Source: an uncultured Gammaproteobacteria bacterium (GTDB taxonomy: Bacteria > Patescibacteriota > Patescibacteriia > CAYZDG01). Taken from it: a stretch of 64,000 bases of DNA. Where the stretch lies: NCBI GenBank assembly GCA_964536515.1, contig CAZHXI010000001.1, positions 31,480-95,479 of the forward strand, read 5' to 3'. Positions within the stretch are counted from its first letter, which is position 1, and every line of letters starts with the position of its first letter. The notes beneath the pieces are model-generated. The model did not search any database and had not been told where the DNA came from. It saw nothing but the letters and a program-made list of their open reading frames with translations. The translations under genes and the position numbers were made by a program. Positions 1 to 64,000 of this stretch are shown in pieces.

Positions 1-1
1 G

Positions 2-127
2 GCGCCGGACGCAGAGGTGCAGGCAGCGGCGCTCGCGCTGGAGCCGGTGCAGCGCTCTTTGAAGGACCAGAAGCCGCAGCGCGTGGTGGTGGTGCAGGAC
101 AAAATTGTGAGCATCGTTACCGACTAG
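2..127 (+). CDS. 3' end of an upstream CDS (5'-truncated by window edge), unknown function
   Basis: Open frame from window start to TAG at 125-127 (…EVQAAALALEPVQRSLKDQKPQRVVVVQDKIVSIVTD*); no start codon in window. Confidence 0.3.
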   Translation, partial: APDAEVQAAALALEPVQRSLKDQKPQRVVVVQDKIVSIVTD

Positions 128-131
128 AGCC

Positions 132-1301
132 GTGTTCCACCGCCTCTCATTCATAAATAGCCTGCTGCCGATGCGGCTGAAGTCGGCGGTGCGTGACCTG
201 TACGTGGCCACCACCATCCAGAACTTCGCCCTGGCCATGGTGGCGGTGTTCGAGCCGGTGTACCTGTACCAGGCCGGCTACCGCCTGGGCACCATCTGCC
301 TGTTCTACGCCGGCGTGTACCTGCTGTACATCCTGCTGCTGCCGCTGGGCGTTAAGTTCTCGCTCCGCTTCGGCTACGAGAAGGGCATGGTGGTCGGCTC
401 GCTGCTGTGGGTGGCGCTGTACGTGCTGCTGGCGCTCTCGGTCGCCAACCACTGGTTCCTGCTGGCCGCGGTGGCGGTGTACGCCGTGCAGAAGATGTTC
501 TACTGGCCCGGCTTCCACGCAGACTTTGCCCAGTACAGCGTGGATGAAGAGCAGGGCCGCGAGCTGGGGAGCATCAGCTTTTTGCAGATGTCTGCTGCCA
601 TCGTGGGGCCGGCCGTGGGCGGCATCATTCTGGCGACCGCCGGGTTCACCACCCTGTTCACCGTGGTGGCGATGCTGCTGCTGGTTTCGAATACTCCCTT
701 CCTGCGGCGACCGGAGCGCTTCGAGCCCGAGACCATGCGCTACGGCGAGCTGTGGCGGCAGCTGTGCGCACGGGTGAATCGCCGCTGGACGCTCGCGAGC
801 TTGGGGTACGGCGAGGAGCTGGTGGCGTTGGTGCTGTGGCCCATTGCCATGGCTATAGTGCTGTCGCAGAACAGCGTGGCCCTGGGCGGCCTAATGGCTG
901 GCACCGCCCTGGTTACCGCAATTTCGGCGCCCATCCTCGGCAAGCTGAGCGACCAGGCTTCGCCCCGGCGCATCCTGCGTAATTCCTCGCTGCTCTACTT
1001 CGCCAGCTGGATCTGGCGCCCCCTGGTCGCCAACCCCCTGGGCATCCTCATCTCAGACACCCTTTCTCGGGTAGCGAAGAACGGCATCGGCGTCAGCTAC
1101 AGCCAGCTGCTGTACCGCCGGGCGCGCGACGACGGCCGGGTAATGGTTCGCGTGATGACGTTCGAGCTGGGCCTGGCCGTGGGCAAGGCCCTGGTCGCCC
1201 TGCTGCTGGTTGCCGCGTTCGCGCTGGGCGCGCAGCTGTGGCTCGGGTTCGCCGTTGCCGCGGCGTTCACCCTGCTCTACCTGGCGCTGGCAAAGGAATG
1301 A
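132..1301 (+). CDS. MFS-type transporter (multi-pass membrane protein)
   Basis: 389 aa with ~10-12 hydrophobic helices and Gly/Ala-rich transport-like motifs; stop overlaps rsmA start (ATGA). Confidence 0.55.
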   Translation: MFHRLSFINSLLPMRLKSAVRDLYVATTIQNFALAMVAVFEPVYLYQAGYRLGTICLFYAGVYLLYILLLPLGVKFSLRFGYEKGMVVGSLLWVALYVLLALSVANHWFLLAAVAVYAVQKMFYWPGFHADFAQYSVDEEQGRELGSISFLQMSAAIVGPAVGGIILATAGFTTLFTVVAMLLLVSNTPFLRRPERFEPETMRYGELWRQLCARVNRRWTLASLGYGEELVALVLWPIAMAIVLSQNSVALGGLMAGTALVTAISAPILGKLSDQASPRRILRNSSLLYFASWIWRPLVANPLGILISDTLSRVAKNGIGVSYSQLLYRRARDDGRVMVRVMTFELGLAVGKALVALLLVAAFALGAQLWLGFAVAAAFTLLYLALAKE

Positions 1302-2092
1302 TCATCCCAGACAAGTCCAAGGGGCAGCACTTCCTGGAAGACCAGCAGGTGGTGCGTGACCTGGTGGCTGCCGGCGGGGTAGCGGCGGGGGACCGCGTGG
1401 TAGAAATTGGCCCGGGCCCGGGGGCGGTAACGGCCGCGCTTCTGGCTGCCGGCGCCACGGTGGTAGCTGCGGAGCTAGACCGGCGGTTCGCCCGGGGGCT
1501 AGAGGCGCTATCTAGCCAGCACCCCGGCCGGCTGAAGGTGCTGTGGGGCGATGCGGTGGCGATGGGGCCAGCTGGCATCGCCGCCCAGTTCGCCCAGCCC
1601 GGGCCGTACAAGGTCGTGGCTAGCCTGCCCTACAATATTTCATCCAGCTTCTTCCGTGCCTTCCTGTGGAGCAACCCCTCGCCGGTGAAGATGTCGGTGC
1701 TGGTGCAGGCCGAGGTAGCCGAGCGGGTGTGCGCCGAGGCTGGCAGCGCCAGCCTGCTGACCCTGGCGGTGCAGCTGCGCGGCGAGCCCAGGATCGTTCG
1801 CTACGTGGAGCGTGACAGCTTCCAGCCGCCGCCGCAGGTACGGTCCGCAATTGTGGCAGTCGATGTGGCTCCCGGCGACGTCGTGGCCAGCGAGGAGCTG
1901 TGGCGGGTGGCCCGCATTGGGTTCTCTAGCCGCCGCAAGCAGCTGAAGAACCACCTCGCCGCCGGATTCGGGGCGAGCGTGGCCACGGCCAGCGACTGGC
2001 TGGAGTCCGTGGGCATTTCGGTGCAGGCGAGGGCCCAGGAGCTGTCGGTGGAGCAGTGGCGGGAGCTTGCCGAAAAGTCGTCGGCTAGCTAG
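1298..2092 (+). CDS. rsmA: 16S rRNA (adenine1518/1519-N6)-dimethyltransferase RsmA/KsgA
   Basis: KGQHFL…VVEIGPGPGAVT SAM-binding motif, LPYNISS motif, typical ~265 aa length; start taken at internal ATG 1298 with AAAGGAA SD. ORF track begins earlier at 1238. Confidence 0.85.
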   Translation: MIIPDKSKGQHFLEDQQVVRDLVAAGGVAAGDRVVEIGPGPGAVTAALLAAGATVVAAELDRRFARGLEALSSQHPGRLKVLWGDAVAMGPAGIAAQFAQPGPYKVVASLPYNISSSFFRAFLWSNPSPVKMSVLVQAEVAERVCAEAGSASLLTLAVQLRGEPRIVRYVERDSFQPPPQVRSAIVAVDVAPGDVVASEELWRVARIGFSSRRKQLKNHLAAGFGASVATASDWLESVGISVQARAQELSVEQWRELAEKSSAS

Positions 2093-2094
2093 CC

Positions 2095-2130
2095 ATACTC
2101 GCCATTGCGAGTATTCGGTATTTGTTTTGT
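2095..2130 (+). terminator. Rho-independent terminator after rsmA
   Basis: ATACTCGC-CATT-GCGAGTAT hairpin followed by T-rich tract (tcggtatttgttttgt). Confidence 0.6.
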
Positions 2131-2169
2131 AGTAAGTAGCTGTTTCGTTTCAGAATTAATTGTTGGAGT

Positions 2170-2200
2170 GGACAGTTCGTGGTATAATTTTTACCACTGT
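2170..2200 (+). promoter_or_regulatory. Extended -10 promoter (GACAGTTCGTGGTATAATTTTT), near-leaderless start of the TSP3/giant-protein operon
   Basis: TGgTATAAT at 2180-2189, ATG at 2201 only 11 nt downstream; near-identical motif at 17880-17905. Confidence 0.6.
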
Positions 2201-2755
2201 ATGCCCGGCTCGGCTCCGAATGCGTTCGTGCGGCGCTTTACCCAACCCGGGGTAGTGCTAGTCGCCGTCGCCCTCACCGGGGCCATGGGCCTGGTGGGTG
2301 GCTTTCGGCAGATCCGTTCGCAGATTCTAGATCCGTTCGCAATTCAATCTCCGACATCGAATGGGGCGGCTCCTGCAGCTGCGGTAGACACCGACGGCGA
2401 TGGCCTGAATGACGAGCTGGAGCTGCAGGCTTACGGCACCAGCCCCTACGTCGCAGACACCGACTCCGACGGCGTCTCTGATGGCAACGAGGTTGCGGCC
2501 GGCACCAGCCCAACCTGCGCCGCGGGCACTAGCTGCGACCCCCTGACGGTAACCGGGGGGTCATCCGCTGCGGCTACGACAACCCCCCAGGCGGGTTCAC
2601 CCACGGCAACGGCTCCGGCAGACGCAACCCCCGAGCAGCTGCGCCAGCTGCTGGTGCAGGCTGGCCTAGATAGCGCGCAGGTGAACAGCTTAACCGACGA
2701 GGAGCTAGCCGCTGCCTGGCAGGCGGCGGTGCAGCAGGCGGGCGGCGCCCAGTAG
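2201..2755 (+). CDS. Secreted/membrane-anchored Ca-binding protein with thrombospondin type-3-like Asp-rich repeats
   Basis: N-terminal hydrophobic segment (VVLVAVALTGAMGLVGG), then DTDGDGLNDELE…DTDSDGVSDGNE repeats and a Thr/Ala-rich tail. Start chosen at ATG 2201 right after the promoter; the track ORF begins at 2105. Confidence 0.55.
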   Translation: MPGSAPNAFVRRFTQPGVVLVAVALTGAMGLVGGFRQIRSQILDPFAIQSPTSNGAAPAAAVDTDGDGLNDELELQAYGTSPYVADTDSDGVSDGNEVAAGTSPTCAAGTSCDPLTVTGGSSAAATTTPQAGSPTATAPADATPEQLRQLLVQAGLDSAQVNSLTDEELAAAWQAAVQQAGGAQ

Positions 2756-2756
2756 T

Positions 2757-5700
2757 ATGGAGCGGCGACGATTGAGCGGCTTGATCCTGGGGACGCTGGT
2801 AGCAGCTGCACTGCTCGGCACAACCCTCATAGCTACGGTCAGCGTAGCCAGGCTGCGAGAGCGGGCGTTCGCCGCCGTTGGTTTCGGTGGAACTGGAGCA
2901 ATTCTGAAGACGATCACGCAGGGTTCCGGAGCCGCAATTGCCACGCCAGGATTCCCCGTCGTTGCAGACCCGGGTGTACGTACGCAGAACTTCTTAAGCT
3001 CGCTGGGCGATGCGATTGGCTCGGCGCTTGAGAGCAGCGGCAAGCTGCTGGTGAAGAATACGCTGTCGCGCTTCTTGGGTGAGCTGGCGCGCGGCACGGC
3101 GGAGTGGATTGCTACCGGCAGCCCGGGCCAGATGCCGCTGTTCGAGACGCAGGGTGGGTACGAGTTCATGGCGGCGACGCGTGACGCGGCTACCGCAGAG
3201 TTCCTAGATAGCCTGGGCAGCGCCTACGGCGTAGACGTGTGTAACCCCGAGCTCGGCGCCAAGCTGGTCATCCACTACAGCAGCCTGCCGTCTAGCCGTC
3301 TGGATACCCCCCGCTGCTCCCTGAAGCAAATTCAGGAGAACTGGGCTGAGCTGCTGCCGAATAACCAGGCCTTCCTGCAGCGGTTCAGCGCCGCACTGGA
3401 GCCAGACCAGAACGACCTGGGCATTGCGCTGACCCTGGAGAAGAAGCTGGTGGTAGAGCGCGAGACCAAGGCGAACGCCGCCATTCTGGAGCGGCTAGAG
3501 TCGCAGGGCCTCAAGCCCCTGAAGGACCTCGCCGGTAATATTGTGACCCCGGCGGCGGCGGTGAACGAGCAGATACGTCAGACCCTAGGCTTGAGCGCGC
3601 AGAAGGAGCTGTCGTTCATCGGCGACCCGGTGGCGGATGCCATTGGCATATTCACCAACACCCTGGGCAACAGGCTTCGAGAGAAGTGGCTGAAGCAGGG
3701 CTTCGTGAACATTGCCGACGTATTCAATCGCACCGGCAGCAGCGGCGGCCTGTTCGGCGGAGCCGGGCGCTACAGCGTGGCCGAGCCCCGGTTCGCTGCG
3801 CTGGCCGGTTTGGAGCTGGGAACCTCGGGATCAATCGACGTCGTCGGCGAGCTGTCTGCGTGCTCGGACCCCGCAGACCCGGGGTTCGGCAACCAGTGCG
3901 TGCTCGACCCCTCCTTCGCGCAGGCGGTGCAGCAGCAGCTGACGGTACGCGAGGCAATGGAGCGCGGCTTGCTACGGGGTGAGTGGGCGTTCGGCTACCT
4001 GCAGGACGGCAGCGAGCCTCGCTACGGCACCGGCTACCCGTACTCGGCAATGGTCGTCATGCGCACCAAGCGCATCGTTCCGGTCGGCTGGGAGCTGGCG
4101 GCGCAGGCAGCCAAGGCATTCGGGCAGGGCGTTACCTTGGACCACGTGCTGCACTGCTACGAAGATCCTGCGGCCGCCGGCGATGGATCGCGTCCGGTGG
4201 ACTGCCAGATTAACGGCATTAACCCGTTCTACCACCTGGTAGACCCCAACTGGCTGCTCAAGGTTCCGGCCACGTACTGCGTGCGGCGCGGCGCCAGCGC
4301 CGAGCTGCTAACCGAGGAGTACATCTGCAACCAGGACACGAACGGCGATAGCTTCGTGGACTGCGTGAACCTAGATTCGAACATCAACGGCATTGCCGCT
4401 CCGGTCGATGGGGATCCGAGCTCCAAGGATGAGTACCTCAGGGTGATCCAACGGGCCGAGTACTGCGCCGACGAGCAGAGCTGCATCGCCGAGAACGCCG
4501 ATGGTACCTGCCGCGCCTACGGCTACTGCTTCGAGGAGAAGCAGACCTTCAGCCTGGGGGACAATGCCTGCCCGTCGCAGTTCGCCTCGTGCGTGGGCGT
4601 AACCACGCCCAGCGGGCAGCAGACCGCCTACATCCAGGACAGCGTGCAGACCTGCCCCACCGGAGCCGCTGGCTGCCAGTGGTACAGCCGTCGCAAGAGC
4701 GGCGCCAACTGGAGCGTCGCCCCCACCGACCGCATCTACCTCAACTCCGAGGCGGCAACCTGCAGCCCCGACGACGCCGGCTGCCGCAAGCTGCTGCGCT
4801 TCGGCCAGGGCACCAACCTGGTACCCAACGGCGGCTTCGAACAGTACGACCGCCACCTGCCCAGCGATCCGAATGGCACAGATAACTTCTTCATCAACGG
4901 CGGCACGGCACGTGGACGGGCCTACACCAACGCGGCCGATGTGTACGAGGGGCAGGCATCGTTCCGCCTGACGCGGTCCGGTAGCATCAGCGTGCTGGCC
5001 GAAACGGGCAGCGAGGTAGCGGGCCGAACCTTTACCGCCTCGGTTGCCAGCAAGAACTGCACCGCCGGTTCGCTGTCGCTGCTGGACGGCGACGGGGGAG
5101 CCATTGGTGCTCCGGTCAACCTGCAGATTAGCGGGCCCGACACAGACAACGGCCAGTGGCACACCGCTACTATTACCGGCACCACGCAGGCGCCGGGCAC
5201 CAGCCTTACGGTGCAGGTTACCGGCCTCAATGCCTCGGTGGATTCCGACTGCCTGCTGGACTCGCTCGCCCTGACCGAGGGTTCGGCGAGGGCTACGCTG
5301 GCCTACGGCGCCGGACGTTCGGTGCACATTAGCAGCCGAGCCACGCAGTGCAGCCAGGACGACGTGGGCTGCCAGGCCTTCGTGCCGACGAGCGGCGACC
5401 CCACCGTGTTCGGCCGTATTACCGCCAACGATTACTGCCCGGCGCAGTGCGTGGGCTACCAGAACTACAGCCCCCTCATCAACACCTTCGAGGAGCGCGA
5501 GGGTGCGTCCGCCCCGGCGCCGTCTAACTTCATTCCCTCTACCGCACGCAGCTGCAGCGCCGTTGACGTGGGCTGCAGCGAGTTCACCAGCCTGGCAGAG
5601 GTGCCGGAAGGCGGCGAGCGGGTAGCCTACTTCAGCCAGGTGCAGCAGTGCGTGCCCGAGGCGACGCCGAGCGTGGGTACCTACTACACCTGGGAGGGCA

Positions 5701-8700
5701 GCGATACCGCCGGCTACCAGCTGCGCGTCTGGCAGCTGCTGCGTACCAATATCTCGGGGCCCCTGGCGCCGTGCACCAACCTCAGCTTAGACCCATCCAT
5801 TCAGCCGCCGGTCTGCTTGGATACGGCAGAAAACCGGGCGACCTGCGACCTGAATGCCGGTAACCCCGACTGCCGCGAGGTATTCGACTCCAATGCCACC
5901 AGCCACGGCGTGCTGTGGAGCCGCGTGGTGCAGGCGACGAACGACTGCCAGCAGTACCGTCGCACCGGCACCGACTTCGTGTACAACGTTTCGCCCCGAC
6001 TGGCGCGGCGCTGCCCGGCTGCGGCCAACGGCTGCCGCCAGTACCGCGGCGCCACCGGCGGCAACACCCGTACCGTTCTTCTGGCGGACTTCGAGACGTC
6101 ATCCGCCGCTGGCTGGGGCGGCACGCGCGTGGCGCTGACAACCGAGGCTCTGCAGGTCGGCGGGCACTCGCTGCTCGCTCTGGGCGCCAGCGGCAGCGTT
6201 ACGTTGCGCCGCACCGAGCCGCTAGCCATGCGTCCGGGCCACCAGTACATGCTCACCGTGTGGGTGAAGGGCTCAGACCGAGACATTCCGGCCGGCAACG
6301 TAACCCTACGCGGGGGCCTGCGCCGCCTGCTGGGCGCCCTGGGTGCAACCCCGGCGTCTGCCCAGCCCGGGCCTGCCGAGAACCTGGTATTCAACGCCGG
6401 GCCTACGCCCATCGGCGGCGAGTGGCAGAGGCTACAGATCGGGCCGGTTACGCCCACCACGCAGGCGAGCACCATGACGTTCGATATCACCGTGGCTATC
6501 GGCGGCCTTCGCAGCGCCTACTTCGACAACATCCAGCTGAAGGAGGTAACCAGCGATACGTTCGTGGTGCAGAACTCGTGGGAGACGCCGCAGGCCTGCG
6601 ATAACCCACCCGGCCTACCCAACGGCACCGACTCTAACCCCCGCACCGAGCCCGGCGCCATGGTGGGCTGCAGCGCCTACCGCGTGGCTGGCCGCCAGGT
6701 AACGCTGAGGTCTTTCAATCGGCTGTGCGCCGAGCGCAACGTGGGCTGCCAGGCGTTCATGGATACGGCGAACTCTGCCTCGCCGTTCGCCCAGCGTTTC
6801 AACTCAACCTGCAGCCTGGGCGCCCCCGTAGCCACGCCCACCGTCTGTAGCTCGGACGGGTACCAGCGCTGCGTGGTGGGAGCCGGCGAGGCGAGCTGCC
6901 GCTACACCCAGACCTCTGACTACGACCCCAGCTCTGCCGCGGAGCCGCTGGTAGCCGACGAAGACCAGGTGCCGGTGCTCGGCGACCGGGTTACCTACCT
7001 GGTAGACGACCCTGCGGCGTACTGCAGCGCCGAGGTAGCCGGCTGCACCCAGCTGGGCTTGCCCCGCATCAACAAGCAGGCGTGGTCTGGCAGCGGCGCA
7101 GCCCCGGCCAACGGCATCGTCAGCTGGCAGGACGTGTACAAGGTGGCGAACCCAGACCAGTTCAGCCGCAGCCTGTGCAGCGTCGGCCAGCTGTGGTGCG
7201 CGGCGCACCGCGTCTCGGGCGGCGGCACGCTTACCTTCCGCGACCCGCAGGGCAGCCTGGCGGGGGAGAGCCGTACCTGCGAGTACCGCACGGGCGTGCA
7301 GATTGGCAGCCAGCTGGTTACGGGCTGGTTCCGTACCGGCACCGACGACGGCTGCCGCGCCACGTCTAACTACAGCCTGCCGCTCAACGGCGGCCCGGGC
7401 TACGACCGCTTCGTGGGCATCTGCCCGGCGCAGTACAGCGGCTGCACCAACTACCGTAACCCGCAGCCCAGCGCCACCGGCGGCGAGCGCGACAACTACT
7501 TCCTGCGCAGCAGCGTAGATAGCAGCTCGTGCAACGGCCTGGTAGATGTGGCCGGCGGCTGCATGCTGTTCCGCGACCCAGCCCAGCCGGCGCTGTACAG
7601 CTCACAGTACAGCTACCCGCCCTACCGGCTGCCGGGCCAGGCGCCGGTAGCAACCTCGACGCTAGATAGCAACGTGGTCCTAAAGGTGCGGCGCGACCGC
7701 AGCTGCAGCCAGTGGTACAGCTGCGGCAGCAGCGTGGCCGTGCCCGGCAGCCCCACGGGGCAGCGGGTGTGCACGTCGCTCACCAGCTGCACGCGGCTGA
7801 ACCCCGCCACCAACCAGTGCGACAACCCCGGCGGCGGATCGTTCCCCGTCGGCAGCGCCGGCTTCCCCAACGAGTTCACCTTCGCCAGCCCGGATGACAG
7901 CACGCGGTGGCGTAACCTCTCCGGCTACACCGTACCCGGCATCCAGTTCACCGGCGGCCCGGGCCTGGTGAGCCGCGGCTTCACCCCCTACAGCAACATG
8001 GAGCAGATTGGGCTCTCCGCTACGGTCTCGAACGGCGGGTTCGACGACGCGGCAGACAGCCTAGCCTCCACCGACGGCGTGGGCTGGCATAGCTGCGACT
8101 CCGGCGCCCCGGCGGTACCGGCAGCGCAGGCTTGCAGCTACGTGGTTTCAGCCAACAGGGTTCGCGAGGGACGCGCGGCGCTGCGCTTCAGCTCTACGGT
8201 CGGCGCCGTAACCACCCTGCGGCACGGCGTCGTGGCCGTGGCTCCGAACTCTACGTACGCCGTCAGCGTGCAGCTGAACACCGTAGACCTGCTCGCCGGC
8301 GACGTGGCGCTCGAGGTGCTGGATGGCGGCGGCACGGTACAGCTGCGTCTGCAGCAGGGCTCGGGCCAGGGCTGGCAGACGCTGCTGGGGCAGTTCACCG
8401 CTACCGGCAGCGTTACCCTACGCCTGGTCGCCTCGGCTGATGCCAGCGGCAGCGCCTACGTAGACGACGTGAAGATCGAGCCGGTGCTGCAGGTGAACGG
8501 CGAGCCGCGCTTCGTGGGCCAGCAGTGCCGCGTCTACCCGCGCGGCGACGCACCGTCGTGCCGTTACACCCAGGCAGACGGCGAGTACCGGGGCATCACG
8601 GGCTACTGCCTGCAGCCCGACCCCCGCGACCCCAGCCGCTGCATCCAGTGGTGGCCGGTGGACGTGGTAGCCGGCCAGTCGTTCGACGTCTTCGGCGAGA

Positions 8701-10415
8701 CCATTAGCCTGAGCGGCCGTACGCCCCTGCGCTACTGCACCGAGGCTGCGGGAAACGCCTACGACGACAACCGCGATGGCACGAAAGAGTACTGGCGCGA
8801 TGCGGGGGTAGACGCGAATATTGATGGCGGCGGCACCGGCGGGGAGATAAGGGCTGCGTGCAACCCAGACCCCCTGGCGGCGTCGCCCTCTAGTACAGAT
8901 GATGGCTGCACGCTGGCTGAGATGAGCTCCGGGTGGGCGGTGGAGGAGCTTTCGGGTATGCACCTCTGGAACGTTCACTGGAGCCAGGTCGCCCGCATTG
9001 TGGCAGACGGCGACTACAACGCCTGCAATAAGCACTACTCCGTAATGCCAGAGCTACGTGAGTACACGTTCGAGATGCACGAGCCAACTAGGTCCGTTAC
9101 GCGTTTCGGCTTCTGGACAGACTGGCAGAACGACAGCGAGGGTGAGACCTGGGCTTTCTTCGGCGTCGACCGCGGCAGCGGACTCATCAACTACTTCATC
9201 GGCTACGTCAACGATACGGCGGGCAGCGGCGAGGACTGCACCGTGGACTTCAAGATCGTCACCAAGGAGCAGTGCTCGGTCGTCGCCGAGGTTCGGGCAG
9301 ACGATACGCACACGGCGTGGTTCGACCGTTTCAACGGCGGCACCTACTCCGACGCTAGCTTGGTCCCCGCCAACGATGCCGCTCCCTACGGCGCCCTGCC
9401 GGCTAACGCCGCTGCAGACCTGATGGGTGCCACCTGCGATCCCGATATCCTGGCAGCTTCGGACTCGCTGAGTATCGATGAGGGCTGCGCGTTGCCCATC
9501 GGCAAGTTCGCCCTGCGGGCCAACGGCTCGCAGGCCGAGCGCGGCGGCACGCCGCTGGCCTGTCCCGTGGGCGGGTGCGCCGTGCCGCAGTGCACCCTCG
9601 ACCGAGCCAACAGCTGCGGCACCGCTGGCCAGACTACCGCCTGCTTCGATGCACTGGCTACGCCGGGAATCGGCTTCTGCTCCGGCAACCAGGTGCCCAG
9701 CGCAGCGAACGAGGGAACCAGGGTCGAGGGCGCCGTGCGCCTATCGCAGATGTTCGCCCGCAGCTACTACACCTGGACCCTAGACCCCGCCACCCACCGC
9801 TACCGCATCAACGACTGCCTTAACGACGATACGATTCAGGTAGCCATTGCCGCATCCCCCACCGGGGTAGACTCCGGCAGCGGTTGCTGGGACAGGCGCA
9901 AGCTGCTATCCACGCCAGATCCTGCCCCCACCACGCTCCGCCCGCGGGTACCCGAGATTAGCATCAACGGCAATTCCAGCGACACGCCCGAGGTGGCAGC
10001 CAGCGTGGGCGATACTGTGGAGCTGCGCTTCAGCTCGCTGCTGAACGCCGACCGCCTGCCGCTGCGCTTCATCCTGGTTGACTGGGGCGACGGCGAGCGG
10101 ACCGTTACCTCGCGGCTGAGCATCAACCACCAGCCGTCCGTGGCTAGCGGCCACCTGTTCACGCACACCTACTCTACCCGGCCGACCACGACCTGTGGGT
10201 CCGACTTCTGCGCCACCATTCGGGTGCAGATCGAGGACAACTGGGGCTTCTGCAACGGCGCACTCCCTGCGACGAGCTACAATATCAACAATGGCAACAT
10301 GAGCCTCAACCAGAGTGGCGCCGGCTGCTTCATTGGGAACGCCACCGATAGCCTCCGCTGGACCAGGGCAACCACTACCCTCCGCTTCTCCACCGCGGTA
10401 GAGGAAGACGTCTAG
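2757..10415 (+). CDS. Giant (2552 aa) Cys-rich cell-surface protein with CBM-like beta-sandwich modules and a C-terminal PKD-like domain
   Basis: N-terminal TM/signal (LILGTLVAAALLGTTLIATVSVA). More than 10 repeats of C-x(8-15)-[DN]-x-x-G-C-[QRST]-x-[FYL], e.g. DDAGCRKLL, DDVGCQAFVP, VDVGCSEFTS, RNVGCQAFMD. Three NGGFE/NGGFD-type carbohydrate-binding-like modules. VDWGDGE PKD-like motif near the C-terminus. Confidence 0.7.
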   Translation: MERRRLSGLILGTLVAAALLGTTLIATVSVARLRERAFAAVGFGGTGAILKTITQGSGAAIATPGFPVVADPGVRTQNFLSSLGDAIGSALESSGKLLVKNTLSRFLGELARGTAEWIATGSPGQMPLFETQGGYEFMAATRDAATAEFLDSLGSAYGVDVCNPELGAKLVIHYSSLPSSRLDTPRCSLKQIQENWAELLPNNQAFLQRFSAALEPDQNDLGIALTLEKKLVVERETKANAAILERLESQGLKPLKDLAGNIVTPAAAVNEQIRQTLGLSAQKELSFIGDPVADAIGIFTNTLGNRLREKWLKQGFVNIADVFNRTGSSGGLFGGAGRYSVAEPRFAALAGLELGTSGSIDVVGELSACSDPADPGFGNQCVLDPSFAQAVQQQLTVREAMERGLLRGEWAFGYLQDGSEPRYGTGYPYSAMVVMRTKRIVPVGWELAAQAAKAFGQGVTLDHVLHCYEDPAAAGDGSRPVDCQINGINPFYHLVDPNWLLKVPATYCVRRGASAELLTEEYICNQDTNGDSFVDCVNLDSNINGIAAPVDGDPSSKDEYLRVIQRAEYCADEQSCIAENADGTCRAYGYCFEEKQTFSLGDNACPSQFASCVGVTTPSGQQTAYIQDSVQTCPTGAAGCQWYSRRKSGANWSVAPTDRIYLNSEAATCSPDDAGCRKLLRFGQGTNLVPNGGFEQYDRHLPSDPNGTDNFFINGGTARGRAYTNAADVYEGQASFRLTRSGSISVLAETGSEVAGRTFTASVASKNCTAGSLSLLDGDGGAIGAPVNLQISGPDTDNGQWHTATITGTTQAPGTSLTVQVTGLNASVDSDCLLDSLALTEGSARATLAYGAGRSVHISSRATQCSQDDVGCQAFVPTSGDPTVFGRITANDYCPAQCVGYQNYSPLINTFEEREGASAPAPSNFIPSTARSCSAVDVGCSEFTSLAEVPEGGERVAYFSQVQQCVPEATPSVGTYYTWEGSDTAGYQLRVWQLLRTNISGPLAPCTNLSLDPSIQPPVCLDTAENRATCDLNAGNPDCREVFDSNATSHGVLWSRVVQATNDCQQYRRTGTDFVYNVSPRLARRCPAAANGCRQYRGATGGNTRTVLLADFETSSAAGWGGTRVALTTEALQVGGHSLLALGASGSVTLRRTEPLAMRPGHQYMLTVWVKGSDRDIPAGNVTLRGGLRRLLGALGATPASAQPGPAENLVFNAGPTPIGGEWQRLQIGPVTPTTQASTMTFDITVAIGGLRSAYFDNIQLKEVTSDTFVVQNSWETPQACDNPPGLPNGTDSNPRTEPGAMVGCSAYRVAGRQVTLRSFNRLCAERNVGCQAFMDTANSASPFAQRFNSTCSLGAPVATPTVCSSDGYQRCVVGAGEASCRYTQTSDYDPSSAAEPLVADEDQVPVLGDRVTYLVDDPAAYCSAEVAGCTQLGLPRINKQAWSGSGAAPANGIVSWQDVYKVANPDQFSRSLCSVGQLWCAAHRVSGGGTLTFRDPQGSLAGESRTCEYRTGVQIGSQLVTGWFRTGTDDGCRATSNYSLPLNGGPGYDRFVGICPAQYSGCTNYRNPQPSATGGERDNYFLRSSVDSSSCNGLVDVAGGCMLFRDPAQPALYSSQYSYPPYRLPGQAPVATSTLDSNVVLKVRRDRSCSQWYSCGSSVAVPGSPTGQRVCTSLTSCTRLNPATNQCDNPGGGSFPVGSAGFPNEFTFASPDDSTRWRNLSGYTVPGIQFTGGPGLVSRGFTPYSNMEQIGLSATVSNGGFDDAADSLASTDGVGWHSCDSGAPAVPAAQACSYVVSANRVREGRAALRFSSTVGAVTTLRHGVVAVAPNSTYAVSVQLNTVDLLAGDVALEVLDGGGTVQLRLQQGSGQGWQTLLGQFTATGSVTLRLVASADASGSAYVDDVKIEPVLQVNGEPRFVGQQCRVYPRGDAPSCRYTQADGEYRGITGYCLQPDPRDPSRCIQWWPVDVVAGQSFDVFGETISLSGRTPLRYCTEAAGNAYDDNRDGTKEYWRDAGVDANIDGGGTGGEIRAACNPDPLAASPSSTDDGCTLAEMSSGWAVEELSGMHLWNVHWSQVARIVADGDYNACNKHYSVMPELREYTFEMHEPTRSVTRFGFWTDWQNDSEGETWAFFGVDRGSGLINYFIGYVNDTAGSGEDCTVDFKIVTKEQCSVVAEVRADDTHTAWFDRFNGGTYSDASLVPANDAAPYGALPANAAADLMGATCDPDILAASDSLSIDEGCALPIGKFALRANGSQAERGGTPLACPVGGCAVPQCTLDRANSCGTAGQTTACFDALATPGIGFCSGNQVPSAANEGTRVEGAVRLSQMFARSYYTWTLDPATHRYRINDCLNDDTIQVAIAASPTGVDSGSGCWDRRKLLSTPDPAPTTLRPRVPEISINGNSSDTPEVAASVGDTVELRFSSLLNADRLPLRFILVDWGDGERTVTSRLSINHQPSVASGHLFTHTYSTRPTTTCGSDFCATIRVQIEDNWGFCNGALPATSYNINNGNMSLNQSGAGCFIGNATDSLRWTRATTTLRFSTAVEEDV

Positions 10416-10418
10416 GAT

Positions 10419-13400
10419 ATGCTTCGTCTGCCATTGAATTTCAGCTCACCTCGCTTCGCCCGAGGCGTCGCGGTTGCGATGCTGGCCCTGGTCGCTATCG
10501 TAGCTGTGCCGGTGGCGTTGCCGGGCGGGGGAGTGAGCGATTCGGCGCCGGTGCGGTCGGCGATCGGCGTAGCTACGGTGCACGCGGTTACCGATACTGA
10601 TATTCAGATGCAGGCCGAAGCCAGGGAGGCAGCGGCGAACAAGACCGATAGTGACTCGTGGTTCACCCGGGTCATCAAGGAGCTGATGTACGCCATTATC
10701 CAGTTCTTCGGCTACATGACCGGGCTGCTGTTCAAGGTGCTAGAGATGATTGCCCAGTACAACGGGTTCACCACCGAGCCGATCGTGGTGAAGGGCTGGA
10801 CCATAGTCCGGGACGTCTGCAACATGTTCTTCGTCTTCGCCATGCTGCTCATTGCCTTCGGCACCATACTGCGCATCCAGGCCTACCACTACCGCAGCCT
10901 GCTGTTCAAGGTCGTGCTGATGGCGGTGCTCATGAACCTTTCTAAGTCTATCGTCGGCGTGCTCATAGACCTTTCGCAGATCGTAATGCTTTCGTTCGTG
11001 AGCGGGTTCAAGCACATGGTGGCGGGCAGCCTGGCCCAGGCCTTTGGCGTGGATAAGATACTAAGGTTGGTACCAACTGACTCCGGCACTAACGCTGTTA
11101 CCGCTGGGCAGGTGAACGATGCTCTGGGCGCAACCGGCGGCGACGGCGTGGTTGCCAGCGCGGGTACGCTGCTGGCGTCGTTCATTCTGGCTGCGCTCAT
11201 CATGGCTCTCATCTTCATTACCGTTCTAGCCATTACGGTGCAGCTCATAGTACGTGTGATAAAGCTATGGATTCTCACCATCATGGCGCCCATCGCCTTC
11301 GCCGGAACCCTGTTCAAGGGCCTGGGCTCAATGGCCGGCAAGTGGTGGGACGAGCTGACCAAGGAGCTGGTGGCCGGCCCCACGCTGATGTTCTTCCTCT
11401 GGCTGGTGCTGGCTATTAGCTCGGCTAACAGCGGCGAGGTGTTCGGCGCCGGCAGCCATGCGGCCGGCTCGTTCAACCCGCTGAACCTGGAGGCTGCCAG
11501 CGCCGGGAACCTAGTGAACCTGTTCGTGGTAGTGGGCTTGCTGTGGGCCGGCTTGGGAGCAGCCAAGGCGGGCGGTACCGCCGCCGCAGGCGCGGTAGGC
11601 TTCGGCCTGGGCAAGCTATCGAGCATCAGCCGCGGCTCTGCTCGCCTGGCGGGGAAGGGGGCAGCGGGCGTGGGCCGCTTCGGCCAGCGCTGGGCTGCGC
11701 AGGGCCTGTCTAAGAGCGGTATCCAGGCGCGCTACGAGATGGCCAAGGAAGGCATTCGAGAGTCTACCGCTGGCAAAGCGGTGCGCTTCTTTGGCAAGGA
11801 GGCTACCGAGCAGCGTTGGGCTGCCCGTAAGGCGATACGTCGGGAGCGCATTCTGACGCACATGGATACCGCGGCGAAGTCCGCAGACCTCGCGGGCCAG
11901 CCGATTGGGTGGATTCAGTCTGCCCGCCGTAAGCGTGAGCAAAAGTGGCGCGTCGAGTCTAACGTGGCTACCGCCAAGTACATGAAGGAGCTAGACGAGC
12001 AGGGGATCAACGACAATGCCAGCATTAGGGCGGCGCTGGCTTCCAATATGAAGGACGGCAAGGTGCAGAACGTAGATAAGCAGGCGGCGCTGCTGCGCCA
12101 GCTGGCGAGCAAGGGCAAGGTTCTGGATGCTAATCGCGACATTATCGAGAACACGGCGGGTATGTCGGATGGCTCCCGTGCCGCGCTGCTCGCTGCCTTC
12201 AAGGACCACGACACCAGCGCCATTAAGAGCGACGGCAGCATCCGTTCCGACGCCGAGGTAATGGAGGAGATGGAGTCGGCCATGAAGGGCGACGCCGATC
12301 GCGGCGCCAAGAACAAGAGGGTACGCGGCATTGCTGCCAAGGTCCGTGTGGACGAGAGGGGCCAGGTTGCCAACTCGACAGCCATCGCGACCCTCCGCAA
12401 CCTGGATGAGGACTACATTGAGCCGCTCGATAAGAAGCTGAAGGACGATATTAAGGGGGCTATCCTGCTGACGATCCACAACGCCAACCAGAGTGGCGAC
12501 ACCCAGCTGCGGGATGAAATGGAGAAGAAGTACAATCAGCTGTTCGCCCAGGGAACCGACAAGCAGGGCAACGCCCTCCCCAAGCTTGAGCTAGACAAGG
12601 ATACCGGACAGGTGAAGGACGACGCCATGCGTGCCGTGCAGCAGAAGGCTGCACGCAAGCAGGAGCGTGACCAGATCAAGGAGGTCAGCATGAAGCGTGA
12701 TAGCCTGGTACCCCTAGATGAGGGCGAGAAGGCGCTGCAGAAGCTGGTAGCCGCCATTGATGGCGCTCCAAAGAAAATTGAAGAGCTAAGGACTAAACTT
12801 GCGGAGCTATCAACCATCGACACGTCAACGAAGGCGGGACGTGGTTGGCATAAGCAGGCTACCATCGACGTAGCTCGCATACAGAAGGAGCTCGTCGACG
12901 GCGCTGAAAAACAAACAAAGGATGAGAATGGAAATCGAAAACCTGAGTTTGTCTACCGTGGCAACGACGGCTCGGTGATCGATCCTGGCGTCCTAGTCAA
13001 TCGAATGCTTGGTGGTAACCTTGAGTCTAGGCTCGATGCTGTCCGTGAGGATGTAGCTTGGAGCAGGGCTCAGCCCGATGATTCTAAGCGTCTCGCGTCT
13101 GATCAATTGCAGGTAATCTCTGCTCGATTCAACCGCATTCATAAGGTGGCTCCCCCGAAGGGTCCAGCATCGGCAGGTAGCCCGTCAGGTCGAGCGACTG
13201 ATACAAGGTACCTCGCCGGAGAGTTCGTCCAGCCACGGCAGGCGGTGAGTAGCATCGCCGATCCTTTGGTCAGTAAGGCACAGGGGGCGGTGAGGCAGGC
13301 ATTCCAGCAGATCGATCAGGGCCAGCGCGTAGCGAAGCTGGAGCCGGTGCTTAAGGAGGTGCAGGGTGCGATAAAGCAGATGCTGACTATTGATAAGCTC

Positions 13401-13535
13401 GACGAGGTTCAGAAGGGTGCGCTCACCGATATAGCAAAGGAGGCTGAAGATCTGAGCGGCAAGCTCGCTACCGCATCCGAGGCGGATGTATCAGCGATTG
13501 TCACCAAGATCAGCAAGCTGAAGAACCTAGCCTAG
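10419..13535 (+). CDS. VirB6/TrbL-like polytopic membrane protein with a ~600 aa charged coiled-coil-like C-terminal extension
   Basis: Signal/TM, then 6 or more hydrophobic helices (FFVFAMLLIAFGTIL, LIMALIFITVLAITVQLIV, etc.), then a long K/E/D/A-rich hydrophilic tail. Immediately follows the giant protein (stop, 3 nt, ATG). Confidence 0.55.
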   Translation: MLRLPLNFSSPRFARGVAVAMLALVAIVAVPVALPGGGVSDSAPVRSAIGVATVHAVTDTDIQMQAEAREAAANKTDSDSWFTRVIKELMYAIIQFFGYMTGLLFKVLEMIAQYNGFTTEPIVVKGWTIVRDVCNMFFVFAMLLIAFGTILRIQAYHYRSLLFKVVLMAVLMNLSKSIVGVLIDLSQIVMLSFVSGFKHMVAGSLAQAFGVDKILRLVPTDSGTNAVTAGQVNDALGATGGDGVVASAGTLLASFILAALIMALIFITVLAITVQLIVRVIKLWILTIMAPIAFAGTLFKGLGSMAGKWWDELTKELVAGPTLMFFLWLVLAISSANSGEVFGAGSHAAGSFNPLNLEAASAGNLVNLFVVVGLLWAGLGAAKAGGTAAAGAVGFGLGKLSSISRGSARLAGKGAAGVGRFGQRWAAQGLSKSGIQARYEMAKEGIRESTAGKAVRFFGKEATEQRWAARKAIRRERILTHMDTAAKSADLAGQPIGWIQSARRKREQKWRVESNVATAKYMKELDEQGINDNASIRAALASNMKDGKVQNVDKQAALLRQLASKGKVLDANRDIIENTAGMSDGSRAALLAAFKDHDTSAIKSDGSIRSDAEVMEEMESAMKGDADRGAKNKRVRGIAAKVRVDERGQVANSTAIATLRNLDEDYIEPLDKKLKDDIKGAILLTIHNANQSGDTQLRDEMEKKYNQLFAQGTDKQGNALPKLELDKDTGQVKDDAMRAVQQKAARKQERDQIKEVSMKRDSLVPLDEGEKALQKLVAAIDGAPKKIEELRTKLAELSTIDTSTKAGRGWHKQATIDVARIQKELVDGAEKQTKDENGNRKPEFVYRGNDGSVIDPGVLVNRMLGGNLESRLDAVREDVAWSRAQPDDSKRLASDQLQVISARFNRIHKVAPPKGPASAGSPSGRATDTRYLAGEFVQPRQAVSSIADPLVSKAQGAVRQAFQQIDQGQRVAKLEPVLKEVQGAIKQMLTIDKLDEVQKGALTDIAKEAEDLSGKLATASEADVSAIVTKISKLKNLA

Positions 13536-13536
13536 T

Positions 13537-14340
13537 ATGTCCGTAGACCGCGCCACCGTAGATGCTGCCCGAGCTGCCGCCGCCAGCGCCATTGCCGCGG
13601 CAGGGGTAGACGAGTCGCAGCGTGCCGCTGCGGCCGCGGCTTGCGATACGGTGCTGTGGGGCATTACCCCGTACGCCGAGCTGGCCAGCTACCTGCAGGA
13701 GGCAGCCAAGCTGCCGCCGCCCGTAGCCGAGGCTCTGGCTAGGCGGCTGGATGTCTCCGCTAAGCCAGCCTGGGAGCAGGTTTGGGCGGGCCTAGACCAG
13801 CAGCAGCGCCACTGGAACAAGCAGGACCTCTCCGAAGACTACGCTAGCTTCGCCGCAGACCTAGACGCCGAGGTGGCCGAGGCGGCGCCGGAGCTGGCGC
13901 AGCAGCCTTCGGTTACGCCGCTGCTAGCCGAGCTGCTGGACGGCGGCGACAGGTACGACGCCACGGCGCTGCTAGCCTGGCTGGCGCAGCAGGGTAGGCT
14001 CGTGGGCGTGTGCATGCAGGACCGTGACATTCGTGAGGACTTCACCGAGTGGGTTACGGGCGCTCTGGGCGGGGGACAGGGCAAGCCCGCCATCGTCATT
14101 CCGGGGCCAGACCAGTGGAGCGCTCCGCTGACGGCGCTGCTGCTGCAGTACCTGCTGGAGGTGCGGCTGGGCTGGAACGCCGAGCAGTCTGCCATGGCCG
14201 CCATGTACCTGGCGCAGCAGCTGGCCAAGGCCAGCGGCGAGCACCGCTACGCTACCGCCGTGTACGGCGACGAGGCTACGGGCGAATTCCGCTGGCGGCC
14301 GGTGCGGCTGGAGAACGGCCAGGTCGTGTTCGCGGATTGA
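13537..14340 (+). CDS. Hypothetical acidic Ala-rich protein (secretion-locus associated)
   Basis: 267 aa ORF starting 1 nt after the previous stop. No recognisable motifs. Confidence 0.45.
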   Translation: MSVDRATVDAARAAAASAIAAAGVDESQRAAAAAACDTVLWGITPYAELASYLQEAAKLPPPVAEALARRLDVSAKPAWEQVWAGLDQQQRHWNKQDLSEDYASFAADLDAEVAEAAPELAQQPSVTPLLAELLDGGDRYDATALLAWLAQQGRLVGVCMQDRDIREDFTEWVTGALGGGQGKPAIVIPGPDQWSAPLTALLLQYLLEVRLGWNAEQSAMAAMYLAQQLAKASGEHRYATAVYGDEATGEFRWRPVRLENGQVVFAD

Positions 14341-14355
14341 TGCCTACGTAATGCG

Positions 14356-14383
14356 GTAGAGACGCATTGCAATGCGTCTCTAC
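14356..14383. repeat. Palindromic repeat family copy 1 (GTAGAGACG-CATTGCAATG-CGTCTCTAC), likely a bidirectional terminator
   Basis: Perfect 28-nt palindrome between convergent genes 13537..14340(+) and efp(-). Confidence 0.7.
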
Positions 14384-14415
14384 GTTCGTATTACCGGCGC
14401 ACCGGCCGTCCCTAC

Positions 14416-14979
14416 CTAGGCTCGTTCGACGTACGAATCCGTCTCGGTATTCACGATAATCTTGTCGCCCGCGTTCACGAACATGGGCACGCGCAGCTCG
14501 GCGCCGCCCGCCAGGGTGGCTACCTTGGTGGCGTTTCCGGCGGTGTCGCCCTTGGCGCTGCCCGGCGTCTCGGCTACCTCCACCGCTACCTTGGTGGGCA
14601 GGGTAGCCGCCACGGGCTGGCCCTTGAAGTACAGCACGTCTACCTCTAGCCCCTCGGATAGGTAGCATCCCTTGCCGCCGAGCTGGGCGTCGCTGAAGCT
14701 GAACTGGTCGAAGTCCTCGGTGCCCATGAAGGCGTAGCTGTCGCCGTCGCGGTACAGGTAGCTAGCCTTGCGGCGGACGATGTCCGCCTCGGGGTAGGTG
14801 TCGGAGGGCTGCACGGTCCGCTCCAGCGTGGCTCCCGTTAGCAGGTTGCGCATCTTGGTGCGCAGCGTGGCGCCGCCGCGGGCCACCTTGATGTGCTGGG
14901 TGAAGATGACGGTCCAGGGGGCGCCGTCTACCTCGATGACCGTTCCCAGCTTGAGCTGGTTCATCGTTAGCTGGGGCAT
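14416..14979 (-). CDS. efp: Elongation factor P
   Basis: MPQLTMNQLKLGTVIEVDG…KGDTAGNATKVATLAGGAELRVPMFVNAGDKIIVNTETDSYVERA, a strong EF-P signature. Start at internal ATG 14979; the track ORF extends to 15075. Confidence 0.9.
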   Translation of the reverse strand: MPQLTMNQLKLGTVIEVDGAPWTVIFTQHIKVARGGATLRTKMRNLLTGATLERTVQPSDTYPEADIVRRKASYLYRDGDSYAFMGTEDFDQFSFSDAQLGGKGCYLSEGLEVDVLYFKGQPVAATLPTKVAVEVAETPGSAKGDTAGNATKVATLAGGAELRVPMFVNAGDKIIVNTETDSYVERA

Positions 14980-15028
14980 ATGGTTGGGGTCAGGTAGATC
15001 CCTCGCTCCGCTCGGGATGCTCGGGCAG

Positions 15029-15277
15029 CTAGTGCTGCCCTCGCACGTACGGCAGCAGGGCCATGAAGCGGGCACGCTTTATGGCTTCGGCTACGCCGCG
15101 CTGGTGCCAGGCGCACACGCCGCTCTTGCGACGCGGCACTATCTTGCCGTAGGAGCTGGTGAAGCGCTGGAGGATGCCCGTCTCCTTGTAGTCGATGCCG
15201 CTGAGGTTGTTGGCGCAGAAGTAGCAGAAGCGGTCGCGGGCGAGGGGGGATGCTGGGGCGGGGGTACGTCGGTTCAT
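15029..15277 (-). CDS. rpsR: 30S ribosomal protein S18
   Basis: CYFCANNLSGIDYKETGILQRFTSSYGKIVPRRKSGVCAWHQRGVAEAIKRARFMALLPY, a canonical bS18. Confidence 0.85.
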   Translation of the reverse strand: MNRRTPAPASPLARDRFCYFCANNLSGIDYKETGILQRFTSSYGKIVPRRKSGVCAWHQRGVAEAIKRARFMALLPYVRGQH

Positions 15278-15295
15278 AGCTGTGATGGTGGACGG

Positions 15296-15733
15296 TTAGA
15301 AGGGAATCTCCTCGACCTTGATCTCGCCCTCGTCGGGCGGCAGGTCGTGGGTGGGAGCGGGGCTGGCAATTTCGGGGCGGGACTGGGTGCCGCCGCCAGC
15401 CGGGGCGCGGTCGAGCATAATCAGGCCCTCGGCGATGATCTCGGTGCGGAACTTCTTCACGCCCGTCTGGTCGTCCCAGGAGCGGGTCTTGATGCGGCCC
15501 TCCACGTAGACGCGCATGCCCTTGTGCATGTACTGCTGGCAGATTTCCGCCAGCCGGCCCCAGGCCACGACGCTGTGGAACTCCGTCTCCTCCTGCTTCA
15601 CGCCGGCCTGGTTGGTCCAGGTGCGGCTGGTGGCGACGCCGAGCGACGCGACCGACTGCCCGCTGGGGGTGGTGCGCACCTCCGGGTCGCGGGTTAGGTT
15701 GCCGATGATCATGGCGCGGTTGAGGTTGACCAT
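15296..15733 (-). CDS. ssb: Single-stranded DNA-binding protein
   Basis: MVNLNRAMIIGNLTRDPEVRTTPSGQSVASLGVATSRTWTNQAGVKQEETEFHSVVAWGRLAE OB-fold signature; acidic C-terminal tail ending DEGEIKVEEIPF. Confidence 0.85.
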   Translation of the reverse strand: MVNLNRAMIIGNLTRDPEVRTTPSGQSVASLGVATSRTWTNQAGVKQEETEFHSVVAWGRLAEICQQYMHKGMRVYVEGRIKTRSWDDQTGVKKFRTEIIAEGLIMLDRAPAGGGTQSRPEIASPAPTHDLPPDEGEIKVEEIPF

Positions 15734-15863
15734 ATGGGTAGTGAGTCGTTAGTAGTTGGTCGTAGGTTCGTTGGTCGGAAGTTAGAAGGTCGTCGGGTTC
15801 GATTGTCGTTCGTCGAATTTCCAACAATCGAATTTTCGACAAACGACCAGCGAGCTTTCGAAT

Positions 15864-16364
15864 TTATACGTTCTCGGTGGGGGCGGAGAGGATCTCGTCC
15901 AGCTTCTGGTCGAGGTCCTTCAGCTCTACCTTGGGCTTGGCCGGAGCAGCGGCGCGGGGGCGCCGGGTGGTGTGGCGGTCGGCGCCACGGTCCGCCTCGC
16001 GGTCGCGCATGCGGCTGGCCATACGATCCTTGGCCTTCTGCAGGCGTCCCTGCTCCTCGGCGGTAACGGCGTGCTTCTCCACGATTAGGTAGCGCAGCAC
16101 GTTCGGCACCAGCTTGAGGGTACCCTGCAGCGTGGGCAGGGTGTGGGGCACGGCGCGGAACTCGGCCACGGCGTAGGTGCCGTAGCGCTGGCCCTCCACG
16201 GGGTAGGCTAGGCGGGTGCGGCCGATGGTCGCCCCGTTGAGGATGGTTACGCCAGCCTTCTGCAGGGCTGCCTGCAGGGCGTCGGTAACGGTGTTAACCT
16301 CGGTGTCCTCGACGCCGGGGTGGATGATGTAGGTGCACTCGTAGTGCTTCTGGTCTTCGCGCAT
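15864..16364 (-). CDS. rpsF: 30S ribosomal protein S6 with an extended charged C-terminus
   Basis: MREDQKHYECTYIIHPGVEDTEVNTVTDALQAALQKAGVTILNGATIGRTRLAYPVEGQRYGTYAVAEF, a bS6 fold signature. Conserved rpsF-ssb-rpsR order. Confidence 0.85.
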   Translation of the reverse strand: MREDQKHYECTYIIHPGVEDTEVNTVTDALQAALQKAGVTILNGATIGRTRLAYPVEGQRYGTYAVAEFRAVPHTLPTLQGTLKLVPNVLRYLIVEKHAVTAEEQGRLQKAKDRMASRMRDREADRGADRHTTRRPRAAAPAKPKVELKDLDQKLDEILSAPTENV

Positions 16365-16533
16365 GCGATTCTATGGTTACCTCGCCCGTGGGGGAGAGGA
16401 TCTGTCTCCCCGGTAAAGCCCAGGGTAGGCAGATATGGATAACGTTTGTGGCTGGAAATTACACGGGAATCGCCTCTCCGTCAAGGACGGTTCATGGGGG
16501 CGTGGTCCCGTGGGGCAATGGCCATTTGCGTCG

Positions 16534-16564
16534 CGTAGAGACGGGTTTAAAACCCGTCTCTACG
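16534..16564. repeat. Palindromic repeat family copy 2 (GTAGAGACG-GGTTTAAAACC-CGTCTCTAC)
   Basis: 31-nt near-perfect palindrome in the divergent intergenic region between rpsF(-) and the methyltransferase(+). Confidence 0.7.
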
Positions 16565-16603
16565 ACGTTTGGTACATTCGGCAACGTTTGTTATGGTGCC
16601 CCC

Positions 16604-17803
16604 ATGAACCGATACGTATTCCTCCTGGGCCGGGAGGCTGCCCTGGGCGCAGCCGAGGTAATTGCTACCGGCCGCTTCTCATCTATCGATGCTGCTGCCA
16701 GCGGCGGCGAGGTTCTAGTTGCCTCTACAGATACTGCCCTGGAGAACCCCCAGGCCTTCTTGGACCGTATCGGCGGGACGGTGAAGCTAGCAGGGGTTGT
16801 TTCGGAGGTCGAGGGACAGCCGTCTCTGGAAGACCTGCTAGCCCTGCTACCCGGCGAGGGCAAGGTTCACTTCGGCATCAGCTGGTACGGCGGGCAGGTG
16901 CCGGACCTAGAGAAACTGGGGCGCCAGATGAAGGCGGCGCTGCAGGCGCAAGATCGCTCCGCCCGTTTCGTCAGCAGCCGCAGTAACCCGCTGTCCTCCG
17001 TCATCGTGCGGACGCAGAAGCTGCTGGGCGCGAGGGGATGTGAAATCATAGTGGCAATCCTTAACGGTGGTGACGTAGGGTCGAGGCGCGCCTCGACCCT
17101 ACTGGGCCGGACCATCGCTGCACAAAATTTTATTGAGTACGGCCGGCGTGATGCCGGACGCCCCAGCCGCAACATCAACCGCGGCATGCTGCCGCCCAAG
17201 GTGGCGCAGGTGCTGCTGAATTTGGCGCAGGTTAAGCCGGGCGACACGGTGCTGGATCCGTTCTGCGGCACGGGCACGGTGCTGCAGGAGGCGCTGGTAA
17301 TGGGTGCCGGCAAGGCTATCGGCCGTGACGTAGATGACGACGCGGTGGAGGAGGCCACCGAGAACCTTTCGTGGCTGCCACGCCGCGCCCAGGTAGCGGG
17401 TACGTGGGAGGTCTACCGCCACGACGCACGCCAGGCCGACCGTAAGCTGCAGGATGGATCCATCGATGCGGTGGTAACCGAGCCGCTGCTGGGGCCGCTG
17501 CGGCCGCCGCGCCAGCACGAGGCGGTGGTCAAGCTGGTGGGGGAGCTGCAGCAGCTGTACCGGGCGTCGTTCGTGGCTGCGGCGGCCGCCCTAAAGCCCG
17601 GCGGCCGGCTGGTGGCCGTGCTGCCCGTGATCGGCGAGGTTTCCTCTGCCGACCTGGGTGGGCTGCCCGGCCTGAGCTCCGTCAGCCTGCTGCCCCAGGA
17701 CCTAGCCGCAAGGTTCGGCATCGACGTTGGCCAGCGATTGGTGTACCGCCGCCCCGGCCAGGCCGTAGGCCGCGCGGTGGTGGTTTTTGAAAAAAACCTG
17801 TAG
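16604..17803 (+). CDS. SAM-dependent RNA methyltransferase (Trm11/RlmL-like N2-G/N6-A family)
   Basis: DPFCGTGTVLQEALVMGAG SAM-binding motif I and a downstream VVTEPLLGPL (D/N-PPY-like) region. Start at ATG 16604; the track ORF from 16373 runs through the palindromic repeat. Confidence 0.55.
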   Translation: MNRYVFLLGREAALGAAEVIATGRFSSIDAAASGGEVLVASTDTALENPQAFLDRIGGTVKLAGVVSEVEGQPSLEDLLALLPGEGKVHFGISWYGGQVPDLEKLGRQMKAALQAQDRSARFVSSRSNPLSSVIVRTQKLLGARGCEIIVAILNGGDVGSRRASTLLGRTIAAQNFIEYGRRDAGRPSRNINRGMLPPKVAQVLLNLAQVKPGDTVLDPFCGTGTVLQEALVMGAGKAIGRDVDDDAVEEATENLSWLPRRAQVAGTWEVYRHDARQADRKLQDGSIDAVVTEPLLGPLRPPRQHEAVVKLVGELQQLYRASFVAAAAALKPGGRLVAVLPVIGEVSSADLGGLPGLSSVSLLPQDLAARFGIDVGQRLVYRRPGQAVGRAVVVFEKNL

Positions 17804-17830
17804 AGACGAGGCGCGCCTCGTCTCTACAGG
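17797..17830. repeat. Palindromic repeat family copy 3 (CCTGTAGAGACGAGGCG|CGCCTCGTCTCTACAGG), overlaps the methyltransferase stop codon
   Basis: 34-nt perfect palindrome; the TAG stop at 17801-17803 lies inside the left arm. Confidence 0.7.
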
Positions 17831-17879
17831 TCCGCCGTTGGCGTACCCGCCGCGCGGCCGCTTGCCCCGTTCATAGAAC

Positions 17880-17909
17880 GGACGATTCGTGGTATAATTT
17901 TTTCGTTCT
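17880..17909 (+). promoter_or_regulatory. Extended -10 promoter (GACGATTCGTGGTATAATTTTTT), near-leaderless start of the second secretion-locus operon
   Basis: TGgTATAAT at 17890-17899; ATG at 17910 is 10 nt downstream. 19/22 identity with the motif at 2171-2192. Confidence 0.6.
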
Positions 17910-19004
17910 ATGCCTACCGAGAATGCCGCGAAAGAGCAGCCGGCGAGCGTGGCGCCCGCGTCATCGCTGGGCGTGGTCGTGAGGGGCAGCGACGGCAGCT
18001 TCCGCGTGTGGCAGGACGGCGAGTGGCGGCTGCTGGCCGCGGCTCCCGTGGTAGCGGCGCCGTCTAAGCCGACGTTCGGCGGCCCCAATGCCGCTAGCTA
18101 CTTCAGCGCAGCCGACGAGCAGGAGGCCCGCCGCCTAGCCCAGCGCCTAGATACCGCTCCCGAGCACAAGCGCTACTCCCTCGCGAAGATTATTGGGCAG
18201 GTGCAGGAGAGGGCTAAGGTGAGCATTGCCGGGCCTGCGGCGGACGCCTTCCGCCGTGCCGTGCTCACCTTCCTGCGGGGTACCCGGGGGCCGGTAGACT
18301 TCGGCGCCGTGCTGGTGCGTCCGGCTGACCAGGGCGGCGTGGGGCTGACGTCCGCTGAGTCGCAGGCGCTGGTGGCAATACTCTCCGTCATAGGCGACAA
18401 GGTCCGCGCCGAGGGCGGCGAGGTGGTGGATGACCCGGCGTTGAATCCGCCGGCCGCGGCGCCCGTGCCGCCGAAGCCGTCGGTCAAACCCGACGTAGAG
18501 ACGAGGCGCGCCTCGTCTCTACCGCCCGCGTCACCAACCCCCGTCGCACCCGTGCCGCCGCGGCCGATTGCGCCCCCTCTGCCCCGTCCCGCGGTTCCCC
18601 TGACGCCGCTCGCCAAGCCCCAGGCGGTGAACGACGTTCGTCCGGCTGCTCCAGCCGCGCGGGTAGCTCCACCCCGCCGCCTGGTTGGGCCGGTGGACGA
18701 GCTCCGCCAGATGGACATTGCCACCTTCCGTACGCTCGGCGCTACGCCGGCAGACCAGGCGAACGCCGTCGTGGCCAAGGTGCAGGCGCTCGGCCGGGAG
18801 TCGCTCACCCGGCACGCCGAGGGCCTGGCAGCCTGGCGTGAGTGCCCCGTGTACACCGCGTACCGCGCCATCGGCCTGCAGAGCATCCAGGGGGGCAAGC
18901 CCGTGGCCCAGGTCGTCGCCGAGCTGTTCCGTGACGGCAAGGCTACGCTGACCGAGGCTGAGTTCAACGCCGTGGCCGACGCCAACCGCCGGCTTCGCCT
19001 CTAG
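17910..19004 (+). CDS. Hypothetical protein with a central Pro-rich linker (secretion-locus associated)
   Basis: 364 aa; PAPVPPKPSVKP…PVAPVPPRPIAPPLPRPAVPLTPLAKP linker. Contains an in-frame copy of the palindromic repeat (encodes DVETRRASSLPP). Confidence 0.5.
   Translation: MPTENAAKEQPASVAPASSLGVVVRGSDGSFRVWQDGEWRLLAAAPVVAAPSKPTFGGPNAASYFSAADEQEARRLAQRLDTAPEHKRYSLAKIIGQVQERAKVSIAGPAADAFRRAVLTFLRGTRGPVDFGAVLVRPADQGGVGLTSAESQALVAILSVIGDKVRAEGGEVVDDPALNPPAAAPVPPKPSVKPDVETRRASSLPPASPTPVAPVPPRPIAPPLPRPAVPLTPLAKPQAVNDVRPAAPAARVAPPRRLVGPVDELRQMDIATFRTLGATPADQANAVVAKVQALGRESLTRHAEGLAAWRECPVYTAYRAIGLQSIQGGKPVAQVVAELFRDGKATLTEAEFNAVADANRRLRL
18495..18522. repeat. Palindromic repeat family copy 4, located inside a CDS
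   Basis: GTAGAGACGAGGCGCGCCTCGTCTCTAC, a 28-nt perfect palindrome within the Pro-rich linker of the 17910..19004 ORF. Confidence 0.7.
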
Positions 19005-19009
19005 CGCAT

Positions 19010-19483
19010 ATGGCCCAGCTGCAGCACTTCGTCGTCCCCCAGTTCATAGATATCGAGAGCAAGATTCTGGGGCCCATTACCACCCGGCAGTTCCTGTGGG
19101 TGCTGGGCGCCGGGCTCATTTTCTTCATCGCCCTGCGCACGCTGCCGGTGCCGGCCTTCATTGCCGTAGCGGTGCTGGATGTAGCCGTGTTCGGCAGCTT
19201 CGCCTTCGTGAAGGTGAACGGCCAGCTCTTCCATAACTTCCTGGTCAGCGCCATTGCCTTCGGGCGGCGGCCGAGGCTGTACCTATGGACCGCCGGGGTA
19301 GAGGATGACGGAGTTTCCGTTGCCGCCGTCAGCCCGGCGGAGGCGGTGGGCCAGCGTCCGCTGATTCCCGCCGGCAGGCTGAACGAGCTGGCGCTGCTGG
19401 TAGACACCGGCGGCACCTACCAGGCCGTGACCGCATTCAAGGAAATACCGCCTATCCCCGAAGACCATGTCCCCCAAGCCTAA
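19010..19483 (+). CDS. Small two-TM membrane protein, PrgI/VirB3-like position upstream of VirB4
   Basis: 157 aa; hydrophobic hairpin FLWVLGAGLIFFIALRTLPVPAFIAVAVLDVAVFGSFAFV. Gene-order analogy to Gram-positive T4SS (PrgI then PrgJ). Confidence 0.45.
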   Translation: MAQLQHFVVPQFIDIESKILGPITTRQFLWVLGAGLIFFIALRTLPVPAFIAVAVLDVAVFGSFAFVKVNGQLFHNFLVSAIAFGRRPRLYLWTAGVEDDGVSVAAVSPAEAVGQRPLIPAGRLNELALLVDTGGTYQAVTAFKEIPPIPEDHVPQA

Positions 19484-20141
19484 GCTAAAGAGGGCTCCTG
19501 CTGCCGCCGCGCTGCCGTTCTCGTACCTGCGCGAGGGCAGCGTCATCATGCGAGACGGCAGCCTGCGCGCGGTGCTGCTGGCGTCGTCCATAAACTTCTA
19601 CCTGAAGTCTGAGACCGAGCAGAACGCTATCGTCAGCGGCTACATCGGCTTCCTCAACACGCTCAGCTTCCCGCTGCAGATCGTCATTCAGTCGCGCCGG
19701 CTGAACATAGACGGCTACCTGGCGCAGCTCGAGACTCTGGAGCGGCAGCAGACCAACGAGCTGCTGCGGCTGCAGACGGCAGACTACCGGCAGTTCGTTA
19801 AGGAGCTTCTGGAGCTGGAGGATATTATGACCAAGCGCTTCTACGTGGTCGTGCCCTACGACCCGGCGGGGGATAAGACGCGCGGCTTCATCAGCCGGCT
19901 GACATCTGCCTTCTCGGCGCCGGCTGCGGTGGCGCTGCGCGAGGAGAAGTTCCGTCGGGCCTCGGAGGAGCTATCCAAGCGGGTGGCGCTGGTGCAGAGC
20001 GGCCTGGGCCAGATCGGCATAACCACGGCGGCGCTCGACACCCCCAGCTTGATAGAGCTGTACTACCGAACCTACAACCAGGAGGTAGCCGACGTGCAGC
20101 CGCTGTCGGCCGTCGGTAAGCTGCAGGTAGATGCTTCGTAG
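19467..20141 (+). CDS. Hypothetical protein, possibly the N-terminal domain of a split VirB4-like ATPase
   Basis: 224 aa; overlaps the upstream gene by 17 nt and the downstream VirB4-like gene by 11 nt out of frame. Combined 224+637 aa approximates full-length VirB4 size. Confidence 0.45.
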   Translation: MSPKPKLKRAPAAAALPFSYLREGSVIMRDGSLRAVLLASSINFYLKSETEQNAIVSGYIGFLNTLSFPLQIVIQSRRLNIDGYLAQLETLERQQTNELLRLQTADYRQFVKELLELEDIMTKRFYVVVPYDPAGDKTRGFISRLTSAFSAPAAVALREEKFRRASEELSKRVALVQSGLGQIGITTAALDTPSLIELYYRTYNQEVADVQPLSAVGKLQVDAS

Positions 20142-22044
20142 TATGGATGACGCCCCACGCTTCACCCCCGCAGACCTCAGCCGGTCCCCTCGTCCTTCTG
20201 ACTCGGGGCAGGCTCCCTCGGTTCCGGCTCCCGAGCGTCGCCAGCAGCAGGCTGCCCAGCTGGAGGCCGAGCAGGTCTACCGCCGCGGCGTGGTCTCGGT
20301 GCGCGAGCTGCTGGCGCCGCCCAGCTTCAAGGTTGACTCCAGCTTCGTGCAGCTCGGCGGGGTCTTCGCCCGGACCCTGTTCGTCAGCGCCTACCCCCGC
20401 TACCTGACGGTGGGCTGGTTCGCCAGCGTCATCAACTACAGCGCCACGTTGGATATCGCCATCTACTTCTACCCGCTCGCCGCCGACGTGGTTCTCAAGA
20501 AGATGCGCAAGAAGGTGGGCGAGCTGGAGGCGCAGCTGTCCGAAGACAGCGAGCACGGCGCCCCGCGCGACCCCGCCCGTGAGGCAGCGGTCCGCGACCT
20601 CGAGCAGCTCCGCGACGACCTGACGCAGGGAACCGAGCGGTTCTTCCAGGTCGGGCTGTACGTTACGCTCTACGCGCCGTCGGCGGCCGAGCTCAACCGG
20701 CTAACCGAGCGTATAGAGGGCGTCATCGGCAGCCGCCTGGTCTACACCAAGCGAGCCTTCTTCCAGGCCGAGCAGGGCTTCAATAGCACGCTGCCGCTCG
20801 CCGACGACGAGCTGGGGCTGCCGCTGAACCTGAACACCTCGCCGGCAGCCGCCAGCTTCCCGTTCACCTCGGCTGACCTCACCGGCGACAGCGGCATCAT
20901 GTACGGCATCAACCGGCACAACAATAGCCTCATCATCTTCGACCGGTTCTCGCTGCAGAACGCCAACATGGTGGTGTTCGCCACGGCCGGCAGCGGCAAG
21001 AGCTACGCGGTGAAGCTAGAGATCCTGCGCAGCCTGATGCTGGGCACCGACGTCATCGTCATCGACCCCGAGATGGAGTACCGCCACCTGTGCGAGGCGG
21101 TGGGCGGCACGTACATCAACGTATCGCTTACGGCCGACACCAAGATCAACCCGTTCGACCTGCCGGCGGCGGCCCCGGGCGGCGAGACCAAGGCCTCCGA
21201 CGTCATCCTGACCGCCGTCATCGCCATCAAGGGCCTGCTGCGGCTGATGGTGGGCGGCCTGACCCCGCAGGAGGATTCGCTGCTCGACCGCGCCATCCTC
21301 GAGACGTACGCCAAGAACGACATTACCCCCAGCGCCGACCTGACCAAGGTTACCGCGCCGCTCATGTCCGACCTGGTGCAGGTGCTGGGCGGCCTCACCG
21401 GCGGCGAGAGCATTGTGCAGCGGCTGGTGAAGTACACCTCGGGCACCTTCTCGGGCCTGTTCAATGCCCCCACCAACGTGCGCCTCTCCAACCAGCTGGT
21501 CGTCTTCTCGGTCCGCGACCTGCAGGACGAGCTGCGGCCGCTCGCCATATACAACATTATCCTGTTCATTTGGAGCGTCGTGCGCAGCGAGCTGAAGAAG
21601 CGGCTGCTTGTAATCGACGAGGCCTGGTGGCTTATGCAGTATGAGGACTCAGCTCGGTTCATCTACGCCCTGGTGAAGCGCTGCCGCAAGTACTACCTGG
21701 GCATCACCACCATTACCCAGGACGTGCAGGACTTCCTCAAGTCGCCCTACGGCCCCGCCATCATCAATAACTCAGCCCTGGCGCTGCTGATGCGCCAGCA
21801 CCCCAACGCCATTAGCATGGTGCAGCAGTCCTTTTTGCTCACCGAGGGCGAGAAGTACCTGCTGCTCGAGGCGAACGTGGGCGAGGGTATATTCTTCGCC
21901 GGCAGCCGCCACGCCGCCGTTAAGGTCATGGCCTCCTACGGCGAGGACCAGCTGATTACCACCGATCCGCGCCAGCTGCTGGAGATTGAGCACGCCAAGC
22001 AGGCCTTCGCCCAGGCGCAGGATGCGGCGAAGCCTAACAGTTGA
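20131..22044 (+). CDS. VirB4/TrbE/PrgJ-like type IV secretion ATPase
   Basis: Walker A VVFATAGSGKSY, then IDPEMEY, Walker B LLVIDEAWWLM, then TQDVQDF, the typical VirB4/TraC family motif order. Low-complexity ~80 aa N-terminus. Confidence 0.8.
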   Translation: MLRSMDDAPRFTPADLSRSPRPSDSGQAPSVPAPERRQQQAAQLEAEQVYRRGVVSVRELLAPPSFKVDSSFVQLGGVFARTLFVSAYPRYLTVGWFASVINYSATLDIAIYFYPLAADVVLKKMRKKVGELEAQLSEDSEHGAPRDPAREAAVRDLEQLRDDLTQGTERFFQVGLYVTLYAPSAAELNRLTERIEGVIGSRLVYTKRAFFQAEQGFNSTLPLADDELGLPLNLNTSPAAASFPFTSADLTGDSGIMYGINRHNNSLIIFDRFSLQNANMVVFATAGSGKSYAVKLEILRSLMLGTDVIVIDPEMEYRHLCEAVGGTYINVSLTADTKINPFDLPAAAPGGETKASDVILTAVIAIKGLLRLMVGGLTPQEDSLLDRAILETYAKNDITPSADLTKVTAPLMSDLVQVLGGLTGGESIVQRLVKYTSGTFSGLFNAPTNVRLSNQLVVFSVRDLQDELRPLAIYNIILFIWSVVRSELKKRLLVIDEAWWLMQYEDSARFIYALVKRCRKYYLGITTITQDVQDFLKSPYGPAIINNSALALLMRQHPNAISMVQQSFLLTEGEKYLLLEANVGEGIFFAGSRHAAVKVMASYGEDQLITTDPRQLLEIEHAKQAFAQAQDAAKPNS

Positions 22045-22056
22045 TAGACTGCAGCT

Positions 22057-22620
22057 ATGGACCGCCGCCGCATGGTGATCATCTCCGGAGCAGCCCTGCT
22101 CGCCATCGTCGCCGTGGTGCTGTGGCTGGTGCTCCGGGGTAGCCCGACCACGCCTCCGCCGGCTGGAGTAACGCCCACGACCACGCCAGAGGATACCTCC
22201 AATCTGCCGCCGCCGGTCAGCACGCCGACGACCCCCGAGCCCGACCGGACCGGGGCGGTGGTAGCGGCACGCGTCTGGGCCGAGCGGTTCGCCAGCTGGT
22301 CTAACGAGGATGGCTTCACCAACCTGCAGCAGCTGGGTAGCCAGTCGACCGCCCAGGTTCAGTCTTTCCTGGCCACCTACCGCCAGCAGCTGCAGCAGCG
22401 GTACCCGGTGGCCGATGGCTACCGCGGCGTAACCGGCCGGGCGCTCTCGCCCAAGCTAGACGCCTTCGATGCAGGCGCCGGCACGGCCCAGGTGAGCGTG
22501 GCCATGCAGCTGGCCGAGAGCACGTCTACATCGCCCACGGTGTACAACCGTACGCTGGACTTACGCCTGCTGCGCAGCGGCGAGGCGTGGCTGGTGGACT
22601 ACGTGAAGTGGGAGGAGTAA
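22057..22620 (+). CDS. Membrane-anchored protein (N-terminal TM, Pro/Thr linker, ~120 aa globular domain); VirB8-like role is speculative
   Basis: MVIISGAALLAIVAVVLWLVL TM, then PTTPPPAGVTPTTTPEDTS linker. Confidence 0.4.
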   Translation: MDRRRMVIISGAALLAIVAVVLWLVLRGSPTTPPPAGVTPTTTPEDTSNLPPPVSTPTTPEPDRTGAVVAARVWAERFASWSNEDGFTNLQQLGSQSTAQVQSFLATYRQQLQQRYPVADGYRGVTGRALSPKLDAFDAGAGTAQVSVAMQLAESTSTSPTVYNRTLDLRLLRSGEAWLVDYVKWEE

Positions 22621-23084
22621 TGCCGACCGAGGAAGAGAAGTTAGTAGCGGATGCCGAACGGCAGCAACGTCGGCAGTCGCAGGCTGCGGCCGAGAGCGAG
22701 AAGCCCAGCGGGGCGGGCGAGGCGATCGGGGGCATAGTCGCCAAGGTTTCGCCCACGGCAGCGGCGCTCCAGTTCGCCTGGAGGTTCTACCTGCCCTCGT
22801 TCACCCTCACGTCCATCTACATTGTGCTGCACATCTTGCTGCGGTACGTATTCCAGTTCAAACTCTTCTGTCGAGCAGATGAGGGCTCTCCCCTGGGGGG
22901 AGTCGGCAAGTCGGCGGCCTCAGCGTTCGGCGCGGGTGGCGGGACGAGCGAGAAGGCTTGGATTGCCCTCGGCCTTGCCTCGGGTCTGCCGCTGGCGTTC
23001 GCCTGCGTTCTCCTGTACGCCATTGCCTACGCCATGGAGCACCCGCTATCTACGCTGTACGCGTTGCTGACCGGCAACCTATAG
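22620..23084 (+). CDS. Small polytopic membrane protein
   Basis: Start ATG overlaps the upstream stop (TAATG); 2-3 hydrophobic helices (FTLTSIYIVLHILLRYVF; IALGLASGLPLAFACVLLYAIAYA). Confidence 0.4.
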   Translation: MPTEEEKLVADAERQQRRQSQAAAESEKPSGAGEAIGGIVAKVSPTAAALQFAWRFYLPSFTLTSIYIVLHILLRYVFQFKLFCRADEGSPLGGVGKSAASAFGAGGGTSEKAWIALGLASGLPLAFACVLLYAIAYAMEHPLSTLYALLTGNL

Positions 23085-23120
23085 CGAGACGGCGCTCGGG
23101 CTTTACGCTACACTAATTCC

Positions 23121-24299
23121 ATGTCAAACCTGCGGCGGATTCTGCTCTCACTGGCGTTGCTGGCCGCAGCTGGAGCCATGGGCTTCGGCCTCTACTGGCT
23201 CTTCTTCCGCGTGCCTACGCCCTCGCCGGTAACGCCGCCCCCCGGCGCCGGCGGAGGACAGTTCCCGCCGTCGGGGCAGGGCGGCGGAGGCACGGCCGCT
23301 ACCGGCACCGGCCGGTTCCCCATTACCCCGGCCGACGGCGTCGGGCCGTACGTTACAGCTAGCACCACGGATGGCGTAGCCGGCGCCGTAGCTGCCCCGG
23401 ACGGTAGCATCCGCTACTACGATTCCATCCGCAAGCAATTCGTTAACCTAGCTGCCGACGGCAGCATTCAGCCGCTCTCGCCCGACCGATTCTTCGGCGT
23501 CTCCGACGTTACCTGGGCGCCCGGCAATTCTCGCGCGGTCGTGGCCTACCCGGACGGCAGCAAGGTGCTGTACGATTTCGCCACCCAGCAGCAGTCCACC
23601 CTGCCGCGTGCCATGCAGGACGTCTCCTTTGACCCCTCCGGCACCAAGCTAGCTAGCCTGTACCTCGGCTCGACCAAGGAGGAGCAGTGGCTGGTAACCT
23701 CCAACGCCGACGGCAGCCAGATTCAGCTGGTGGAGCCGGTCGGCGGAAAGGTGAACAACTTCAAGCCCAGCTGGTCGCCGAGCGGCCAGATTGTGGGGCT
23801 GTTCGCCGAGGCGGTAGACGGCGAGCGTCAGGAGGTGGTGCCCATCGGCCGTAACGGCGAGAACTTCCGCTCATTCGTGGCGCCCGGCCGCGGATTCACC
23901 GCCGAGTGGTCGCCCTCGGGCGAGCGTATCCTCTACAGCGTGTTCAACTCGGCTAGCCAGGGCCGGCCCGAGCTGTACCTAGCCGACGGCCGCGCCGATA
24001 CCTTCGGCGCGAACAGCACCAGCCTGGGGCTATCTACCTCTGCCGACTGGTGCTCATTCTCGGGAGGCAGCGTGTACTGCGCGGCGCTCGACACACCGCC
24101 GGCCCTGCTGGGTTCGTACCCCGAGCTGGCGCAGGGGCAGGCGTCGTCGCTGTGGCGAATAGACCTAGCCAGCGGCCAGCGCACCCGGGTCGCCCAGCTG
24201 CCGCAGGGCTTTACCCCCAGCCGGGTAACCGCCGACGCCGGCGGCGTGTACGTAGCCGACCAGTCTACCGGACGTCTCTATGCTGCGCCGACGCGGTAG
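23121..24299 (+). CDS. TolB-like (PD40/WD40-like) beta-propeller protein with N-terminal membrane anchor
   Basis: N-terminal TM, then repeated YPDGSKVLYDF / SWSPSGQIVGLF / EWSPSGERILYSV PD40-type repeats. Confidence 0.5.
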   Translation: MSNLRRILLSLALLAAAGAMGFGLYWLFFRVPTPSPVTPPPGAGGGQFPPSGQGGGGTAATGTGRFPITPADGVGPYVTASTTDGVAGAVAAPDGSIRYYDSIRKQFVNLAADGSIQPLSPDRFFGVSDVTWAPGNSRAVVAYPDGSKVLYDFATQQQSTLPRAMQDVSFDPSGTKLASLYLGSTKEEQWLVTSNADGSQIQLVEPVGGKVNNFKPSWSPSGQIVGLFAEAVDGERQEVVPIGRNGENFRSFVAPGRGFTAEWSPSGERILYSVFNSASQGRPELYLADGRADTFGANSTSLGLSTSADWCSFSGGSVYCAALDTPPALLGSYPELAQGQASSLWRIDLASGQRTRVAQLPQGFTPSRVTADAGGVYVADQSTGRLYAAPTR

Positions 24300-25365
24300 C
24301 CTGCTCTTGCTCGCCGCGCTCGCCACGCTGGCGGTAGCCGTGGGCACATCCGCCGTGGCAACGGCGCAGACTTCGGGCCCGAGCAACAGCAGCGGCCAGG
24401 TTGAATTCTGGCCCAGCATCTACTTCCCGGGGCTGGAGCAGATCGAGGGCGTTAGGCAGGATACTGCGACGGGGCGGTACTCCGTAACCGTTACGCCAAC
24501 TACCCTCGGCGAGTACATCGTTGCGCTGTACAAGTTCTTCACCGGGGCAACGGCCATCGTGGCCATGTTCATGGTTACCTACGGAGGGCTGCTGTGGCTC
24601 CTCGCCGGCGGCAACCAGGGCAGCATCAGCCACGCCAAGGAGGTCATTACCGGGGCTATCGCCGGCATGGTCATTGCGCTGCTGTCGTACGCGCTGCTGG
24701 CTACCATCAGCCGGGGGCTGGTGGAGTTCAAGAGCCTAGACACCAGGCTGGAGGCGAGGCTGGGGCAGGATAGTACCTCGTCCGGCCCAGACCTGGGCTG
24801 CGCGAATCCGCAGTTCCAGGACATCATCACCACGGACGCCATAGACGCTACCAGCGGCGGCGCCTCGTTTACCTGCGCCAACATCGGCGCAGTCGAGTCG
24901 CTGGTGGTTGCGGCGCAGAATACCTTCGATCAGACGAATAGACGGGTGCTGCTGACCAGCGCCTACAGGTCTCGTACCAGGCAGGAGCAGCTCTACGATG
25001 AGAACACGCGCAATAGCGCCTGCCGTCGAGACCACCCCGCAGACTGGAAGACCCAGTGCGGCTCGGGCGACGCCACCCCGCCCACCTGTAACCCGTGGCT
25101 ATCTCGGGGCTGCCCCCACACCACCGGCTACGCCCTAGACGTCCGCTGCTCTGGGCAGCCTGAGTACGGCGAGTGCCAGCTCGCCCTGGAGCAGAGCATG
25201 ATCGAGCAGGGTTTCTGTAGGCTGGCGAATGAGACCTGGCACTTCGAGAAGCCTCCGGTCTCATCCAACTGCGTCGGCGGCCCCGTTGACGGCACCGGCT
25301 ACCGCAGCGGCTGCCCCACTTGCTGCAATAGTTTGACCAACGAGCACTGCGAGGGAAGAGAGTGA
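24280..25365 (+). CDS. Fusion of a VirB2/TrbC-pilin-like N-terminal module with a C-terminal M15 (VanY-like) zinc D,D-peptidase (peptidoglycan hydrolase)
   Basis: Signal peptide, then VAMFMVTYGGLLWLLAGGNQGSISHAKEVITGAIAGMVIALLSYALL (TrbC/VirB2-like). C-terminal SAYRSRTRQEQLY…CPHTTGYALDV…ETWHFE (S-x-H-x(n)-D … W-H-[FY]-E M15 motifs). Confidence 0.55.
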   Translation: MLRRRGSLLLLAALATLAVAVGTSAVATAQTSGPSNSSGQVEFWPSIYFPGLEQIEGVRQDTATGRYSVTVTPTTLGEYIVALYKFFTGATAIVAMFMVTYGGLLWLLAGGNQGSISHAKEVITGAIAGMVIALLSYALLATISRGLVEFKSLDTRLEARLGQDSTSSGPDLGCANPQFQDIITTDAIDATSGGASFTCANIGAVESLVVAAQNTFDQTNRRVLLTSAYRSRTRQEQLYDENTRNSACRRDHPADWKTQCGSGDATPPTCNPWLSRGCPHTTGYALDVRCSGQPEYGECQLALEQSMIEQGFCRLANETWHFEKPPVSSNCVGGPVDGTGYRSGCPTCCNSLTNEHCEGRE

Positions 25366-25421
25366 AGCCGGTAGCGCTCTGGAATAAAGAAGAGCAGCGG
25401 CCGTTGGGCCGCTGCTGTTCG

Positions 25422-25868
25422 TTACTTCTGCTTCGTTACTACACGCTGGGGTACAGCATTGCGCTGCATATTCCAGGCGCTGGTCATGCTCGTATCGACG
25501 AAGATTTTTGAGTGGGGACCCAGGTGGTCACGGTGCACTAGGCACCTGTTGCATGCGTCCCTGTCGGTTGCCACAACGGCAAAGTCGTGGTCTTCTCCAT
25601 CGTCAGATGAGACACGGACCACGCCAATGCACTGTAGCGTGCTGCCGTATTGCTCGCAGAGTTCGGCGAGTTCACGTGGCGACTGGGGCGAGGGGTGCGT
25701 AATGTTCACGGTTAGCCTGCTGTCGCGGACCACGTGCTCTCGCAGCTCTCCCCTCGGGGTTGGCAGCGCCTCATTGATGCGAACCTGACTGACGCCCGCC
25801 CCAAATAGGCGAGTTCGTACGAAGCTTTGCAGCCCCTCTCCTGGGGCCACTGGAATGAAAGAATCCAT
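25422..25868 (-). CDS. Hypothetical protein in a lower-GC island
   Basis: Start at internal ATG (MDSFIPVAPG…); no recognisable motifs. Region 25380-26190 is visibly lower GC, with an AT-rich upstream tract at 25860-25990. Confidence 0.35.
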   Translation of the reverse strand: MDSFIPVAPGEGLQSFVRTRLFGAGVSQVRINEALPTPRGELREHVVRDSRLTVNITHPSPQSPRELAELCEQYGSTLQCIGVVRVSSDDGEDHDFAVVATDRDACNRCLVHRDHLGPHSKIFVDTSMTSAWNMQRNAVPQRVVTKQK

Positions 25869-26193
25869 TTTTTCTGCTCGGTTTTTTGTTTTTCGGTTTT
25901 GAAAATCGAGATAGTTTCCGCCACCTTTCCGTTGGCGGTTTAGTTTCGGGTTATATATTTGAAGTCTTGTAGGGGTTAATTTTGGGTCGGCCGGGGCGCC
26001 GGGCAGCGGAACCGAAAACCGCTGCCCGGTGCTGGCGGCGCACGGAAAACTCGATGGCGTTTGTAGCTTTCGCGGCGAACACGGCACAGCGTGCTCCCGA
26101 CCGACCCTTAGTGAGTTGAACTCAGATCATTCCCTTAGGAATTCAATGAGCTTACGCCAGGATAGTGCTACTAAGCTTAAGAAATGTCAAGCC

Positions 26194-28293
26194 TCATTCG
26201 AGGTGGCTGGTCGTCTCTAGCCGCTGCAATGCTGTGGCCAGCAGGGGGCTACGGGCTAGGCTGGGGTCATTCGCCAGCAGGGCCTCGGCTTCGGCCGCTG
26301 CGGCGCGGACCAGCTCCTGGTCTGCCAGGCTGGCAACCTTCAGCTGGGCCATCTGCCCGGACTGCTCGGTGCCCAGCAGCTGCCCTGGCCCGCGGATCTG
26401 CAGGTCTGCCTCGGCGAGGGCGAAGCCGTCGTCGTAGCGTTCCAGCAGCAGCAGGCGCTGCAGCGCATCTGGCCTTCCCGTTTCGCACAGTAGGTAGCAG
26501 CTGCTGGCGTGCTGCCCGCGTCCAATGCGTCCGCGTAGCTGGTGGAGCTGGGCTAGGCCGAACCGCTCGGCGCCCTCAATCGCCACGAGCGTCGCATTGG
26601 GTACGTCCACGCCTACCTCGATGACCGTGGTCGTTACCAGTACGTCCAATTCTCCGGCGGCGAACTGCCGCATGGCCTCGGACTTCTGCTTGGGGCGTAG
26701 CTGGCCGTGCAGCAGGCCCAGCCGTAGGCCGGATAGGGGGCCGTCGCGTAGCCGCTCGAACTCCGTGGTCGCCGCGCGCACGCCCATGGTGTCTGTCTCT
26801 GCCACCCTGGGGCAGACGATGAAGGCTTGGCGCCCAGCCGCCACCTCGCGACGGATGGCGGCGTACAGGTCGTCTCGTCGGTGGGGCGGCAGCACGTGCG
26901 TGGCGATCGGCGTGCGGCCCGCCGGCTTCTGCCGCAGCGTGGAGCACTCCAGCTGGCCGTACAGCAGCAGGGCGAGGGTGCGGGGGATGGGGGTGGCCGT
27001 CATGGTCAGCAGGTGGGGTGTTAGCCCATCCGCGTGCTGGCGCAGCGCAGCCCGCTGGTTAACGCCGAAGCGGTGCTGCTCGTCTACCACCACCAGCGCC
27101 AGCCTATCCAGCGGTACGCCCTCGCCTAGTAGCGCGTGGGTGCCGACGGCGATGGAGACCTTGCCCTGCTTCAGCCGCTTAGCTACGTCCGCCTTGGTCC
27201 CGACGTAGCTCTGCCCGCCCCGCTCAGCGGGGTCTCCGTCCCACCACTCACGCCGCGTCGCCGTCAGCAGGCATACGCCAACGTTCTGTCCAGCTAGCAC
27301 CTTGGTCAGCGTAGCCCAGTGCTGCTCGGCCAGGACCGCGGTGGGGGCCAGCAGGCAGGCCTGGAATCCAGCCTTGGCTGCAGCCAGGCAGGCGATTGCT
27401 GCCACGGCTGTCTTGCCCGAACCCACGTCGCCCTGCAGCAGCCGCTGCATCGCCTGGGGCTCGGCCATGTCCTTGAGTATCTGCCACGCGGCGGACCGCT
27501 GGTCGTCCGTAAGCTTGAAGGGTAGGCCGGCTACCATCTGCTGGACGGCGGGTATATCTGCATCTACGGAGGGGGCTGTGGCGCCACGGCTAGCCGCCAG
27601 CGCCATGCGGCCGCGTAGCGACAGCAGCAGCAGCTCGTCGAACGCCAGGCGGCGGCGCGCCGTTTCCAGCTGCTCGGCGCTATCGGGGAAGTGGTACCAG
27701 CGGACGGCGTCCCCCCGGGGGGCGAGCTCGCGCTGCTTTCGGATGCTCTCGGGCAGGGGGTCTGGCAGGTTGGCGGCGAGGGCAATTGCCTCGCTCACCA
27801 GGAACCGCAGCTGCTTCTGCGACGCTCCGTCCGTTGCCGGGTACACGGGAACCAGCCGGCTGGTGTGCGTGGGCGGCCGGTCGTCCGTCAGCCGTTCGTA
27901 CGTAGGGCTGGCCATGGAGAGCTGCAGCGTATTCCCGTCCACCCTTCCCGCCAGCGACACCTTCGTCCCGGGCGTAAGGATCTTGGCGACGTACGGCTGG
28001 TGGAACCAGGCTACCTTGAGCTGCCCCGTGTCGTCCGCTACCACGGCTTCGGTTACCACCATGCGTCGCCGGAACGAGCGGCGGCTGGCGATGAGCTCCA
28101 CCCGGCCGTGGACCGTAGCCGTTTCACCGGGGACGAGCTCGGCTATTGGCACCACCCGGGTGAGGTCGTCGTGGCGTACCGGCAGGTGGTTCAGCAGGTC
28201 GGCCGCGGTGCGTAGACCCAGCCTAGCCAGGGCGGCTCCGGCAGACTTTCCTATGCGGCCCATGCCGACGATTGGGGTGTCTAGGGTTAGCAT
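26194..28293 (-). CDS. recG: ATP-dependent DNA helicase RecG
   Basis: 699 aa. N-terminal wedge domain; helicase motifs DVGSGKT (Walker A), VVDEQHRFG (DEQH box), and C-terminal RGRIGRG. Confidence 0.9.
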   Translation of the reverse strand: MLTLDTPIVGMGRIGKSAGAALARLGLRTAADLLNHLPVRHDDLTRVVPIAELVPGETATVHGRVELIASRRSFRRRMVVTEAVVADDTGQLKVAWFHQPYVAKILTPGTKVSLAGRVDGNTLQLSMASPTYERLTDDRPPTHTSRLVPVYPATDGASQKQLRFLVSEAIALAANLPDPLPESIRKQRELAPRGDAVRWYHFPDSAEQLETARRRLAFDELLLLSLRGRMALAASRGATAPSVDADIPAVQQMVAGLPFKLTDDQRSAAWQILKDMAEPQAMQRLLQGDVGSGKTAVAAIACLAAAKAGFQACLLAPTAVLAEQHWATLTKVLAGQNVGVCLLTATRREWWDGDPAERGGQSYVGTKADVAKRLKQGKVSIAVGTHALLGEGVPLDRLALVVVDEQHRFGVNQRAALRQHADGLTPHLLTMTATPIPRTLALLLYGQLECSTLRQKPAGRTPIATHVLPPHRRDDLYAAIRREVAAGRQAFIVCPRVAETDTMGVRAATTEFERLRDGPLSGLRLGLLHGQLRPKQKSEAMRQFAAGELDVLVTTTVIEVGVDVPNATLVAIEGAERFGLAQLHQLRGRIGRGQHASSCYLLCETGRPDALQRLLLLERYDDGFALAEADLQIRGPGQLLGTEQSGQMAQLKVASLADQELVRAAAAEAEALLANDPSLARSPLLATALQRLETTSHLE

Positions 28294-28337
28294 GGGATGG
28301 GGGCTCGATTCTTGTTATAGTACGGGTATAAATCGTC

Positions 28338-28952
28338 GTGTCCAAGCTTAACCGGCAACCTATGTACGAACCCAAGCCGCTGCCCCACGGTACCCAGCTC
28401 GAGGGCATATCCGAGAAGACCCATACCATCCACCACGGCAAGCTGTACACCGGCTACGTGAACAAGAGGAACGAGATCGTGGATAAGCTGAAGGCGGTAG
28501 ACCTGGGCGGCGCCAACGCTACCTACAGCGAGCTGCGTAGCCTGAAGGCAGAGGAGACGTTCGCCGCCAACGGCGTGGTGCTGCACGAGGTGTTCTTCGA
28601 CGTCGTGGGCGAGCCGGGCGGCGAGGCGCCGCAGCTGCAGGCCAGGCTAGCTGCAGACTTCGGGTCGCTAGAGAGCTGGCAGCAGCTGTTCGCCGCCTGC
28701 GGCATGGCTGCGCGCGGCTGGGTGGTGCTGGCCTGGGATACGAACGACGGCAAGCTGGCGGTGTACACCGGCGACGCCCACAACCAGGGCGGCGTCTGGG
28801 GCTGCATCCCCATCGTTACGTTGGACGTGTACGAGCACGCCTACTTCATAGACTTTGGCAGCGACCGCAAGGCCTACCTGGAGGCGTTCTGGAAGAACTT
28901 TAATTGGGCTGCCGCCGAGCGTAGGTTCCTGGCGGCGACTAACGCAGCGTAA
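28338..28952 (+). CDS. sodA: Fe/Mn superoxide dismutase
   Basis: HHGKLYTGYV, WGCIPIVTLDVYEHAYFIDF (the D-x-W-E-H-A-Y-Y family motif) and metal-ligand His positions. Confidence 0.85.
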   Translation: MSKLNRQPMYEPKPLPHGTQLEGISEKTHTIHHGKLYTGYVNKRNEIVDKLKAVDLGGANATYSELRSLKAEETFAANGVVLHEVFFDVVGEPGGEAPQLQARLAADFGSLESWQQLFAACGMAARGWVVLAWDTNDGKLAVYTGDAHNQGGVWGCIPIVTLDVYEHAYFIDFGSDRKAYLEAFWKNFNWAAAERRFLAATNAA

Positions 28953-28954
28953 GT

Positions 28955-29989
28955 ATGGCCAAGCCATCCGTCGTCTTCTTCGACCTCCGTCCCTGGGAGC
29001 AGGAATACCTGCAGCGTAAGCTGCCGGGCTACCGTGCCCAGTTCACCGCCGACTACGCCCACCGGGCAGACCTGAAGCAGTACCGTTCGGCCGAGGTGGT
29101 ATCTACCTTCACCAAGTCCAAGCTGGGCTCCGAGGTGCTGGCTAAGTTCCCCAAGCTCAAGATGGTCGCCACCCGTACCACGGGCTTCGACCACATCGAC
29201 CTCGCCTACTGCGCCAAGCGCAAGGTGATCGTTTCCAACGTCCCCAGCTACGGCGAGAATACCGTGGCCGAGCAGGCCTTCGCCCTTCTGATGCACCTCA
29301 CCCGCAAGGTGGCGGACGCCCAGCGGCGCGTGAGGGCGGGGGACTGGTCGTTCGACGGGCTGCAGGGCATCGACCTGAAGGGCAAGACAATGGGCGTGAT
29401 TGGCCTGGGTAGGATTGGGGCGCACGCCGCCCGCATCGCCCGCGGCTTCGGCATGGATGTCCTGGCCTACGACGTCATCCACCACCCCGAGTTGGCAAAG
29501 GAGATTGGCTTCCGCTACGTCGCGCTGCCCGAGCTGCTGAAGTCTAGCGACGTGGTGAGCGTGCACACCTTCCTCGCCCCCGAGACGCAGCACCTGCTGG
29601 ACCGTAGGGCGATCCGCTCCATGAAGCGGGGGGCGATTCTCATCAATACCGCCCGTGGCCCCATAGTGGACACCGCCGCGCTGGCGGAGGCGCTGCTGGA
29701 TGGCCACCTGGCCGGCGCTGGGCTCGACGTGCTGGAGGGGGAGGAGTACCTAGCCAATCCCAGCCTGCTGACCAAGGAGAAGCTAGCTGCGGCGCAGGTT
29801 CGCTCGCTGATGTTCGCCAACCTGCTGCTGGCTATGCCCAACGTGGTGGTGACGCCGCACAACGCCTTCAATACCGGCGAGGCAATCCGCCGTATTCTAG
29901 ATACGACCGTCGCCAACATTAAGGCGTTCGCCACTGGTAAGCCGGAGAACGTGGTCCCATCGGGCCCCGTGCCAAAGGCTCGGCGCTAG
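28955..29989 (+). CDS. D-isomer-specific 2-hydroxyacid dehydrogenase (LdhA/SerA-like)
   Basis: GKTMGVIGLGRIGAHAARIARGFGMDVLAYD NAD-binding motif; catalytic R/E/H region (…INTARGPIVD…VTPHNAF). Confidence 0.8.
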   Translation: MAKPSVVFFDLRPWEQEYLQRKLPGYRAQFTADYAHRADLKQYRSAEVVSTFTKSKLGSEVLAKFPKLKMVATRTTGFDHIDLAYCAKRKVIVSNVPSYGENTVAEQAFALLMHLTRKVADAQRRVRAGDWSFDGLQGIDLKGKTMGVIGLGRIGAHAARIARGFGMDVLAYDVIHHPELAKEIGFRYVALPELLKSSDVVSVHTFLAPETQHLLDRRAIRSMKRGAILINTARGPIVDTAALAEALLDGHLAGAGLDVLEGEEYLANPSLLTKEKLAAAQVRSLMFANLLLAMPNVVVTPHNAFNTGEAIRRILDTTVANIKAFATGKPENVVPSGPVPKARR

Positions 29990-30003
29990 CGTATAGTAGC
30001 CCT

Positions 30004-30492
30004 ATGTCCAACGACTCACCGCGAACGCCCAGCACAGCCCAGGACGTCTTCCTGCACCTGGGGATATTCGTAACCCTGTACACGGCCGTCATCAGCCTCG
30101 GCGGCGTAGTCTTCCAGCTCATCAATAAGCTGGTGCCAGACCCGCTGGTCAGCCGCTACCCGTCCTACGCCGAGGGCATTAGCCAGGCGCTGCGTATCTC
30201 GGTGGCGTCTCTGGTCGTCGCCGTGCCGCTCTGCCTGTGGCTGGGGGCGATTGCCGCGCGGCAGCTGCGGCAGGAGCCAGCTAAGCTGCGGCTGGGAATT
30301 CGCCGCGGACTCATCTACTTCACGCTGTTCGTCGCCGGGGCCGTGATGATGGTTACCCTCATCACCGTCGTGAATAGCCTGCTGGGCGGCGACCTAGAGG
30401 CCCGCTTCATCCTCAAGGCTCTGACCATTCTCGTCTTGGGCGGCGCCACCTTCGGCTACCATATGTGGGAGGTTAAGCAGCACGGGGTATGA
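30004..30492 (+). CDS. Hypothetical polytopic membrane protein
   Basis: 162 aa with 4 hydrophobic helices. Confidence 0.4.
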   Translation: MSNDSPRTPSTAQDVFLHLGIFVTLYTAVISLGGVVFQLINKLVPDPLVSRYPSYAEGISQALRISVASLVVAVPLCLWLGAIAARQLRQEPAKLRLGIRRGLIYFTLFVAGAVMMVTLITVVNSLLGGDLEARFILKALTILVLGGATFGYHMWEVKQHGV

Positions 30493-31004
30493 ACGTCCGT
30501 CGCATCGCAGCTCTCACCCTGGCCGGCGTCAGCGCCGTTGCGGTGGTCGCCAGCTTAGCCATTGCCGGCTCGCCCTCCAGGGCGCGCCTGCAGCGGTACG
30601 ACTACCAGCGGGTAGCTGACCTGCAGACCATAGACGGCGCGGTGGTAACCTACGCCAGCCGGCAGTACCGCCTATCCGGTGAGGCCGGCCTACCTACCGG
30701 CGGCGCGCTGCTGCCCGAGAACCTAGCGGCGCTACGTCAGATGCCCGGCTACGGCGAGCTGTTCCTGCAGGACCCCATTACCGAGCAGCCCTACACCTAC
30801 CGCGTGGTGGACGGCGTTACCTACGAGCTGTGTGCGACTTTCCAGGCTGCCAGCCAAGAGCAGGCAGAGGATAGCCCCCTGGCTCCAACCTGGAGCCACG
30901 GCGTTGGGCCGACCTGCTTCACTCGGTCTATTGATCCCGTGCAGTTCGGTTCAGAGGGCAGCGGGTACCCGATTGGGGTACCGAAGCCGCTACCGCTGCA
31001 GTAG
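30489..31004 (+). CDS. Hypothetical membrane-anchored/secreted protein
   Basis: Overlaps the upstream stop by 4 nt; N-terminal signal-anchor AALTLAGVSAVAVVASLAIAG. Confidence 0.4.
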   Translation: MNVRRIAALTLAGVSAVAVVASLAIAGSPSRARLQRYDYQRVADLQTIDGAVVTYASRQYRLSGEAGLPTGGALLPENLAALRQMPGYGELFLQDPITEQPYTYRVVDGVTYELCATFQAASQEQAEDSPLAPTWSHGVGPTCFTRSIDPVQFGSEGSGYPIGVPKPLPLQ

Positions 31005-31457
31005 GGTAATCGCTGCGGCGAGCGTTGCCAGCTGCACGCCGTAGCCAATCCACGGCCGCACCAAGCCCCGCCCCAGCAGGCGGTGTGCCTTCAGGTGCAG
31101 CTGCTCGAACCAGCGCAGCCAGGGAATCCCCGGGCGCAGCGCAGCTATGCCCCAGAGTAGGTCTGGCAGAGCTGCGCCCGCTGCTGCCGCAATAGCTATC
31201 GGTCCGACGACGACGCCAGACCTCACCAGCCAGGCTAGGAGGATAACCCAGGTCGCGATATCCGCTGCGCCGAAAGTAATTACGAACCTCCGTGTGCTCC
31301 ATCCCCGTGCGTGGAGCCGGTCCAGCAGGTAGTCGTCGCCGTGGGGGATCATGTCTAGGATGAAGTGGCTCGCCAGGCCGAATAGCCCGGCCAGCGCGGG
31401 GCTGCCCAGGTTCTGCGTGGCGGCAATTGCTGCCGCGGCGTGCACTGCTATGAACAT
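30990..31457 (-). CDS. Membrane-bound metal-dependent hydrolase-like (YdjM/DUF457-like) protein
   Basis: HFILDMIPHGDDY motif within a 4-TM protein. The start may be internal, since the ORF abuts a tRNA. Confidence 0.4.
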   Translation of the reverse strand: MFIAVHAAAAIAATQNLGSPALAGLFGLASHFILDMIPHGDDYLLDRLHARGWSTRRFVITFGAADIATWVILLAWLVRSGVVVGPIAIAAAAGAALPDLLWGIAALRPGIPWLRWFEQLHLKAHRLLGRGLVRPWIGYGVQLATLAAAITLLQR

Positions 31458-31467
31458 TTCGTAGGGG

Positions 31468-31544
31468 TGGTAGCGGGGGGCGGAGTCGAACCGCCGACCT
31501 AAGGGTTATGAATCCTTCGCTCTTACCACCTGAGCTACCCCGCC
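31468..31544 (-). tRNA. tRNA with CAT anticodon (elongator Met or Ile2-lysidine)
   Basis: Cloverleaf GGCGGGG-TA-GCTCAGGTGGTAAGAGC-G-AAGGA-TTCATAA-CCCTT-AGGTC-GGCGGTTCGACTCCGCC-CCCCGCT-A-CCA (minus strand); encoded CCA. Confidence 0.8.
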
Positions 31545-31584
31545 ACGGGACGGATGAATCTACCTCGGTATCAAAGTATAAACT

Positions 31585-31660
31585 TGGTAGCGGGGGCGGG
31601 ACTCGAACCCGCAACCTCTTGGTTATGAGCCAAGCGAGCTGCCAATTGCTCTACCCCGCA
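31585..31660 (-). tRNA. Second tRNA with CAT anticodon (Met/Ile2); 1-72 position is a U-U mismatch
   Basis: TGCGGGG-TA-GAGCAATTGGCAGCTC-G-CTTGG-CTCATAA-CCAAG-AGGTT-GCGGGTTCGAGTCCCGC-CCCCGCT-A-CCA (minus strand). Confidence 0.75.
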
Positions 31661-31716
31661 ATAGTGGAAGGCGCACCCGTAGGTGCGCCCCCCATAGTAC
31701 TGGCTGGAATGGTTCT

Positions 31717-32001
31717 TTACAAGACCGCGTCCTTGGCCGCCTTGGCGACCCGGAACTTGACCACCGTCTTGGCGGCAATCTTAATCGACTCGCCGGTCGC
31801 TGGGTTGCGGCCCATGCGGGCGGGGCGGTCGATCTTCACCAGCTTCCCGAGGCCGGGAATGGTGAACTCGCCGGCGCGCTTCACCTCCTTGTAGGCGCCC
31901 TCTACCAGGGCGTTCAGGAAATTAGCGGCATCCTTCTTCGCGCCGCCGGTGCTGGTAGCCAGCATATCCAGCAGCTGCGACTTCGTTAGCTTCTGAGCCA
32001 T
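31717..32001 (-). CDS. hup: HU/IHF-family nucleoid-associated DNA-binding protein
   Basis: MAQKLTKSQLLDMLA…FTIPGLGKLVKIDRPARMGRNPATGESIKIAAKTVVKFRVAKAAKDAV, the HU arm signature (R-N-P-x-T-G). Confidence 0.85.
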   Translation of the reverse strand: MAQKLTKSQLLDMLATSTGGAKKDAANFLNALVEGAYKEVKRAGEFTIPGLGKLVKIDRPARMGRNPATGESIKIAAKTVVKFRVAKAAKDAVL

Positions 32002-32086
32002 AGCTTTAGGTTACGGTTTAGGTTAGGCCTGTATTATAAGGCTTTTTCAATAAAGGGAAATCCCCAGGCTAGGGGATTCGTGTACA

Positions 32087-32809
32087 ATGCCAGCAGGTAT
32101 GACCATTTCGTTCGTGGTGCCAGCCCGGAATGAGGAGCGGTACATAGAGCAGACGCTCCGTGCTATTTTGGCTCAACCGAGCGAATTGATTAAGGAAATA
32201 ACGTTGGTAGACAACGGCAGCACCGACCGAACCGTGGCCCTCGCCACGGCTCTGGATCCCCGCATCAAGGTCCTCTCGCAGCCCCGCCCGGGCATTGCCC
32301 CGACCAAGGCCGCTGGCATTGCAGCTGCCCAGGGGGATATTGTGGCCTGCATCGACGCCGACACCGTAATTCCACCCCACTGGGCCGCCCGGGTCGTATC
32401 CGCCTTTACCCACCAGCCCCAGCTGGCGGCAGTTTCTGGCCCCTACGTCTTCGATATGGAACCCGTGGGCCGTGCCCTGAATGCCCTGTACCAGGTAATC
32501 GGCTTCGTTCCGCTGCACGCCCTGGTGAACTGGCTCGGCTTTATGGCTGTAGCTAACGGCGGCAACCTCGCCATACGTCATTCAGCCTGCCGCGACCTGG
32601 GCGACTACGTAGACGTGGTCAAGTTCCACGGCGAGGATGCCTACCTCATTCGCCAGGTTCGCCGCCGTGGCCCGGTGCTGTTCAGCCCCAGGTTCGCCGC
32701 CTTCTCCAGCGACCGCCGCCTACGTGCCAATGGCCGCCTCAAGGTAGTGGGGGATAACGCTATAAGCTGGCTCTCGGTGGCGCTGCGCGGCAAGCCAGCA
32801 GAGCTGTAG
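32087..32809 (+). CDS. Family-2 glycosyltransferase
   Basis: ISFVVPARNEERYIEQTLRAILAQ…VDNGSTDRT…IDADT (GT2 DxD region). Confidence 0.75.
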   Translation: MPAGMTISFVVPARNEERYIEQTLRAILAQPSELIKEITLVDNGSTDRTVALATALDPRIKVLSQPRPGIAPTKAAGIAAAQGDIVACIDADTVIPPHWAARVVSAFTHQPQLAAVSGPYVFDMEPVGRALNALYQVIGFVPLHALVNWLGFMAVANGGNLAIRHSACRDLGDYVDVVKFHGEDAYLIRQVRRRGPVLFSPRFAAFSSDRRLRANGRLKVVGDNAISWLSVALRGKPAEL

Positions 32810-32811
32810 CT

Positions 32812-33180
32812 ATGGATACGCTGCGCGACGTCGTTTCGGTTCAGTTCGTGGCTGCATGCCTGGGCGCGGCGCTGGTTCTGGTGGAGATATTTCGCCAGGG
32901 TGGCCGCTACAGCATTAAGCTGGTGACGGGCATTGGCCTGGGGTCTGCCCTGGTCTTAGCTATCGGCTCTGGCTACCTAGAGCTCACGGCGTTCTCCGTC
33001 CGCATCGTCGTCTTGAGCTGGCTCAGCTTCTTCGGCGGCTACCTGGGCGCGGCGCTGCTGGTGGCCCTGTACGCCGTGGCCGTGGTCAGCCTGTGCCTGG
33101 CCGTTGTCGGTCTCAATCGGACGTGGGGTTGGGTAAGCCAGCGGCTGACGCGTCCGCGAAGCCGTACTGTCCCTCACTGA
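32812..33180 (+). CDS. Small polytopic membrane protein (GtrA-like partner of the glycosyltransferase, by position)
   Basis: 122 aa, 4 hydrophobic helices; the start follows the GT2 stop by 2 nt. Confidence 0.4.
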   Translation: MDTLRDVVSVQFVAACLGAALVLVEIFRQGGRYSIKLVTGIGLGSALVLAIGSGYLELTAFSVRIVVLSWLSFFGGYLGAALLVALYAVAVVSLCLAVVGLNRTWGWVSQRLTRPRSRTVPH

Positions 33181-33183
33181 ATT

Positions 33184-33270
33184 TGGTGCCGGGGGAGGGG
33201 GTCGAACCCTCACGATCTTGCGATCTCGGGATTTTGAGTCCCGTGCGTCTGCCAGTTTCGCCACCCCGGC
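33184..33270 (-). tRNA. tRNA-Leu (CAA) with long variable arm
   Basis: GCCGGGG-TG-GCGAAACTGGCAGACGC-A-CGGGA-CTCAAAA-TCCCG-AGATCGCAAGATCGT-GAGGGTTCGACCCCCTC-CCCCGGC-A-CCA (minus strand). Confidence 0.8.
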
Positions 33271-33332
33271 TCGACGTCAGTCCACCATACCCTTGGGGCA
33301 GCGTCAACGCGACGGTATACTGACTGCCTGCT

Positions 33333-34106
33333 ATGAGCCGAACGATTGCCATCGTCAACCAGAAGGGCGGGGTGCGCAAGACCACTTCGGCCGTTACCAG
33401 GAGCCCAGCACTGGCCCGCCCGGGTTTCCGCGTGCTGCTGGTCGACGCAGACCCGCAGGGCAACGCTACGTCAGGCCTGGGCATAAACCCGCACGAGCTT
33501 CCGCACAGCCTGTACGATGTGATCGCCGAGGGGCCGACCACCGTCGCCGACGTACGGCTAGGCACGACCGTAGACAAGCTGCACGTGGTGCCCGCGCGGC
33601 CCGACCTAGCCGGGGCCAACGTAGAGCTGGTGGGCATGCCCGAGCGAGAGTTCCGCCTGCACCGGGCCCTGCAGCCGATTGCGGATGACTACGACTTCAT
33701 CATCATAGACAATCCTCCGTCTCTCGGCTTGTTGACCATCAACGGGCTGGTAGCGGCCCACGACGTGCTGATTCCCGTGCAGTGCGAGTACTACGCGCTG
33801 GAGGGGCTGGGCCAGCTGCTGCGCACGGTGGAGCTGGTCCGCAGCAACCTCAAGCCGGACCTCAACATACTCGGCGCTGTGATGACCATGTACGACGGCC
33901 GCAATAAGCTCAGCGAGGCGGTGTTCAACGAGCTGTACCAGTACTTCCCCAACCGCATCTTCCGCACCGTCATTCCGCGGACGGTCCGCTTGGCCGAGGC
34001 GCCCTCGCACGGGCAGGACATTGGCGTGTACGAGCCCGAGGGTAGGGCCGCCCGCGCCTACGGCAAGCTGGCCCAGGAGGTAGCTGCGGCGTACAGGGGC
34101 TGGTAG
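33333..34106 (+). CDS. parA: ParA/Soj chromosome partitioning ATPase
   Basis: Deviant Walker A AIVNQKGGVRKTT; VLLVDADPQGNATS; IIIDNPPSLG. Confidence 0.85.
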   Translation: MSRTIAIVNQKGGVRKTTSAVTRSPALARPGFRVLLVDADPQGNATSGLGINPHELPHSLYDVIAEGPTTVADVRLGTTVDKLHVVPARPDLAGANVELVGMPEREFRLHRALQPIADDYDFIIIDNPPSLGLLTINGLVAAHDVLIPVQCEYYALEGLGQLLRTVELVRSNLKPDLNILGAVMTMYDGRNKLSEAVFNELYQYFPNRIFRTVIPRTVRLAEAPSHGQDIGVYEPEGRAARAYGKLAQEVAAAYRGW

Positions 34107-34107
34107 G

Positions 34108-34173
34108 GGGAGGACTGAGGACGCAGGACTTAGGACATAGAACCCCAATCGTTTCCCGTCCTATGTCCTAAGT
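34108..34173. repeat. Heptameric direct repeats (gaGGAC tgaGGAC gcaGGAC ttaGGAC atagAAC) overlapping a 13-bp inverted repeat (ACTTAGGACATAG … CTATGTCCTAAGT, 20-nt spacer) between parA and parB
   Basis: Read directly from 34108-34173. Confidence 0.6.
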
Positions 34174-34196
34174 TCTGTTTCCTGTATTCTACCTGC

Positions 34197-35069
34197 ATGG
34201 CATCACCACTCGGCCGAGGACTGGGCGCAATCATTCCCTCGGCGAACCCTGTCCCGACTACCCCCGCTCCGGCCGTCGTTGCGCCGTCATCCGACGACCA
34301 GGTGTTACACCTGGCGCTGGGGCAATTGAAGCCAAACCCCCACCAGGCTCGCCAGGTATTCGACCCCGCCAGCCTGGATGAGCTGGTTTCGTCCATCCGT
34401 GAGCACGGCATTCTGGTGCCGCTCGTCGTTACCCCGACCGGGGACGGCTCGTACTACATTGTGGCGGGGGAGCGGCGGTTCCGCGCCGCTGGCCAGGCCG
34501 GGCTAGACACCGTGCCCGCCATTGTGCGGCAGGCCTCGGACCTGCAGCGCATGGAGCTGGGCCTAATCGAGAACATCCAGCGCACCGACCTGAACGCCGT
34601 TGAGCTCGCGCACGCCTACCAGAAGCTGGCAGACGAGTTCTCGCTGACGCAGGAGCAGATAGCGCAGAAGGTGGGCAAGGCGCGCCCCTCGGTGGCCAAC
34701 ACGCTGCGCGTGCTGCAGCTGCCGGACGAGGTCCAGCACGCCATAGCGGACGGCAAGATTACGTTCGCCCACGCCAAGGTGCTGCTCTCCACGCCCGAGG
34801 CCGAGCGCGACGCGCTGTTCCGCAAGATGCTGTCTGGCCAGCTATCGGTCCGTGCCTCGGCTATGGCAGCCGAGCCCAGCACCATCGTGCACAGCCACCG
34901 ACGCCGCAGGGGCAAGAGCCCGCAGCTGCAGGAGCTAGAGAAGCAGCTGCAGGATAAGCTGGGTACCAAGGTGCGCATCGGCGCCCAGGGCAACGGCGGC
35001 GAGATTAGCGTTACCTACTACGACCAGGCGGAGCTGGCGCGCATCAGCCGCCAGCTGCTGGGGGAGTGA
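34197..35069 (+). CDS. parB: ParB/Spo0J chromosome partitioning protein
   Basis: LVPLVVTP…YYIVAGERRFRAAGQAGLDTVPAIV ParB box; HTH region; C-terminal dimerisation segment. Confidence 0.85.
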   Translation: MASPLGRGLGAIIPSANPVPTTPAPAVVAPSSDDQVLHLALGQLKPNPHQARQVFDPASLDELVSSIREHGILVPLVVTPTGDGSYYIVAGERRFRAAGQAGLDTVPAIVRQASDLQRMELGLIENIQRTDLNAVELAHAYQKLADEFSLTQEQIAQKVGKARPSVANTLRVLQLPDEVQHAIADGKITFAHAKVLLSTPEAERDALFRKMLSGQLSVRASAMAAEPSTIVHSHRRRRGKSPQLQELEKQLQDKLGTKVRIGAQGNGGEISVTYYDQAELARISRQLLGE

Positions 35070-35085
35070 TAATCTTGCATGTCAT

Positions 35086-35102
35086 GCCGGGCTCGACCCG
35101 GC
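35086..35102 (+). terminator. Hairpin after parB (GCCGGGC-TCGA-CCCGGC)
   Basis: Perfect stem immediately 3' of the parB stop. Confidence 0.45.
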
Positions 35103-35108
35103 ATCTAT

Positions 35109-35138
35109 TTGACACCCCTCTAGACGGAGGGGTATAGC
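35109..35138 (+). promoter_or_regulatory. Sigma70-like promoter TTGACA-[CCCCTCTAGACGGAGGGG]-TATAGC with palindromic GC-rich spacer, followed by a ~95 nt hairpin-rich leader
   Basis: -35 TTGACA 35109-35114, 18-nt palindromic spacer, -10 TATAGC 35133-35138. Leader hairpins CTGCTCCT…AGGAGCAG and GGCTCG…CGAGCC. SD AAAGGAAAGG before ATG 35236. Confidence 0.5.
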
Positions 35139-35235
35139 TACCGAGCACTTGAATCTGCTCCTTGAAATTTCACAAAGTAGGAGCAGCCGTTGGCTCGTCG
35201 GACTCGAGCCGTAAGCAAGAAAGGAAAGGTGTGTC

Positions 35236-36087
35236 ATGGCTTTCCATGGTGCGTCTCCACATTTCTATGAATCTCCCGAAGTCGTTGAGGAATTCGGAAG
35301 AGATGGCGGCCTCATACATGAGGTCGTTGTAGCTGGACGGAAACAGGGAATCGGCAAAAAGTTTTGGGCATACCTAGCCCACAGCCCCGAGGTGTTCGAG
35401 GCTGTCATACAGTTCGTGAACGAAGGTAGGGCACGACCCTGCATTGAGTACAGGAGAGCCATTGGGCTACTGGAATCTGTTAATTCAATTGATGCCCAAC
35501 AGGCAGGGTACTGTTGGCTGGAGAAGCCACAGAATTACGGTGTCCACTACACCAAGGCTACGCTCGACGTGTGCATGGTCGAGAATGCCCAGGGTAAGGC
35601 TGACTGGCGTTTGGTATACCTATTCAACCTTAGCTTGAGCAATATTGTTAAGAAGCTAGAGCCGGGTAGCGTACACTACGTGCCGTTCGGTCTCGTTCTA
35701 GAGCGTCCGCCGTTAGGCGATTGGTCCCACGGGGCAAAGCCGGAGGGGTACTACCTAATTAACTTCAAGCCGCAATTCCTTGGGTGTAATTGGTCAGCCA
35801 AAGTTGAAGAGATGGAGAAGCTCGATGGTAGGTTCTTTTGGCCCAATCCTGCATCCATTGCTCAGGCGATTATGTCCGCGGGTACCATTCCCGGTGCCGA
35901 CCCGACCCAAGTGGGTCGACCGGAGAAAAAATTATTGCTCCGACATGGTGCACACGTAGCGTACGACGGGAATTTTGTTAGCATTACCCGCTGGCTCGAT
36001 GAGAAGAGCGTGCAGTGGTCGCCAATTGAAAAGGATGACGACCTCGCGAGCAGCGCTGGCGTATGCATTGGTTTACGATGGGAGTAA
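35236..36087 (+). CDS. Hypothetical protein, visibly lower GC than its neighbours (accessory gene)
   Basis: 283 aa; a GRKQGIGKKF segment vaguely GNAT-motif-A-like but misplaced. No confident family. Confidence 0.45.
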   Translation: MAFHGASPHFYESPEVVEEFGRDGGLIHEVVVAGRKQGIGKKFWAYLAHSPEVFEAVIQFVNEGRARPCIEYRRAIGLLESVNSIDAQQAGYCWLEKPQNYGVHYTKATLDVCMVENAQGKADWRLVYLFNLSLSNIVKKLEPGSVHYVPFGLVLERPPLGDWSHGAKPEGYYLINFKPQFLGCNWSAKVEEMEKLDGRFFWPNPASIAQAIMSAGTIPGADPTQVGRPEKKLLLRHGAHVAYDGNFVSITRWLDEKSVQWSPIEKDDDLASSAGVCIGLRWE

Positions 36088-36143
36088 CTGCCTGCTAGAG
36101 GCAGCCAAGGCCCCGGGAAAATCCCGGGGCCTCATTCTATTCT

Positions 36144-37637
36144 CTAGCTATCGTTCCGGCCGGGGAGGAAGCGGCGGAGTAGGCCGAGGTTGTCGTTGCG
36201 CAGCCTCTGCTTTATCTTGGCGCGGGCCTGGTTTGTAGCTACGAACTCTAGCCAGTCCTGCTTGGGCTTGCCGCCGGCCTTGTTGGCCGCGATTTCAACA
36301 ACGTCGCCGCTGTGCAGGTGGTGGGAGAGTGGAACCTGCATGCCGTTCACCCGCGCCCCGATGCAGCTGTCTCCCAGCTGGGTATGCACGTGGTAGGCAA
36401 AGTCTACGGGCGTGGCGCCCTCGGGCAGGTCGATTACGTCACCCTTGGGGGTGAACACGAACAGCCGGTGCGAGAACAGGTCCAGCCGCAGCCCCTCTAG
36501 GTACTGCTCGTGCGTCGGCGCCTCTTCCTGCCAGGCTTTGAGCTGCGTCAGCCACTCCCGCTGCCAGCGGCTTAGCCGCTTGGCGCTGCCCTCCTTGTAG
36601 CGCCAGTGCGAGGCTAGGCCGAACTCGGCCTGCTCGTGCATCTCGCGGTCGCGTATCTGGAACTCCACCACGTGGCCCTTGTCCGCGAATACGGTGGTGT
36701 GCAGCGAACGGTAGCCGTTGGACTTGGGCTGGGCAATGTAGTCTTTTATCCTGCCCTTCAGCGGCGTCCACAGGCGGTGCAGCACGCCCAGGCAGACGTA
36801 GCAGTCCGCCACCGTGGGCACCACTATGCGCAGGGCCACCAGGTCGTACACCTTGCTGGGGTCGTCGCCGTGGCGCCGCAGCTTGCGGTAGAGCGAGAAG
36901 CGGTGCTTGACCCGGCCCTCCAGGCTGATGATGGGCACGCCGTTCTGCTTCAGAGCCTTAACCGCCTCGTGCCTAATCTGCTCTAGGTACTTCTTCTCCG
37001 CCGGTAGCGCCTTGGCCATTAACGTATCCACCGACCTGGCGCCGTCTGGGTCGGCGTAGGGGAAGGCGGCGTCCTCCAGCTGGCCGCGTAGCTCGCCCAT
37101 GCCCAGCCGGTCCGCGATGGCGGCGTAGATGTCTATGCTCTCGCGGGCGATGCGCTGCTGCTTAACCGGCGGCAGCACGTCCAGCGTGGCTAGGTTATCT
37201 AGCCTATCCGCGAACTTGATGAGTATCACCCGCACGTCGTCCGCCATGGCCACGAACATCTTGCGTAGGTTCTCGGCGTAGCGTTCTAGCCCGCGGTACT
37301 TGAGCGTGCCCAGCTTGGTGATGCCGTCCACCAGCTTGGCTACCTCCTTGCCGAAGCGTTCCTGCACCTCGTCCTGCGTTCGCTCCGTGTCCTCCGGCAC
37401 ATCGTGCAGCAGGCCGGCCACGACCGTGGGCACGTCCATGCCCCAGCGGGCCAGGGTTAGGGCGGTGCGGGCGGGGTGGTTTATGTAGGGCTCGCCGCTG
37501 TGGCGCCTCTGGTCGCCGTGGGCCTCGGTCGCAAAGCGGTAGGCGTCCGCGATGGGCTGCACGTCGTCGCCGGGCCGCTGCTGCCGCACGGCGTTCAGTA
37601 TTTGCTCCAGCGTTGGCGCGGGCGGGGGCGTAGGCAT
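36144..37637 (-). CDS. rel: Bifunctional (p)ppGpp synthetase/hydrolase Rel (short form: HD + synthetase + TGS, no ACT)
   Basis: HD motif LLHDVPEDT; synthetase RIKDYIAQPKSNGYRSLHTTV; TGS-like VFTPKGDVIDLPEGATPVDFAYHVHTQLG. Confidence 0.85.
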   Translation of the reverse strand: MPTPPPAPTLEQILNAVRQQRPGDDVQPIADAYRFATEAHGDQRRHSGEPYINHPARTALTLARWGMDVPTVVAGLLHDVPEDTERTQDEVQERFGKEVAKLVDGITKLGTLKYRGLERYAENLRKMFVAMADDVRVILIKFADRLDNLATLDVLPPVKQQRIARESIDIYAAIADRLGMGELRGQLEDAAFPYADPDGARSVDTLMAKALPAEKKYLEQIRHEAVKALKQNGVPIISLEGRVKHRFSLYRKLRRHGDDPSKVYDLVALRIVVPTVADCYVCLGVLHRLWTPLKGRIKDYIAQPKSNGYRSLHTTVFADKGHVVEFQIRDREMHEQAEFGLASHWRYKEGSAKRLSRWQREWLTQLKAWQEEAPTHEQYLEGLRLDLFSHRLFVFTPKGDVIDLPEGATPVDFAYHVHTQLGDSCIGARVNGMQVPLSHHLHSGDVVEIAANKAGGKPKQDWLEFVATNQARAKIKQRLRNDNLGLLRRFLPGRNDS

Positions 37638-37690
37638 GGGGGAATAGTATCCCGAACCAGAGGCGCGCTGCTAGGCGACCTCGGTTCGGG

Positions 37691-37801
37691 ACCCCGCACC
37701 GGACGTAGTCCTGGTGCGGGGCAGGACTGGGGACGGAGGACAGAGGGCGGGATTTAGAACATAGAACTGAGAACACAGAGAGGGCGCCGCGAAGCGGCGC
37801 C
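37691..37801. repeat. Near-palindrome (CCCCGCACCGGAC…GTCCtGGTGCGGGG), then a heptamer direct-repeat array (cAGGAC tgGGGAC ggAGGAC … ttAGAAC atAGAAC tgAGAAC), then a GGGCGCCGC-GAA-GCGGCGCCC hairpin
   Basis: Read from 37691-37801, between the rel start (37637) and the end of paralog A (37818). Confidence 0.55.
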
Positions 37802-37817
37802 CCACATGTGTTTTGAC

Positions 37818-38246
37818 CTAGACTGCCTTGTCACGTTTCTTGTCTTCGGCCTCATCGCGTCTTCCTACGGCCGTACGTACCGTTATGAGCCCGAGGTCGT
37901 TGTTCAGCTCGGCATTTTTTTCCCAGACATGAATCGCCCTGCTCATCTCAGCGTGGTCCTTGAATATTCCAATGATGACGCGGCTACGGCGTAGCCCTAC
38001 GGGCAGATTCCTCCCAAGTAAGCTTTCTAGGTCAGCTTGGTATACATCTCCCGGGAAGATGACTAAGCAGCCGTCGAGCCGTTTTCCCTTGTCGTTACTA
38101 CCGCTGAGGTAGATGAAGGCAAAGAAGCTATTGGAGCTGATCCTTTTGGCCCGATCGATGTCTCTCAATGCTGCTCTGTGGAGGTCTTCCCAGACAAGGA
38201 TCTCAAACGAACCACTGGCGTTGCTGGTGGTGTATTCAATGAACAT
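37818..38246 (-). CDS. Hypothetical small protein, paralog A of a tandem pair (lower GC)
   Basis: Start at internal ATG 38246; the track ORF uses TTG at 38288, which overlaps the predicted -10. Shares an F-AF-Y-x-G…PGD-Y-A-L core with paralog B. Confidence 0.5.
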   Translation of the reverse strand: MFIEYTTSNASGSFEILVWEDLHRAALRDIDRAKRISSNSFFAFIYLSGSNDKGKRLDGCLVIFPGDVYQADLESLLGRNLPVGLRRSRVIIGIFKDHAEMSRAIHVWEKNAELNNDLGLITVRTAVGRRDEAEDKKRDKAV

Positions 38247-38282
38247 ATCTCTTACCGCCCTTTTGTTGGTTCTGTACGAATG

Positions 38283-38320
38283 GCGCAACGTTAAACCCCG
38301 CGGGTGCGGGTGTCAATCGT
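38283..38320 (-). promoter_or_regulatory. Promoter of paralog A: TTGACA-[CCCGCACCCGCGGGGTT]-TAACGT (minus strand)
   Basis: -35 at 38311-38316, 17-nt GC palindromic spacer, -10 at 38288-38293. Near-identical copy precedes paralog B. Confidence 0.55.
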
Positions 38321-38370
38321 TGGGGTGATGAAAGGGCGGCGCTTTTGCGCCGCCCTCAGGTTTAGCTTGC

Positions 38371-38778
38371 CTAGCTCGGAATGAGCTTCGTTCGTTCAGC
38401 GCTCTTTCGGTTCTCGATAGCAGCTTCTAGACGATCGTTGGCTTCGCGTCCGCAATCGAGCCTAAAGCTTTGTATCAAGGCAACCTCGTTACGTAGCGCC
38501 CCAAAGCTCACCTTGCAGGTCGTCAGATCATCGGCGACGATATGCATCGTTATCTGCCTCAGCGAGTCTGCGTAGCTATCTCCAGGCTTTACTAGCAGTG
38601 ACTCGCGTACCAAGCTGTTGGTTCCCGTCAGGCCCTCAACGTACACGAATGCCGCAAAGGTATCTGGAAACTGGGTAGCCATCTGGTTCAGGGCCTTCCT
38701 TATCTGGTTTGGAATTTGCTTGCGGGCAAGCCTATCAGCCCCTGCCTCAGGGTCTCTGCTGACGAAAGTAGTTACCAT
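38371..38778 (-). CDS. Hypothetical small protein, paralog B of the tandem pair
   Basis: 135 aa; ATG with perfect AGGAGG SD 5 nt upstream. FAAFVYVEGLTGTNSLVRESLLVKPGDSYADSL core aligns with paralog A. Confidence 0.55.
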   Translation of the reverse strand: MVTTFVSRDPEAGADRLARKQIPNQIRKALNQMATQFPDTFAAFVYVEGLTGTNSLVRESLLVKPGDSYADSLRQITMHIVADDLTTCKVSFGALRNEVALIQSFRLDCGREANDRLEAAIENRKSAERTKLIPS

Positions 38779-38814
38779 TGTTCCTCCTGGAGGATTGAAT
38801 ATTACGGTGCAATG

Positions 38815-38850
38815 GGCGCAACTTAAGCCCCGCGGGTGCGGGTGTCAATG
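38815..38850 (-). promoter_or_regulatory. Promoter of paralog B: TTGACA-[CCCGCACCCGCGGGGCT]-TAAGTT (minus strand)
   Basis: -35 at 38843-38848, 17-nt spacer, -10 at 38820-38825. 35/38 identical to the paralog A promoter. Confidence 0.55.
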
Positions 38851-38864
38851 CGCGGGCCGGCTAC

Positions 38865-39770
38865 CTACCGGTTGATGAGGTAGACGCCGGCCAGCAGCAC
38901 AGCCAGCGAGGCAGCCTTGCGCAGCAGCGTTGCTCTGCCGATGTCCTCCCTGCCCAGCTTGGGAACCAGCAGCGTAATGCCCAGGCCGATGAGGAAGGCG
39001 AACACCGGGTGCAGTCCGTTCACCAGCTGCACCAGGGCCAGGGGCGCCATCAGCGAGGCGGCCGCCAGCAGCAGCACGCCTACTGCGCTGATGATCTCGT
39101 TGATTGCGTTGAGCGCCAGCACGCCGGAGGTATTCGTCCGTACAGCTGCCACGAATTCACGGCGGTAGGTTGGAACCAGAGCGACAAGGGAGACTCCGGC
39201 TGCGGCGTAGCCCACGTACTGCCAGAAGGCGGTAACCCAGTAGCTCGCCTCAATGGCGACCAGCTTGAACAGGAGGTTGGTGGTCGCCAGTATCGCCGAT
39301 GCGAGCAGCATCTGCAGCAGCGGCTTCACCCGAACCTTTCCGGTTCCGGGCTGGAACATGAAGGCAACGGCAGCGCCGACGATGAGCAGGCCTCCCGTGG
39401 CTTGCGTTCCGGTTAGGGATTCGCCGAGGAAAGCTGCAGCGAGGATGAAGCCGAACAGTGGAATAGTCTGGAATGCAGGCACCACGTTGGAGGCGTCCTC
39501 GTGCTGCAGGGCGTACATGTACGGCAGCAGCGAAACAATGAAGAGCGCGCCGCTGCCGACCATTACCAGCGCCGGCAGCCAGCCAATGGCTAGCACGTCC
39601 GCGCCGAGCAGGGGGATAGCCAGGGCGATGGGTAGCCCGATGGCCGCCGAGAACAAAACCAGGGCGCCTATCCCCAGGCTGCGTGCGTACCTGCCGATGA
39701 GGTACTTATCGATGTGGTTGCTAATCGCCCACAGCACCGGGGCGCCGAGGGCGAGCAGGAACCAGTGCAT
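38865..39770 (-). CDS. EamA/DMT-family transporter
   Basis: 301 aa, 10 TM helices, two EamA-like halves. Confidence 0.65.
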   Translation of the reverse strand: MHWFLLALGAPVLWAISNHIDKYLIGRYARSLGIGALVLFSAAIGLPIALAIPLLGADVLAIGWLPALVMVGSGALFIVSLLPYMYALQHEDASNVVPAFQTIPLFGFILAAAFLGESLTGTQATGGLLIVGAAVAFMFQPGTGKVRVKPLLQMLLASAILATTNLLFKLVAIEASYWVTAFWQYVGYAAAGVSLVALVPTYRREFVAAVRTNTSGVLALNAINEIISAVGVLLLAAASLMAPLALVQLVNGLHPVFAFLIGLGITLLVPKLGREDIGRATLLRKAASLAVLLAGVYLINR

Positions 39771-39773
39771 ACT

Positions 39774-42023
39774 TTAGCTTACACCCGCCTCTCGTTTGTA
39801 CGCGCAGCCCTTCCTCGAGCACTTGATAGTATCCTTTGGCCCCTGGATGAGCGGCCAGCCGCAGTCCGGGCAATTCTCGGCCATGGGCTTGGCCCAGATG
39901 GCGCATTTACATTCGGGGTAGCGATCGCAGGAGTAGAACAGCTTGCCGCCGCGGCCACGCTTGCCCACCAGCTCACCCTGCTTGCATTCGGGGCACGTAA
40001 CGCCGGTCTTGTTCTGCGTCTTCTTGATGTACTTGCAGTCTGGGTACCTGTCGCAGCCGAAGAACACGCCGAAGCGGCTGCGCTTCTGCACCAGCTTGCC
40101 CTGGCCGCACTCGGGGCAGGCCTCCACAGGTGCGTTCGGATCTGCCTCGGGCGCCGCCTCCTCGTTCTTGCCGGCGATGGGCTTCTTGTACTTGCAGTCG
40201 GGGTAGCCGGTGCAGGCGTAGAACTTGCCGTAGCGCCCCAGCTTAATGATCAGCGGCTTGCCGCACTCGGGGCACTTCTCGTCCGTAGCCGTTTCGGTCG
40301 CCTCCTTCTTGGTGACCTCTTTTTCTTTCACCACTAGGTTCGCCTTGAACGGGCCGTAGAAGTCTGCCAGAACCTTGTGCCAGTCGGCCTCGCCCTCGGC
40401 GATGTCGTCGAACTTCTGCTCTAGGTCTGCCGTGAACTTTAGGTCCACCACGTGCGGGAAGTGTTTGACCAGCAGGTCGTTGATGGCGATGCCCATGTCG
40501 GTGGGGTGAAGGCGGCGTTCCTCGCGGGTAACGTAGTGGCGGTCCACCAGCGTGGTGATGGTTGGTGCGTAGGTGGACGGGCGGCCGATGCCGTTGGCCT
40601 CCAGCGCCTTCACCAGCGTGGCCTCGGAGTAGCGAGCCGGCGGCTCGGTGAAGTGCTGGCTGGGCTCTACCTTCTGCACCTCCACCGCCTGGCCAACCGC
40701 CAGCGCGGGCAGCGTGGTCTCCTCGTACTTGGTGGGGTAGACCTTGAGGAAGCCGTCGAACACGCAGCGGTTGCCGGTGGCGCGGAAAACCAGCTCCTCC
40801 TTGGGCGAGGCAAGGTCCACGCTGGAGGAGGCGAACTGCGCCTCGGCCATCTGGCTGGCTACGGCCCGCTGCCAGATGAGCTGGTACAGCTTGAACTGCG
40901 GCGCGGTCAGGTAGGCGTGGATGGAATCGGGCGTGCGGGAAGCCTCGGTGGGGCGGATAGCCTCGTGCGCCTCCTGCGCGCCCTTGCTCTTGGTCTTGAA
41001 GCGGCGCGGGTGCTCGGGCAGGTAGCGCTCACCGAACTTCTCCTCCACCACGCTGCGCGCCCCGGCCAGGAAGTCGTTGGAGAGGTTCATCGAATCCGTA
41101 CGCATGTAGGTGATGAGGCCCGTGCTGCCCTCGCCGGGCAGGTCTACGCCCTCGTACAGCTGCTGGGCCAGCTGCATTGTCTGCTTGACGCTCATGCCCA
41201 GGCGGTGGTTGGCCTCCTGCTGCAGGGTAGAGGTGGTGAACGGCGCAGCCGGGCTGCGCTTGACCTTGCCCTCGCCCACGTCCGATACGACGAAGCGGCA
41301 GGCGCAGGCTGCCGCTACAATTTCTTTCGCTCGGGCTTCTGTGGCGATATCAAACTTGTCCAGAATTTTCCCGTCTACGGCGCGTAGGCTGACGGGGAAC
41401 TTCTCGTGCGCGGCCACGCCCGTGGCCTCTACGGTCCAGTACTCGCGGGCGACGAACGCCTCGATCTCACGCTCTCGCTCCACGATGATGCGCAGCGCCG
41501 CAGACTGCACGCGGCCAGCCGATAGTCCGTACTGCACCTTGCGCCACAGGAAGGGCGACAGCTCGTAGCCCACCAGCCGATCCAGAATCCGCCGGGCCTG
41601 CTGCGCGTCTACCAGGTGTAGGTCTAGCTTGCGGGGCGATTCCAGCGCGTGCTCGATAGCCGTCTTGGTGATCTCGTGGAAAACGATGCGCTTGGCGCTG
41701 TCGTGGGGAATATCCAGCAGCGCGTGCAGGTGCCAGGCAATGGCCTCGCCCTCGCGGTCTTCGTCAGTCGCGTACAGGATCTCGCCGCTCTTCTTGGCGG
41801 CAGCCTTAATCGCCGCCACGGCCTCCTTGGCCTTCGCCGGCACCAGGTACGTGGGCTCGAAGCCATTCGCCACGTCTACGCCGATCTTGCTCTTGGGCAA
41901 ATCGCGCACGTGGCCGTAGCTGGCCAGCACGGTGTAGCCGCTGCCCAAGAAGCGCGTGATGGTGCGCGCCTTGGTGGGTGACTCTACTATCACCAGCTTC
42001 TTCTTCTCCTTCGTGGACGGCAT
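39774..42023 (-). CDS. topA: DNA topoisomerase I with C-terminal zinc-ribbon repeats
   Basis: KLVIVESPTKARTITRFLG TOPRIM start; active-site Tyr region GLITYMRTDS; three C-x2-C…C-x2-C zinc ribbons at the C-terminus. Confidence 0.9.
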   Translation of the reverse strand: MPSTKEKKKLVIVESPTKARTITRFLGSGYTVLASYGHVRDLPKSKIGVDVANGFEPTYLVPAKAKEAVAAIKAAAKKSGEILYATDEDREGEAIAWHLHALLDIPHDSAKRIVFHEITKTAIEHALESPRKLDLHLVDAQQARRILDRLVGYELSPFLWRKVQYGLSAGRVQSAALRIIVEREREIEAFVAREYWTVEATGVAAHEKFPVSLRAVDGKILDKFDIATEARAKEIVAAACACRFVVSDVGEGKVKRSPAAPFTTSTLQQEANHRLGMSVKQTMQLAQQLYEGVDLPGEGSTGLITYMRTDSMNLSNDFLAGARSVVEEKFGERYLPEHPRRFKTKSKGAQEAHEAIRPTEASRTPDSIHAYLTAPQFKLYQLIWQRAVASQMAEAQFASSSVDLASPKEELVFRATGNRCVFDGFLKVYPTKYEETTLPALAVGQAVEVQKVEPSQHFTEPPARYSEATLVKALEANGIGRPSTYAPTITTLVDRHYVTREERRLHPTDMGIAINDLLVKHFPHVVDLKFTADLEQKFDDIAEGEADWHKVLADFYGPFKANLVVKEKEVTKKEATETATDEKCPECGKPLIIKLGRYGKFYACTGYPDCKYKKPIAGKNEEAAPEADPNAPVEACPECGQGKLVQKRSRFGVFFGCDRYPDCKYIKKTQNKTGVTCPECKQGELVGKRGRGGKLFYSCDRYPECKCAIWAKPMAENCPDCGWPLIQGPKDTIKCSRKGCAYKREAGVS

Positions 42024-42071
42024 TCAGGTTTGTATGTACCTGGCGGTTGTAGCACGCGCCTTTTCGACGCG

Positions 42072-43163
42072 TCAAATTTTCTGCAGCGAGCTGCCCACGC
42101 GCGACGCGGCTCCGCACAGCTCTAGCTCGGTGATTGCGGCGGCGAGTTCGACGGCTCCTATGCCCAGCGATTCACCAATAGAATCAATGGCCATTGGCTC
42201 GTGGTTAGGCAGCGCCGCGTACACCTGTTCTGCGGCCGGGGTGAGGTCCAGCTGGGCACGCCGCGGCGCCTCAGCAACTCGAGTCGGGGCCGACGACGCG
42301 CCGATGGCCTCCAGCACGTCCGCCGCGTCGGTGCAGGGTGCGGCACCCCGCCGCAGCAGCCTATTGGTCCCCGCCGAAGACGGGCTGGTAATGGGGCCGG
42401 GCACGGCTAGGACCTCGCGGTTCTGCTCCAGCGCCAGGTGGGCTGTTAGCAAGGCGCCAGACTTTTCGCCCGCCTCTACCACCACCGTTGCGGCGCACAG
42501 CCCGCTTACGATCCTGTTCCGGCGGGGGAAGTGGCCGCGCAGCGCGGGCATTCGCAGGGGGTGCTCGCTGACTATGCATCCGCCCAGCTCAAGCATCTGC
42601 TCCGCCAGTCCGCGGTGCTCGACTGGGTACATTACATCCCACGCTAAGCCGGTGCCGACCACGGCTACCGTTCTGCCACCCGCTTCCACCGCGCCGGCGT
42701 GCGCTGCAGCGTCTATGCCGTACGCCAAGCCAGAGACGACGGTAATCCCGCTGCCCGATAGGTCACGCGCCAGCTGCTTTGCTACGTCCAGTCCGTACTT
42801 GGTGCACCGCCTGGTGCCGACGATTGCTACGCACGTTCCCGTCGGCCGCGTCCCCCGGTACGTAAGTAGCGGCGGGGGAGCGGGAATCTCGCGCAGCAGA
42901 GACGGGTAGCCGTTGTCCGCTATCGTTACGACGTTCACGCGGTTATCCACCAGCTCCTGCCAGGCAGAGGAAGGATTGATCGTGGATCGTTTTTTGTTAA
43001 TGGCTCTAACGACGTTCGGTCTAATGCCGATAGCCGTGAGCTGATCCTCTCTAGCTGCCCACGCATCATCCGGATCCGCGAACGAATCCATAATCAGACG
43101 CAGCGACTTCGGTCCGACCTCGGGAATGCAGGTGTAGGCGTAGAGGAGTTGGGGGAGGGTCAT
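42072..43163 (-). CDS. dprA: DNA processing protein DprA (Smf)
   Basis: Rossmann-like core SGLAYGIDAAAHAGAVEAGGRTVAVVGTGL…HFPRRNRIVSGL. The start is uncertain (GTG at 43193 in the track; ATG candidates at 43178 and 43163). Confidence 0.8.
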   Translation of the reverse strand: MTLPQLLYAYTCIPEVGPKSLRLIMDSFADPDDAWAAREDQLTAIGIRPNVVRAINKKRSTINPSSAWQELVDNRVNVVTIADNGYPSLLREIPAPPPLLTYRGTRPTGTCVAIVGTRRCTKYGLDVAKQLARDLSGSGITVVSGLAYGIDAAAHAGAVEAGGRTVAVVGTGLAWDVMYPVEHRGLAEQMLELGGCIVSEHPLRMPALRGHFPRRNRIVSGLCAATVVVEAGEKSGALLTAHLALEQNREVLAVPGPITSPSSAGTNRLLRRGAAPCTDAADVLEAIGASSAPTRVAEAPRRAQLDLTPAAEQVYAALPNHEPMAIDSIGESLGIGAVELAAAITELELCGAASRVGSSLQKI

Positions 43164-43172
43164 AGATCGCTC

Positions 43173-43292
43173 TGTCATTTCGAACCCGAGCACAGCGAGG
43201 GTGAGAAATCTAGCTCACGGCTACGTTAGATTTCTCGTCGCCCCCTCACCTTTCGCTTCGCGAACAGGTGTGAGGGCTCACTCGAAATGACA
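43173..43292. repeat. Structured element with 11-bp terminal inverted repeats (TGTCATTTCGA … TCGAAATGACA) and nested internal inverted repeats, upstream of dprA
   Basis: Arms at 43173-43183 and 43282-43292; internal GGTGAGAAATCTA…TAGATTTCTC…CTCACC pairing. Confidence 0.45.
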
Positions 43293-43375
43293 ATTATGGT
43301 TTTGGTGGATAGAAAAATGAGGACAGCGTTGAGCTGACCTGGGGAAAGTATACACGGGTCGTTCGAATACGAAAA

Positions 43376-43399
43376 CGCTGCGGGAATTCCCGCAGCGCT
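43376..43399 (-). terminator. mfd terminator hairpin (CGCTGCGGG-AATT-CCCGCAGCG) with T-rich run on the minus strand
   Basis: Perfect palindrome 3' of the mfd stop. Confidence 0.55.
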
Positions 43400-43417
43400 G
43401 ATCGTCGTAGCAGAAAT

Positions 43418-46400
43418 TTATCCAGCCAAGAATCGCAGCGCCTCTTCGATCTTCGGCAGCACCTTGCCGCCCAGGGCGTCTTGCCTGGCGCGCAGCACCG
43501 CATCCTTTGCCTTGAACTCCCACTCGGGGTGCAGCTCCATCCAGCGCAGGGCCGAACCCACGGCGGCGTCGTGCCCCAGCTTGATGCGTACCCAGCGTGT
43601 CTCGATTCCATCGAAGCCGCGGCTGGCGGTGCTGTCTACGCCGACTACGCCGGCGGCGCGGCACAGGACCTTCAGCTTCAGCACGGCTAGCAGGTTATCC
43701 AGCGCGTCCAGCGGCATGCCCACGAAGCGCGCGTGCACGTCGTCGGCGTAGCGCTGCAGGCCTGCCTCGTCCTCGTTGGCCAGCTGCTGGTACAGCCGCA
43801 GGCGGTTGGCCTGGTCTGGCTCCACCTCTGCGGGAATGTACGCGGAGAGCGGCAGGTCAACGGCCACCTCCTGCTCGTCCGGCGGGGGACGGTTGTCGCG
43901 CATGCCCAGCAGCGTCTCCTCCAGCAGGCGGCTGTACAGGTGCAGGCCCACGCTCACCGCCGGGCCGTGCTGCTGCTTGCCCAGCGCGTTGCCCACGCCG
44001 CGTAGCTCCATGTCGCGCACGGCAATTTGGAATCCAGACCCCAGCGCGTTGTGCTGCAGCAGCGCCTTCAGCCGCTCGTTGGCCTGGCCCACCAGCTTCT
44101 GGCTGGGGTAGAGGAAGTAGGCGAAGGCCTGCTTGCCGCCGCGGCCCACGCGGCCGCGCAGCTGGTACGCCTGCGCCAGCCCCAGCGCCGGCGCGTTCTC
44201 GATGATGATGGTGTTCACGTTGGCTAGGTCCAGGCCGTTCTCCACGATGGTGGAGCACACCAGCACGTCTACCTCGCCCTCGTCGAAGCGGTGCATCACC
44301 TCCGCCAGCTTGTTCTCTGGCATCTGGCCGTGGCCGATGTCGAACCGCGCCTTGGGCACCAGCTTCTGTAGCTGCTCGGTGATCAGCTTGATGCGCGCCA
44401 CCTTGTTGGAGACGAAGTAGGCCTGGCCGCCGCGGGCTAGCTCCCGCTCCAGCGCGTCTTTGACCACGTCGTCGCTGTACGGCAGCACGTTGGTCTCGAT
44501 CGGCAGGCGCCCCGGGGGCGGCGTCTCGATGGTCGAGATATCCTTGAGGCCGGACAGCGCCATGTTCAGGGTGCGCGGGATGGGCGTCGCGCTGAGCGCG
44601 AGAACGTGGCAGCCGGTACGTAGGTTCTTTAGCTGCTCCTTGTTCTTCACGCCAAACTTCTGCTCCTCGTCGATGATTGCCAGCCCCAGGCGCGAAAACT
44701 GCACGTCCTTCGAGAGGATGCGGTGCGTGCCGATGGCGATGTCCGCCGAGCCCTCGCGGATCGCCTTCACCGCTGCCTTCTGCTCGGCGCTGGACTGGAA
44801 GCGGGTGAGGGCGACGCAGCGCACGCCGAACGGCTGCAGCCGCTTGTTGAAGGTGTCTAGGTGCTGGGTGGCGAGCACGGTGGTGGGGCAGAGCACGCCC
44901 ACCTGCTTGCCGCCGCGCACGGCCTTGAAGGCGGCGCGGATGGCGACCTCGGTCTTGCCGAAGCCTACATCGCCCGCCAGCAGCCTATCCATGGGCGCGT
45001 CGCGGCGCATGTCGGCTAGGATCTCGTCTACCGCCTGCTGCTGGTCTGCCGTGGGCTGGTAGGGGAACGACCCGGCGAGCTTAGCTTCGTCTGGGTGGTC
45101 CGGCAGGCCGAAGCCGCCGTGCACCTGCCGCTTCGCCGCAGCCATTAGAATCTGCCGGGCCAGCTCGCCCGCCTCTACCTTTACCTTCTTCAGCGCCGCG
45201 GCCCAGGCGCCGCCGCCGTCCAGCTTAGACAGGGGCGGGTTAGCCTGGCCCAGGTAGCGGGTGATCCTATCTGCCTGCTCCACCGGCAGGTACAGCTTGC
45301 CGCCGCCGGCGTAGTCCAGCTGCAGGTAGTGGCGGACGGCGCCGTCCAGCGGCTTCTCGCACAGGCCGGCGAACCTGGCCACGCCGTGGTCTACGTGCAC
45401 CACGTAGTCGCCCTCCTTCAGCGCCTGGGCCGTAGCCTTGGCCAGCTTGCGGCGGCGGTCCTGCACGTCGTGCCGGCTGCCCAGCAGCTCGAAGTCGGTG
45501 AGCACCATGATGCGGTTACGCTCGTCGCGGAAGCCGGTGAGACCGCGTACAGATTCCGGCAGGCTGGCCACGGCAACGTCCGATATCCCGTGTCCGGCTA
45601 GCTGCTGCTTCAGCTCCGGCGCCTGGCTGGAGAGGGCCAGAACCTGCCATCCGTCTGCGCCAATCTGGTCGCAGTCGAACTTCAATTCGTTCCAGCGACG
45701 GTGGTACACGCGTACGGGCTGGCCGAATCCATCCGCTCCCGCCGTCCACGTTACGTGGCGTACGCCGGGGTTAACGCGGAACCCCAGCTCGGCGTTCAAA
45801 GCTGGGGTGGTGAGCAGCGTGCTGCGCTCGGATAGGTACGACAGGCCGGTAGCTGCCTTGGCGTAGGCCGGCATGTTGGGGGGAGTAATGGCGACGCTGG
45901 TAGCGGCCTCCAATTTACCGTCTGCCCCCACCAGGCTAATTCGCTCAACCGACTTGGCGGAGAACTCAATCCGTGCGGCGAGGTTCAGCTTCTCTAGCCA
46001 TACGTCCACGGTGCCGCCGCGCACGGCTACCAGCCCGGGCTGGTCTGCCAGCGTGGCCCGGCTGAAGCCCTGGGGGATGAGGCGGTCCAGCAGGTCTGCC
46101 GGTCGCATCCTGGCGCCGGCGTGCACGGTTACCACGCTGCTGCGGAAAGATTCGGGGTGCATGGCTTTGCCCGTGAGCGCGGCGATGGTGGTTAGGATGA
46201 TGGCCGGCTCGTTCAGCACCAGGCGGTGCAGGACCACGGGACGAGGCGGCTGCACCGCGGGCCAGACGGCAATGCGATCGCCGTCCGCAAGCCAGCTGCC
46301 AGCCAGCTGTTCGCCCCATAGCTTCAGCGCCTCCTGCGCCAGCTTCAGCTGCCACTCGTCCTCTACCAGCCAGAACACCGGGCCGGCCGGTCCGCCGCTG

Positions 46401-46531
46401 GGCCAGCTCGCCACCACCAGGGCCTGCTGCGTCAGCGTCAGCACGCCGGGGAGCACGGTGTTGCTCCCGCTCTGGCTGAGCGGGTGGTTCTTCCACGTGA
46501 GCTTAAGTTTTTGCTCGGATTTTTCGGGCAC
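43418..46531 (-). CDS. mfd: Transcription-repair coupling factor Mfd
   Basis: 1037 aa. UvrB-homology N-terminus; RNAP-interacting domain; SF2 translocase motifs (GDVGFGKTEVA, IIDEEQKFG, QLRGRVGRG); C-terminal TRCF domain. Confidence 0.9.
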   Translation of the reverse strand: MPEKSEQKLKLTWKNHPLSQSGSNTVLPGVLTLTQQALVVASWPSGGPAGPVFWLVEDEWQLKLAQEALKLWGEQLAGSWLADGDRIAVWPAVQPPRPVVLHRLVLNEPAIILTTIAALTGKAMHPESFRSSVVTVHAGARMRPADLLDRLIPQGFSRATLADQPGLVAVRGGTVDVWLEKLNLAARIEFSAKSVERISLVGADGKLEAATSVAITPPNMPAYAKAATGLSYLSERSTLLTTPALNAELGFRVNPGVRHVTWTAGADGFGQPVRVYHRRWNELKFDCDQIGADGWQVLALSSQAPELKQQLAGHGISDVAVASLPESVRGLTGFRDERNRIMVLTDFELLGSRHDVQDRRRKLAKATAQALKEGDYVVHVDHGVARFAGLCEKPLDGAVRHYLQLDYAGGGKLYLPVEQADRITRYLGQANPPLSKLDGGGAWAAALKKVKVEAGELARQILMAAAKRQVHGGFGLPDHPDEAKLAGSFPYQPTADQQQAVDEILADMRRDAPMDRLLAGDVGFGKTEVAIRAAFKAVRGGKQVGVLCPTTVLATQHLDTFNKRLQPFGVRCVALTRFQSSAEQKAAVKAIREGSADIAIGTHRILSKDVQFSRLGLAIIDEEQKFGVKNKEQLKNLRTGCHVLALSATPIPRTLNMALSGLKDISTIETPPPGRLPIETNVLPYSDDVVKDALERELARGGQAYFVSNKVARIKLITEQLQKLVPKARFDIGHGQMPENKLAEVMHRFDEGEVDVLVCSTIVENGLDLANVNTIIIENAPALGLAQAYQLRGRVGRGGKQAFAYFLYPSQKLVGQANERLKALLQHNALGSGFQIAVRDMELRGVGNALGKQQHGPAVSVGLHLYSRLLEETLLGMRDNRPPPDEQEVAVDLPLSAYIPAEVEPDQANRLRLYQQLANEDEAGLQRYADDVHARFVGMPLDALDNLLAVLKLKVLCRAAGVVGVDSTASRGFDGIETRWVRIKLGHDAAVGSALRWMELHPEWEFKAKDAVLRARQDALGGKVLPKIEEALRFLAG

Positions 46532-46683
46532 AGTCGTGCGCTAACCAGTCATCCTCCGCCCCTTGGGGGGCGGTCGGTAGATAAATACTAGGGTAGGGGC
46601 GGCGGTTTAGCAAGCGGGCTTGATATCCGACCGGGCCCGGGTCTAGTCTTAGCGCGTCGCCCTTTCACCAACCCGGAGACAGC

Positions 46684-46854
46684 ATGGCTGCCAACAGATC
46701 GTTCGACCCGAACCATCCAGTGTTCTCCCGCTATCCGAACTGCACTAAACGCTTCGCCTGCGCCGCCCTCGGCCGTCGCCAGAGCCACAAGCTGCGGTGG
46801 CGCCGTATTCGATCGCACATCAGCGAGCGCGCGTTCTCTTTCAAGAAGTGGTAA
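46684..46854 (+). CDS. Small highly basic 56-aa protein (candidate nucleic-acid-binding protein or peptide), not in the ORF track
   Basis: GGAGA SD 6 nt upstream of the ATG. MAANRSFDPNHPVFSRYPNCTKRFACAALGRRQSHKLRWRRIRSHISERAFSFKKW; followed by a CTCCCCCGTT-CC-AACGGGGGAG hairpin at 46862-46883. Confidence 0.4.
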   Translation: MAANRSFDPNHPVFSRYPNCTKRFACAALGRRQSHKLRWRRIRSHISERAFSFKKW

Positions 46855-46900
46855 CCGTAACCTCCCCCGTTCCAACGGGGGAGTTAGCTATACCCTAGTA

Positions 46901-46929
46901 TTGACGAAATATGATAAATGTGCTAATAT
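46901..46929 (+). promoter_or_regulatory. Strong sigma70-like promoter in a very AT-rich island (TTGACG-17-TAATAT)
   Basis: -35 at 46901-46906, -10 at 46924-46929; AAAGGAG SD before ATG 46978. Confidence 0.55.
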
Positions 46930-46977
46930 ATATTTATTAGGTAAACCTTGAAAACCAGTTCCAAAAAGGAGAAAAGA

Positions 46978-47646
46978 ATGGAAGCTTGGATTTTTGCAAA
47001 CAAACTGACGGTAGGTTTCTGGTCGGCCATCGTGGCCAGTGGATTCTTAGCCCTGTGCTTCGTGACCGTGCTCGTGACTCGTGCCATCAGAGCCAGATCG
47101 TTCAGGCGCGCGACGCTGGCGAAGCTCAGCAGCGTAGCAGCAGAGCTCGGCCAGCTCGCTGGCCAGTTGCAGTCGAACGACTTCGTCCGCAAGCAGGCGC
47201 TGGATCGTATCGTTGACTTCTTCGATACGGTCAGCCGATGGCACGACCGAGATGCCGAGCTGGCGGCGATCATTGCCGACCTGACGGCGTTGAACAGGCG
47301 GAATGATTACGACGGCGTGCTGCGAGACCTGGCCACGCTGCGGGCTCACCTCAACAATGCCGGCCGCTCGCCATACGGCTTGAACAGGACTAAGCCGGGA
47401 GAGCGGGTTACAGCTGACAGCGTCTACCTGGGTGATATCTTCGGCCTGTGGACCAAGACGGTTGCGTACTGGAAGACGACGGCCAGCGAGCCGAAGGACC
47501 AGTGGCGCGGCGGGATGTGGGCTGGGCACAACGGCGTGGCGGGCAAGAACTGCTACGACGTCGTCTCCACTCAGGCCGCAGATTTCATGGCCGGACACAT
47601 CGGACCGATCGTCGAGCTGGCGGGCAAGGTTCAGCAAGCGCGTTGA
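46978..47646 (+). CDS. Hypothetical single-pass membrane protein (accessory)
   Basis: N-terminal TM WIFANKLTVGFWSAIVASGFLALCFVTVLV then a ~180 aa soluble domain. Start at ATG 46978 with SD. Confidence 0.5.
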   Translation: MEAWIFANKLTVGFWSAIVASGFLALCFVTVLVTRAIRARSFRRATLAKLSSVAAELGQLAGQLQSNDFVRKQALDRIVDFFDTVSRWHDRDAELAAIIADLTALNRRNDYDGVLRDLATLRAHLNNAGRSPYGLNRTKPGERVTADSVYLGDIFGLWTKTVAYWKTTASEPKDQWRGGMWAGHNGVAGKNCYDVVSTQAADFMAGHIGPIVELAGKVQQAR

Positions 47647-47653
47647 ACTAACA

Positions 47654-47681
47654 GGCCCCGGTCGCAACTGCGACCGGGGCC
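47654..47681. terminator. Bidirectional terminator hairpin GGCCCCGGTCGC-AACT-GCGACCGGGGCC between convergent genes
   Basis: 12-bp perfect stem between 46978..47646(+) and the dsbA-like gene(-). Confidence 0.6.
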
Positions 47682-47745
47682 TTAACTCTATCAAGCTAGA
47701 TCTCTCGGCTCGTCGCTACGCTCCTCGCTCGGGATGACGAGCCTT

Positions 47746-48486
47746 TTAGCTGGCCAGCAGCTGGTCCAGCGCGCTCTTGATCTGCGCGAAGGGCACGGCG
47801 CCCTCCAGCGGAATCTTCTGGTCGCCGGTCAAAATGACGCTGTAGGGCGTACCCTGGGCGCCGGCTGCGGCAGCGGCGGCAATATCGTCCTGGATCTTCT
47901 GGCTGTACTTTCCCGAGCTCAGGCAGCTCTCGAACTTGGCGCGATCCAAGCCGACCTGCTGGGCGATCACCGGCAGCTGCGCTGCATCTAGGCCGTTGTT
48001 CGCCGGCGTTACCTCGTAGATCTTGTCTAGGAAAGCCCAGAACTTCTCGGGGCCGCCCAGCTCGTTGGCGCACTCCGTAGCCTCGGCCTCCTTGACCGCC
48101 TTGGGGTGGATAGAGGTCAGCGGGAAGTGGCGGTAGACCCAGGCCACCTGGTCGCCGTACTCGGCGACTACCTGCTTGAGCGTGGGGTGGAAGTCCTTGC
48201 AGAAGGGGCACTCGGTGTCGGAGTACTCTACGATCGCCACCTTGGCTTTGCTCAGGTCGCCGCGGACGTGGTCCGCATCCGTTACCGGCGCAATGACGAT
48301 GTTGCCCTGGCCCTGCTGGCCGGTATTGTCCGTGGGTAGGTTGCCGCCGTTGCCACCGAACTTGGTGCCGGTGTCCTTGGTCAGCGTCCAGACGAAGCCG
48401 GCGGTTCCGGCAATGAGTAGGCCGAACACCAGCCCGACCAGGAAGATGTTGAGCGGCGTAAGTTTGAACGGGGACTGTTCGTCCAT
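47746..48486 (-). CDS. DsbA-like thiol:disulfide oxidoreductase (membrane-anchored thioredoxin fold)
   Basis: N-terminal TM; CPFCKDF CxxC active site; VYRHFPL…HP region. Confidence 0.75.
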   Translation of the reverse strand: MDEQSPFKLTPLNIFLVGLVFGLLIAGTAGFVWTLTKDTGTKFGGNGGNLPTDNTGQQGQGNIVIAPVTDADHVRGDLSKAKVAIVEYSDTECPFCKDFHPTLKQVVAEYGDQVAWVYRHFPLTSIHPKAVKEAEATECANELGGPEKFWAFLDKIYEVTPANNGLDAAQLPVIAQQVGLDRAKFESCLSSGKYSQKIQDDIAAAAAAGAQGTPYSVILTGDQKIPLEGAVPFAQIKSALDQLLAS

Positions 48487-48557
48487 GTTGATTCTCGGTT
48501 AGTGAATTCGTGGGAGCAGTATACAGGAAAGGGAGGCGAGGAAGTAGCGGAAATTGG

Positions 48558-48580
48558 TATCATTGACACTAATTAGCATA
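48558..48580 (+). promoter_or_regulatory. Promoter-like motif TTGGTATCATTGACAC (shares TGGTATCATTGAC with the 56861 motif)
   Basis: 13-nt identity with 56866-56878. Lies in the AT-rich divergent region between dsbA-like(-) and 48640(+). Confidence 0.4.
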
Positions 48581-48639
48581 TATGATATAAAAGTTACGTA
48601 ATTGAACCAGAACGACCAAATTAGAGAGTAGGAGGAGCA

Positions 48640-49233
48640 ATGAGCTCAAGTAAAAGACGGCTCGGCGGCTGGGGAATGTGCGGTATTATTGGCCTCGCGG
48701 TAGTGGCGCTGATTGCGCTCACGAACCTCAACCCAGGCCTGTGGCAGGCGATGAAGGGAGCGGGAATTCGGACGAATTCGGCGATGGCGTACATCGCCAT
48801 TTCACAGCCCCAGGCTGTCCACGCGTTGCTCGAGGGTGAGCTGGAAGAAGTCGCCTCCGACGATCCCGGTGTGGACCTGTGGTCTCCTGATCGATTCAGA
48901 GAAGCGCGCAGCATCAACGAGAGCTGCTGGACGAGGTCTAACTACGGCCTGCTACGCATCGATCGCCGCGGTGGCCGCAGTTACCTGGAGCTCTCCCCGA
49001 ACGGCAACCACACGGTATGGGAGACGTACGGGGAGCTGACGGCGGCAACGGAGCAGTCCGTAGCTGCAGCGGGCAAGCCCAATTTGGAGACGTTCCTCTC
49101 CGGCGGGCGGGTAGCCTGGGGGACGCTCAGCGTCCACCTGGCTGGTAGGAACCCCGACGACGCGACGGCGATCGCGGCAATGTTCATTCCGTACGGGACG
49201 CCCGAGGATTTCGTTCTCACCCCCGACGAGTAG
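48640..49233 (+). CDS. Hypothetical membrane-anchored protein
   Basis: AGGAGG SD; N-terminal hydrophobic anchor MCGIIGLAVVALIALT. Confidence 0.45.
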   Translation: MSSSKRRLGGWGMCGIIGLAVVALIALTNLNPGLWQAMKGAGIRTNSAMAYIAISQPQAVHALLEGELEEVASDDPGVDLWSPDRFREARSINESCWTRSNYGLLRIDRRGGRSYLELSPNGNHTVWETYGELTAATEQSVAAAGKPNLETFLSGGRVAWGTLSVHLAGRNPDDATAIAAMFIPYGTPEDFVLTPDE

Positions 49234-49291
49234 TGAAGCAATTCAACAGGAGCCGCACGTTAACCGTGCGGCTCTTCTGCATTCCGGCCTA

Positions 49292-49855
49292 TCAATTGAA
49301 CCTGTTCTGCACGGCATCCAGCGGCTCGTGGATGAGCGCGGTTGCCGCCTCTGCCGCACGCTGGATAGCTGGGGCGACCAGGGCCCGCTCGTCCATTTGT
49401 AGCTGCCACTTAGATGTAACGAACTCCTCGGCCGCAGACGGCTGGCCGCTGGGTGGCAGCACGCCCACTCGGACGCGGATGAAGCTGCGGCTGCCCAGGT
49501 GGGCCAGCAGCGACTCGATGCCGTTGTGGCCGCCGCTGGATTTGAACTCGCCCACGCGCAGCGTTCCCAGGGGCAGGGCGAGGTCATCGTAGACTACGAC
49601 GATGCCGGCGTGCGGATCGTTCTTCAGCAGGGCGCGGACCGCGGTTCCAGACTCATTCATGAAGGTCTGGGGCTTGGCCAGCTGCACACTGCCGTCGTCC
49701 GTGGCGCAGACCAGGGCGTTCGCCGATTTATCCAGCTTCCACTCCGAAGCGCCCAGCGCCTCGGCGACCCTGTCCACGGCGGCGAAGCCCACGTTGTGCG
49801 GGGTGTCGTCGTACCGCTTGCCCGGGTTGCCCAGGCCTACCACCAGCCAGCGCAT
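49292..49855 (-). CDS. pth: Peptidyl-tRNA hydrolase
   Basis: MRWLVVGLGNPGKRYDDTPHNVGF…, the canonical Pth N-terminus and catalytic His. Confidence 0.9.
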   Translation of the reverse strand: MRWLVVGLGNPGKRYDDTPHNVGFAAVDRVAEALGASEWKLDKSANALVCATDDGSVQLAKPQTFMNESGTAVRALLKNDPHAGIVVVYDDLALPLGTLRVGEFKSSGGHNGIESLLAHLGSRSFIRVRVGVLPPSGQPSAAEEFVTSKWQLQMDERALVAPAIQRAAEAATALIHEPLDAVQNRFN

Positions 49856-49857
49856 AC

Positions 49858-51249
49858 CTAGTAGCGCCTGACGGCGGGCTTGAACTTCTTCTTAACCCGG
49901 CCGCCGCCGACGGAGGCCTGCTGCAGGTCGATGTGGATGGGTACGCCCACGAAGCCGAACTTCTGGCGCAGGGCGTTCTGCAGGTAGCGCACGTAGGCGG
50001 GGGAGAGCGGGTGGGCGGCGCGGACCTGCATCTCGAATCGCGGCGGGTTGGTGCCCACCTGCTTGAAGTCGGATAGGAACGGCTTGTGCTTGCCGCTGGA
50101 GGTGAGCGGCTTCTGCTTGGCCATCGCTGCCTTCAGGAACTTGCCCAGGGCGTTGTCGGTGATGGTGCGGCCACGCTCGGCGTGCACCTCGCGGATGGTG
50201 GCCAGCAGCTGCGCCACGCCCTGGCGCGAGGCGGCAGAGGTGAAGGCAATTGGCGCCCAGGTGAGGAAGGGGAAGCTGGCGCGGTAGGCTGCCGCCCACT
50301 TCTGCGGCGCCTTCTCGTCTTTGGCCGGCAGCAGGTCCCACTTGTTGGCGACGATGATCAGGCCGCACTTGACCTCGCCGGCGAGGCCGGCCAGGTGCCT
50401 ATCCTGGTGCGTCAGCGGCTCGCTGGCGTCGGTTACCAGCAGGGCGACGTCGCAGCTATCCAGCGCCGCCAGGGTCTGCGCCTGCGCCTTCTTGGCCACG
50501 GGGTCGTGCGTGGGGCTCCGGTTGATGCCGGCGGTATCCGTAATCTCGAATAGCTCGCCGTGGTCAACCAGGTTCACGCTGATGGCGGTGCGCGTGGTGT
50601 GGGGCTGGCTGCTTACCACCAGGCGCTGCTGGCCGACCAGCGCGTTGCCCAGAGACGACTTGCCCACGTTGGTGCGGCCGAGCATGGCGATGCGAATGGA
50701 TGGCGCCGCCGCCTCTGCGGGGGGCTGCTTCAGCTTGCGGCTGGCGAGGCGGCGGAATACCTCGTCGAGCAGGTCGCCCACGCCGCTGCCGTTGGTGGCC
50801 GAGGTAGGGTAGGCCTGGCCCAGGCCGAGCGAGGCTAGCTCGGCGGCGTCCGCGTGCTGCGTCGGCCGGTCTGCCTTGTTCGCTACCACCACCACGCGGT
50901 CCTTGCCCAGCTTCCTGCGTAGGTCCGCTGCCAGGCGGCGGTCGTCCGGCATGGCCCCGTCGCGTACGTCGAGCACGAAGAGGATTAGCTGCGCCCGCTC
51001 CATCGCCAGCTTGGCCTGCTCGGTGATGGCGCGCTCCAGCTCGGTGCCGTTCGGCAGGTCTAGCCCGCCGCAGTCTATGAAGGTGGCGCGGCGGCCAGCC
51101 CAGAAGACCACGCCCTCGTGCCTATCGCGGGTGGTGCCCGCTACGCCCTCCACCAGCGCAGCACGCCGCCCGGTGAGGCGGTTGAACAGGCTAGACTTGC
51201 CGACGTTGGATCGCCCCACCAGGGCGACCGTTGCGGGGGTTTTCTCCAT
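49858..51249 (-). CDS. der: Ribosome-associated GTPase Der/EngA
   Basis: Two tandem GTPase domains (GRSNVGKSSLFN and GRTNVGKSSLGN) plus a C-terminal KH-like domain. Confidence 0.9.
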   Translation of the reverse strand: MEKTPATVALVGRSNVGKSSLFNRLTGRRAALVEGVAGTTRDRHEGVVFWAGRRATFIDCGGLDLPNGTELERAITEQAKLAMERAQLILFVLDVRDGAMPDDRRLAADLRRKLGKDRVVVVANKADRPTQHADAAELASLGLGQAYPTSATNGSGVGDLLDEVFRRLASRKLKQPPAEAAAPSIRIAMLGRTNVGKSSLGNALVGQQRLVVSSQPHTTRTAISVNLVDHGELFEITDTAGINRSPTHDPVAKKAQAQTLAALDSCDVALLVTDASEPLTHQDRHLAGLAGEVKCGLIIVANKWDLLPAKDEKAPQKWAAAYRASFPFLTWAPIAFTSAASRQGVAQLLATIREVHAERGRTITDNALGKFLKAAMAKQKPLTSSGKHKPFLSDFKQVGTNPPRFEMQVRAAHPLSPAYVRYLQNALRQKFGFVGVPIHIDLQQASVGGGRVKKKFKPAVRRY

Positions 51250-51257
51250 ACCCCTCG

Positions 51258-52616
51258 TTATACCCCGCCGGCGAAGTCTCGGCCAATGAGCACGACGAAG
51301 TCTGCCGTAGAGGTGCCGTTGCCCGTCAGCACCAGGCTGCCGGGGAACAGCTCGGCTAGGCGGCTGCGTGCCAGCGGGGCGTCTCCGCCCGAGTGGTCGT
51401 AGATTACGGTGCGCGCCACGTCCTGCCGCTGGGCGTTGCCGAAGCTGGAGACGTGGAACTGCTCGGCGGCCAGGCGGTCTGCCACGCGAACGGCGAGGCC
51501 GGCCACGTCCGTTCCGTTCTCCACGGCCACCGTTACGTCGTCCGCCGCGGACGAGGCATCGAACAGCTGGGCGACGGCGCGCTGGATGAGGGCGAAGCTG
51601 CCGCCCCGCGGCGTGAGCAGGAATGCCCCGTCTGGCCCGATGGCGTTGTTCAGGAAGCCGTTGGCGCTGTCGTCTATCACCAGCCGCGGGGCGGCGTCGG
51701 GGTCGGCGTTCTGGAACTGCAGCGCAACGTCTACGGCGTCGCCGATCGGCAGGTCGGTATCCAGCGAGTCGTTCAGCAGGTCTGCCAGGGCGCGGAGCCT
51801 GCGTGGGCTGGCGAGCGTACGGAGCTGCAGCGCCTCGCGCATCAGCGACACGGCGACCAGCTGCTGCCGCCTGGCTCGGGCGAAGTCGGAGTTCTCGCCA
51901 TTGCTGCCGTGCCGTGAGCGCGAGTACTCCAGGGCGGCGGCGCCGTCCAGCCGCTGACGGCCGGCGGTGAAGGAGACCGTCTTAACGCCGCCGCGCCCGT
52001 CGGGGTAGGTGTAGTCGGTGAAGGTGTTCGGCACGTCCACGGTGACCCCGCCGAACGCCTCGATGAGGCGCTCGAACCCGTTGAAGTTGATGACGGCAGC
52101 GTACGAGATCGGCGCGCCGGTAACGGAGGACAGCGCCTGCTTGAACGCCGGCAGGCCGCTGCCGGGCTCGCTGGCTTCGGCGAGGGCGTAGACCGAGTTC
52201 ACCTTGCGGAAGGCGCCTGCCTGCGTCGCCACGGCTAGGTCGCGCGGCACCGACACCAGGCCGAATTGGCCCGCCTTCGGCTTGAGCACGAGCAGCATTA
52301 TGGTGTCGGTCAGCAGCGGGCCGTCGTTGCCCACGCCGCTGATGCCGCCGACGGCGATGTACACCGTATCGCGGCTGGCGATGGGCGTTATGTCGGGATT
52401 GATGAGCCTCGCTACGTCGCGTACCACCGGCAGGTGCCGCAGCAGGCTAGCGAGGGGGTCCGCCGCCGGCGCGGCCAGCTGGTAGGCGGTGGCGGCTGCG
52501 GCTAGCACGGCTGCGCCCAGGCTGAGGACGATGAACGCCTTGGCCCAGCGGCCGCGCCGCCTGGGACGTGGCGCCACGTGGTTCGGGTCTAAAAAGTCGT
52601 TGGCGTCGTCAATCAT
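51258..52616 (-). CDS. LytR-CpsA-Psr (LCP) family cell-envelope phosphotransferase
   Basis: N-terminal TM, then LCP core (…DTIMLLVL…VSVPRDL…VINFNGFERLIEAFGGVTVDV…). Confidence 0.8.
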   Translation of the reverse strand: MIDDANDFLDPNHVAPRPRRRGRWAKAFIVLSLGAAVLAAAATAYQLAAPAADPLASLLRHLPVVRDVARLINPDITPIASRDTVYIAVGGISGVGNDGPLLTDTIMLLVLKPKAGQFGLVSVPRDLAVATQAGAFRKVNSVYALAEASEPGSGLPAFKQALSSVTGAPISYAAVINFNGFERLIEAFGGVTVDVPNTFTDYTYPDGRGGVKTVSFTAGRQRLDGAAALEYSRSRHGSNGENSDFARARRQQLVAVSLMREALQLRTLASPRRLRALADLLNDSLDTDLPIGDAVDVALQFQNADPDAAPRLVIDDSANGFLNNAIGPDGAFLLTPRGGSFALIQRAVAQLFDASSAADDVTVAVENGTDVAGLAVRVADRLAAEQFHVSSFGNAQRQDVARTVIYDHSGGDAPLARSRLAELFPGSLVLTGNGTSTADFVVLIGRDFAGGV

Positions 52617-52726
52617 TGCGCGTGTGGTGCAGCTGCCCCTGCAGCGTACCCGGCGCAGCGCATGCCGGTCAACGGAAATGGGTTGCAGCGGCGTGTTTCC
52701 GGTGCTACCGTTGGCCTGCTCGGTAT

Positions 52727-52803
<77 letters not shown>

Positions 52804-52927
52804 TGCCTCGTTAAGATCAGTCGGTTCTGCGCCGGAGGCGCACCCGCCTCTGGCGGGGAACCCAGGTGCGACCACCAGGCATTTGCCCCGGAGGGGGCTT
52901 AGGCGGTACCATTGCCGCTGCATACCT

Positions 52928-53566
52928 ATGGCTAAGAACCTAGATTCACTCCAGACGCCGGCCGACGAGCAGCCGCGGCGTTCGGTGCTACGCGAGGTAG
53001 GCTCGTTCCTGTTCGACGTCGCCAAGGTGGCGGCAATTTCGCTGGCCATCATCATTCCCGCGCGCACCTGGCTGGTGCAGCCGTTCTTCGTGCAGGGCGC
53101 CTCGATGGAGCCGAATTTCTTCGAGCGCGAGTACCTGGTCGTGGACGAGATAAGCTACCGTTTCGGCCCGCCGCAGCGGGGCGACATCGTGGTGTTCCAT
53201 CCGCCGCAGCGGCCGGAGGAGTTCTACATCAAGCGCGTGGTCGGCCTGCCGGGCGAGACGTTGAGCCTGCGGGCGGGCAGGGTTTTCGTCGCCAACGCTG
53301 CGCACCCCGAGGCCGTTGCCCTGGACGAGAGCGCGTACCTACCGGCCGGCACCGTTACCCGGGCCACGTCGGCGCAGCTCGCCGAGGGCGCCTCGCTCAC
53401 GCTCGGCGACAGCGAGTACTTTGTGCTCGGCGACAACCGCGGCAACAGCCAGGATTCCAGAGCCTTCGGCCCGCTGGAGCAGTCCCACATCGTGGGCAGG
53501 GCTTGGCTGCGTGGCTGGCCGCTCAGCCGGGCGGGCAGCGTGCCGGCCCAGCAGTACGGCCTGTAA
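52928..53566 (+). CDS. lepB: Signal peptidase I
   Basis: Catalytic Ser region VQGASMEPNF; box motifs GDIVVF, YIKRVVGLPGE, GDNRGNSQDSR. Start at ATG 52928 (the track uses TTG 52883). Confidence 0.85.
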   Translation: MAKNLDSLQTPADEQPRRSVLREVGSFLFDVAKVAAISLAIIIPARTWLVQPFFVQGASMEPNFFEREYLVVDEISYRFGPPQRGDIVVFHPPQRPEEFYIKRVVGLPGETLSLRAGRVFVANAAHPEAVALDESAYLPAGTVTRATSAQLAEGASLTLGDSEYFVLGDNRGNSQDSRAFGPLEQSHIVGRAWLRGWPLSRAGSVPAQQYGL

Positions 53567-53603
53567 CGTTTGACCCGGGGGGTGGCCGGGCGTATGCTCG
53601 GCC

Positions 53604-54866
53604 TTGATTATGAGTGATGCGAAGCGCCGACGACCCGCAGCTGCCAAGGCGGCGCCGCGGATCGTCCGTGGAGCGAGGGGCGCCAGCGGCGCCGAGCTCG
53701 ACCCAGCCTGGCAGCGGTGCCGGTCGGTGTTCGACCGTACCGCGGAGGGGTACGGCTTCAGCCGGGTCGACCTGCCCGCCTTCGAGCTAGCTACGCTCTA
53801 CCGCCGAGCCTGGGGCGGCGACGATCCGGCCGTCGCCGAGCTGGCGACGGTTACCAGGGGCGATGAGGAGCTGACGCTGCCCGCCTCGGGGCGAGAGAGC
53901 TTGTGCCGTCTGCTGCTGGAGCGAGCGGCGGGCGAGCAGCCGGCTGGAAAGTTCTCGTACTGGACGCCGACCTTCGTCGGCGGAGCCGCCGCGCAGCAGT
54001 CGTGGCAGTACGGCATCGAGCTCTACGGCGAGCCAGATCCAACGGCGGATGCCCAGTGCGCCATCGTCGCCTGGCGCCTGGCGCAGTCGCTGCGGGTCGG
54101 CGCAACTCTGCACCTGAACTCTTTCGGCTGCGCTACCTGCCGTCCGCCGTACCTCAAGGCGCTGGGTGAGTTCTTCCGTCGGCAGCGGGGCGCCCCCGCG
54201 GGCAAGCAGCCCTGGCGGGCGCTGGCAGACCTCTCGGCCGAGGAGGCCGCTGCAGCCCCGCAGACCGTAGACTTCCTGTGCCCCAGCTGCAACGCGCACC
54301 TGGTGCAGGTTCTGGAGTACCTAGATGAGGTGGAGGTTCCGTACGCACTGGACCCCACCACCGTCGCCCCGTTCGACTACGCCAGCCGTACCGTCTTCAC
54401 CGTTACGCCACCCGAGGCCAGCACGCCGCTGCTGTTCGGCTGCCGGTACGATGAGCTGTGCACCCGCCTGGGCGGTAGCGGCAGCGCCGTGGGCTTCGGC
54501 GGCGACGTGGCAGCCCTGGCGCAGCAGGCAGCGGCGGGCACCGGCAGCCGCCACGCCCCGCACGTGCTGCTGGCCCAGCTGGGGCCGGAGGCTCGCAAGC
54601 ACGCTATCGTCCTGTTCGAGCGGCTGCGTGCAGCCAACATTACGGTCGCTGCCCACCTGGGCGGCGGGGGGCTGAAGGGCCAGCTGGAGGAAGCCGGCCG
54701 CCTGGGCGTGCGCTACGCCGCCATTATCGGCCAGCGCGAGATTCTGGACGGCACCGTGCTGCTCCGCGACATGGAGAATGGCATCCAGGAGACGGTCACG
54801 CGCGAGCGGCTGGCCGCCGAGATAGCCAAGCGCCTGGCACGCGAGGCCGCGCTGCCGCTGGCTTGA
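53604..54866 (+). CDS. hisS: Histidyl-tRNA synthetase (class II)
   Basis: Class II core with HisRS motif-3-like FGCRYDEL (GGRYD family); C-terminal anticodon-binding domain (…HVLLAQLGPEARKHAIVLFERLRAANI…). Confidence 0.65.
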   Translation: MIMSDAKRRRPAAAKAAPRIVRGARGASGAELDPAWQRCRSVFDRTAEGYGFSRVDLPAFELATLYRRAWGGDDPAVAELATVTRGDEELTLPASGRESLCRLLLERAAGEQPAGKFSYWTPTFVGGAAAQQSWQYGIELYGEPDPTADAQCAIVAWRLAQSLRVGATLHLNSFGCATCRPPYLKALGEFFRRQRGAPAGKQPWRALADLSAEEAAAAPQTVDFLCPSCNAHLVQVLEYLDEVEVPYALDPTTVAPFDYASRTVFTVTPPEASTPLLFGCRYDELCTRLGGSGSAVGFGGDVAALAQQAAAGTGSRHAPHVLLAQLGPEARKHAIVLFERLRAANITVAAHLGGGGLKGQLEEAGRLGVRYAAIIGQREILDGTVLLRDMENGIQETVTRERLAAEIAKRLAREAALPLA

Positions 54867-54869
54867 GCT

Positions 54870-55144
54870 CGTGAAGCCAGTGAGGGATGGAGAGTTAGAT
54901 GTTATGATTGACTTATCATAGTAAATATGCTACTATAGAATTATAGTATATACTTTGAAAAATTTGATTTTTCGATAATGTCACCCATAGCTTTAGCGAA
55001 GGGTGGTAGCCCTAGCCACGAGGTCAGGGAGGGGTCATCCTCTCGCTGCGTCCTGGCTACGGCTACCTAGGTTGGAGCCCACTGGCGAGTAACAGACGTG
55101 TCCCCAACTGTGGGGACGGGTCAAAAAACAAGAAGGAACGTGTC
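54870..55144 (+). promoter_or_regulatory. Very AT-rich promoter island followed by a ~190 nt GC-rich hairpin-rich leader
   Basis: AT-rich 54890-54990 (…gctactatagaattatagtatatactttgaaaaatttgatttttcgataatg…); hairpin GTCCCCA-ACT-GTGGGGAC near 55095-55115. Confidence 0.4.
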
Positions 55145-55813
55145 ATGAGAAATGACGAGTTAGTTCTAGGAGCTACGCAGGCGTACGAGCTCCAGGCGAG
55201 TTTGCGCAAAGCCGGGTACACGGACGGAGAGCTCAAGGCCCTATCTGGCACCCCGTTTCTGTCGAAGGTGCTCACGGTCATTCGTGGGCAGGCGACCATC
55301 CAGGCTCTGCCGCCCGCCGAGCAGGCGCCCGTCACGCCGTTCGAGCCCAAGGTCTTCAAGACCATCAAGCTGGGCGAACACAAGTCCCACAAGGACTACC
55401 GCAAGGCCATGGAGAAGGCGGGCTTCCGCATCGGCGACTACGCGGTCCAGATTCTGGAGAAGGTCACGGTGGCGAGCGAGCCCACCGAGCTGGACCTGGT
55501 GGTCGTGACGGTCGGCGAGCTCGGATTCAAGGACGGCGCGCGGCGAGACGCCATCTACGAGAAGGCCCTGAGCCTCGGGCTGCAGCTCTGCCCGAACGAA
55601 GTCGGCCCGGCACTGCGCCTGGCGCACCCGGACCAACCCATGAACGAGTGGCTGCGCGTCGGCATGGAGCCCCTCACGGACTCGGGCGGCGGCCTCTACG
55701 TCTTCTGCGTGGACCACGACGGCAACGGGCGCTGGCTCGACAGCTACTACGGCGAGCCCGACCTCGTTTGGAACGCTGTCAACCGCTGGGTGTTCGTCCA
55801 GCCCCGCAAGTAA
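55145..55813 (+). CDS. Hypothetical protein (accessory)
   Basis: 222 aa; no recognisable motifs. Confidence 0.45.
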   Translation: MRNDELVLGATQAYELQASLRKAGYTDGELKALSGTPFLSKVLTVIRGQATIQALPPAEQAPVTPFEPKVFKTIKLGEHKSHKDYRKAMEKAGFRIGDYAVQILEKVTVASEPTELDLVVVTVGELGFKDGARRDAIYEKALSLGLQLCPNEVGPALRLAHPDQPMNEWLRVGMEPLTDSGGGLYVFCVDHDGNGRWLDSYYGEPDLVWNAVNRWVFVQPRK

Positions 55814-56062
55814 GCACTTTGACCCTCGGCTCGGCACTCGGTCCCTTGGGCCTTGGCCCTTCCCCCCGCGCAACGCGCGGTCGGTTCCCAACAACAGAAG
55901 CCCCCGCCATCCGTGGCGGGGGTTCTTTGTTTGTCGCAGCGTGTCACCACCTGGGGTAATTTTGGCGCCATCCTTGACCTTCCCACCTCCGCATGGCAGC
56001 ATAGAGCCGTCCCGAATGGGACGATATTCATCCTATAATTCTAGAAAAGGAGGTGACCACCC

Positions 56063-56311
56063 ATGGTTGAGACCAAGCGTAAAGTGAACGAGAGCTTCGA
56101 GAGCCTGGTGCGACGGTTCAACCGCCAGGTGGTGCAGAGCGGACGGCTGCTACAGGCCAAGAAGGTCCGTTTCCACAAGCGCGACAAGAGCGTCGCGGTA
56201 CTGCGCAGCAGCGCCCAGCACCGTGCGGCGGCCAAGGCGCGCCTGGAGTACCTGCGCAAGATTGGCAAGGCCGTTGAGCCTGCCCCGCGTCGCCGTTCGT
56301 TCGGCGGCTAA
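56063..56311 (+). CDS. rpsU: 30S ribosomal protein S21
   Basis: Basic 82 aa; MVETKRKVNESFESLVRRFNRQVVQSGRLLQAKKVRFHKRDKS…, a bS21 pattern. Confidence 0.8.
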   Translation: MVETKRKVNESFESLVRRFNRQVVQSGRLLQAKKVRFHKRDKSVAVLRSSAQHRAAAKARLEYLRKIGKAVEPAPRRRSFGG

Positions 56312-56314
56312 CGT

Positions 56315-56758
56315 ATGTACGTCGGCGAGCAGCTAGCAGCAGACGTCCTGGAGGCGCAGAAGCGCCGCGACCAGTCTGCCGTAGATATCCTGCGGCAGCT
56401 TCGGTCTGCGTTCCACAATGCCGAGATTGCGGCGCGTGGCCAGCTCGACGATGCGGCGACGATCAAGTTCTTCCAGCAGCAGCTGAAGCAGCGCGAGGAG
56501 GCGTCGGCGGTATTCCGCAAGGCTGGCCGCATAGAGCTAGCCGAGAAGGAGGAGGCCGAGGCAGCCGTCATCCGAGGCTACCTGCCGCCGGCGATGACGC
56601 CGGAGCAGCTCGACCAGCTGGCTGCCGCTGCCGTGGCCGAGGCTGGCAAAGACTTCGGCGCGGCGATGAAGCTGGCCGTAGCCAAGGCTGCCGGGGCTGC
56701 CACGGGGCAGGAGGTATCGGCGGCCGTGCGCCGGGCAATAGAGGGTGCCGGCACGTAA
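56315..56758 (+). CDS. yqeY: GatB/YqeY-domain protein
   Basis: Conserved rpsU-yqeY arrangement; YqeY-like helical sequence (…IRGYLPPAMTPEQLDQLAAAAVAEAG…). Confidence 0.75.
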   Translation: MYVGEQLAADVLEAQKRRDQSAVDILRQLRSAFHNAEIAARGQLDDAATIKFFQQQLKQREEASAVFRKAGRIELAEKEEAEAAVIRGYLPPAMTPEQLDQLAAAAVAEAGKDFGAAMKLAVAKAAGAATGQEVSAAVRRAIEGAGT

Positions 56759-56781
56759 ATCAATCCGAGATTGGAATTGTA

Positions 56782-56811
56782 CGTAGAGACGAGGCGCGCC
56801 TCGTCTCTACG
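56782..56811. repeat. Palindromic repeat family copy 5 (CGTAGAGACGAGGCG|CGCCTCGTCTCTACG)
   Basis: 30-nt perfect palindrome downstream of yqeY; acts as terminator and/or insulator before the giant adhesin promoter. Confidence 0.7.
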
Positions 56812-56860
56812 GCGTTTGGCATCGCCACGCACCGCCGCCGTGCGTAGCCCTGCGGAGGGT

Positions 56861-56881
56861 ATAGGTGGTATCATTGACGTC
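56861..56881 (+). promoter_or_regulatory. Extended -10 promoter AGGTGGTATCATTGACGTC, leaderless start of the giant adhesin gene
   Basis: TGgTATCAT at 56866-56874; ATGATG at 56882 is 7 nt downstream. Confidence 0.5.
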
Positions 56882-59800
56882 ATGATGCCTTCGTTGCGCT
56901 CCTGGCTAACAGTTCGAACGGGCATTGCCGTGGCCAGCGCGGCTGCGCTGGCATTGGGTACCTGGCTCGTCGGCAGCCAAATTGGCGTGCAGGCAAACCC
57001 ATCGGTCAATGGGGTCTGCGATGGCGCAGACCGCTGCCTTGAGCCGACCGAAGTCTCAACATTCTTGGGGCGGGCGATAGAGTCGGACCCAGACCAGGCT
57101 GTGGGCAAGCACGAGTGGGACTTCACGGGCACCGGCACCTACGGCAACGTCGTAACCTGCGTCGGCGCCGCCTGCCGGCAGAGCTGCAACGACCTGGCCC
57201 ACCCGCTGTGGCAGGACTGCTCTGCTACCGACTACAGCTACAGCAGCGAGGCTTTCTTCGCCTCGACGAATGAGCGGCAGGTTACGGTAGGAATGCGGGG
57301 CGTCGATACCGAGGGCGCAGCTGGAGTGGCCCAGACCCGCAAGGTCGGCGTGGCCATTGCCTACGTCGGCCCCGACCGAGGCAGCAGCAACCTAGCCGTC
57401 AGCGGCGTGGGCGCCGGCAGCTTCACCGTAACCTGGCGAGACGTTACCGATGTTCCCGGCAGCGCCTACACCCTGCACGTGGATAACCTTGACGACGGCA
57501 CGGGGGACACGATACCGGTTACCAACGACAAGGCTATCGGCGACGCCTACAGCGTGGCGTACACAGCTGATCCATCCACCGACTACCTCGTCTGGGTGGT
57601 GGTTTACTACCCCACGCCGACGGGCTCTATCGTGCGGCAGAACCTGCCCCCATCAGACCCCATCGTCGGCGTGCCCGTTACCACGCCGGCCAACGGTCTG
57701 CCGACGCTGACTATCCAGCGTCAGCCAGGAAACGTGCCGCCGGCGGCTGCGGCTCCGCACTACCAGCTGCTGCGGCAGGCCGGCAACGTGCTCACCCTCA
57801 ACATAACCGTGGCCGACCCAGACGGCGACCAGCTGGCCGAGCTACGCATCGACGGCCTAGCTTCGTTGCCCGGCGCAACGTTCAGCGGCTTCAGCACGCC
57901 GACCCCCGGGCCGGTGACCAGGACGATGACGTGGAACTTGAACATGGCGCCCCCGCCGAGCGGGGACTACTCCATTAACGTGGTCGCCCGCGACGTGGTC
58001 GGCGGCACGGCCAGCCGCGCCGTGGTCATTCGGCTTAACTCCAACCCCGATGCGCCGACCAGCCTGCAGGTGAACACCAACGATGCTACCTCGGGCCTGG
58101 CATCTGGCGACCCCAGCCCGGTGGCCCAGGTTATAGACGATAACCTGGCTGACCAGAACCTGAAGTTTACCTACCGCCACGCCGACCCAGACGGCGACGC
58201 CGCCGCCAACTACCGTATCCAGGTAGATACGGACTCTGCCTTCGCCAGCCCCCAGACGTGGGACTCGGGCAGCCAGAGCTTGGCGGTGGCCAACGGCACC
58301 CGCTCCGCTAACGTTACCTACACCGGGCCGGCGCTAGCCTATAGCACGGACTACTGGTGGCGGGTGCAGGTCGGCGACGGCAACGGCAACCTCAGCTCCT
58401 ACGGCGCCGGACGCTTCCGGCTGCGCCCCACCAACTACGCGCCCGTGCTCGACCCCATCGGCAACCGGTCTGTAGACGTGGGCGCCACCCTGACGTTCAC
58501 CATGACCGCTTTCGATCAAGATGTAGCCGACGGCATCCAGACCCTGAGCTACCTGGCCCAGGGCGGGCTGCCGTCCCCGCGCATGGCGCTCAACCCGCTC
58601 ACCGGGGCTTTCACCTTCACGCCTAGCTCGGCTGACCTGCCGCCGGCTAGCCCCTACACCGTTACGCTCTGCGCCCGCGATAGCTTCACCCCGACCCCGG
58701 CGCAGGACTGCGAGACGATTACCATCACGGTCAACCTCAACCTGGCCGCCCCGACCGGACTGAGCGTGAGCTTCACCAGCCCCACGGCCGGCACCGCGAC
58801 GTGGACCCACAGCGCCCCGGGCGAGGACGGCTTCCAGCTCGACCAGACCGCGCCGGTGAGCACCCCGAACATCCTCTCGGTAGCGGCGAACGTTACCAGC
58901 GGGAGCTTCACCTTCAACCAGTGCGGCAGCACCTCGACCGTCGGGTTCCAGGTGCGCGCCTTCGTAGATACCGGCGTGAGGCAGTTCAGCGCCGCCGCGA
59001 GTGGCTCGGCTAGCCGCCCCGGCTTCGCCACTCCCACCGGCCTCTCCGTCGCCGCGACCGGCAACACCACCGCTCGGCTATCGTGGACCCCGGGTACCAC
59101 CGGTCAGACCGGCTACGCCGTGTACAACGGTGGCACGCGGCTCGCCGACGCTCCGGCTGCGGCGACCAGCTACGACTTCTCCGGCCTCACCCCAGCTAGT
59201 AGCTACACCTTCCGCGTGCGGCCGCTGGTTGGCATCACCGGCTGCCTGCCGGGCAACGAGGCGCTGGGCGCCACCGCCAGCGTGGCCTGGACGCAGCCCA
59301 ACCCCGCCCTCACCGTTACGCCGTCCAGCCTCGCCTTCGGCAACGTGGTCAAGGATGCAAACTCGGCTACCCAGACCGTTACCGTTCGCAATACCGGCGG
59401 GGTGGTGCTGACGGGCATCACGGCGGCTATCGCGGGTGCAGATGCCGGCCAGTTCAGCCTGCTCAATACGCCGCCGGCCAGCCTGGCGCTCAACGCAACT
59501 TGGGATGCCCAGGTCCAGTTCCGTCCCACGTCGTACGGCGCCAAGTCTGCCCAGCTGCAGATTGCTGCGCCAAGCTTCGGCCTATCATCCAACGTAGCGC
59601 TGACGGGAACCGGGGTGCCGACCGCTCCGGTCATTACATCGGCGAGCTGGGACGCGAACGAGCCGAGCAGGTACAGCCTCGCCTGGACGTGGGGTCCCGG
59701 CGACCCGGATGACTTCTCGATACAGATGCCGCTGGGAACAGAGCAGTTCCGGCTGACCCTGGGCAACCAACGGGCGCGCAACAACCAGCTGCTGACGTCC

Positions 59801-61873
59801 AGCTACTGCTACTCCGCTACCGGCACGACCCACACCATCAACCTGCTGGCTTTCGACGGAGGCTACTCGGTACCGGCTACGGCGAACCTCGGCACGAGGC
59901 CCGGCTGGGAGGCCATGGGTGGGCCAACTTCGACGGTATGGCTATCGGATACGTCGGCTCGTCTGACATGGGCTGACCCCGCGCCCGCCCGTAGCCGCTA
60001 CGAGGTGCGGGTTTGGACTACCGCGCCTTCTCCCGTAGCGATCTTCAGCGCCACCACGACCGACGACGCCACGAGTATAGATCTCACCGGACTGGTGGCA
60101 GGTACCAACTACAACGTAACCGTGCGGCCGTTACGGTTGCCCATTGATTTGCCCGGGTGCTCCGCGCCGATTTACGGGAGCAGGGTTAGCTTCGCCTACC
60201 GTCAGCCGATTGTGGATATAGAAGTCTACGTGCAGGATACACCGGCAAGTTCGCCGCAGATATTTGAACTCGATGGGGGCGGAGTATTGCTGGGCGACGC
60301 TCTCTCGTTCCCATTACGTATCAAGAATAACGGCGACCCGATCGTCATCGGTGGATTCAGCTCAGAGATTACCGGCGGCGGAGTTCCGGGTGGCATTAGC
60401 CTCTCGACCAGCTGGCCAGTTACCGACTGCGGGGGTGGGGTGTTCGGCTTCTGTGGCGGAGCTACTTGGAACACCAACGTTCAGCTCGGCGTTTCTGGGA
60501 TGACTGGACCAGAGCTCGAGGTACGCGTTCAACTTGAGACTGGGGTGTACGGGCGGGTACTAGATTTCCCCATTCGGATGGTCGCACTTAGTAGCGACCC
60601 GGCAACCGATCAGGAAATATTTGTTACCGCAGCTGGGCATATCGGCGACTTCGGAAATAGCCAGGCACAGGCAGAGCAGGTCTCAAATGATTTCTGCATG
60701 GCGGACACCCGACGGAACCCCCTCAAGAGCTACAGGGCGTTGCTCTGGTACAGCAATAGCCCGTTGCCGGGAGTTCTGAGCCCGGGGACTCTGTATTTCA
60801 ATCGGTCGGGTGAGTTTGTATTCGGTACACGGCCGTCTGACGTTACCCCGCCCTATACCGCCCACCGACCCATATGGGGTGTGAGCCCGAGCGTCTGGTC
60901 TGGGCGAGGCATTGGAGGCGAAGCCTATAACTGTAGCGAATGGACCGGCAATGGTATGGCTACCGGTGCGACAGTCAACCCCAGCAGTTTGGGTCAGTGG
61001 AGCTTGGGCAGCGGCGCCAGTGTATGCTTTACAAATTCGAAGCCAATTTACTGCGTTTCCTACCCGACTACCAGCGTAACCGTGAGTCCCCTTACCCATG
61101 ATTTTGGATTCGTTCAGTTCAGTTCACCTGCGGCCACGCAGCAGGTGGTTATAACGAATACCGGATCGTCAAATGTTACGCTGACGAGCGTCAGCATTGT
61201 CGGCGGAGGGGGGGATTTCTCCCTCGTATCGCCCGTAGCGCTCGGCAGCTTCTCTTCGGGCCAAACGAGGACAGCTAATGTGCAGTACGATCCTGCGGGC
61301 ACACCTGGTTCGAATACGGCAACTCTAAGAATCGTGACTACGGAGGCCGGCACCATCGACGTTGCTCTGTCGGGTCACGGAATTCAGACGTTGAAGCGAA
61401 TTGCATTGGTGAATCCCCCCAACAATGGAGGTTTCCTTGCAGTCGGCGTCGGTACCCCCGAGCAGCGAGCTGATGCAATTTGTCAGGCGGATCCGTTGAT
61501 CGCGAGTTTGGGTGGAACTTGGAAGGCCCTGCTGAAGGCGAGCGACGCTTTCGTGGGAACTGCGTTGCACGGCGGCGTTACCTATGCCTCAGCTACCAAT
61601 CCGGGGTCGGTGCTATTCACGGCTGCCACGGATAACGATGTGAGCCAGCCTATGATATCCCCGTTAACTGGGAGCACGACTTACGTCTGGACTGGCGACT
61701 ACGATTTCGTAGGTGACTGCAATGCTTGGACCAGCAACAACGCTGGTAGCGGTGGAGCTGGGCGAGCCTGGACAGCTGCCTGGACACCCGCCGATCAGTT
61801 GCGTTGGTTTTCAGGAGGACTAGGGATAGCCTGCTACGGCTCAGTTCAAAAAATATACTGCGTGGAGCAGTAG
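56882..61873 (+). CDS. Giant (~1660 aa) surface adhesin-like protein with FN3, ASH/PapD-like (choice-of-anchor-type) Ig domains and an internally duplicated Cys-containing C-terminal module
   Basis: Signal-anchor MMPSLRSWLTVRTGIAVASAAALALGTWLVG. FN3 (LSWTPGTTGQTGYAVYNGG…YTFRVRPL). ASH-like (…LAFGNVVKDANSATQTVTVRNTGGVVLTGI… and …FGFVQFSSPAATQQVVITNTGSSNVTLTSV…). Duplicated ~130 aa modules ending …KPIYCVSYP and …QKIYCVEQ. The track start at 56771 lies inside the palindromic repeat. Confidence 0.65.
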   Translation: MMPSLRSWLTVRTGIAVASAAALALGTWLVGSQIGVQANPSVNGVCDGADRCLEPTEVSTFLGRAIESDPDQAVGKHEWDFTGTGTYGNVVTCVGAACRQSCNDLAHPLWQDCSATDYSYSSEAFFASTNERQVTVGMRGVDTEGAAGVAQTRKVGVAIAYVGPDRGSSNLAVSGVGAGSFTVTWRDVTDVPGSAYTLHVDNLDDGTGDTIPVTNDKAIGDAYSVAYTADPSTDYLVWVVVYYPTPTGSIVRQNLPPSDPIVGVPVTTPANGLPTLTIQRQPGNVPPAAAAPHYQLLRQAGNVLTLNITVADPDGDQLAELRIDGLASLPGATFSGFSTPTPGPVTRTMTWNLNMAPPPSGDYSINVVARDVVGGTASRAVVIRLNSNPDAPTSLQVNTNDATSGLASGDPSPVAQVIDDNLADQNLKFTYRHADPDGDAAANYRIQVDTDSAFASPQTWDSGSQSLAVANGTRSANVTYTGPALAYSTDYWWRVQVGDGNGNLSSYGAGRFRLRPTNYAPVLDPIGNRSVDVGATLTFTMTAFDQDVADGIQTLSYLAQGGLPSPRMALNPLTGAFTFTPSSADLPPASPYTVTLCARDSFTPTPAQDCETITITVNLNLAAPTGLSVSFTSPTAGTATWTHSAPGEDGFQLDQTAPVSTPNILSVAANVTSGSFTFNQCGSTSTVGFQVRAFVDTGVRQFSAAASGSASRPGFATPTGLSVAATGNTTARLSWTPGTTGQTGYAVYNGGTRLADAPAAATSYDFSGLTPASSYTFRVRPLVGITGCLPGNEALGATASVAWTQPNPALTVTPSSLAFGNVVKDANSATQTVTVRNTGGVVLTGITAAIAGADAGQFSLLNTPPASLALNATWDAQVQFRPTSYGAKSAQLQIAAPSFGLSSNVALTGTGVPTAPVITSASWDANEPSRYSLAWTWGPGDPDDFSIQMPLGTEQFRLTLGNQRARNNQLLTSSYCYSATGTTHTINLLAFDGGYSVPATANLGTRPGWEAMGGPTSTVWLSDTSARLTWADPAPARSRYEVRVWTTAPSPVAIFSATTTDDATSIDLTGLVAGTNYNVTVRPLRLPIDLPGCSAPIYGSRVSFAYRQPIVDIEVYVQDTPASSPQIFELDGGGVLLGDALSFPLRIKNNGDPIVIGGFSSEITGGGVPGGISLSTSWPVTDCGGGVFGFCGGATWNTNVQLGVSGMTGPELEVRVQLETGVYGRVLDFPIRMVALSSDPATDQEIFVTAAGHIGDFGNSQAQAEQVSNDFCMADTRRNPLKSYRALLWYSNSPLPGVLSPGTLYFNRSGEFVFGTRPSDVTPPYTAHRPIWGVSPSVWSGRGIGGEAYNCSEWTGNGMATGATVNPSSLGQWSLGSGASVCFTNSKPIYCVSYPTTSVTVSPLTHDFGFVQFSSPAATQQVVITNTGSSNVTLTSVSIVGGGGDFSLVSPVALGSFSSGQTRTANVQYDPAGTPGSNTATLRIVTTEAGTIDVALSGHGIQTLKRIALVNPPNNGGFLAVGVGTPEQRADAICQADPLIASLGGTWKALLKASDAFVGTALHGGVTYASATNPGSVLFTAATDNDVSQPMISPLTGSTTYVWTGDYDFVGDCNAWTSNNAGSGGAGRAWTAAWTPADQLRWFSGGLGIACYGSVQKIYCVEQ

Positions 61874-61895
61874 CAGCCTGTACACTTAATCACCA

Positions 61896-64000
61896 TGCGC
61901 CGTTCGTCCATCGCCACCGCAATCGCCCTCGCCCTGCTGGTGCCGGGCGTTGCCCTGGCGCAGGATGCCAACTTCGGCCTGGACCAGCTGAGCAGCATCG
62001 AGATCGGCCGGCAGTCGCTGGTCGAGACAATTTCCGACATCGTCAACGTGGTGCTGGGCATACTCGGCATCGTGGCGTTCATCATCATCCTGTACGGCGG
62101 CTTCCTGTGGATGACCTCGAAGGGCGATGAGAAGATCATCGCCAAGGCTAAGAAGGTCATCATCGACGGCGCCATTGGCCTGGCCATCATTCTCGCCTCG
62201 TGGGCGATCGCCGCGTTCGTGCTCAACCTGCTGGGGCGGGGGACCGGCGTCGGGGGTAACGGCGACGGCGGCCCCGACGATGACGGCGGCAATACGTCTA
62301 CCTTCCGCTACCTAATGTGGACCGACCGTTCGCCGGACCCCAGCGATCCAGCCGCACCAAGGAACAGCCTGGCGGTGGTTACATTCAACCAGGATCTAGA
62401 CTGCACATCGGTTACGTCCGATTCGGTGGTACTGACCGGCCCCTCCGGCGTAGTCAGCAACGTGCACCTGCGCTGCAGCGGCCGCAGCATCACCATCCGT
62501 TCCGGCACGCCCTGCCCGGCGCCGCTGGACCGCGAGCCCGTGCCCACGGCGCAGCCCAACGTCTGCGGCAGCACGCCGCCCATTGCCCAGTGCCTGCGCC
62601 CCACGGCCTACTCCACCACGCCGCCGGCCGAGAGCTGCCAGCCGCTGGACCCCGCCGGGGCAACGGTGGCCCAGTGCCCCGGCCTGCGCAGCTGCGGCTG
62701 CTACGCCGCCGGCACCTACACGCTGCTGCTGAGGGGCGGGGCCAGGAGCGCGCTCAACCCGAACGTGCTGGAGGGTACCGACAGCCGCCGCCGCTTCATG
62801 CAGGCCGATGTGAGCTGGGACTTCGCCCTCTCCAATGAGCTAGACACCGAGGCGCCGCGCATCGAGAGCGTAACCCCGGCGCCAGACACGACGCAGCCGC
62901 GGAACATGAACGTTACCGTGCGCTTCACCCGTCCCATCGATCCGGCGACGGTCAACGATACGACGCTGCGCATTACCCAGGACGGCAGCCCCGTGCCGGG
63001 CCGCATCGTCGGCCTAACCACCCGCAGCGTCCGCTGGAAGCCGACCGGGGTGTGCGGCGGGGGAGCGCCGGCAAGCTGCGGCTGCTTCAACCCCAACGCC
63101 GATATTCGCGTGGAGGTGCACGACGGGCCCGACGGCATCCGCGGCGCCAGCTGCCTGGGGCTCGATACGTCCACGGGCCCCGCGGGCATGACGTGCACGG
63201 CCGGAGACATGTGCCGCTACAATTTCCGTACCAACGGCAGCGTCGACCTAGAGGCGCCCACGCTCAACCGAACCCAGCTCTACCCATCCGAGGGCGCCAC
63301 CGACGTAGACCGAGCCCTGCAGGTCGGCGCGCTGTGGCCCGGCCGGGTGCTCGCCACCCTCGACGATAGCAGCGGCATTGCCCTGGATACCGTGGACTAC
63401 ACCACCTACCTAATGTCCAACGATGTGCCGACCCGACAGGTGAGCGTCGGTGCCGTTACGCCAGATCGAGCTCAGTTCGGGCTGCTGCCCGGCACCGAGG
63501 TGCTGGCGCCCAGCCGTACCTACCTGCCCAGCCTGTACGGCCGCGGCGGCCTGTGCAGCGACGACGTGATGGGCATTACCGATAACGCGGGCAACGCCCT
63601 GGCGGGCCGGGTACGTTGGCAGTTCCGCACCGGCGAGAGCGTGAATGCTGGGGCGCCGCTCATCACCCGCGTCAGCCCCAACACCGGGCCGCACGGCCAG
63701 TGCGTCACCATCTTGGGTTACAACCTGGGCTGCTACAGCGGCGCGGGAGACGGCCCGGCCCAGGCGGGCCAGTGGACCGGCACGCAGTGTCAAACCGCCG
63801 CCGCAGCGGGGGAGGTAAAGGTTACCGATAGCTCGGGCAACCTGGTTACGGTGCCGGCCGGCGACATCCTATCGTGGGACGAGGTAGATCGGCCCGAGCC
63901 GTGCACGCCCGGCTCGAACTGCCCCAGCAGCTGCCAGGCAAGCACCTGCGCCGGCTCCTGCGGCAGCTGCGCCCTGGTGCCGAGCCCAGCGGCAGATAGC
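61896..64000 (+). CDS. Second VirB2/TrbC-pilin-like N-terminal module fused to a large Cys-rich Ig-like (Big/IPT-type) ectodomain; 3'-truncated by window edge
   Basis: MRRSSIATAIALALLVPGVALA signal. IVAFIIILYGGFLWMTSKGDEKIIAKAKKVIIDGAIGLAIILASWAIAAFVL, paralogous to residues ~95-150 of the 24280 ORF. Frame stays open to position 64000. Not in the ORF track because no stop lies in the window. Confidence 0.6.

Follow-up and report, generated by a model that had tools for sequence, protein, structure and literature searches.

Does a gene cluster that encodes a VirB4-like ATPase, a pilin-like protein and a giant surface protein, with no relaxase or coupling protein beside them, belong to a conjugative element or to a secretion machine of another kind? 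We analysed this question in a 64-kb stretch (the window) of a 158-kb contig, for which an earlier note made from the sequence had proposed a two-part type IV secretion system (T4SS)-like locus. The ORFs were found at the positions given in that note, and those of the T4SS cluster all lie on the + strand. The cluster is a relaxase-less chromosomal Patescibacteria T4SS of a kind already published (Wang 2023; Quinonero-Coronel 2025), arranged as has been reported for ABY1, the class with ksgA upstream and recG downstream. Taken as a whole, the locus is best explained as such a T4SS plus an accessory module of a giant protein and a TSP3 protein, arranged in two units (probability about 80%). By analogy with the essential T4SS of Saccharibacteria, the machine would, instead of conjugation, serve host interaction or the transfer of macromolecules.

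Core components of the secretion system

The VirB4-like ATPase (20131-22044, + strand) passed the curated equivalog NCBIfam conju_CD1110 (NF045971; 328.8 bits where 325 are required, aligned over positions 169-729 of the 752-position profile) and matches P-loop_TraG (E 1e-28); Walker A (ATAGSGKS) and Walker B (LLVIDEA) motifs are visible in the translation. It is a VirB4 of the CD1110/MPF_FATA type whose N-terminal domain is supplied by a separate TrsD-like protein (19467-20141, +). This free-standing VirB4 N-terminal domain matches positions 112-233 of NCBIfam VirB4_plasma (E 1.4e-5) as well as TrsD (E 4.6e-4), shows 45-55% identity over 50 loci and has an orthologue bearing PF26593 (TraC-like) in the close relative L002; it had been missed in the earlier note. 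More than 8000 relatives of VirB4 were found at E <= 1e-10. The best 120 are 64-94% identical, and the organism names among these 120 are all Patescibacteria/CPR or unclassified 'bacterium', the named best matches including Uhr-, Magasanik-, Kerfeld- and Falkowbacteria. Compared with L002, VirB4 is 81% identical, similar to rpsR (80%), while efp and rpsF are less conserved.

The small membrane protein claimed as PrgI/VirB3-like (19010-19483, +) indeed matches Pfam PrgI (E 4.3e-9; 37.2 bits versus a cut-off of 27) and contains a hydrophobic hairpin at aa 27-70. It is preceded by the first gene of this unit, p364 (17910-19004, +), encoding a 364-aa soluble protein with a Pro-rich centre and a conserved C-terminal part of ~110 aa; homologues are located directly 5' of PrgI in 49 loci, and the family profile has no match in Pfam or PDB. 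Directly 3' of virB4, p187 (22057-22620, +) encodes a 187-aa bitopic protein (TM segment aa 3-32) with homologues after virB4 in 28 loci; it may be a VirB8/PrgL analogue, the VirB8/NTF2 hints being faint. The following small protein (22587-23084, +; probable start ATG 22620) has a cytoplasmic N-terminus and a two-TM hairpin (aa 67-85 and 124-151). It is conserved at varying positions, in other genomes just 5' of the VirB6-like gene. The TolB-like propeller of the earlier note is retained as a weak similarity of a 392-aa membrane-anchored, lineage-specific protein (23121-24299, +): PD40 (E 0.012) and TolB (E 1.6e-4; 20.8 bits versus a cut-off of 343) both fall far under their cut-offs, and the sole homologue detected, in L085, is 50% identical.

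At the end of the unit, a single gene (24280-25365, +) encodes a signal peptide, a VirB2-like pilin hairpin and a C-terminal Cys-rich M15 (VanY-type) peptidase. T4SS_pilin (E 1.9e-4) and VanY (E 3.4e-4) are both slightly under the gathering score; homologues with the same two-domain architecture (P0200, P0226) are above both Pfam cut-offs, and the protein contains the motifs SAYRSRTRQEQLY, PHTTGYALD and ETWHFE, of which the last two are Zn-ligand motifs. The fusion claimed in the earlier note is upheld, and the protein is probably a VirB1-type cell-wall hydrolase. Judging from the sequences, such fusions are widespread, both domains being present in 122 of the 150 top protein cluster representatives; we found no account of them in the literature searched.

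The VirB6 component is encoded in the first unit. The 1038-aa protein (10419-13535, +; alternative start ATG 10479) consists of a polytopic N-terminal domain (aa ~85-390), as the earlier note had seen, followed by a charged hydrophilic C-terminal domain of ~640 aa. Sequence profiles fail here, with no Pfam match of any kind and no T4SS match in NCBIfam; it is by its VirB6 fold and its context that the protein is assigned to VirB6, and the cluster contains no other VirB6 candidate. Its sequence identity to TrwI/VirB6 of R388 (PDB 7o3v, 8rtd) is 9-14%, with no HMM-level match, and the large hydrophilic C-terminal domain is shared with extended VirB6 proteins (PMC12857230). Unlike in R388, a VirB5 partner is not encoded and the host is a monoderm. 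Coupled to this gene is p267 (13537-14340, +), encoding a lineage-specific 267-aa soluble protein with no Pfam match and with homologues only in the close relatives L002 and L003.

A giant Cys-rich protein and a TSP3 protein precede VirB6

The first unit begins with a small bitopic membrane protein (2105-2755, +; probable start ATG 2201; TM segment aa 45-68) carrying two Ca-binding TSP3 repeats, an assignment of the earlier note that agrees with a Pfam TSP3_bac match exceeding the cut-off (E 3.6e-10). In 20 related loci its homologues lie directly 5' of the giant gene. The giant gene itself (2757-10415, +) encodes a membrane-anchored Cys-rich surface protein of 2552 aa with a single N-terminal TM segment (aa 6-33) and three CBM_4_9-like jelly-roll inserts. 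It contains 84 Cys, and C-x6-C motifs occur 10 times versus 2.75 expected from shuffles, in line with the Cys repeats described before; the earlier note had spoken of giant surface proteins in the plural, but the locus has one giant only. Homologues range from 1490 to 4149 aa (mostly 2.5-4.1 kaa), most of them with PF02018, and the invariant columns of the family alignment are almost all Cys, while aa 2001-2400 form the variable region. For the conserved N-terminal domain, fold and family searches gave no assignment, and the protein has no T4SS match in Pfam or NCBIfam.

Of the 56 informative loci, 43 have the giant gene 5' of the one for the VirB6-like protein, and the other 13 lack it there. 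This conserved adjacency is what suggests a role in the T4SS, and the protein may be an adhesin. No adhesins were detected in a study of Patescibacteria T4SS (PMC12102498), and the giant may be the component reported missing. The text and the available supplements of that study do not mention a giant CBM/Cys protein, a TSP3 protein or pilin-M15 fusions, nor did we find in the literature searched an account of a TSP3 protein and a Cys-rich CBM-bearing giant upstream of VirB6. As the core system has been published (PMC10633639, PMC12102498), the earlier suggestion that the composition may be undescribed can concern no more than the accessory genes.

A housekeeping block splits the cluster into two units

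In 80 GTDB loci from related genomes, we observed the order ksgA - TSP3 - giant - (small TM protein) - VirB6-like - p364 - PrgI - TrsD - VirB4 - p187 - ... - pilin. Both halves are contiguous and tightly packed in most relatives (e.g. as a single tight operon in L008, L010, L021, L022 and L063), and VirB4 is located within 6-10 kb 3' of the VirB6-like gene in 44 of 52 loci; in the remaining 8, which have sufficient downstream sequence, it is absent within 10 kb. As the earlier note stated, the locus is split here. The interruption is specific to this lineage, most relatives having the genes in one operon: a 3.5-kb housekeeping block was inserted between VirB6 and the remaining genes, resulting in two transcription units. 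The block contains efp-rpsR-ssb-rpsF (14416-16364, -), already recognized in the middle of the locus, with 54-80% identity to L002 genes matching Pfam EFP, Ribosomal_S18, SSB and Ribosomal_S6. These genes come between the two parts of the T4SS in the window and in L002, L026, L037 and L050 only; in L025 and L054 the rps block lies 3' of the VirB6-like gene with the second T4SS half out of range, and its orientation varies among lineages. A housekeeping-type methyltransferase gene of the UPF0020/N6_N4 type (16373-17803, +; probable start ATG 16604; Pfam UPF0020 E 8.9e-16) adjoins rpsF in L002, L025, L026, L037 and L050. It belongs to the inserted block and not to the T4SS, an affiliation that the earlier note had missed.

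Both units are headed by the same promoter-like extended -10 element, GGTATAATTTTT, at 2181-2192 (+, 8 nt before ATG 2201) and at 17891-17902 (+, 7 nt before ATG 17910). This 12-mer has 2 occurrences in the window (0.03 expected), and a 17-nt stretch is identical between the two elements and unique to them in the window. For unit 2 the promoter scan gave TTCATA-17-TATAAT with TG (10/12), and L002 retains TTTGTGGTATAATTTTA at the position equivalent to the unit 1 element. Terminator-like hairpins mark both ends: a perfect 12-bp hairpin between the convergent p267 and efp (14356-14383) for unit 1 and, read from the sequence, a GC-rich hairpin with a 10-bp stem 3' of the pilin-M15 gene (25393-25416) for unit 2. 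In their overall counts, neither the promoter scan nor the terminator scan exceeds chance; only the two placements and the common 17-mer are notable. The two units may be co-regulated.

Alternative explanations

The first half (TSP3, giant, 1038-aa protein, p267) could be an independent adhesin or surface-protein operon that merely neighbours the T4SS. Unit 1 is separate here, 3.5 kb from the second half and with its own terminator, the giant and the 1038-aa protein lack T4SS family matches, and VirB4 is not found near the VirB6-like gene in the 8 loci mentioned above. Nevertheless, we consider this improbable, as the VirB6 fold is present in the 1038-aa protein, the sole VirB6 candidate of the cluster, the genes are contiguous with p364-PrgI-TrsD-VirB4 in most relatives, and the promoter-like element is common to both units. 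Still less credible is an integrative conjugative element, decayed or atypical, with a T4SS that moves DNA and with a relaxase and a coupling protein that lie elsewhere or have diverged beyond recognition. The VirB4 does belong to a conjugative-transposon type, and the order VirB6-VirB3-VirB4-...-hydrolase resembles Gram-positive conjugation modules, such as PrgH-I-J-K-L of pCF10 with VirB6-VirB3-VirB4-hydrolase/VirB8. Moreover, many Patescibacteria genomes have VirD4-like genes distant from virB4, and ssb lies within the locus and dprA and topA within the window. Against this, no sizeable ORF in the 64-kb window matched a VirD4/T4CP, relaxase, VirB9/10/11 or integrase family, consistent with the earlier note, and no complete conjugative module or flanking tRNA/att sites are present in the 64 kb. 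GC content is uniform across the window. The flanking housekeeping genes ksgA and recG are syntenic with distant relatives, and their retention where the VirB6-like proteins are only 30-40% identical indicates vertical inheritance. VirB4 is conserved as well as or better than the ribosomal proteins compared, and in S. epibionticum a distant T4CP homologue is non-essential whereas the T4SS is essential. VirB4, PrgI, TrsD, the VirB6 fold, the pilin and the housekeeping flanks together bear out the minimal Gram-positive/CPR-type T4SS proposed earlier, as opposed to an ordinary conjugative element.

A different matter is what the Patescibacteria T4SS transports. It might be an uptake system of the ComB or Ced kind, importing host DNA, RNA or nucleotides instead of exporting effectors; this is a functional sub-hypothesis compatible with our reading and not an alternative identity, and we regard it as tentative. 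Patescibacteria lack nucleotide synthesis and reviews have proposed import through T4SS, and a 2026 preprint ties VirB4 to host-RNA feeding and describes tubular structures, maybe T4SS pili, at the host interface. recG, ssb, dprA and topA are nearby, and VirB4 has weak matches to the DNA-import ATPases CedB and CedD; these, however, are far under the cut-offs, the VirB7-10 components of ComB-type systems are absent, and sequence does not give the direction of transport.

Proposed machine and comparison with known systems

In our model, TrsD and VirB4 would form a split VirB4 motor anchored to the membrane by PrgI/VirB3, with the extended VirB6 as membrane channel or platform; p187 may act as VirB8 analogue, and the small two-TM protein would be a further core part. 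The VirB2-like hairpin would bear the M15 peptidase on its outward-facing C-terminus, thereby supplying a VirB1-type wall-cutting activity. Co-transcribed with VirB6, the accessory module would comprise the Ca-binding TSP3 membrane protein and the disulfide-rich giant, which, anchored by its one N-terminal helix, could expose a hypervariable distal region along with three CBM-like modules for sugar binding and dock the machine onto host-cell surface glycans. Insertion of the housekeeping block would have left two transcription units keeping the same promoter element.

The distribution and composition of Patescibacteria T4SS have been described (PMC12102498), including ksgA and recG near virB4, recG for class ABY1; this chromosomal context and the lack of a relaxase are likewise published (PMC10633639, 2023; PMC12102498, 2025). 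The cluster shares with ABY1 systems a VirB4 with adjacent TrsD, PrgI/VirB3, VirB6 and a VirB2-like pilin, the chromosomal position next to ksgA and recG and the absence of a relaxase or T4CP nearby, but is broken by efp-rpsR-ssb-rpsF and the methyltransferase gene; a GC content of 65%, as in the window, is also unusual for the group. SEML1_0006-0019 of Southlakia epibionticum ML1 is also a Gram-positive-like T4SS with pilin genes, without a recognisable coupling protein or relaxase, with peptidase/lysozyme genes 3' of virB4, and is essential for epibiotic growth (PMC10633639). A giant protein is not reported there, and Saccharimonadia have six separate small pilins in an array in place of a single pilin hairpin fused to a peptidase. 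With the MPF_FATA T4SSs (pCF10 Prg/Pcf, pGO1 Trs, CTn2 CD1110) the locus shares the CD1110-family VirB4, a pGO1 TrsD-like protein, PrgI and the backbone order; in contrast to them it has no relaxase, T4CP or oriT, possesses a VirB2-like pilin and uses an M15 peptidase on that pilin, not an SLT/CHAP hydrolase of the PrgK type. Like PrgB-type and other giant adhesins, the giant is large, exposed at the surface, encoded together with a T4SS and presumably involved in cell-cell contact, but we found no sequence or fold relation to them. It would take the place of a PrgB-type adhesin, and has an N-terminal membrane anchor instead of an LPXTG motif and a scaffold of C-x6-C disulfide loops into which the CBM_4_9-like modules are inserted.

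Genes of the translocon

Codon-position GC resolves a clean gene set in the window, and all the ORFs that an earlier note had named are present in it on the + strand; what its gene list overlooked is a free-standing TrsD-like ORF at 19467-20141. The proposed VirB4-like ATPase (20131-22044) was borne out by a Pfam match to P-loop_TraG (E 1e-28) and by an NCBIfam match to NF045971, 'VirB4-like conjugal transfer ATPase, CD1110 family', whose curated cut-off of 325 it passes with 328.8 bits, and both the Walker A (ATAGSGKS) and the Walker B (LLVIDEA) motif are legible in its translation. More than 8000 relatives were found at E <= 1e-10; the best 120 are 64-94% identical, and where an organism is named it belongs to the Uhr-, Magasanik-, Kerfeld-, Falkow- or Nomurabacteria, to the Parcubacteria or to the 'Patescibacteria group', or is an unclassified 'bacterium'. 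Judged by these matches, the window VirB4 appears to be of the monoderm (CD1110/MPF_FATA) type and nearest to the VirB4s of Patescibacteria. The NF045971 match spans profile positions 169-729 only, and the overlapping TrsD-like ORF upstream supplies the missing N-terminal domain. This ORF matches the NCBIfam families VirB4_plasma (positions 112-233, E 1.4e-5) and TrsD (E 4.6e-4), both under the family cut-offs, and its orthologue in L002, a locus from a close relative, matches PF26593 (TraC-like). The suggested small membrane protein of PrgI/VirB3 type adjoins virB4 at 19010-19483, its Pfam PrgI score of 37.2 bits exceeding the cut-off of 27.

The polytopic component was harder to assign. The 1038-aa protein encoded at 10419-13535 (+) has an N-terminal signal or transmembrane segment, a polytopic domain (aa ~85-390) and a highly charged tail of ~640 aa without transmembrane segments. 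It matches nothing in Pfam or NCBIfam; 33 members of its family searched against Pfam yielded a single TrbL match (E 0.0068), and a profile of the N-terminal domain found nothing among PDB sequences. The label PF19590, precomputed on three homologues, was not reproduced on re-scanning, and no paper mentioning it was found. A model of aa 60-420 made by AlphaFold2 from 30 homologues reached pLDDT 73.8, and in a Foldseek comparison of this model with the PDB each of the top five hits is TrwI/VirB6 of R388 (probability 0.98-1.00; E 9e-3 to 8e-2). The model points to the 1038-aa protein as the VirB6 component of the cluster and, because of its long hydrophilic tail, the protein fits the 'extended VirB6' class of a 2025 T4SS review.

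The bitopic topology of p187 (187 aa, 22057-22620, +) and its place after virB4 are consistent with VirB8/PrgL; one of 29 family members matches VirB8, weakly (E 0.017), beside which the family profile gave transmembrane noise only against PDB and Pfam. For p364 (364 aa, 17910-19004, +) the family profile found nothing in either database. The ORF at 23121-24299 reaches E 0.012 for PD40, with no single stretch passing alone, and matches TolB weakly, with 20.8 bits where the cut-off is 343.

Genomic context and comparison with published systems

The remaining sizeable ORFs of the window are housekeeping genes (MFS transporter, ksgA, recG, sodA-like, parAB, relA/spoT, topA, dprA, mfd, dsbA-like, pth, der, LCP, lepB, hisS, rpsU and HU), and the locus itself lies in a chromosomal housekeeping context, with ksgA upstream and recG downstream; recG is also found in L085, from the same close relative as L002. 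Pfam scans of all sizeable ORFs of the 64-kb window found no relaxase, T4CP, VirB9/10/11 or integrase, which upholds the reported absence of VirD4, relaxase, VirB9/10/11 and integrase, and no complete conjugative module adjoins the locus within the 64 kb. At the locus there is no integrase, att/tRNA boundary or compositional island, and synteny with the housekeeping flanks is kept in distant relatives. We therefore rejected an ICE or other conjugative element, on the grounds that the 64 kb hold no relaxase, T4CP or integrase and that synteny is conserved. An envelope core of the ComB type (Helicobacter pylori) finds no counterpart either, as no VirB9 or VirB10 family match occurs in the window.

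The GC content is ~65% (0.60-0.70 throughout the window), which is high for Patescibacteria; relatives carrying the same cluster have 42-56%. None of the four tRNAs of the window borders the locus, the distance being more than 6 kb in each case, and a tandem tRNA-Met(CAT) pair, 40 nt apart, is located at 31468-31660 (-). In L085 a gene of bAvd / 23S_rRNA_IVP type (16451-16807 of that locus, -) lies between the pilin-peptidase gene and recG. Genes of the bAvd type accompany diversity-generating retroelements; a bAvd/DGR gene was sought between the pilin gene and recG of the window and is absent.

Systems of this kind have been described before. A Saccharibacterium possesses a Gram-positive-like T4SS with pilins, without recognisable coupling protein or relaxase, and requires this system for its epibiotic growth (Wang et al. 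2023, PMC10633639). A survey of the phylum found a monophyletic VirB4 clade related to MPF_FATA, with TrsD, PrgI/VirB3, VirB6 and VirB2-like pilins near virB4 and almost no relaxases; virB4 is chromosomal, near ksgA and dnaA and, in class ABY1, close to recG, radA and comF, and adhesins such as PrgB were not detected (Quinonero-Coronel et al. 2025, PMC12102498). The window matches this Patescibacteria T4SS point by point, and the core system is therefore already published. The description of the locus as a minimal Gram-positive/CPR-type T4SS-like machine is thus supported, by the CD1110 match of VirB4, by TrsD, PrgI, VirB6 and pilin, and by the lack of relaxase and T4CP in 64 kb. Three features, i.e. 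a giant CBM/Cys protein, a TSP3 protein and pilin-peptidase fusions, are unmentioned in the text and accessible supplements of the survey, the latter of which also hold no mention of PF02018, PF18884 or VanY, and a broader literature search gave no mention of the three features either. Only these accessory features are potentially new, and they do not amount to a new kind of system.

DNA-processing genes surround the T4SS, namely recG (26194-28293, -), topA, dprA and mfd (within 39774-46531, -) and ssb (15296-15733, -). Their clustering echoes the ABY1 association with recG, radA and comF (PMC12102498), and in locus L016 radA directly follows the cluster.

Synteny and the inserted housekeeping block

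A genome scan with the N-terminal domain of the VirB6-like protein found 431 relatives among GTDB species representatives, and we compared all window proteins with the 80 loci that it returned (numbered L). The prevailing gene order in the 80 loci is ksgA, TSP3, giant, (small two-TM), VirB6-like, p364-like, PrgI, TrsD, VirB4, p187-like, small TM, pilin, and in L008, L010, L021, L022 and L063 these genes form a single tightly packed operon. Of the 52 loci whose downstream sequence is long enough, 44 encode VirB4 6-10 kb downstream of the VirB6-like gene. The efp-rpsR-ssb-rpsF block that had been placed on the minus strand in mid-locus is indeed found there (14416-16364), followed by a methyltransferase gene (16373-17803, +). 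Such a block with the methyltransferase gene separates the two halves only in the window, L002/L085 (VirB4 81% identical to that of the window), L026, L037 and L050; in L025 and L054 it lies after the VirB6-like gene, with the second half out of range. L025, L026, L037 and L050 carry the block on the + strand; the window, L002 and L054 carry it on the - strand, and the window and L002 differ once more in the orientation of the methyltransferase gene. Because the orientations of block and methyltransferase differ among relatives, they point to repeated inversions at this site.

The earlier note had seen a two-part locus. This layout holds for the window; as an intrinsic feature of the system it was rejected, since the cluster is contiguous in most relatives. 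As the block lies between the halves in a few lineages and the cluster is contiguous in most others, the split is an insertion, specific to these lineages, into what was ancestrally one cluster; inversions followed, and the two halves belong together.

The same two halves share an upstream element. Within the 64 kb, exactly two copies of the 12-mer GGTATAATTTTT are present (0.03 expected): one copy ends 8 nt before the probable start of the TSP3 gene (ATG 2201), the other 7 nt before the ATG of the p364 gene (17910), and the identical bases common to both copies extend to 17 (TTCGTGGTATAATTTTT). A perfect 12-bp hairpin (14356-14383) follows the gene for p267 (267 aa, 13537-14340, +), and a GC hairpin (25393-25416) follows the pilin-peptidase gene; within each unit, genes abut or overlap. 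From this arrangement we infer two co-regulated units, TSP3 to p267 and p364 to the pilin-peptidase, with very short leaders. The cluster tolerates this division, with the same promoter-like element kept ahead of both units.

A small two-TM protein, p165 (22587-23084, +), is encoded after virB4 in the window and has homologues between the giant and VirB6-like genes in L007, L016, L028, L035, L038, L039, L044, L056 and others; it is a conserved component whose position moves. Many GTDB MAGs with this cluster (L005, L011, L014-L018 and others) are binchicken co-assemblies that bear the title 'uncultured Gammaproteobacteria bacterium'; another bears the title 'Planctomycetota'. With a CPR-type cluster on these MAGs, the records are evidently mislabelled.

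The pilin-M15 peptidase fusion

The last gene of the second unit (24280-25365, +) encodes a signal peptide, a two-helix hairpin with similarity to T4SS_pilin and a Cys-rich C-terminal domain. With 21.8 bits the protein stays under the PF18895 cut-off of 26.6; its homologues P0186 and P0210 (E 1e-26 to 1e-31) score 35 bits for this family. A VirB2-like pilin (PF18895) is thereby probably present near virB4, despite the window protein scoring under the cut-off. The C-terminal domain carries an M15/VanY signature (SAYRS...Q..LY, PHTTGYALD, ETWHFE), in which both zinc-ligand motifs, H-x3-G-x-A-x-D and E-x-W-H, are found. The match to VanY (E 3.4e-4) reaches 20.9 bits against a cut-off of 25, and the homologues P0200 and P0226 score above it. 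We predict that this domain is an M15/VanY (LAS) metallopeptidase, which the topology after signal-peptide cleavage would place outside the cell.

That the fusion of pilin and M15 peptidase is new or unique was rejected, since such fusions are widespread. A full phmmer scan against 1.84 billion cluster representatives gave 10 643 matches at E <= 0.001; both domains are present in 122 of the top 150 clusters, 91 of these 122 have both zinc motifs, and some homologues exceed both Pfam cut-offs. The pilin is also found fused to SLT or repeated six-fold, and in many ABY1-type relatives the pilin protein ends in a different Cys-rich C-terminal domain.

The giant Cys-rich protein and its TSP3 partner

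The first two genes of the cluster encode a protein with a Pfam TSP3_bac match (2105-2755, +; E 3.6e-10) and a giant protein of 2552 aa (2757-10415, +), which has 84 Cys and a single hydrophobic anchor at its N-terminus (aa 6-33). The giant contains ten C-x6-C motifs (2.75 expected) with the consensus C[SP]xxxxGC[RQ]x[FY], and three segments resembling the CBM_4_9 jelly roll (~690-860, ~1100-1265 and ~1750-1912) with the pattern NGGFE ... W ... Y.D[DN][IV]. Searches of Pfam and NCBIfam gave nothing for the giant itself, including no PF02018 match at E <= 0.1; of the 23 homologues detected, which span 1490-4149 aa (mostly 2.5-4.1 kaa), 17 have a precomputed PF02018 match, and NCBI names one of them 'carbohydrate binding domain-containing protein'. 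For the conserved N-terminal domain no fold could be assigned: phmmer of the giant found nothing among PDB sequences, and modelling of aa 35-700 with AF2 gave a poor result (pLDDT 54, confident only at aa ~359-514), for which Foldseek against the PDB yielded noise only.

Within the family the invariant columns are nearly all Cys, the Cys-rich part forming a conserved scaffold and the CBM-like inserts being less conserved. Among close relatives, aa 2001-2400 (window 8757-9956) are the most variable (38-44% identity against 75-89% for the scaffold), and this distal region could be specificity-determining or antigenically variable. Among the 56 loci whose upstream sequence extends over at least 6 kb, 43 have a giant homologue directly upstream of the VirB6-like gene.

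A possible host-attachment machine

The Patescibacteria T4SS is essential in the single species tested and is a leading candidate for how ultrasmall epibionts tap their hosts. In the membrane translocon that is best supported, TrsD and VirB4 would act as the motor, PrgI as the anchor and the extended VirB6 as channel or platform, accompanied by the conserved small membrane proteins p187 and p165. The M15 peptidase on its pilin hairpin would open the cell wall, and the giant, as a disulfide-stabilised glycan-binding fibre, may dock the machine onto the host surface together with its Ca-binding partner. Either effector export or import of nucleic acids or nutrients has been discussed for transport (PMC11665869; a 2026 preprint), and sequence gives neither direction nor substrate.

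We tentatively propose, with a probability of about 0.4 for both statements jointly, that giant and TSP3 are integral, co-regulated parts of ABY1-type T4SSs, namely an adhesin or host-recognition module that went undetected in the 2025 survey, and that many 'VirB2 pilins' are membrane- or pilus-displayed M15 or SLT wall hydrolases. A predicted sugar-binding giant and a Ca-binding partner, encoded with VirB6, are a candidate for the adhesin reported missing. If the proposal is true, the hypervariable aa 2001-2400 and the CBM inserts would set host specificity, and the large family of pilin-hydrolase fusions could supply the missing VirB1 function and explain the apparent lack of VirB1 homologues. 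To our knowledge class ABY1 has no genetic system; structural work (cryo-ET, AF-multimer) and studies of host range in this class could take these leads as a starting point.

The window also encodes a DsbA/thioredoxin-like oxidoreductase (47746-48486, -), consistent with heavy extracellular disulfide use and a plausible oxidase for the giant and pilin-M15 proteins. A second very large ORF (56771-61873, +; 1700 aa), 31 kb from the T4SS locus, has fn3, Ig-like and HYDIN/DUF1573-type domains and probably encodes another surface protein.

Follow-up and report, generated by a model that had tools for sequence, protein, structure and literature searches.

Do two near-identical promoter-like sequences, placed at the two ends of a 15.7-kb segment, serve the two halves of one secretion-like gene cluster, and does their likeness call for a dedicated regulator? 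This question is raised by the stretch of DNA analysed here (64,000 nucleotides, hereafter the window; GC = 65%). The type IV secretion system (T4SS) gene cluster of Patescibacteria has already been described (PMC12102498), and the same study reported that one strain cannot grow epibiotically without PrgI/VirB3; the main text of this study never uses the word 'promoter'. A first-pass annotation of the window had proposed that the two sequences are copies of one element, through which one factor co-regulates both halves of the locus as near-leaderless mRNAs. Our comparisons were made at the level of sequence, and they lead us to consider that the two sequences, P1 (2160-2192) and P2 (17870-17902), are probably two copies of one strong extended -10 promoter of the housekeeping-sigma (sigma-70) type. 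Related loci are denoted below by L and a number.

Two matched promoter-like sequences

The 17-mer TTCGTGGTATAATTTTT occurs exactly at 2176-2192 and at 17886-17902, in both cases on the + strand, and these are its only two matches in the 64-kb window when both strands are searched with up to three mismatches. No match was obtained in 100 dinucleotide-preserving shuffles. When the upstream GGAC is included, P1 and P2 are identical at 21 of 23 positions (2170-2192 versus 17880-17902); the similarity reported earlier (about 19 of 22) was thus real but understated, and its coordinates were off by one. The complete regions read GGACAGTTCGTGGTATAATTTTTACCACTGTATG (P1, 2170-2203) and GGACGATTCGTGGTATAATTTTTTCGTTCTATG (P2, 17880-17912).

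Each copy contains a perfect -10 hexamer TATAAT (2183-2188 in P1 and 17893-17898 in P2), with TG one base to its 5' side (2180-2181 and 17890-17891; TGGTATAAT), and the extended -10 TGgTATAAT that had been read in each copy is present as described. In the window, the extended -10 TGNTATAAT is found at P1 and P2 only, and plain TATAAT is found five times. The -35-like hexamers, which lie 17 nt 5' of the -10, are weak at both sites: TTGTTG (2160-2165, + strand; 3/6), read from the sequence, in P1, and TTCATA (17870-17875, + strand; 4/6), obtained with the promoter scan, in P2. P2 was the best match of the sigma-70 promoter scan of the window (10/12, with TG). In P1, the hexamer is followed by a T-rich discriminator (2189-2192). 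The gap between the hexamer and the ATG is 12 nt in P1 (ATG at 2201) and 11 nt in P2 (ATG at 17910), and the earlier value of 10-11 nt is corrected accordingly. P2 is bracketed by an inverted repeat, CATAGAACG/CGTTCTATG (17872-17912, + strand), the arms of which overlap the -35 hexamer and the start codon; the inverted repeat at P1 is GTGGTATAA/TTTTACCAC, unlike that of P2.

Genes downstream of P1 and P2 and their start codons

Each of P1 and P2 lies upstream of an operon and points towards its first gene. Operon 1 (2201-14340, + strand), assigned from ORFs and Pfam, is composed of tightly abutting genes for a membrane protein with bacterial TSP3 repeats (2201-2755; Pfam), a giant protein of 2552 aa (2757-10415), a protein of 1038 aa (p1038; 10419-13535) and a protein of 267 aa (p267; 13537-14340). 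No Pfam family was obtained for the three large ORFs in 2757-14340. The operon ends at a terminator-like palindrome, GTAGAGACG...CGTCTCTAC (14356-14383, + strand). It is followed by efp, rpsR, ssb and rpsF on the - strand (14416-16364), named from their L085 and L089 orthologs, which have Pfam labels, and by a gene for a DNA/RNA methyltransferase on the + strand (16373-17803; Pfam). Operon 2 (17910-25365, + strand), assigned from Pfam and from the Pfam labels of orthologs, starts with the gene for a 364-aa protein (p364), followed by those for a PrgI/VirB3-like protein (19010-19483), a TraC-like protein of 224 aa, a VirB4-like ATPase (20131-22044) and four more proteins; the gene for a T4SS pilin plus VanY-like protein (24280-25365) is the last.

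The gene map of the window is a crude GC3-based call, and its layout agrees with the public gene calls. On a public contig, the genes of operon 1 are called identically, with the same ATG (2201) as the start of the first gene, and the identical TSP3 protein is recorded on a 158-kb NCBI contig. Seven orthologs of the TSP3 protein align from M1, with MPGSAPNAFVRRFTQPGV kept. As for p364, the first two residues (M1-P2) are invariant in six orthologs, and the second TATAAT contains an in-frame TAA (17895-17897), which makes a start further upstream impossible. The alignments and the in-frame stop confirm the start codons at 2201 and 17910.

Note that the start codons of rpsF (- strand) and the methyltransferase gene (+ strand) lie back to back, 8 nt apart (16364-16373), so that the promoter of each must sit within the coding region of the other. 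The same back-to-back arrangement is kept in L085 (8589-8598).

Split of an ancestrally contiguous cluster

A search of species-representative genomes with the VirB4 protein gave 80 loci. The informatively labelled loci are nearly all from Patescibacteria/CPR (candidate phyla radiation) MAGs (Magasanikbacteria, Parcubacteria, Kerfeldbacteria and others), with 61-68% identity plus one close relative at 93%, and many other loci among the 80 carry a generic placeholder taxon label only. The VirB4, PrgI/VirB3, TraC-like and pilin-like genes of the window are in the order of the described Patescibacteria cluster as found in the 80 related CPR loci, whereas the cluster in the lineage of the window is interrupted by efp-rpsR-ssb-rpsF and the methyltransferase gene.

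In 52 of 81 loci, the 10 kb upstream of VirB4 contain a p1038 homolog. The split was examined in the 46 loci that have homologs of both p1038 and p364. No homolog of efp, rpsR, ssb, rpsF or the methyltransferase gene lies between the two in 43 of these loci; the intervening block is found in only three (L002, L085 and L089), all of the window's own lineage. In L004, all genes of the cluster are contiguous on one strand. The p364 homolog of many distant relatives directly follows a gene whose product has the C-terminus ...YYFDEE..KF.W, and the C-terminus of p267 in the window (...YGDEATGEFRW...) matches that of the gene adjoining the p364 homologs elsewhere. Since the block is absent from 43 of 46 loci and the C-terminal motif of p267 matches, the two halves ancestrally formed one contiguous cluster. 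The earlier view of two halves of one secretion-like system, each with what looks like a real promoter directly before its first start codon, is supported. Because a housekeeping block now separates the halves in this lineage, the downstream half needs a promoter of its own, and P2 is, by this gene-order comparison, the predicted promoter that serves it after the split.

The position of the two copies could also be explained by recombination, the direct repeats of 17-23 nt that flank the 15.7-kb segment being, for example, the att-like ends of an insertion. However, the segment contains core genes of the conserved CPR cluster together with essential housekeeping genes, the scanned proteins gave no integrase domain, each repeat has a full promoter anatomy and a constant spacing to a start codon, and P1 is kept in relatives whose P2 differs. 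We give practically no credence to this explanation, and the att-site or island reading was ruled out on the gene content between the repeats.

Conservation in related genomes

The orthologous upstream regions were gathered via homolog searches and contig look-ups. Compared as a 16-mer, the element is exact at eight of nine orthologous sites (six or seven high-GC genomes), and the ninth has one mismatch. Beyond these nine sites, no match with up to three mismatches was found in about 153 kb of high-GC clade DNA (the 64-kb window plus about 90 kb of close relatives). The motif search beyond the original pair thus gave the orthologous sites and no third copy in this DNA, the 64-kb window included.

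For P1, the 16-mer is exact in L082, L092, L094 and L219 (GC 0.64-0.67; TSP3 protein identity 50-77%), all of which keep AATTGTTGGAG, GTTCGTGGTATAATTTT and AC(C/T)ACTGT-ATG without indels; the -35 region AATTGTTGGAG is invariant in five high-GC genomes, and AC(C/T)ACTGT is without indels in five. For P2, TTCATAGAACGG..GATTCGTGGTATAATTTTT..GTTCT-ATG is kept in L085 and L096 with the 17-mer exact. In L002 (GC 0.53), where the core has one mismatch, only TTCGTGGTATAATT and CGTTCTATG are kept, and the spacer is otherwise unalignable. The leader region of P2, GTTCTATG, is invariant in four genomes. Throughout the high-GC clade, the spacing from the core to the ATG is invariant while the distal intergenic DNA has diverged. 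The inverted repeat at P2 has 10-nt arms in L085 and 8-nt arms in L096, and its left arm is missing in L002. An AT-rich region of ~80 nt upstream of P1 is partly conserved.

In low-GC relatives (GC 0.42-0.47), whose TSP3 gene products are 46% and 39% identical to that of the window, P1 is kept as TTTGTGGTATAATTTT and TTTGTGATATAATTTT, or in fuller form as GTTTGTGGTATAATTTTAC (L086) and TTTGTGATATAATTTTTT (L220), with a -35-like hexamer at 17 nt (TTGTTT in L086 and TTGACG in L220) and a gap of 31-37 nt between the hexamer and the ATG. The P2 of low-GC relatives reads TTCATA-N15-TGTTATAAT and is 33 nt from the ATG; the -35 hexamer TTCATA is also present in the low-GC L089 and L098. By these alignments, the predicted promoter is old, and its very short predicted leader and the P1/P2 identity are specific to the high-GC clade.

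In 70 distant CPR loci, a search of the DNA preceding the p364 homologs did not give the motif. Many of these loci have the p364 homolog right after the stop codon of the preceding gene, and some have other TATAAT promoters with leaders of ~30 nt. L054 and L058 have matches to TGGTATAATTT, which on inspection lie outside an orthologous context. A metagenome-wide search for exact TTCGTGGTATAATTTT gave at least 120 matches; those listed were all from unrelated organisms or due to chance, and none had the context of the CPR site.

As for base composition, relatives with the same gene order differ in GC (0.65 in the window, 0.53 in L002 and 0.41-0.42 in L086 and L089), and VirB4 of L002 is 93% identical to that of the window despite the GC of 0.53. 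The GC spread among these close relatives indicates an apparently fast compositional shift within one CPR lineage. Two public gene calls differ from our assignment. At L086:10001-10066, the call uses an upstream TTG start, so that the promoter is inside the called TSP3 ORF, and at L219:3929, the TSP3 call uses an ATG 30 codons too far downstream.

General promoter signature and the longer shared block

Extended -10 (TGn) promoters are reportedly a class of sigma-70 promoters, with a '-16 region' TRTGnTATAAT in Gram-positive bacteria. P1 and P2 resemble this class in having a consensus TATAAT with TG at -15/-14, and the low-GC relatives have a perfect TGTG-n-TATAAT; the -35 is weak, as is typical where TGn compensates. 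The high-GC clade differs from it in having C at -17 (CGTG versus TRTG) and a conserved block lengthened by a 5' TTC and a 3' TTTT.

The likeness extends to the putative promoters of related CPR loci, at which GTGnTATAAT is enriched. We compared TATAAT sites in 79 such loci (L003-L081, ~1.4 Mb). The hexamer located 4-60 nt upstream of the ATG of an ORF of at least 100 aa (n = 222) was preceded by TGn in 21.6% and by GTGn in 12.6% of the cases, versus 6.4% and 1.9%, respectively, for the other TATAAT (n = 980), which corresponds to a 6.5-fold enrichment of GTGn. By these counts, GTGnTATAAT is the putative general strong-promoter signature of the clade. The reservation made in the first-pass annotation, that a motif found upstream of most genes is only a generic promoter, therefore applies to GTGnTATAAT and not to the further positions shared by P1 and P2, namely TTC at -19..-17, G at -13 and TTTT after the hexamer. 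This extension is absent from the other promoter-like sites of the window (TTATAAT of HU with a ~30-nt leader, TATAAT of rpsU followed by AAGGAGG, GGTATACT, GGTATAAC and the TATAGT sites). Note that the reading of P1 and P2 as a matched pair, and not the promoter call, depends on TTCGTGGTATAAT being rare upstream of unrelated genes.

The longer block might be a composite of promoter and operator, in which a dedicated regulator reads TTCGTGG...TTTT and switches both halves together. P1 and P2 agree at eight positions beyond GTGnTATAAT, none of which varies at either site in any of the high-GC genomes, and HU, rpsU and other promoters of the window do without this extension. Moreover, the P2 of the low-GC sister lineage (TTTTCTGTTATAATAAA) is unlike its P1, from which it follows that P2 of the high-GC clade converged on, or was converted to, the sequence of P1. 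On the other hand, every base shared by P1 and P2 falls inside the polymerase footprint, and no palindrome or direct repeat is common to the two sites; their inverted repeats differ and do not occur in all relatives. The element has only two copies in the window, with no regulon seen there or in the ~153 kb of clade DNA, and among the genes of the locus, Pfam pointed to no candidate regulator. We judge a dedicated regulator of this kind to be unlikely. A shared palindromic operator was considered separately and ruled out, as the inverted repeats of P1 and P2 differ. Of the proposed co-regulation by one factor, the shared element stands, and the factor need be no more than RNA polymerase with the housekeeping sigma.

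The identity of P1 and P2 beyond the consensus nevertheless exceeds the needs of the polymerase as known, to our knowledge, from organisms outside the CPR, and this leaves room for an extra factor. A conceivable but rather doubtful scenario is that P2 was remodelled, or converted, into a copy of P1 after the split, and that a lineage-specific factor or an unusual sigma contact with TTCG and the T-run keeps the two halves in step.

Predicted short leaders and leaderless-type expression

Both promoters are predicted, from spacing only, to give a leader of about 5 nt, with 4-8 nt as the plausible range. The predicted starts, A2196 and G17905, are the purines located 7-8 nt after the hexamer, the usual distance from the -10 to the start. 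In P1, the predicted start region and leader occupy 2193-2200 (+ strand), with the start at about 2195-2196 and the leader ACTGT; in P2, the predicted 5-nt leader GTTCT occupies 17905-17909 (+ strand). Neither leader contains a Shine-Dalgarno (SD) sequence, and none of GGAG, GAGG and AGGA occurs between the -10 and the ATG at P1 and P2. The near-leaderless 5'UTR of about 4 nt proposed before is hence retained as a very short, SD-free predicted leader, with its predicted length changed to about 5 nt. In the leaderless signature, the -10 box lies 6-7 nt before the start, in comparison with 12 and 11 nt at P1 and P2, and the mRNAs from P1 and P2 are predicted to be short-leadered and SD-less, not strictly leaderless.

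Leaderless or very-short-leader mRNAs are reportedly found in Actinobacteria, and are likewise said to be known in Deinococcus. The features in common are the lack of an SD, the -10 box immediately upstream of the start codon and, for many genes of the window, TANNNT 6 nt before the ATG. The differences are that the gap of 11-12 nt at P1 and P2 gives a leader of ~5 nt, not 0, and that the host belongs to Patescibacteria/CPR. Exactly 6 nt separate an upstream TANNNT from the start codon in six of the 50 genes examined, versus 0.5 expected from all ATGs (binomial P ~1e-5); examples are the genes at 22057, 23121, 30004, 34197 and 37637 (minus strand). A 4-mer SD core was found at -20..-4 in 9 of 50 genes, versus 11.7% of random positions. 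Across the 79 CPR loci, gaps of 6-9 nt between TATAAT and the first ATG of ORFs of at least 100 aa form a peak (31/222 versus ~16 expected). These data suggest that leaderless mRNAs may be widespread in this part of the CPR. The view that the leaderless architecture is in itself a distinction of P1 and P2 is not upheld, since TANNNT-N6-ATG is common in this genome and P1 and P2 are less strictly leaderless than several of their neighbours. Our literature search returned no paper describing leaderless mRNAs in Patescibacteria or the candidate phyla radiation. The anti-SD motif was detected in just 48% of the 16S rRNAs of Parcubacteria (PMC9297842).

Two promoters of the leaderless type are predicted inside operon 2. 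The first, TGATAGACT-N6-ATG(22057) (22042-22056, + strand), is conserved in orthologs as TATACT-N7-ATG (L085) and TAGACT-N6-ATG (L096). Note that in TGATAGACT the stop codon TGA of VirB4 doubles as the TGn of the extended -10. The second, TACACT-N6-ATG(23121), or GCTACACT-N6-ATG (23109-23120, + strand), is conserved in L085 and L096; GCTACA(C/A)T is present 6-11 nt before the ATG in L085, L096 and L098, and TTTACAAT is present 10 nt before it in L089.

If the motif were not a promoter, transcription would start far upstream, the leaders would be long, and the conserved sequence would act at the RNA level, for example through a hairpin at P2 (CAUAGAACG/CGUUCUAUG) masking the AUG. In a transcript that contained both, the inverted repeat at P2 would indeed let the start codon base-pair with the -35 region, and the ~80-nt AT-rich stretch upstream of P1 is partly conserved. 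However, the fold energies are unexceptional (z = -1.5 to -2.2 in the window and L085), no compensatory changes or covariation occur at the hairpin, whose left arm is absent in L002, and P1 is without an equivalent structure. Moreover, P2 is closely preceded by a palindrome that resembles a terminator. Furthermore, the presence at both sites of a consensus -10, TG and a -35 spaced by 17 nt would be an improbable coincidence if the sequence acted as RNA. In Rfam, only four tRNAs were obtained for the window, with nothing at the promoters. Altogether, action at the RNA level seems very improbable to us.

The element upstream of P2 is a perfect palindrome with 18-nt arms (17796-17831, + strand) that overlaps the stop codon of the methyltransferase gene. 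It is likely a terminator or a REP-like element, and is missing at this place in L085 and L002.

Proposed expression of the two operons

On the preferred reading, that of two copies of one housekeeping promoter, the polymerase would recognise the -35-like hexamer, a spacer of 17 nt with TTCGTGG (TG at -15/-14) at its 3' end, TATAAT and the T-rich discriminator, and transcription would start about 7-8 nt downstream of the hexamer. The resulting mRNAs would have their AUG about 5 nt from the 5' end without an SD, and would be translated via a 5'-end-dependent (leaderless-like) route, which is apparently used by many genes of this SD-poor genome. P1 would drive the genes for the TSP3 protein, the giant protein, p1038 and p267, and P2 those for p364, VirB3, the TraC-like protein, VirB4 and the pilin. 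Near-identical promoters would give both halves equal strength and an equal response to control at the level of the polymerase. Co-expression of the two halves by P1 and P2 is plausible, and would be accounted for most simply by two copies of one housekeeping promoter, not by a dedicated factor. A point against the proposed route of translation is the spacing of 11-12 nt at P1 and P2, as opposed to 6-7 nt in the true leaderless genes of the window; a 5-nt leader may behave differently. It is conceivable, though rather doubtful, that this high-GC Parcubacteria-like lineage expresses its genes mainly through initiation that depends on the 5' end and needs no SD.

These assignments provide concrete promoters and start codons, as predicted, for a type IV secretion-like cluster on which Patescibacteria appear to depend, together with an example of a split operon that keeps matched expression signals. 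They also add evidence that short-leader, SD-free expression may be common in this uncultured group, and such well-defined, putatively strong native promoters could serve in genetic tools for CPR. The element is of an ordinary kind and makes for a solid annotation; the current understanding of promoters and translation initiation is left unchallenged.

Other features of the window

The terminator-like palindrome after operon 1 belongs to a family with constant arms (GTAGAGACG and CGTCTCTAC) and variable loops of 10-11 nt. Copies are located at 14356-14383, 16535-16563, 17075-17102, 17800-17827, 18495-18522 and 56783-56810 in the window, and at L085:10586 and L002:4094, 4737 and 6365 in relatives. 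Some are terminator-like, just after stop codons, and others are in frame within genes (the methyltransferase ORF contains two, and a third codes for VETRRASSL in the Pro-rich linker of p364). At the position in p364, L085 has a different loop and L002 is without a copy (9-aa gap). The arms include inverted CGTCTC sites, which we take to be type IIS-like sites.

In the region 54890-55144, for which no Rfam match at the gathering threshold was obtained, an AT-rich stretch of ~100 nt (TGTTATGATTGACTTATCATAGTAAATATGCTACTATAGAATTATAGTATATAC...) stands out in this 65% GC genome, and a GC-rich, possibly structured leader of ~150 nt lies between it and the gene at 55145.

Follow-up and report, generated by a model that had tools for sequence, protein, structure and literature searches.

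A giant, cysteine-stapled surface protein family of Patescibacteria and its candidate role in host contact

Introduction

A large part of bacterial diversity belongs to the Patescibacteria, which live attached to other cells. In Saccharibacteria, a type IV secretion system (T4SS) is essential for epibiotic growth, and it is the first such system for which an essential role in the growth of its carrier was demonstrated (PMC12857230). A recent survey of T4SS components across the Patescibacteria phylum detected no PrgB-type adhesin and makes no mention of a giant protein like the one described below (PMC12102498). The 64,000-nucleotide stretch of Patescibacteria DNA analysed here (the window) encodes such a protein close to T4SS genes. 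The question raised by this locus is what the protein is made of, and whether it could be the part of the secretion system that meets the host.

Results

A giant ORF represents a large Patescibacteria family

The gene under study is the following:

2757–10415, + strand: giant gene; open reading frame (ORF) of 2552 aa, with ATG at 2757 and the stop codon included at 10415

The start, stop and length of this ORF all agreed with the sequence-only reading from which this analysis set out, and the five peptides quoted there were all found in the protein. The protein contains 84 cysteines (3.3% of its residues; the family has about 3.3–3.6%), and an identical sequence is already present in public collections without a name. 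When the whole protein was searched against Pfam and NCBIfam (E ≤ 1), no genuine match was obtained, the sole Pfam match being a spurious one to DUF7907 (14.5 bits). Sequence searches of the PDB with the giant protein and with the membrane protein encoded downstream of it returned nothing meaningful. Full-text literature searches found neither the family nor its C-x6-C motif described; both are undescribed, and the general kind of protein is known.

A hidden Markov model (HMM) of the motif, searched against 1.84 billion representatives, matched 1209 protein clusters at E ≤ 1e-3, 1038 at E ≤ 1e-10 and 251 at E ≤ 1e-30. The 150 matches listed were all members of one family of Patescibacteria proteins of 1.5–4 kaa, and the proteins among the matches listed carried 8–12 motif copies each, mostly 9–12. 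Relatives were found in at least 478 species-level genomes, whose titles name Patescibacteria, Komeili-, Falkow-, Kerfeld-, Buchanan- and Parcubacteria; Magasanikbacteria is the name given for the protein P0015. Among the family proteins examined, 162 of 168 have the N-terminal domain and 166 of 168 the middle domain described below. Overall, the 2552-residue ORF is a genuine surface protein of an ultrasmall Patescibacteria (CPR) bacterium, and its family is large, unnamed and apparently specific to Patescibacteria.

The C-x6-C motif is a position-fixed structural element

The cysteine motifs lie at these positions:

4464–4529, + strand: four-cysteine cluster CADEQSC-x8-C-x5-C, aa 570–591; C570, C576, C585 and C591 invariant
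4569–4592, + strand: motif 1, CPSQFASC, aa 605–612; a weak copy without Gly
4653–4676, + strand: motif 2, CPTGAAGC, aa 633–640; invariant Cys, motif HMM
4761–4784, + strand: motif 3, CSPDDAGC, aa 669–676; directly precedes jelly-roll module 1
5349–5372, + strand: motif 4, CSQDDVGC, aa 865–872; invariant Cys, motif HMM
5553–5576, + strand: motif 5, CSAVDVGC, aa 933–940; modelled as C, one helical turn, G-C, beta strand
6012–6035, + strand: motif 6, CPAAANGC, aa 1086–1093; modelled local structure as in motif 5; directly precedes jelly-roll module 2
6597–6680, + strand: long-loop variant C1281-x23-C1305 followed by S-A-Y1308; C1281, C1305 and Y1308 invariant; partial HMM match
6726–6749, + strand: motif 7, CAERNVGC, aa 1324–1331; invariant Cys, motif HMM
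7023–7046, + strand: motif 8, CSAEVAGC, aa 1423–1430; invariant Cys, motif HMM
7176–7199, + strand: motif 9, CSVGQLWC, aa 1474–1481; without Gly
7422–7445, + strand: motif 10, CPAQYSGC, aa 1556–1563; invariant Cys, motif HMM
7530–7571, + strand: 9-residue-loop variant CNGLVDVAGGCMLF, aa 1592–1605; C1592 and C1602 in at least 90% of members; partial HMM match

The pattern first proposed for this element, C-x(8-15)-[DN]-x-x-G-C-[QR]-x-[FY], does not fit the very examples given for it, in which the real gap between the cysteines is x6, as in CSQDDVGC. The unit common to sites and species is C-x6-C, with the consensus [YF]-[LIV]-x5-6-C-[SP]-A-x-x-[VA]-G-C-x-x-[YF]. Ten canonical copies (starting at aa 605, 633, 669, 865, 933, 1086, 1324, 1423, 1474 and 1556) and two long-loop variants (C1281-x23-C1305 and C1592-x9-C1602) are present, and the earlier count of more than 10 therefore holds only when the variants are included. 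These numbers are far from those expected by shuffling: C-x5-GC-x2-[FYLW] occurs 8 times, whereas 5000 shuffles gave it 0.046 times on average and at most twice, and C-x6-C occurs 10 times against a mean of 2.7.

The cysteine spacing, whose loss on careful alignment had been named as the refuting test, proved to be strictly kept. In an alignment of 23 homologues with 27–76% identity to the window protein, the ten pairs (20 Cys) formed invariant columns at fixed spacing. The element also stands as unclassified, as had been supposed, since no Pfam or NCBIfam model of a Cys repeat matched it (EGF-like, GCC2_GCC3 and Myxococcus Cys-rich repeats were among the kinds considered). It is not a repeat in the sense of a repeated domain: only about 25–30 residues recur around each motif, consecutive copies are irregularly spaced (28–153 aa), and the larger Cys-rich regions are not homologous, with hhalign giving a probability of 10–18% over 30–50 columns when the three regions were compared with each other. 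A mobile element shared across families was also considered and rejected. Because all the 150 matches listed for the motif HMM belong to the one family, the motif is a position-fixed structural element; that is, C-x6-C is a family-specific staple rather than a repeat domain with mobility of its own.

For two of the ten copies, the arrangement of C, helical turn, GC and strand was modelled with confidence, namely motif 5 (DSSP at model residues 374–386, block pLDDT 84–88) and motif 6 (model residues 527–538, block pLDDT 87–88); the remaining eight lie in stretches of low model confidence or outside the models. Because the staples are fixed in number and position, they offer a simple signature for recognising family members in fragmentary metagenomes.

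A predicted N-terminal anchor and variable jelly-roll modules

The remaining parts of the protein are as follows:

2772–2855, + strand: N-terminal hydrophobic segment, aa 6–33, with RRR before it; signal anchor or long signal peptide (Kyte–Doolittle scan)
2874–4436, + strand: conserved N-terminal domain, aa 40–560; mostly alpha-helical, confident core at about aa 359–470
4806–5306, + strand: jelly-roll module 1, aa ~684–850, with NGGFE start; AF2 pLDDT ~80–90, Foldseek; variable across the family
5436–6068, + strand: conserved beta-rich middle domain, aa ~894–1104, holding motifs 5 and 6; AF2 pLDDT 85–93
6069–6581, + strand: jelly-roll module 2, aa 1105–1275; AF2 and Foldseek; the equivalent in P0010 matches Pfam CBM_4_9 (45.9 bits)
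8007–8471, + strand: jelly-roll module 3, aa 1751–1905, with NGGFD start; by sequence, Pfam CBM_4_9 in orthologues P0001 (29.2 bits) and P0004 (39.7 bits)
8472–9908, + strand: variable distal region, aa 1906–2384, Cys-containing; the fastest-diverging part among close relatives
9909–10412, + strand: C-terminal domain with DWGDG ... HxY ... DNWG(W/F)CNG motifs; kept at the C-terminus of most family members

The N-terminal hydrophobic segment is the only one in the protein, the Kyte–Doolittle scan giving no other transmembrane segment, and the same single N-terminal segment was found in 116 of 123 full-length family members. None of these 123 proteins has an LPXTG motif or a C-terminal hydrophobic segment. 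Judging from this predicted topology, the protein is probably extracellular, as had been suggested.

The core of the N-terminal domain contains the invariant residues R436, P442, G444, W445 and E446 and an LVDPNW motif. Its model matched no known fold, including lysozyme-like and other enzyme folds, and the first 660 aa of the protein, used as a search query, recovered only 3 fragments. This highly conserved domain could carry an activity that alters the picture developed below.

The three CBM4/9-like modules that had been read from the sequence were recovered, modules 1 and 2 by their predicted fold and modules 2 and 3 through orthologues scoring above the Pfam CBM_4_9 (PF02018) gathering cut-off of 25.9 bits. 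The AF2 models of modules 1 and 2 (pLDDT ~73–92) adopt a beta jelly-roll (galactose-binding-like) fold, for which Foldseek returned CBM4-2 (2y6k, 4bj0), CBM16 (2zew) and CBM22 (4xup) with probability 1.0 and target-normalised TM-scores mostly of 0.5–0.7; the two modules also matched each other by hhalign (probability 97%). Elapor1 and reelin, the top Foldseek matches of the first model, were set aside as multi-domain artefacts with TM-scores of 0.11–0.14 over whole chains. The window protein itself gave no match to Pfam CBM_4_9 at E ≤ 1, whereas its orthologues pass the cut-off, and membership is therefore by homology transfer and not direct. Like CBM4, CBM9, CBM16 and CBM22, the modules are predicted to be beta jelly rolls, and they open with NGGFE or NGGFD; they differ in falling below the Pfam reporting threshold and in having no recognisable glycoside hydrolase attached.

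The C-terminal domain is probably an Ig-like beta sandwich; its best PDB sequence match is a weak one to the designed Ig domain 8bl3 (E = 1.4e-4). Of the PKD-like VDWGDGE domain claimed here, the segment is present, but the PKD identity failed: no PKD HMM matched the window protein or 18 homologous C-terminal domains at E ≤ 1. The order of WGDG, HxY and the D-N-W-G strand is that of PKD domains (PF00801/PF18911), a resemblance by motif only.

Conservation is unevenly distributed along the protein. Mean identity to distant homologues is highest, at 35%, in the Cys regions and the middle domain, and lowest in the CBM modules and the distal region (12–23%; module 1, 16%). The relatives P0001–P0003 are 65–73% identical overall, yet only 47–51% in the distal third; for P0004 the distal region is 36–40% identical. 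The corresponding values for the scaffold domains are 72–84% (P0001–P0003) and 49–60% (P0004).

The giant gene lies beside T4SS genes

The neighbouring genes relevant to this analysis are:

2201–2755, + strand: small membrane-anchored TSP3-type (calcium-binding type) repeat protein, 184 aa; Pfam TSP3_bac, E = 3.6e-10; conserved upstream partner
10419–13535, + strand: polytopic membrane protein, probable extended VirB6-like subunit (transmembrane scan)
19010–19483, + strand: PrgI (VirB3-like) T4SS membrane protein; Pfam PrgI, 37.2 bits
19467–20141, + strand: TraC-like (TrsD-type) homologue; tblastn to genes of L001–L003 annotated PF26593, no direct Pfam match in the window
20131–22044, + strand: VirB4-type T4SS ATPase; Pfam P-loop_TraG (100.6 bits), AAA_10 and DUF87

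The TSP3-type gene is given here as called by the gene caller (184 aa, ATG at 2201); the mechanical ORF begins at 2105. Across 83 loci from about 80 species, the order is KsgA, TSP3-type protein, giant protein and polytopic protein, found in 64, 76, 83 and 56 loci, respectively. The giant gene has the TSP3 homologue immediately upstream and the polytopic homologue immediately downstream, and the loci in which the latter was not found appear too short to reach it. The polytopic protein has ~6–8 transmembrane segments in its first 390 aa, followed by ~650 hydrophilic aa. The window gene has no match in Pfam, and its probable VirB6-like identity is read from this topology and from the orthologues in loci L003 and L084, which matched TrbL/VirB6 in the same region with 20.7 and 21.6 bits (E = 4e-4 and 2e-4), under the cut-off of 25.9.

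The PrgI, TraC-like and VirB4 genes follow downstream in the window, in L001/L002 (one genomic region assembled twice) and in L003. Three distant loci reach past the next gene of ~400–600 aa, and two of them carry this set. In L084, a module of TSP3-type, giant, VirB6-like and ~400-aa genes occurs without PrgI and VirB4 after it, so not every lineage ties the giant gene to the T4SS ATPase. The suspected link to a secretion system is upheld by the position of the giant gene, directly upstream of a VirB6-like gene and of a PrgI/TraC-like/VirB4 set, an arrangement that recurs in distant species. The giant protein itself matched none of the T4SS profiles of Pfam and NCBIfam.

Two further observations concern the window. 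A VirB2-like pilin candidate is also present, with a sub-threshold score in Pfam. The region 17910–19004 matches the C-terminal part of a ~500–600-aa gene of other loci, and 13537–14340 matches it only weakly; the idea was examined that these two regions are one gene split by a methyltransferase insertion.

Discussion

A candidate host-contact component of the T4SS

Because the giant gene has a VirB6-like neighbour, and T4SS genes in most loci that can be read further downstream, the giant protein is a candidate host-contact adhesin. Our main reading, to which we assign a probability of about 0.5, is that it is an N-terminally anchored, disulfide-stapled stalk with variable lectin modules that would act as a host-contact component of the T4SS. 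Sec would export the protein, and its lone N-terminal hydrophobic segment would keep it in the membrane, as predicted from the sequence. The helical N-terminal domain would then lie near the membrane, probably touching the TSP3-type and VirB6-like proteins encoded next to it, and the remainder would form a long extracellular stalk of conserved beta-rich segments. Each segment would be pinned by an eight-residue C-x6-C loop, whose putative disulfide closes a single turn of helix where a beta strand begins. The stalk would bear the three CBM4/9-type jelly-roll lectin modules, the fast-evolving distal third and the terminal Ig-like domain. The ligands of these variable modules may be glycans or other polymers of the host surface, which would make the protein a contact or mating-pair-type adhesin for the T4SS, whose monoderm-conjugation-like locus the giant genes would head.

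The same gene order could also mean that the stalk forms or sheaths a wall-spanning extracellular conduit of the T4SS, docked on the VirB6-like protein, with its modules binding the cell's own wall or S-layer. This alternative, which we consider unlikely, draws on the adjacency of the VirB6-like gene in 56 of 56 loci where a downstream homologue was found, and on a conservation of the N-terminal domain and Cys scaffold far beyond that expected for a pure host-range determinant; in addition, monoderm T4SSs have no known wall-spanning structure (PMC12857230). However, the fast divergence of the CBM modules and distal third fits a changing external ligand better than the bacterium's own wall, no oligomerisation or channel-like features are predicted, and the VirB2-like pilin candidate, sub-threshold in Pfam, could supply a conduit.

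CBM4/9-type modules usually occur as appendages of glycoside hydrolases, and giant proteins of predatory bacteria have reportedly been linked to cell-wall degradation. It is thus conceivable that the protein is a tethered polysaccharide-active enzyme, either a VirB1 substitute or a degrader of the host cell wall, with a catalytic N-terminal domain and CBM modules for targeting. The invariant charged residues of the N-terminal core (including E446, D496 and R436) would suit such a function, and few VirB1 homologues occur close to virB4 in most Patescibacteria classes (PMC12102498). Against this reading, Pfam, NCBIfam and PDB sequence searches found no hydrolase, lyase or peptidase family in the giant protein, the predicted N-terminal structure has no lysozyme-like or other enzyme fold, and this domain adjoins the membrane anchor and so is at the wrong end of the protein to reach a host wall. 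An enzymatic role is accordingly judged improbable.

If the host-contact reading is extended, the giant protein, its TSP3-type partner and the extended VirB6-like protein might together constitute the missing extracellular, host-contacting part of the T4SS in the lineages that carry the giant (Komeili-, Falkow-, Kerfeld-, Buchanan-, Magasanik- and Parcubacteria). They would represent a new kind of surface module, with an N-terminal fold not seen before and a new disulfide-stapled connector, that would determine to which hosts these epibionts can attach and would be needed for their growth. We offer this extension tentatively and hold it to be rather unlikely as a whole. As a contact component, the giant protein is a concrete candidate for host recognition and for host-range determinants. 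Moreover, the C-x6-C staple and the N-terminal and middle domains are absent from Pfam and NCBIfam, and defining them would help to annotate better the thousands of giant genes now labelled "hypothetical".

The paired cysteines plausibly form structural disulfides

One further gene in the window bears on the cysteines:

47746–48486, − strand: membrane-anchored DsbA/MdbA-like thiol-disulfide oxidoreductase; Pfam Thioredoxin_4 (80.5 bits) and DSBA (63.9 bits); N-terminal transmembrane segment

The description of the protein as disulfide-stabilised is plausible, given the invariant pairs of fixed spacing, the even number of cysteines in 93 of 123 full-length family members and the presence of this DsbA/MdbA-like gene. 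On such sequence grounds, structural disulfides at the C-x6-C pairs are plausible, and the oxidoreductase is a candidate catalyst of their formation; the MdbA-like family is enriched in CPR bacteria (bioRxiv 10.1101/335083). That these cysteines, invariant and always paired, with several motifs 28–36 residues apart (aa 605, 633 and 669), are instead metal ligands (e.g. two motifs forming one Cys4 site) or redox-active thiols is very improbable, as the protein is extracytoplasmic and the genome carries a DsbA/MdbA-type oxidase, the spacing is C-x6-C rather than the CxxC knuckle of zinc ribbons, motifs are often solitary (e.g. at 865, 1086 and 1324) with no neighbouring pair, and in both confidently modelled copies the two Cys are predicted to lie on either side of a single helical turn in the same loop.

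Comparison with known surface proteins

A functional parallel exists with the PrgB (aggregation substance), PrgA and PrgC proteins of MPF-FATA systems such as pCF10. These are likewise large surface proteins of a monoderm T4SS, with genes upstream of VirB6/VirB3/VirB4-type channel genes, and PrgB, by analogy, would resemble the giant protein in its proposed role, in which a lectin-like domain on a stalk touches the target cell. In contrast, PrgB has no sequence or Pfam relationship to the giant protein and is about half its size. Furthermore, the giant protein has an N-terminal membrane anchor in place of the C-terminal LPXTG sortase signal of PrgB, and its stalk consists of Cys-stapled segments and CBM4/9 modules, whereas that of PrgB consists of Ig-like domains. 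The resemblance is a functional analogy only.

Very large, exported, Cys-containing proteins of ultrasmall symbionts have also been described, as Cys-rich proteins of Peribacteria (PMC4736985) and giant adhesins of Absconditicoccaceae (PMC13059738), and both have been proposed to mediate attachment to other cells. The Peribacteria proteins are reported to contain ~7% Cys and to resemble Myxococcus Cys-rich repeats (PMC4736985), compared with ~3.3–3.6% Cys and a distinct C-x6-C unit in the giant family. The sections consulted note no T4SS linkage for either group (PMC4736985, PMC13059738). The giant family also differs in having conserved N-terminal and middle domains of its own.

Cysteine motif of the giant protein

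The ORF at 2757-10415 (+) is unbroken and encodes a giant protein of 2552 aa, in which 84 residues (3.3%) are cysteines. All five peptides quoted in the sequence-only reading, which had proposed a short disulfide-type repeat, were found in this protein. A Cys motif does exist, but the spacing written for it (x8-15 plus a tail) did not hold, the actual form being C-x6-C (e.g. CSQDDVGC). The motif copies are as follows.

Canonical C-x6-C units (n=10), starting at aa 605, 633, 669, 865, 933, 1086, 1324, 1423, 1474 and 1556
Long-loop variant, C1281-x23-C1305, then S-A-Y1308
Long-loop variant, C1592-x9-C1602

In eight of the ten canonical units the second Cys is preceded by Gly and followed, three residues on, by an aromatic residue or Leu; the two variants retain the 'GC-x-x-aromatic' half. 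In 5000 shuffles of the giant protein, C-x6-C occurred 2.7 times on average (10 observed) and C-x5-GC-x2-[FYLW] 0.046 times with a maximum of 2 (8 observed); the motif is real, because the observed counts far exceed the shuffled ones. Furthermore, an alignment of 23 sequences showed the Cys spacing to be conserved: all 20 motif cysteines fall in invariant columns, as do several flanking Gly and aromatic positions. Pooling 229 instances gave the consensus [YF]-[LIV]-x5-6-C-[SP]-A-x-x-[VA]-G-C-x-x-[YF]. DSSP assigned an identical pattern to units 933-940 and 1086-1093, both in confident model regions: Cys, one residue, a 3-residue helical turn, one residue, Gly-Cys and a 5-residue strand. The local structure is known from these two units; the other modelled motifs lie in low-confidence segments. 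The proposed 'repeat domain' was not borne out, since the three Cys-rich regions of the protein align with one another at 10-18% hhalign probability; only a unit of ~25-30 residues recurs, and nothing larger. A motif scan found the motif in no other ORF of the window.

Disulfides, as had been suggested, are likely. The window encodes a membrane-anchored DsbA/MdbA-like thioredoxin-fold oxidoreductase (47746-48486, -), which fits disulfide bonding of exported proteins, and the Cys count is even in 93 of the 123 full-length family members. The MdbA-like family is over-represented in CPR bacteria, where its proposed task is to oxidise secreted proteins (10.1101/335083). A VKOR partner was not identified beside the gene, the adjacent ORF (47047-47694) being without hydrophobic segments.

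Architecture and conservation of the giant protein

The structure model of aa 560-1300 has a pLDDT of 70.7. The regions of the protein are as follows.

aa 6-33, hydrophobic segment, preceded by RRR (transmembrane scan)
aa 40-560, N-terminal domain, modelled as mostly helical, overall pLDDT 62
~aa 689-844, jelly roll, module 1 (structure model)
aa ~894-1104, beta-rich middle domain between the jelly rolls, pLDDT 85-93
~aa 1104-1274, jelly roll, module 2 (structure model)
last 168 aa, C-terminal domain (DWGDG...HxY...DNWGFCNG)

A scan of the entire sequence detected no second transmembrane segment, and the same single-anchor topology is common to 116/123 full-length members, which supports the proposed extracellular location; LPXTG or a C-terminal anchor occurred in none of the 123. 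The N-terminal domain is novel. Its confident core (~aa 359-470, pLDDT 88-96) contains invariant R436, P442, G444, W445, E446 and LVDPNW residues. The reading of the modules as CBM-like holds up: in Foldseek both modelled jelly rolls match CBM4-2, CBM16 and CBM22 (probability 1.0, TMt mostly 0.5-0.7), and orthologues pass the Pfam CBM_4_9 model where modules 2 and 3 lie. Module 1 is homologous to module 2 (hhalign 97%). The C-terminal domain, which is conserved at the same end of most family members, had been called 'PKD-like'; PKD models matched it in none of 18 members, and among PDB sequences it comes closest to a designed Ig domain.

Conservation is graded along the protein. Averaged over distant homologues, identity reaches 35% in the middle domain and in the first Cys region. 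It is 26% in the second Cys region and in the N-terminal domain, and just 12-23% in the distal third and each of the three jelly rolls. In three close homologues that are 65-73% identical overall, aa 1906-2384 falls to 47-51%. The pattern is one of a conserved scaffold carrying variable lectin-type and distal modules.

An undescribed protein family of Patescibacteria

A protein search returned 23 homologues (1490-4149 aa), of which four are full-length relatives with 47-73% identity and the remainder show 26-31%. Those with organism names are Patescibacteria or Magasanikbacteria, and many of the 23 have a precomputed CBM_4_9 match. A motif HMM (137 instances, 34 positions), run exhaustively against 1.84 billion representatives, matched 1209 proteins at E<=1e-3, 1038 at E<=1e-10 and 251 at E<=1e-30. 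Each of the best 150 matches has 8-12 copies, most often 9-12, and most of these proteins measure 1.5-4 kaa. The N-terminal domain of the window protein is present in 162/168 family proteins and the middle domain in 166/168. The motif thus belongs to a single orthologous family, in which its number and positions are fixed; among the matches listed, it is not mobile between architectures.

When one genome per species was scanned, 478 genomes proved to encode relatives, with record titles naming Patescibacteria, Komeili-, Falkow-, Kerfeld-, Buchanan- and Parcubacteria; this collection contained no close relative (identity above 36% across the N-terminal domain). Many MAGs named 'uncultured Gammaproteobacteria bacterium' (L004, L006, L007, L010, L012 and others) show the Patescibacteria-type gene order KsgA / TSP3 / giant / VirB6-like at 33-48% GC, and such labels look like placeholders or misassignments.

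The motif proved unclassified, as had been proposed. A Pfam scan of the giant protein (E<=1) gave DUF7907 as the sole match (14.5 bits, spurious), NCBIfam and a PDB sequence search gave none, and full-text literature searches turned up no description of the family or motif. The giant protein is real, conserved and extracytoplasmic. Its ten C-x6-C units are invariant, it carries three jelly rolls of the CBM4/9 type, and its distal end is variable. It represents a family not yet described, whose structural motif is uncatalogued, within a kind of protein already known: the giant, adhesin-like surface proteins of ultrasmall symbiotic bacteria.

The giant gene heads a type IV secretion locus

The window, which carries DUF5671, a T4SS_pilin-like protein and housekeeping genes, is from a Patescibacteria genome. 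Its GC content (64.7%) is the highest of 86 family loci (median 43.5%, range 31-66%), indicating an unusually GC-rich Patescibacteria lineage. The genes around the giant gene are as follows.

1238-2092, KsgA, first in window order
2201-2755 (+), small TSP3-repeat membrane protein, N-terminally anchored
10419-13535 (+), polytopic membrane protein, 1038 aa, directly downstream of the giant gene
13537-14340 and 17910-19004, two unassigned genes around the methyltransferase
16373-17803 (+), UPF0020/N6_N4-type methyltransferase inside the T4SS-like cluster
19010-19483, PrgI
19467-20141, TraC-like gene
20131-22044, VirB4
22057-24299, three further ORFs between VirB4 and the pilin-like/VanY gene
24280-25365 (+), T4SS_pilin-like/VanY gene, 361 aa

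The proposed linkage to a secretion system was upheld, as the giant gene is part of a conserved module with which the Patescibacteria T4SS locus begins. Two distant homologues (29-31% identity) share the order KsgA, TSP3, giant, ~1000-aa gene, ~500-aa gene, PrgI, TraC-like and VirB4. Upstream of the giant gene, KsgA occurs in 64/83 loci and, directly adjacent, a TSP3-like gene in 76/83; the polytopic gene is directly downstream in 56/83, the other loci appearing too short to reach it. The 2201-2755 product combines two thrombospondin-type-3 calcium-binding repeats with a C-x5-C pair (TCAAGTSC), and its recurrence upstream suggests a dedicated partner or chaperone of the giant protein. In the polytopic protein, a hydrophilic region of ~650 aa comes after ~6-8 transmembrane segments, an architecture that fits the 'extended VirB6' type (PMC12857230). 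Two orthologues give sub-threshold TrbL/VirB6 matches over the corresponding transmembrane region, and the protein looks like an 'extended VirB6' missed by current profiles in this lineage. At L084, a distant family locus, PrgI and VirB4 do not come after the four-gene module; the tightest association of the giant gene is therefore with the VirB6-like gene.

Elsewhere, the gene after the VirB6-like one encodes ~500-600 aa; 17910-19004 matches just the C-terminal part of it, so this gene may be rearranged in the window. A homologue of the methyltransferase (32% identity, E=1.6e-67) flanks the giant/VirB6-like module at an unrelated locus (L084:22198-23391, -).

Candidate role of the giant protein

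The main interest of the giant protein is its tie to the T4SS. In the reading that we favour, at roughly even odds (about 0.5) taken jointly, the Cys pairs would close local disulfides and give a rigid long stalk, the variable lectin-type modules would bind polymers of the host surface, and the protein would serve as a contact or adhesin component of the T4SS. The earlier interpretation survives in its extracellular location, likely disulfides, CBM-like modules and secretion linkage, and loses 'PKD-like' and 'repeat domain'. In the conjugation systems of Gram-positive bacteria, genes for PrgB-type adhesins lie upstream of those for the channel, as the giant gene does here; the proposed role is analogous, and the proteins are not homologous. 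A phylum-wide T4SS survey mentioned no giant protein and detected no PrgB-like adhesins (PMC12102498).

The protein might instead be a structural, wall-spanning part of the machine, which we consider unlikely. Somewhat less probable still is a tethered polysaccharide-active enzyme, with the N-terminal domain as a novel catalytic domain. That the cysteines bind metal instead of forming disulfides is very improbable.

Other genes of the window

In the 24280-25365 product, a T4SS_pilin-like region that scores 21.8 bits (below cut-off) is joined to one resembling VanY-type D-Ala-D-Ala carboxypeptidases; the protein contains 14 cysteines and several hydrophobic stretches. Such a pilin/peptidoglycan-peptidase fusion beside T4SS genes is unusual. 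ParA and ParB genes (33333-35069, +) are ~10 kb away from the T4SS-like cluster. In Patescibacteria, T4SS genes frequently lie close to the replication origin (PMC12102498); dnaA was not seen within the 64-kb window. A second large putative surface protein (56771-61873, +; 1700 aa), unrelated to the giant family and without a C-x6-C motif match, contains fn3, Ig-like (Rha78A_N, HYDIN/VesB-like, DUF1573) and Cep192_D4-like domains.
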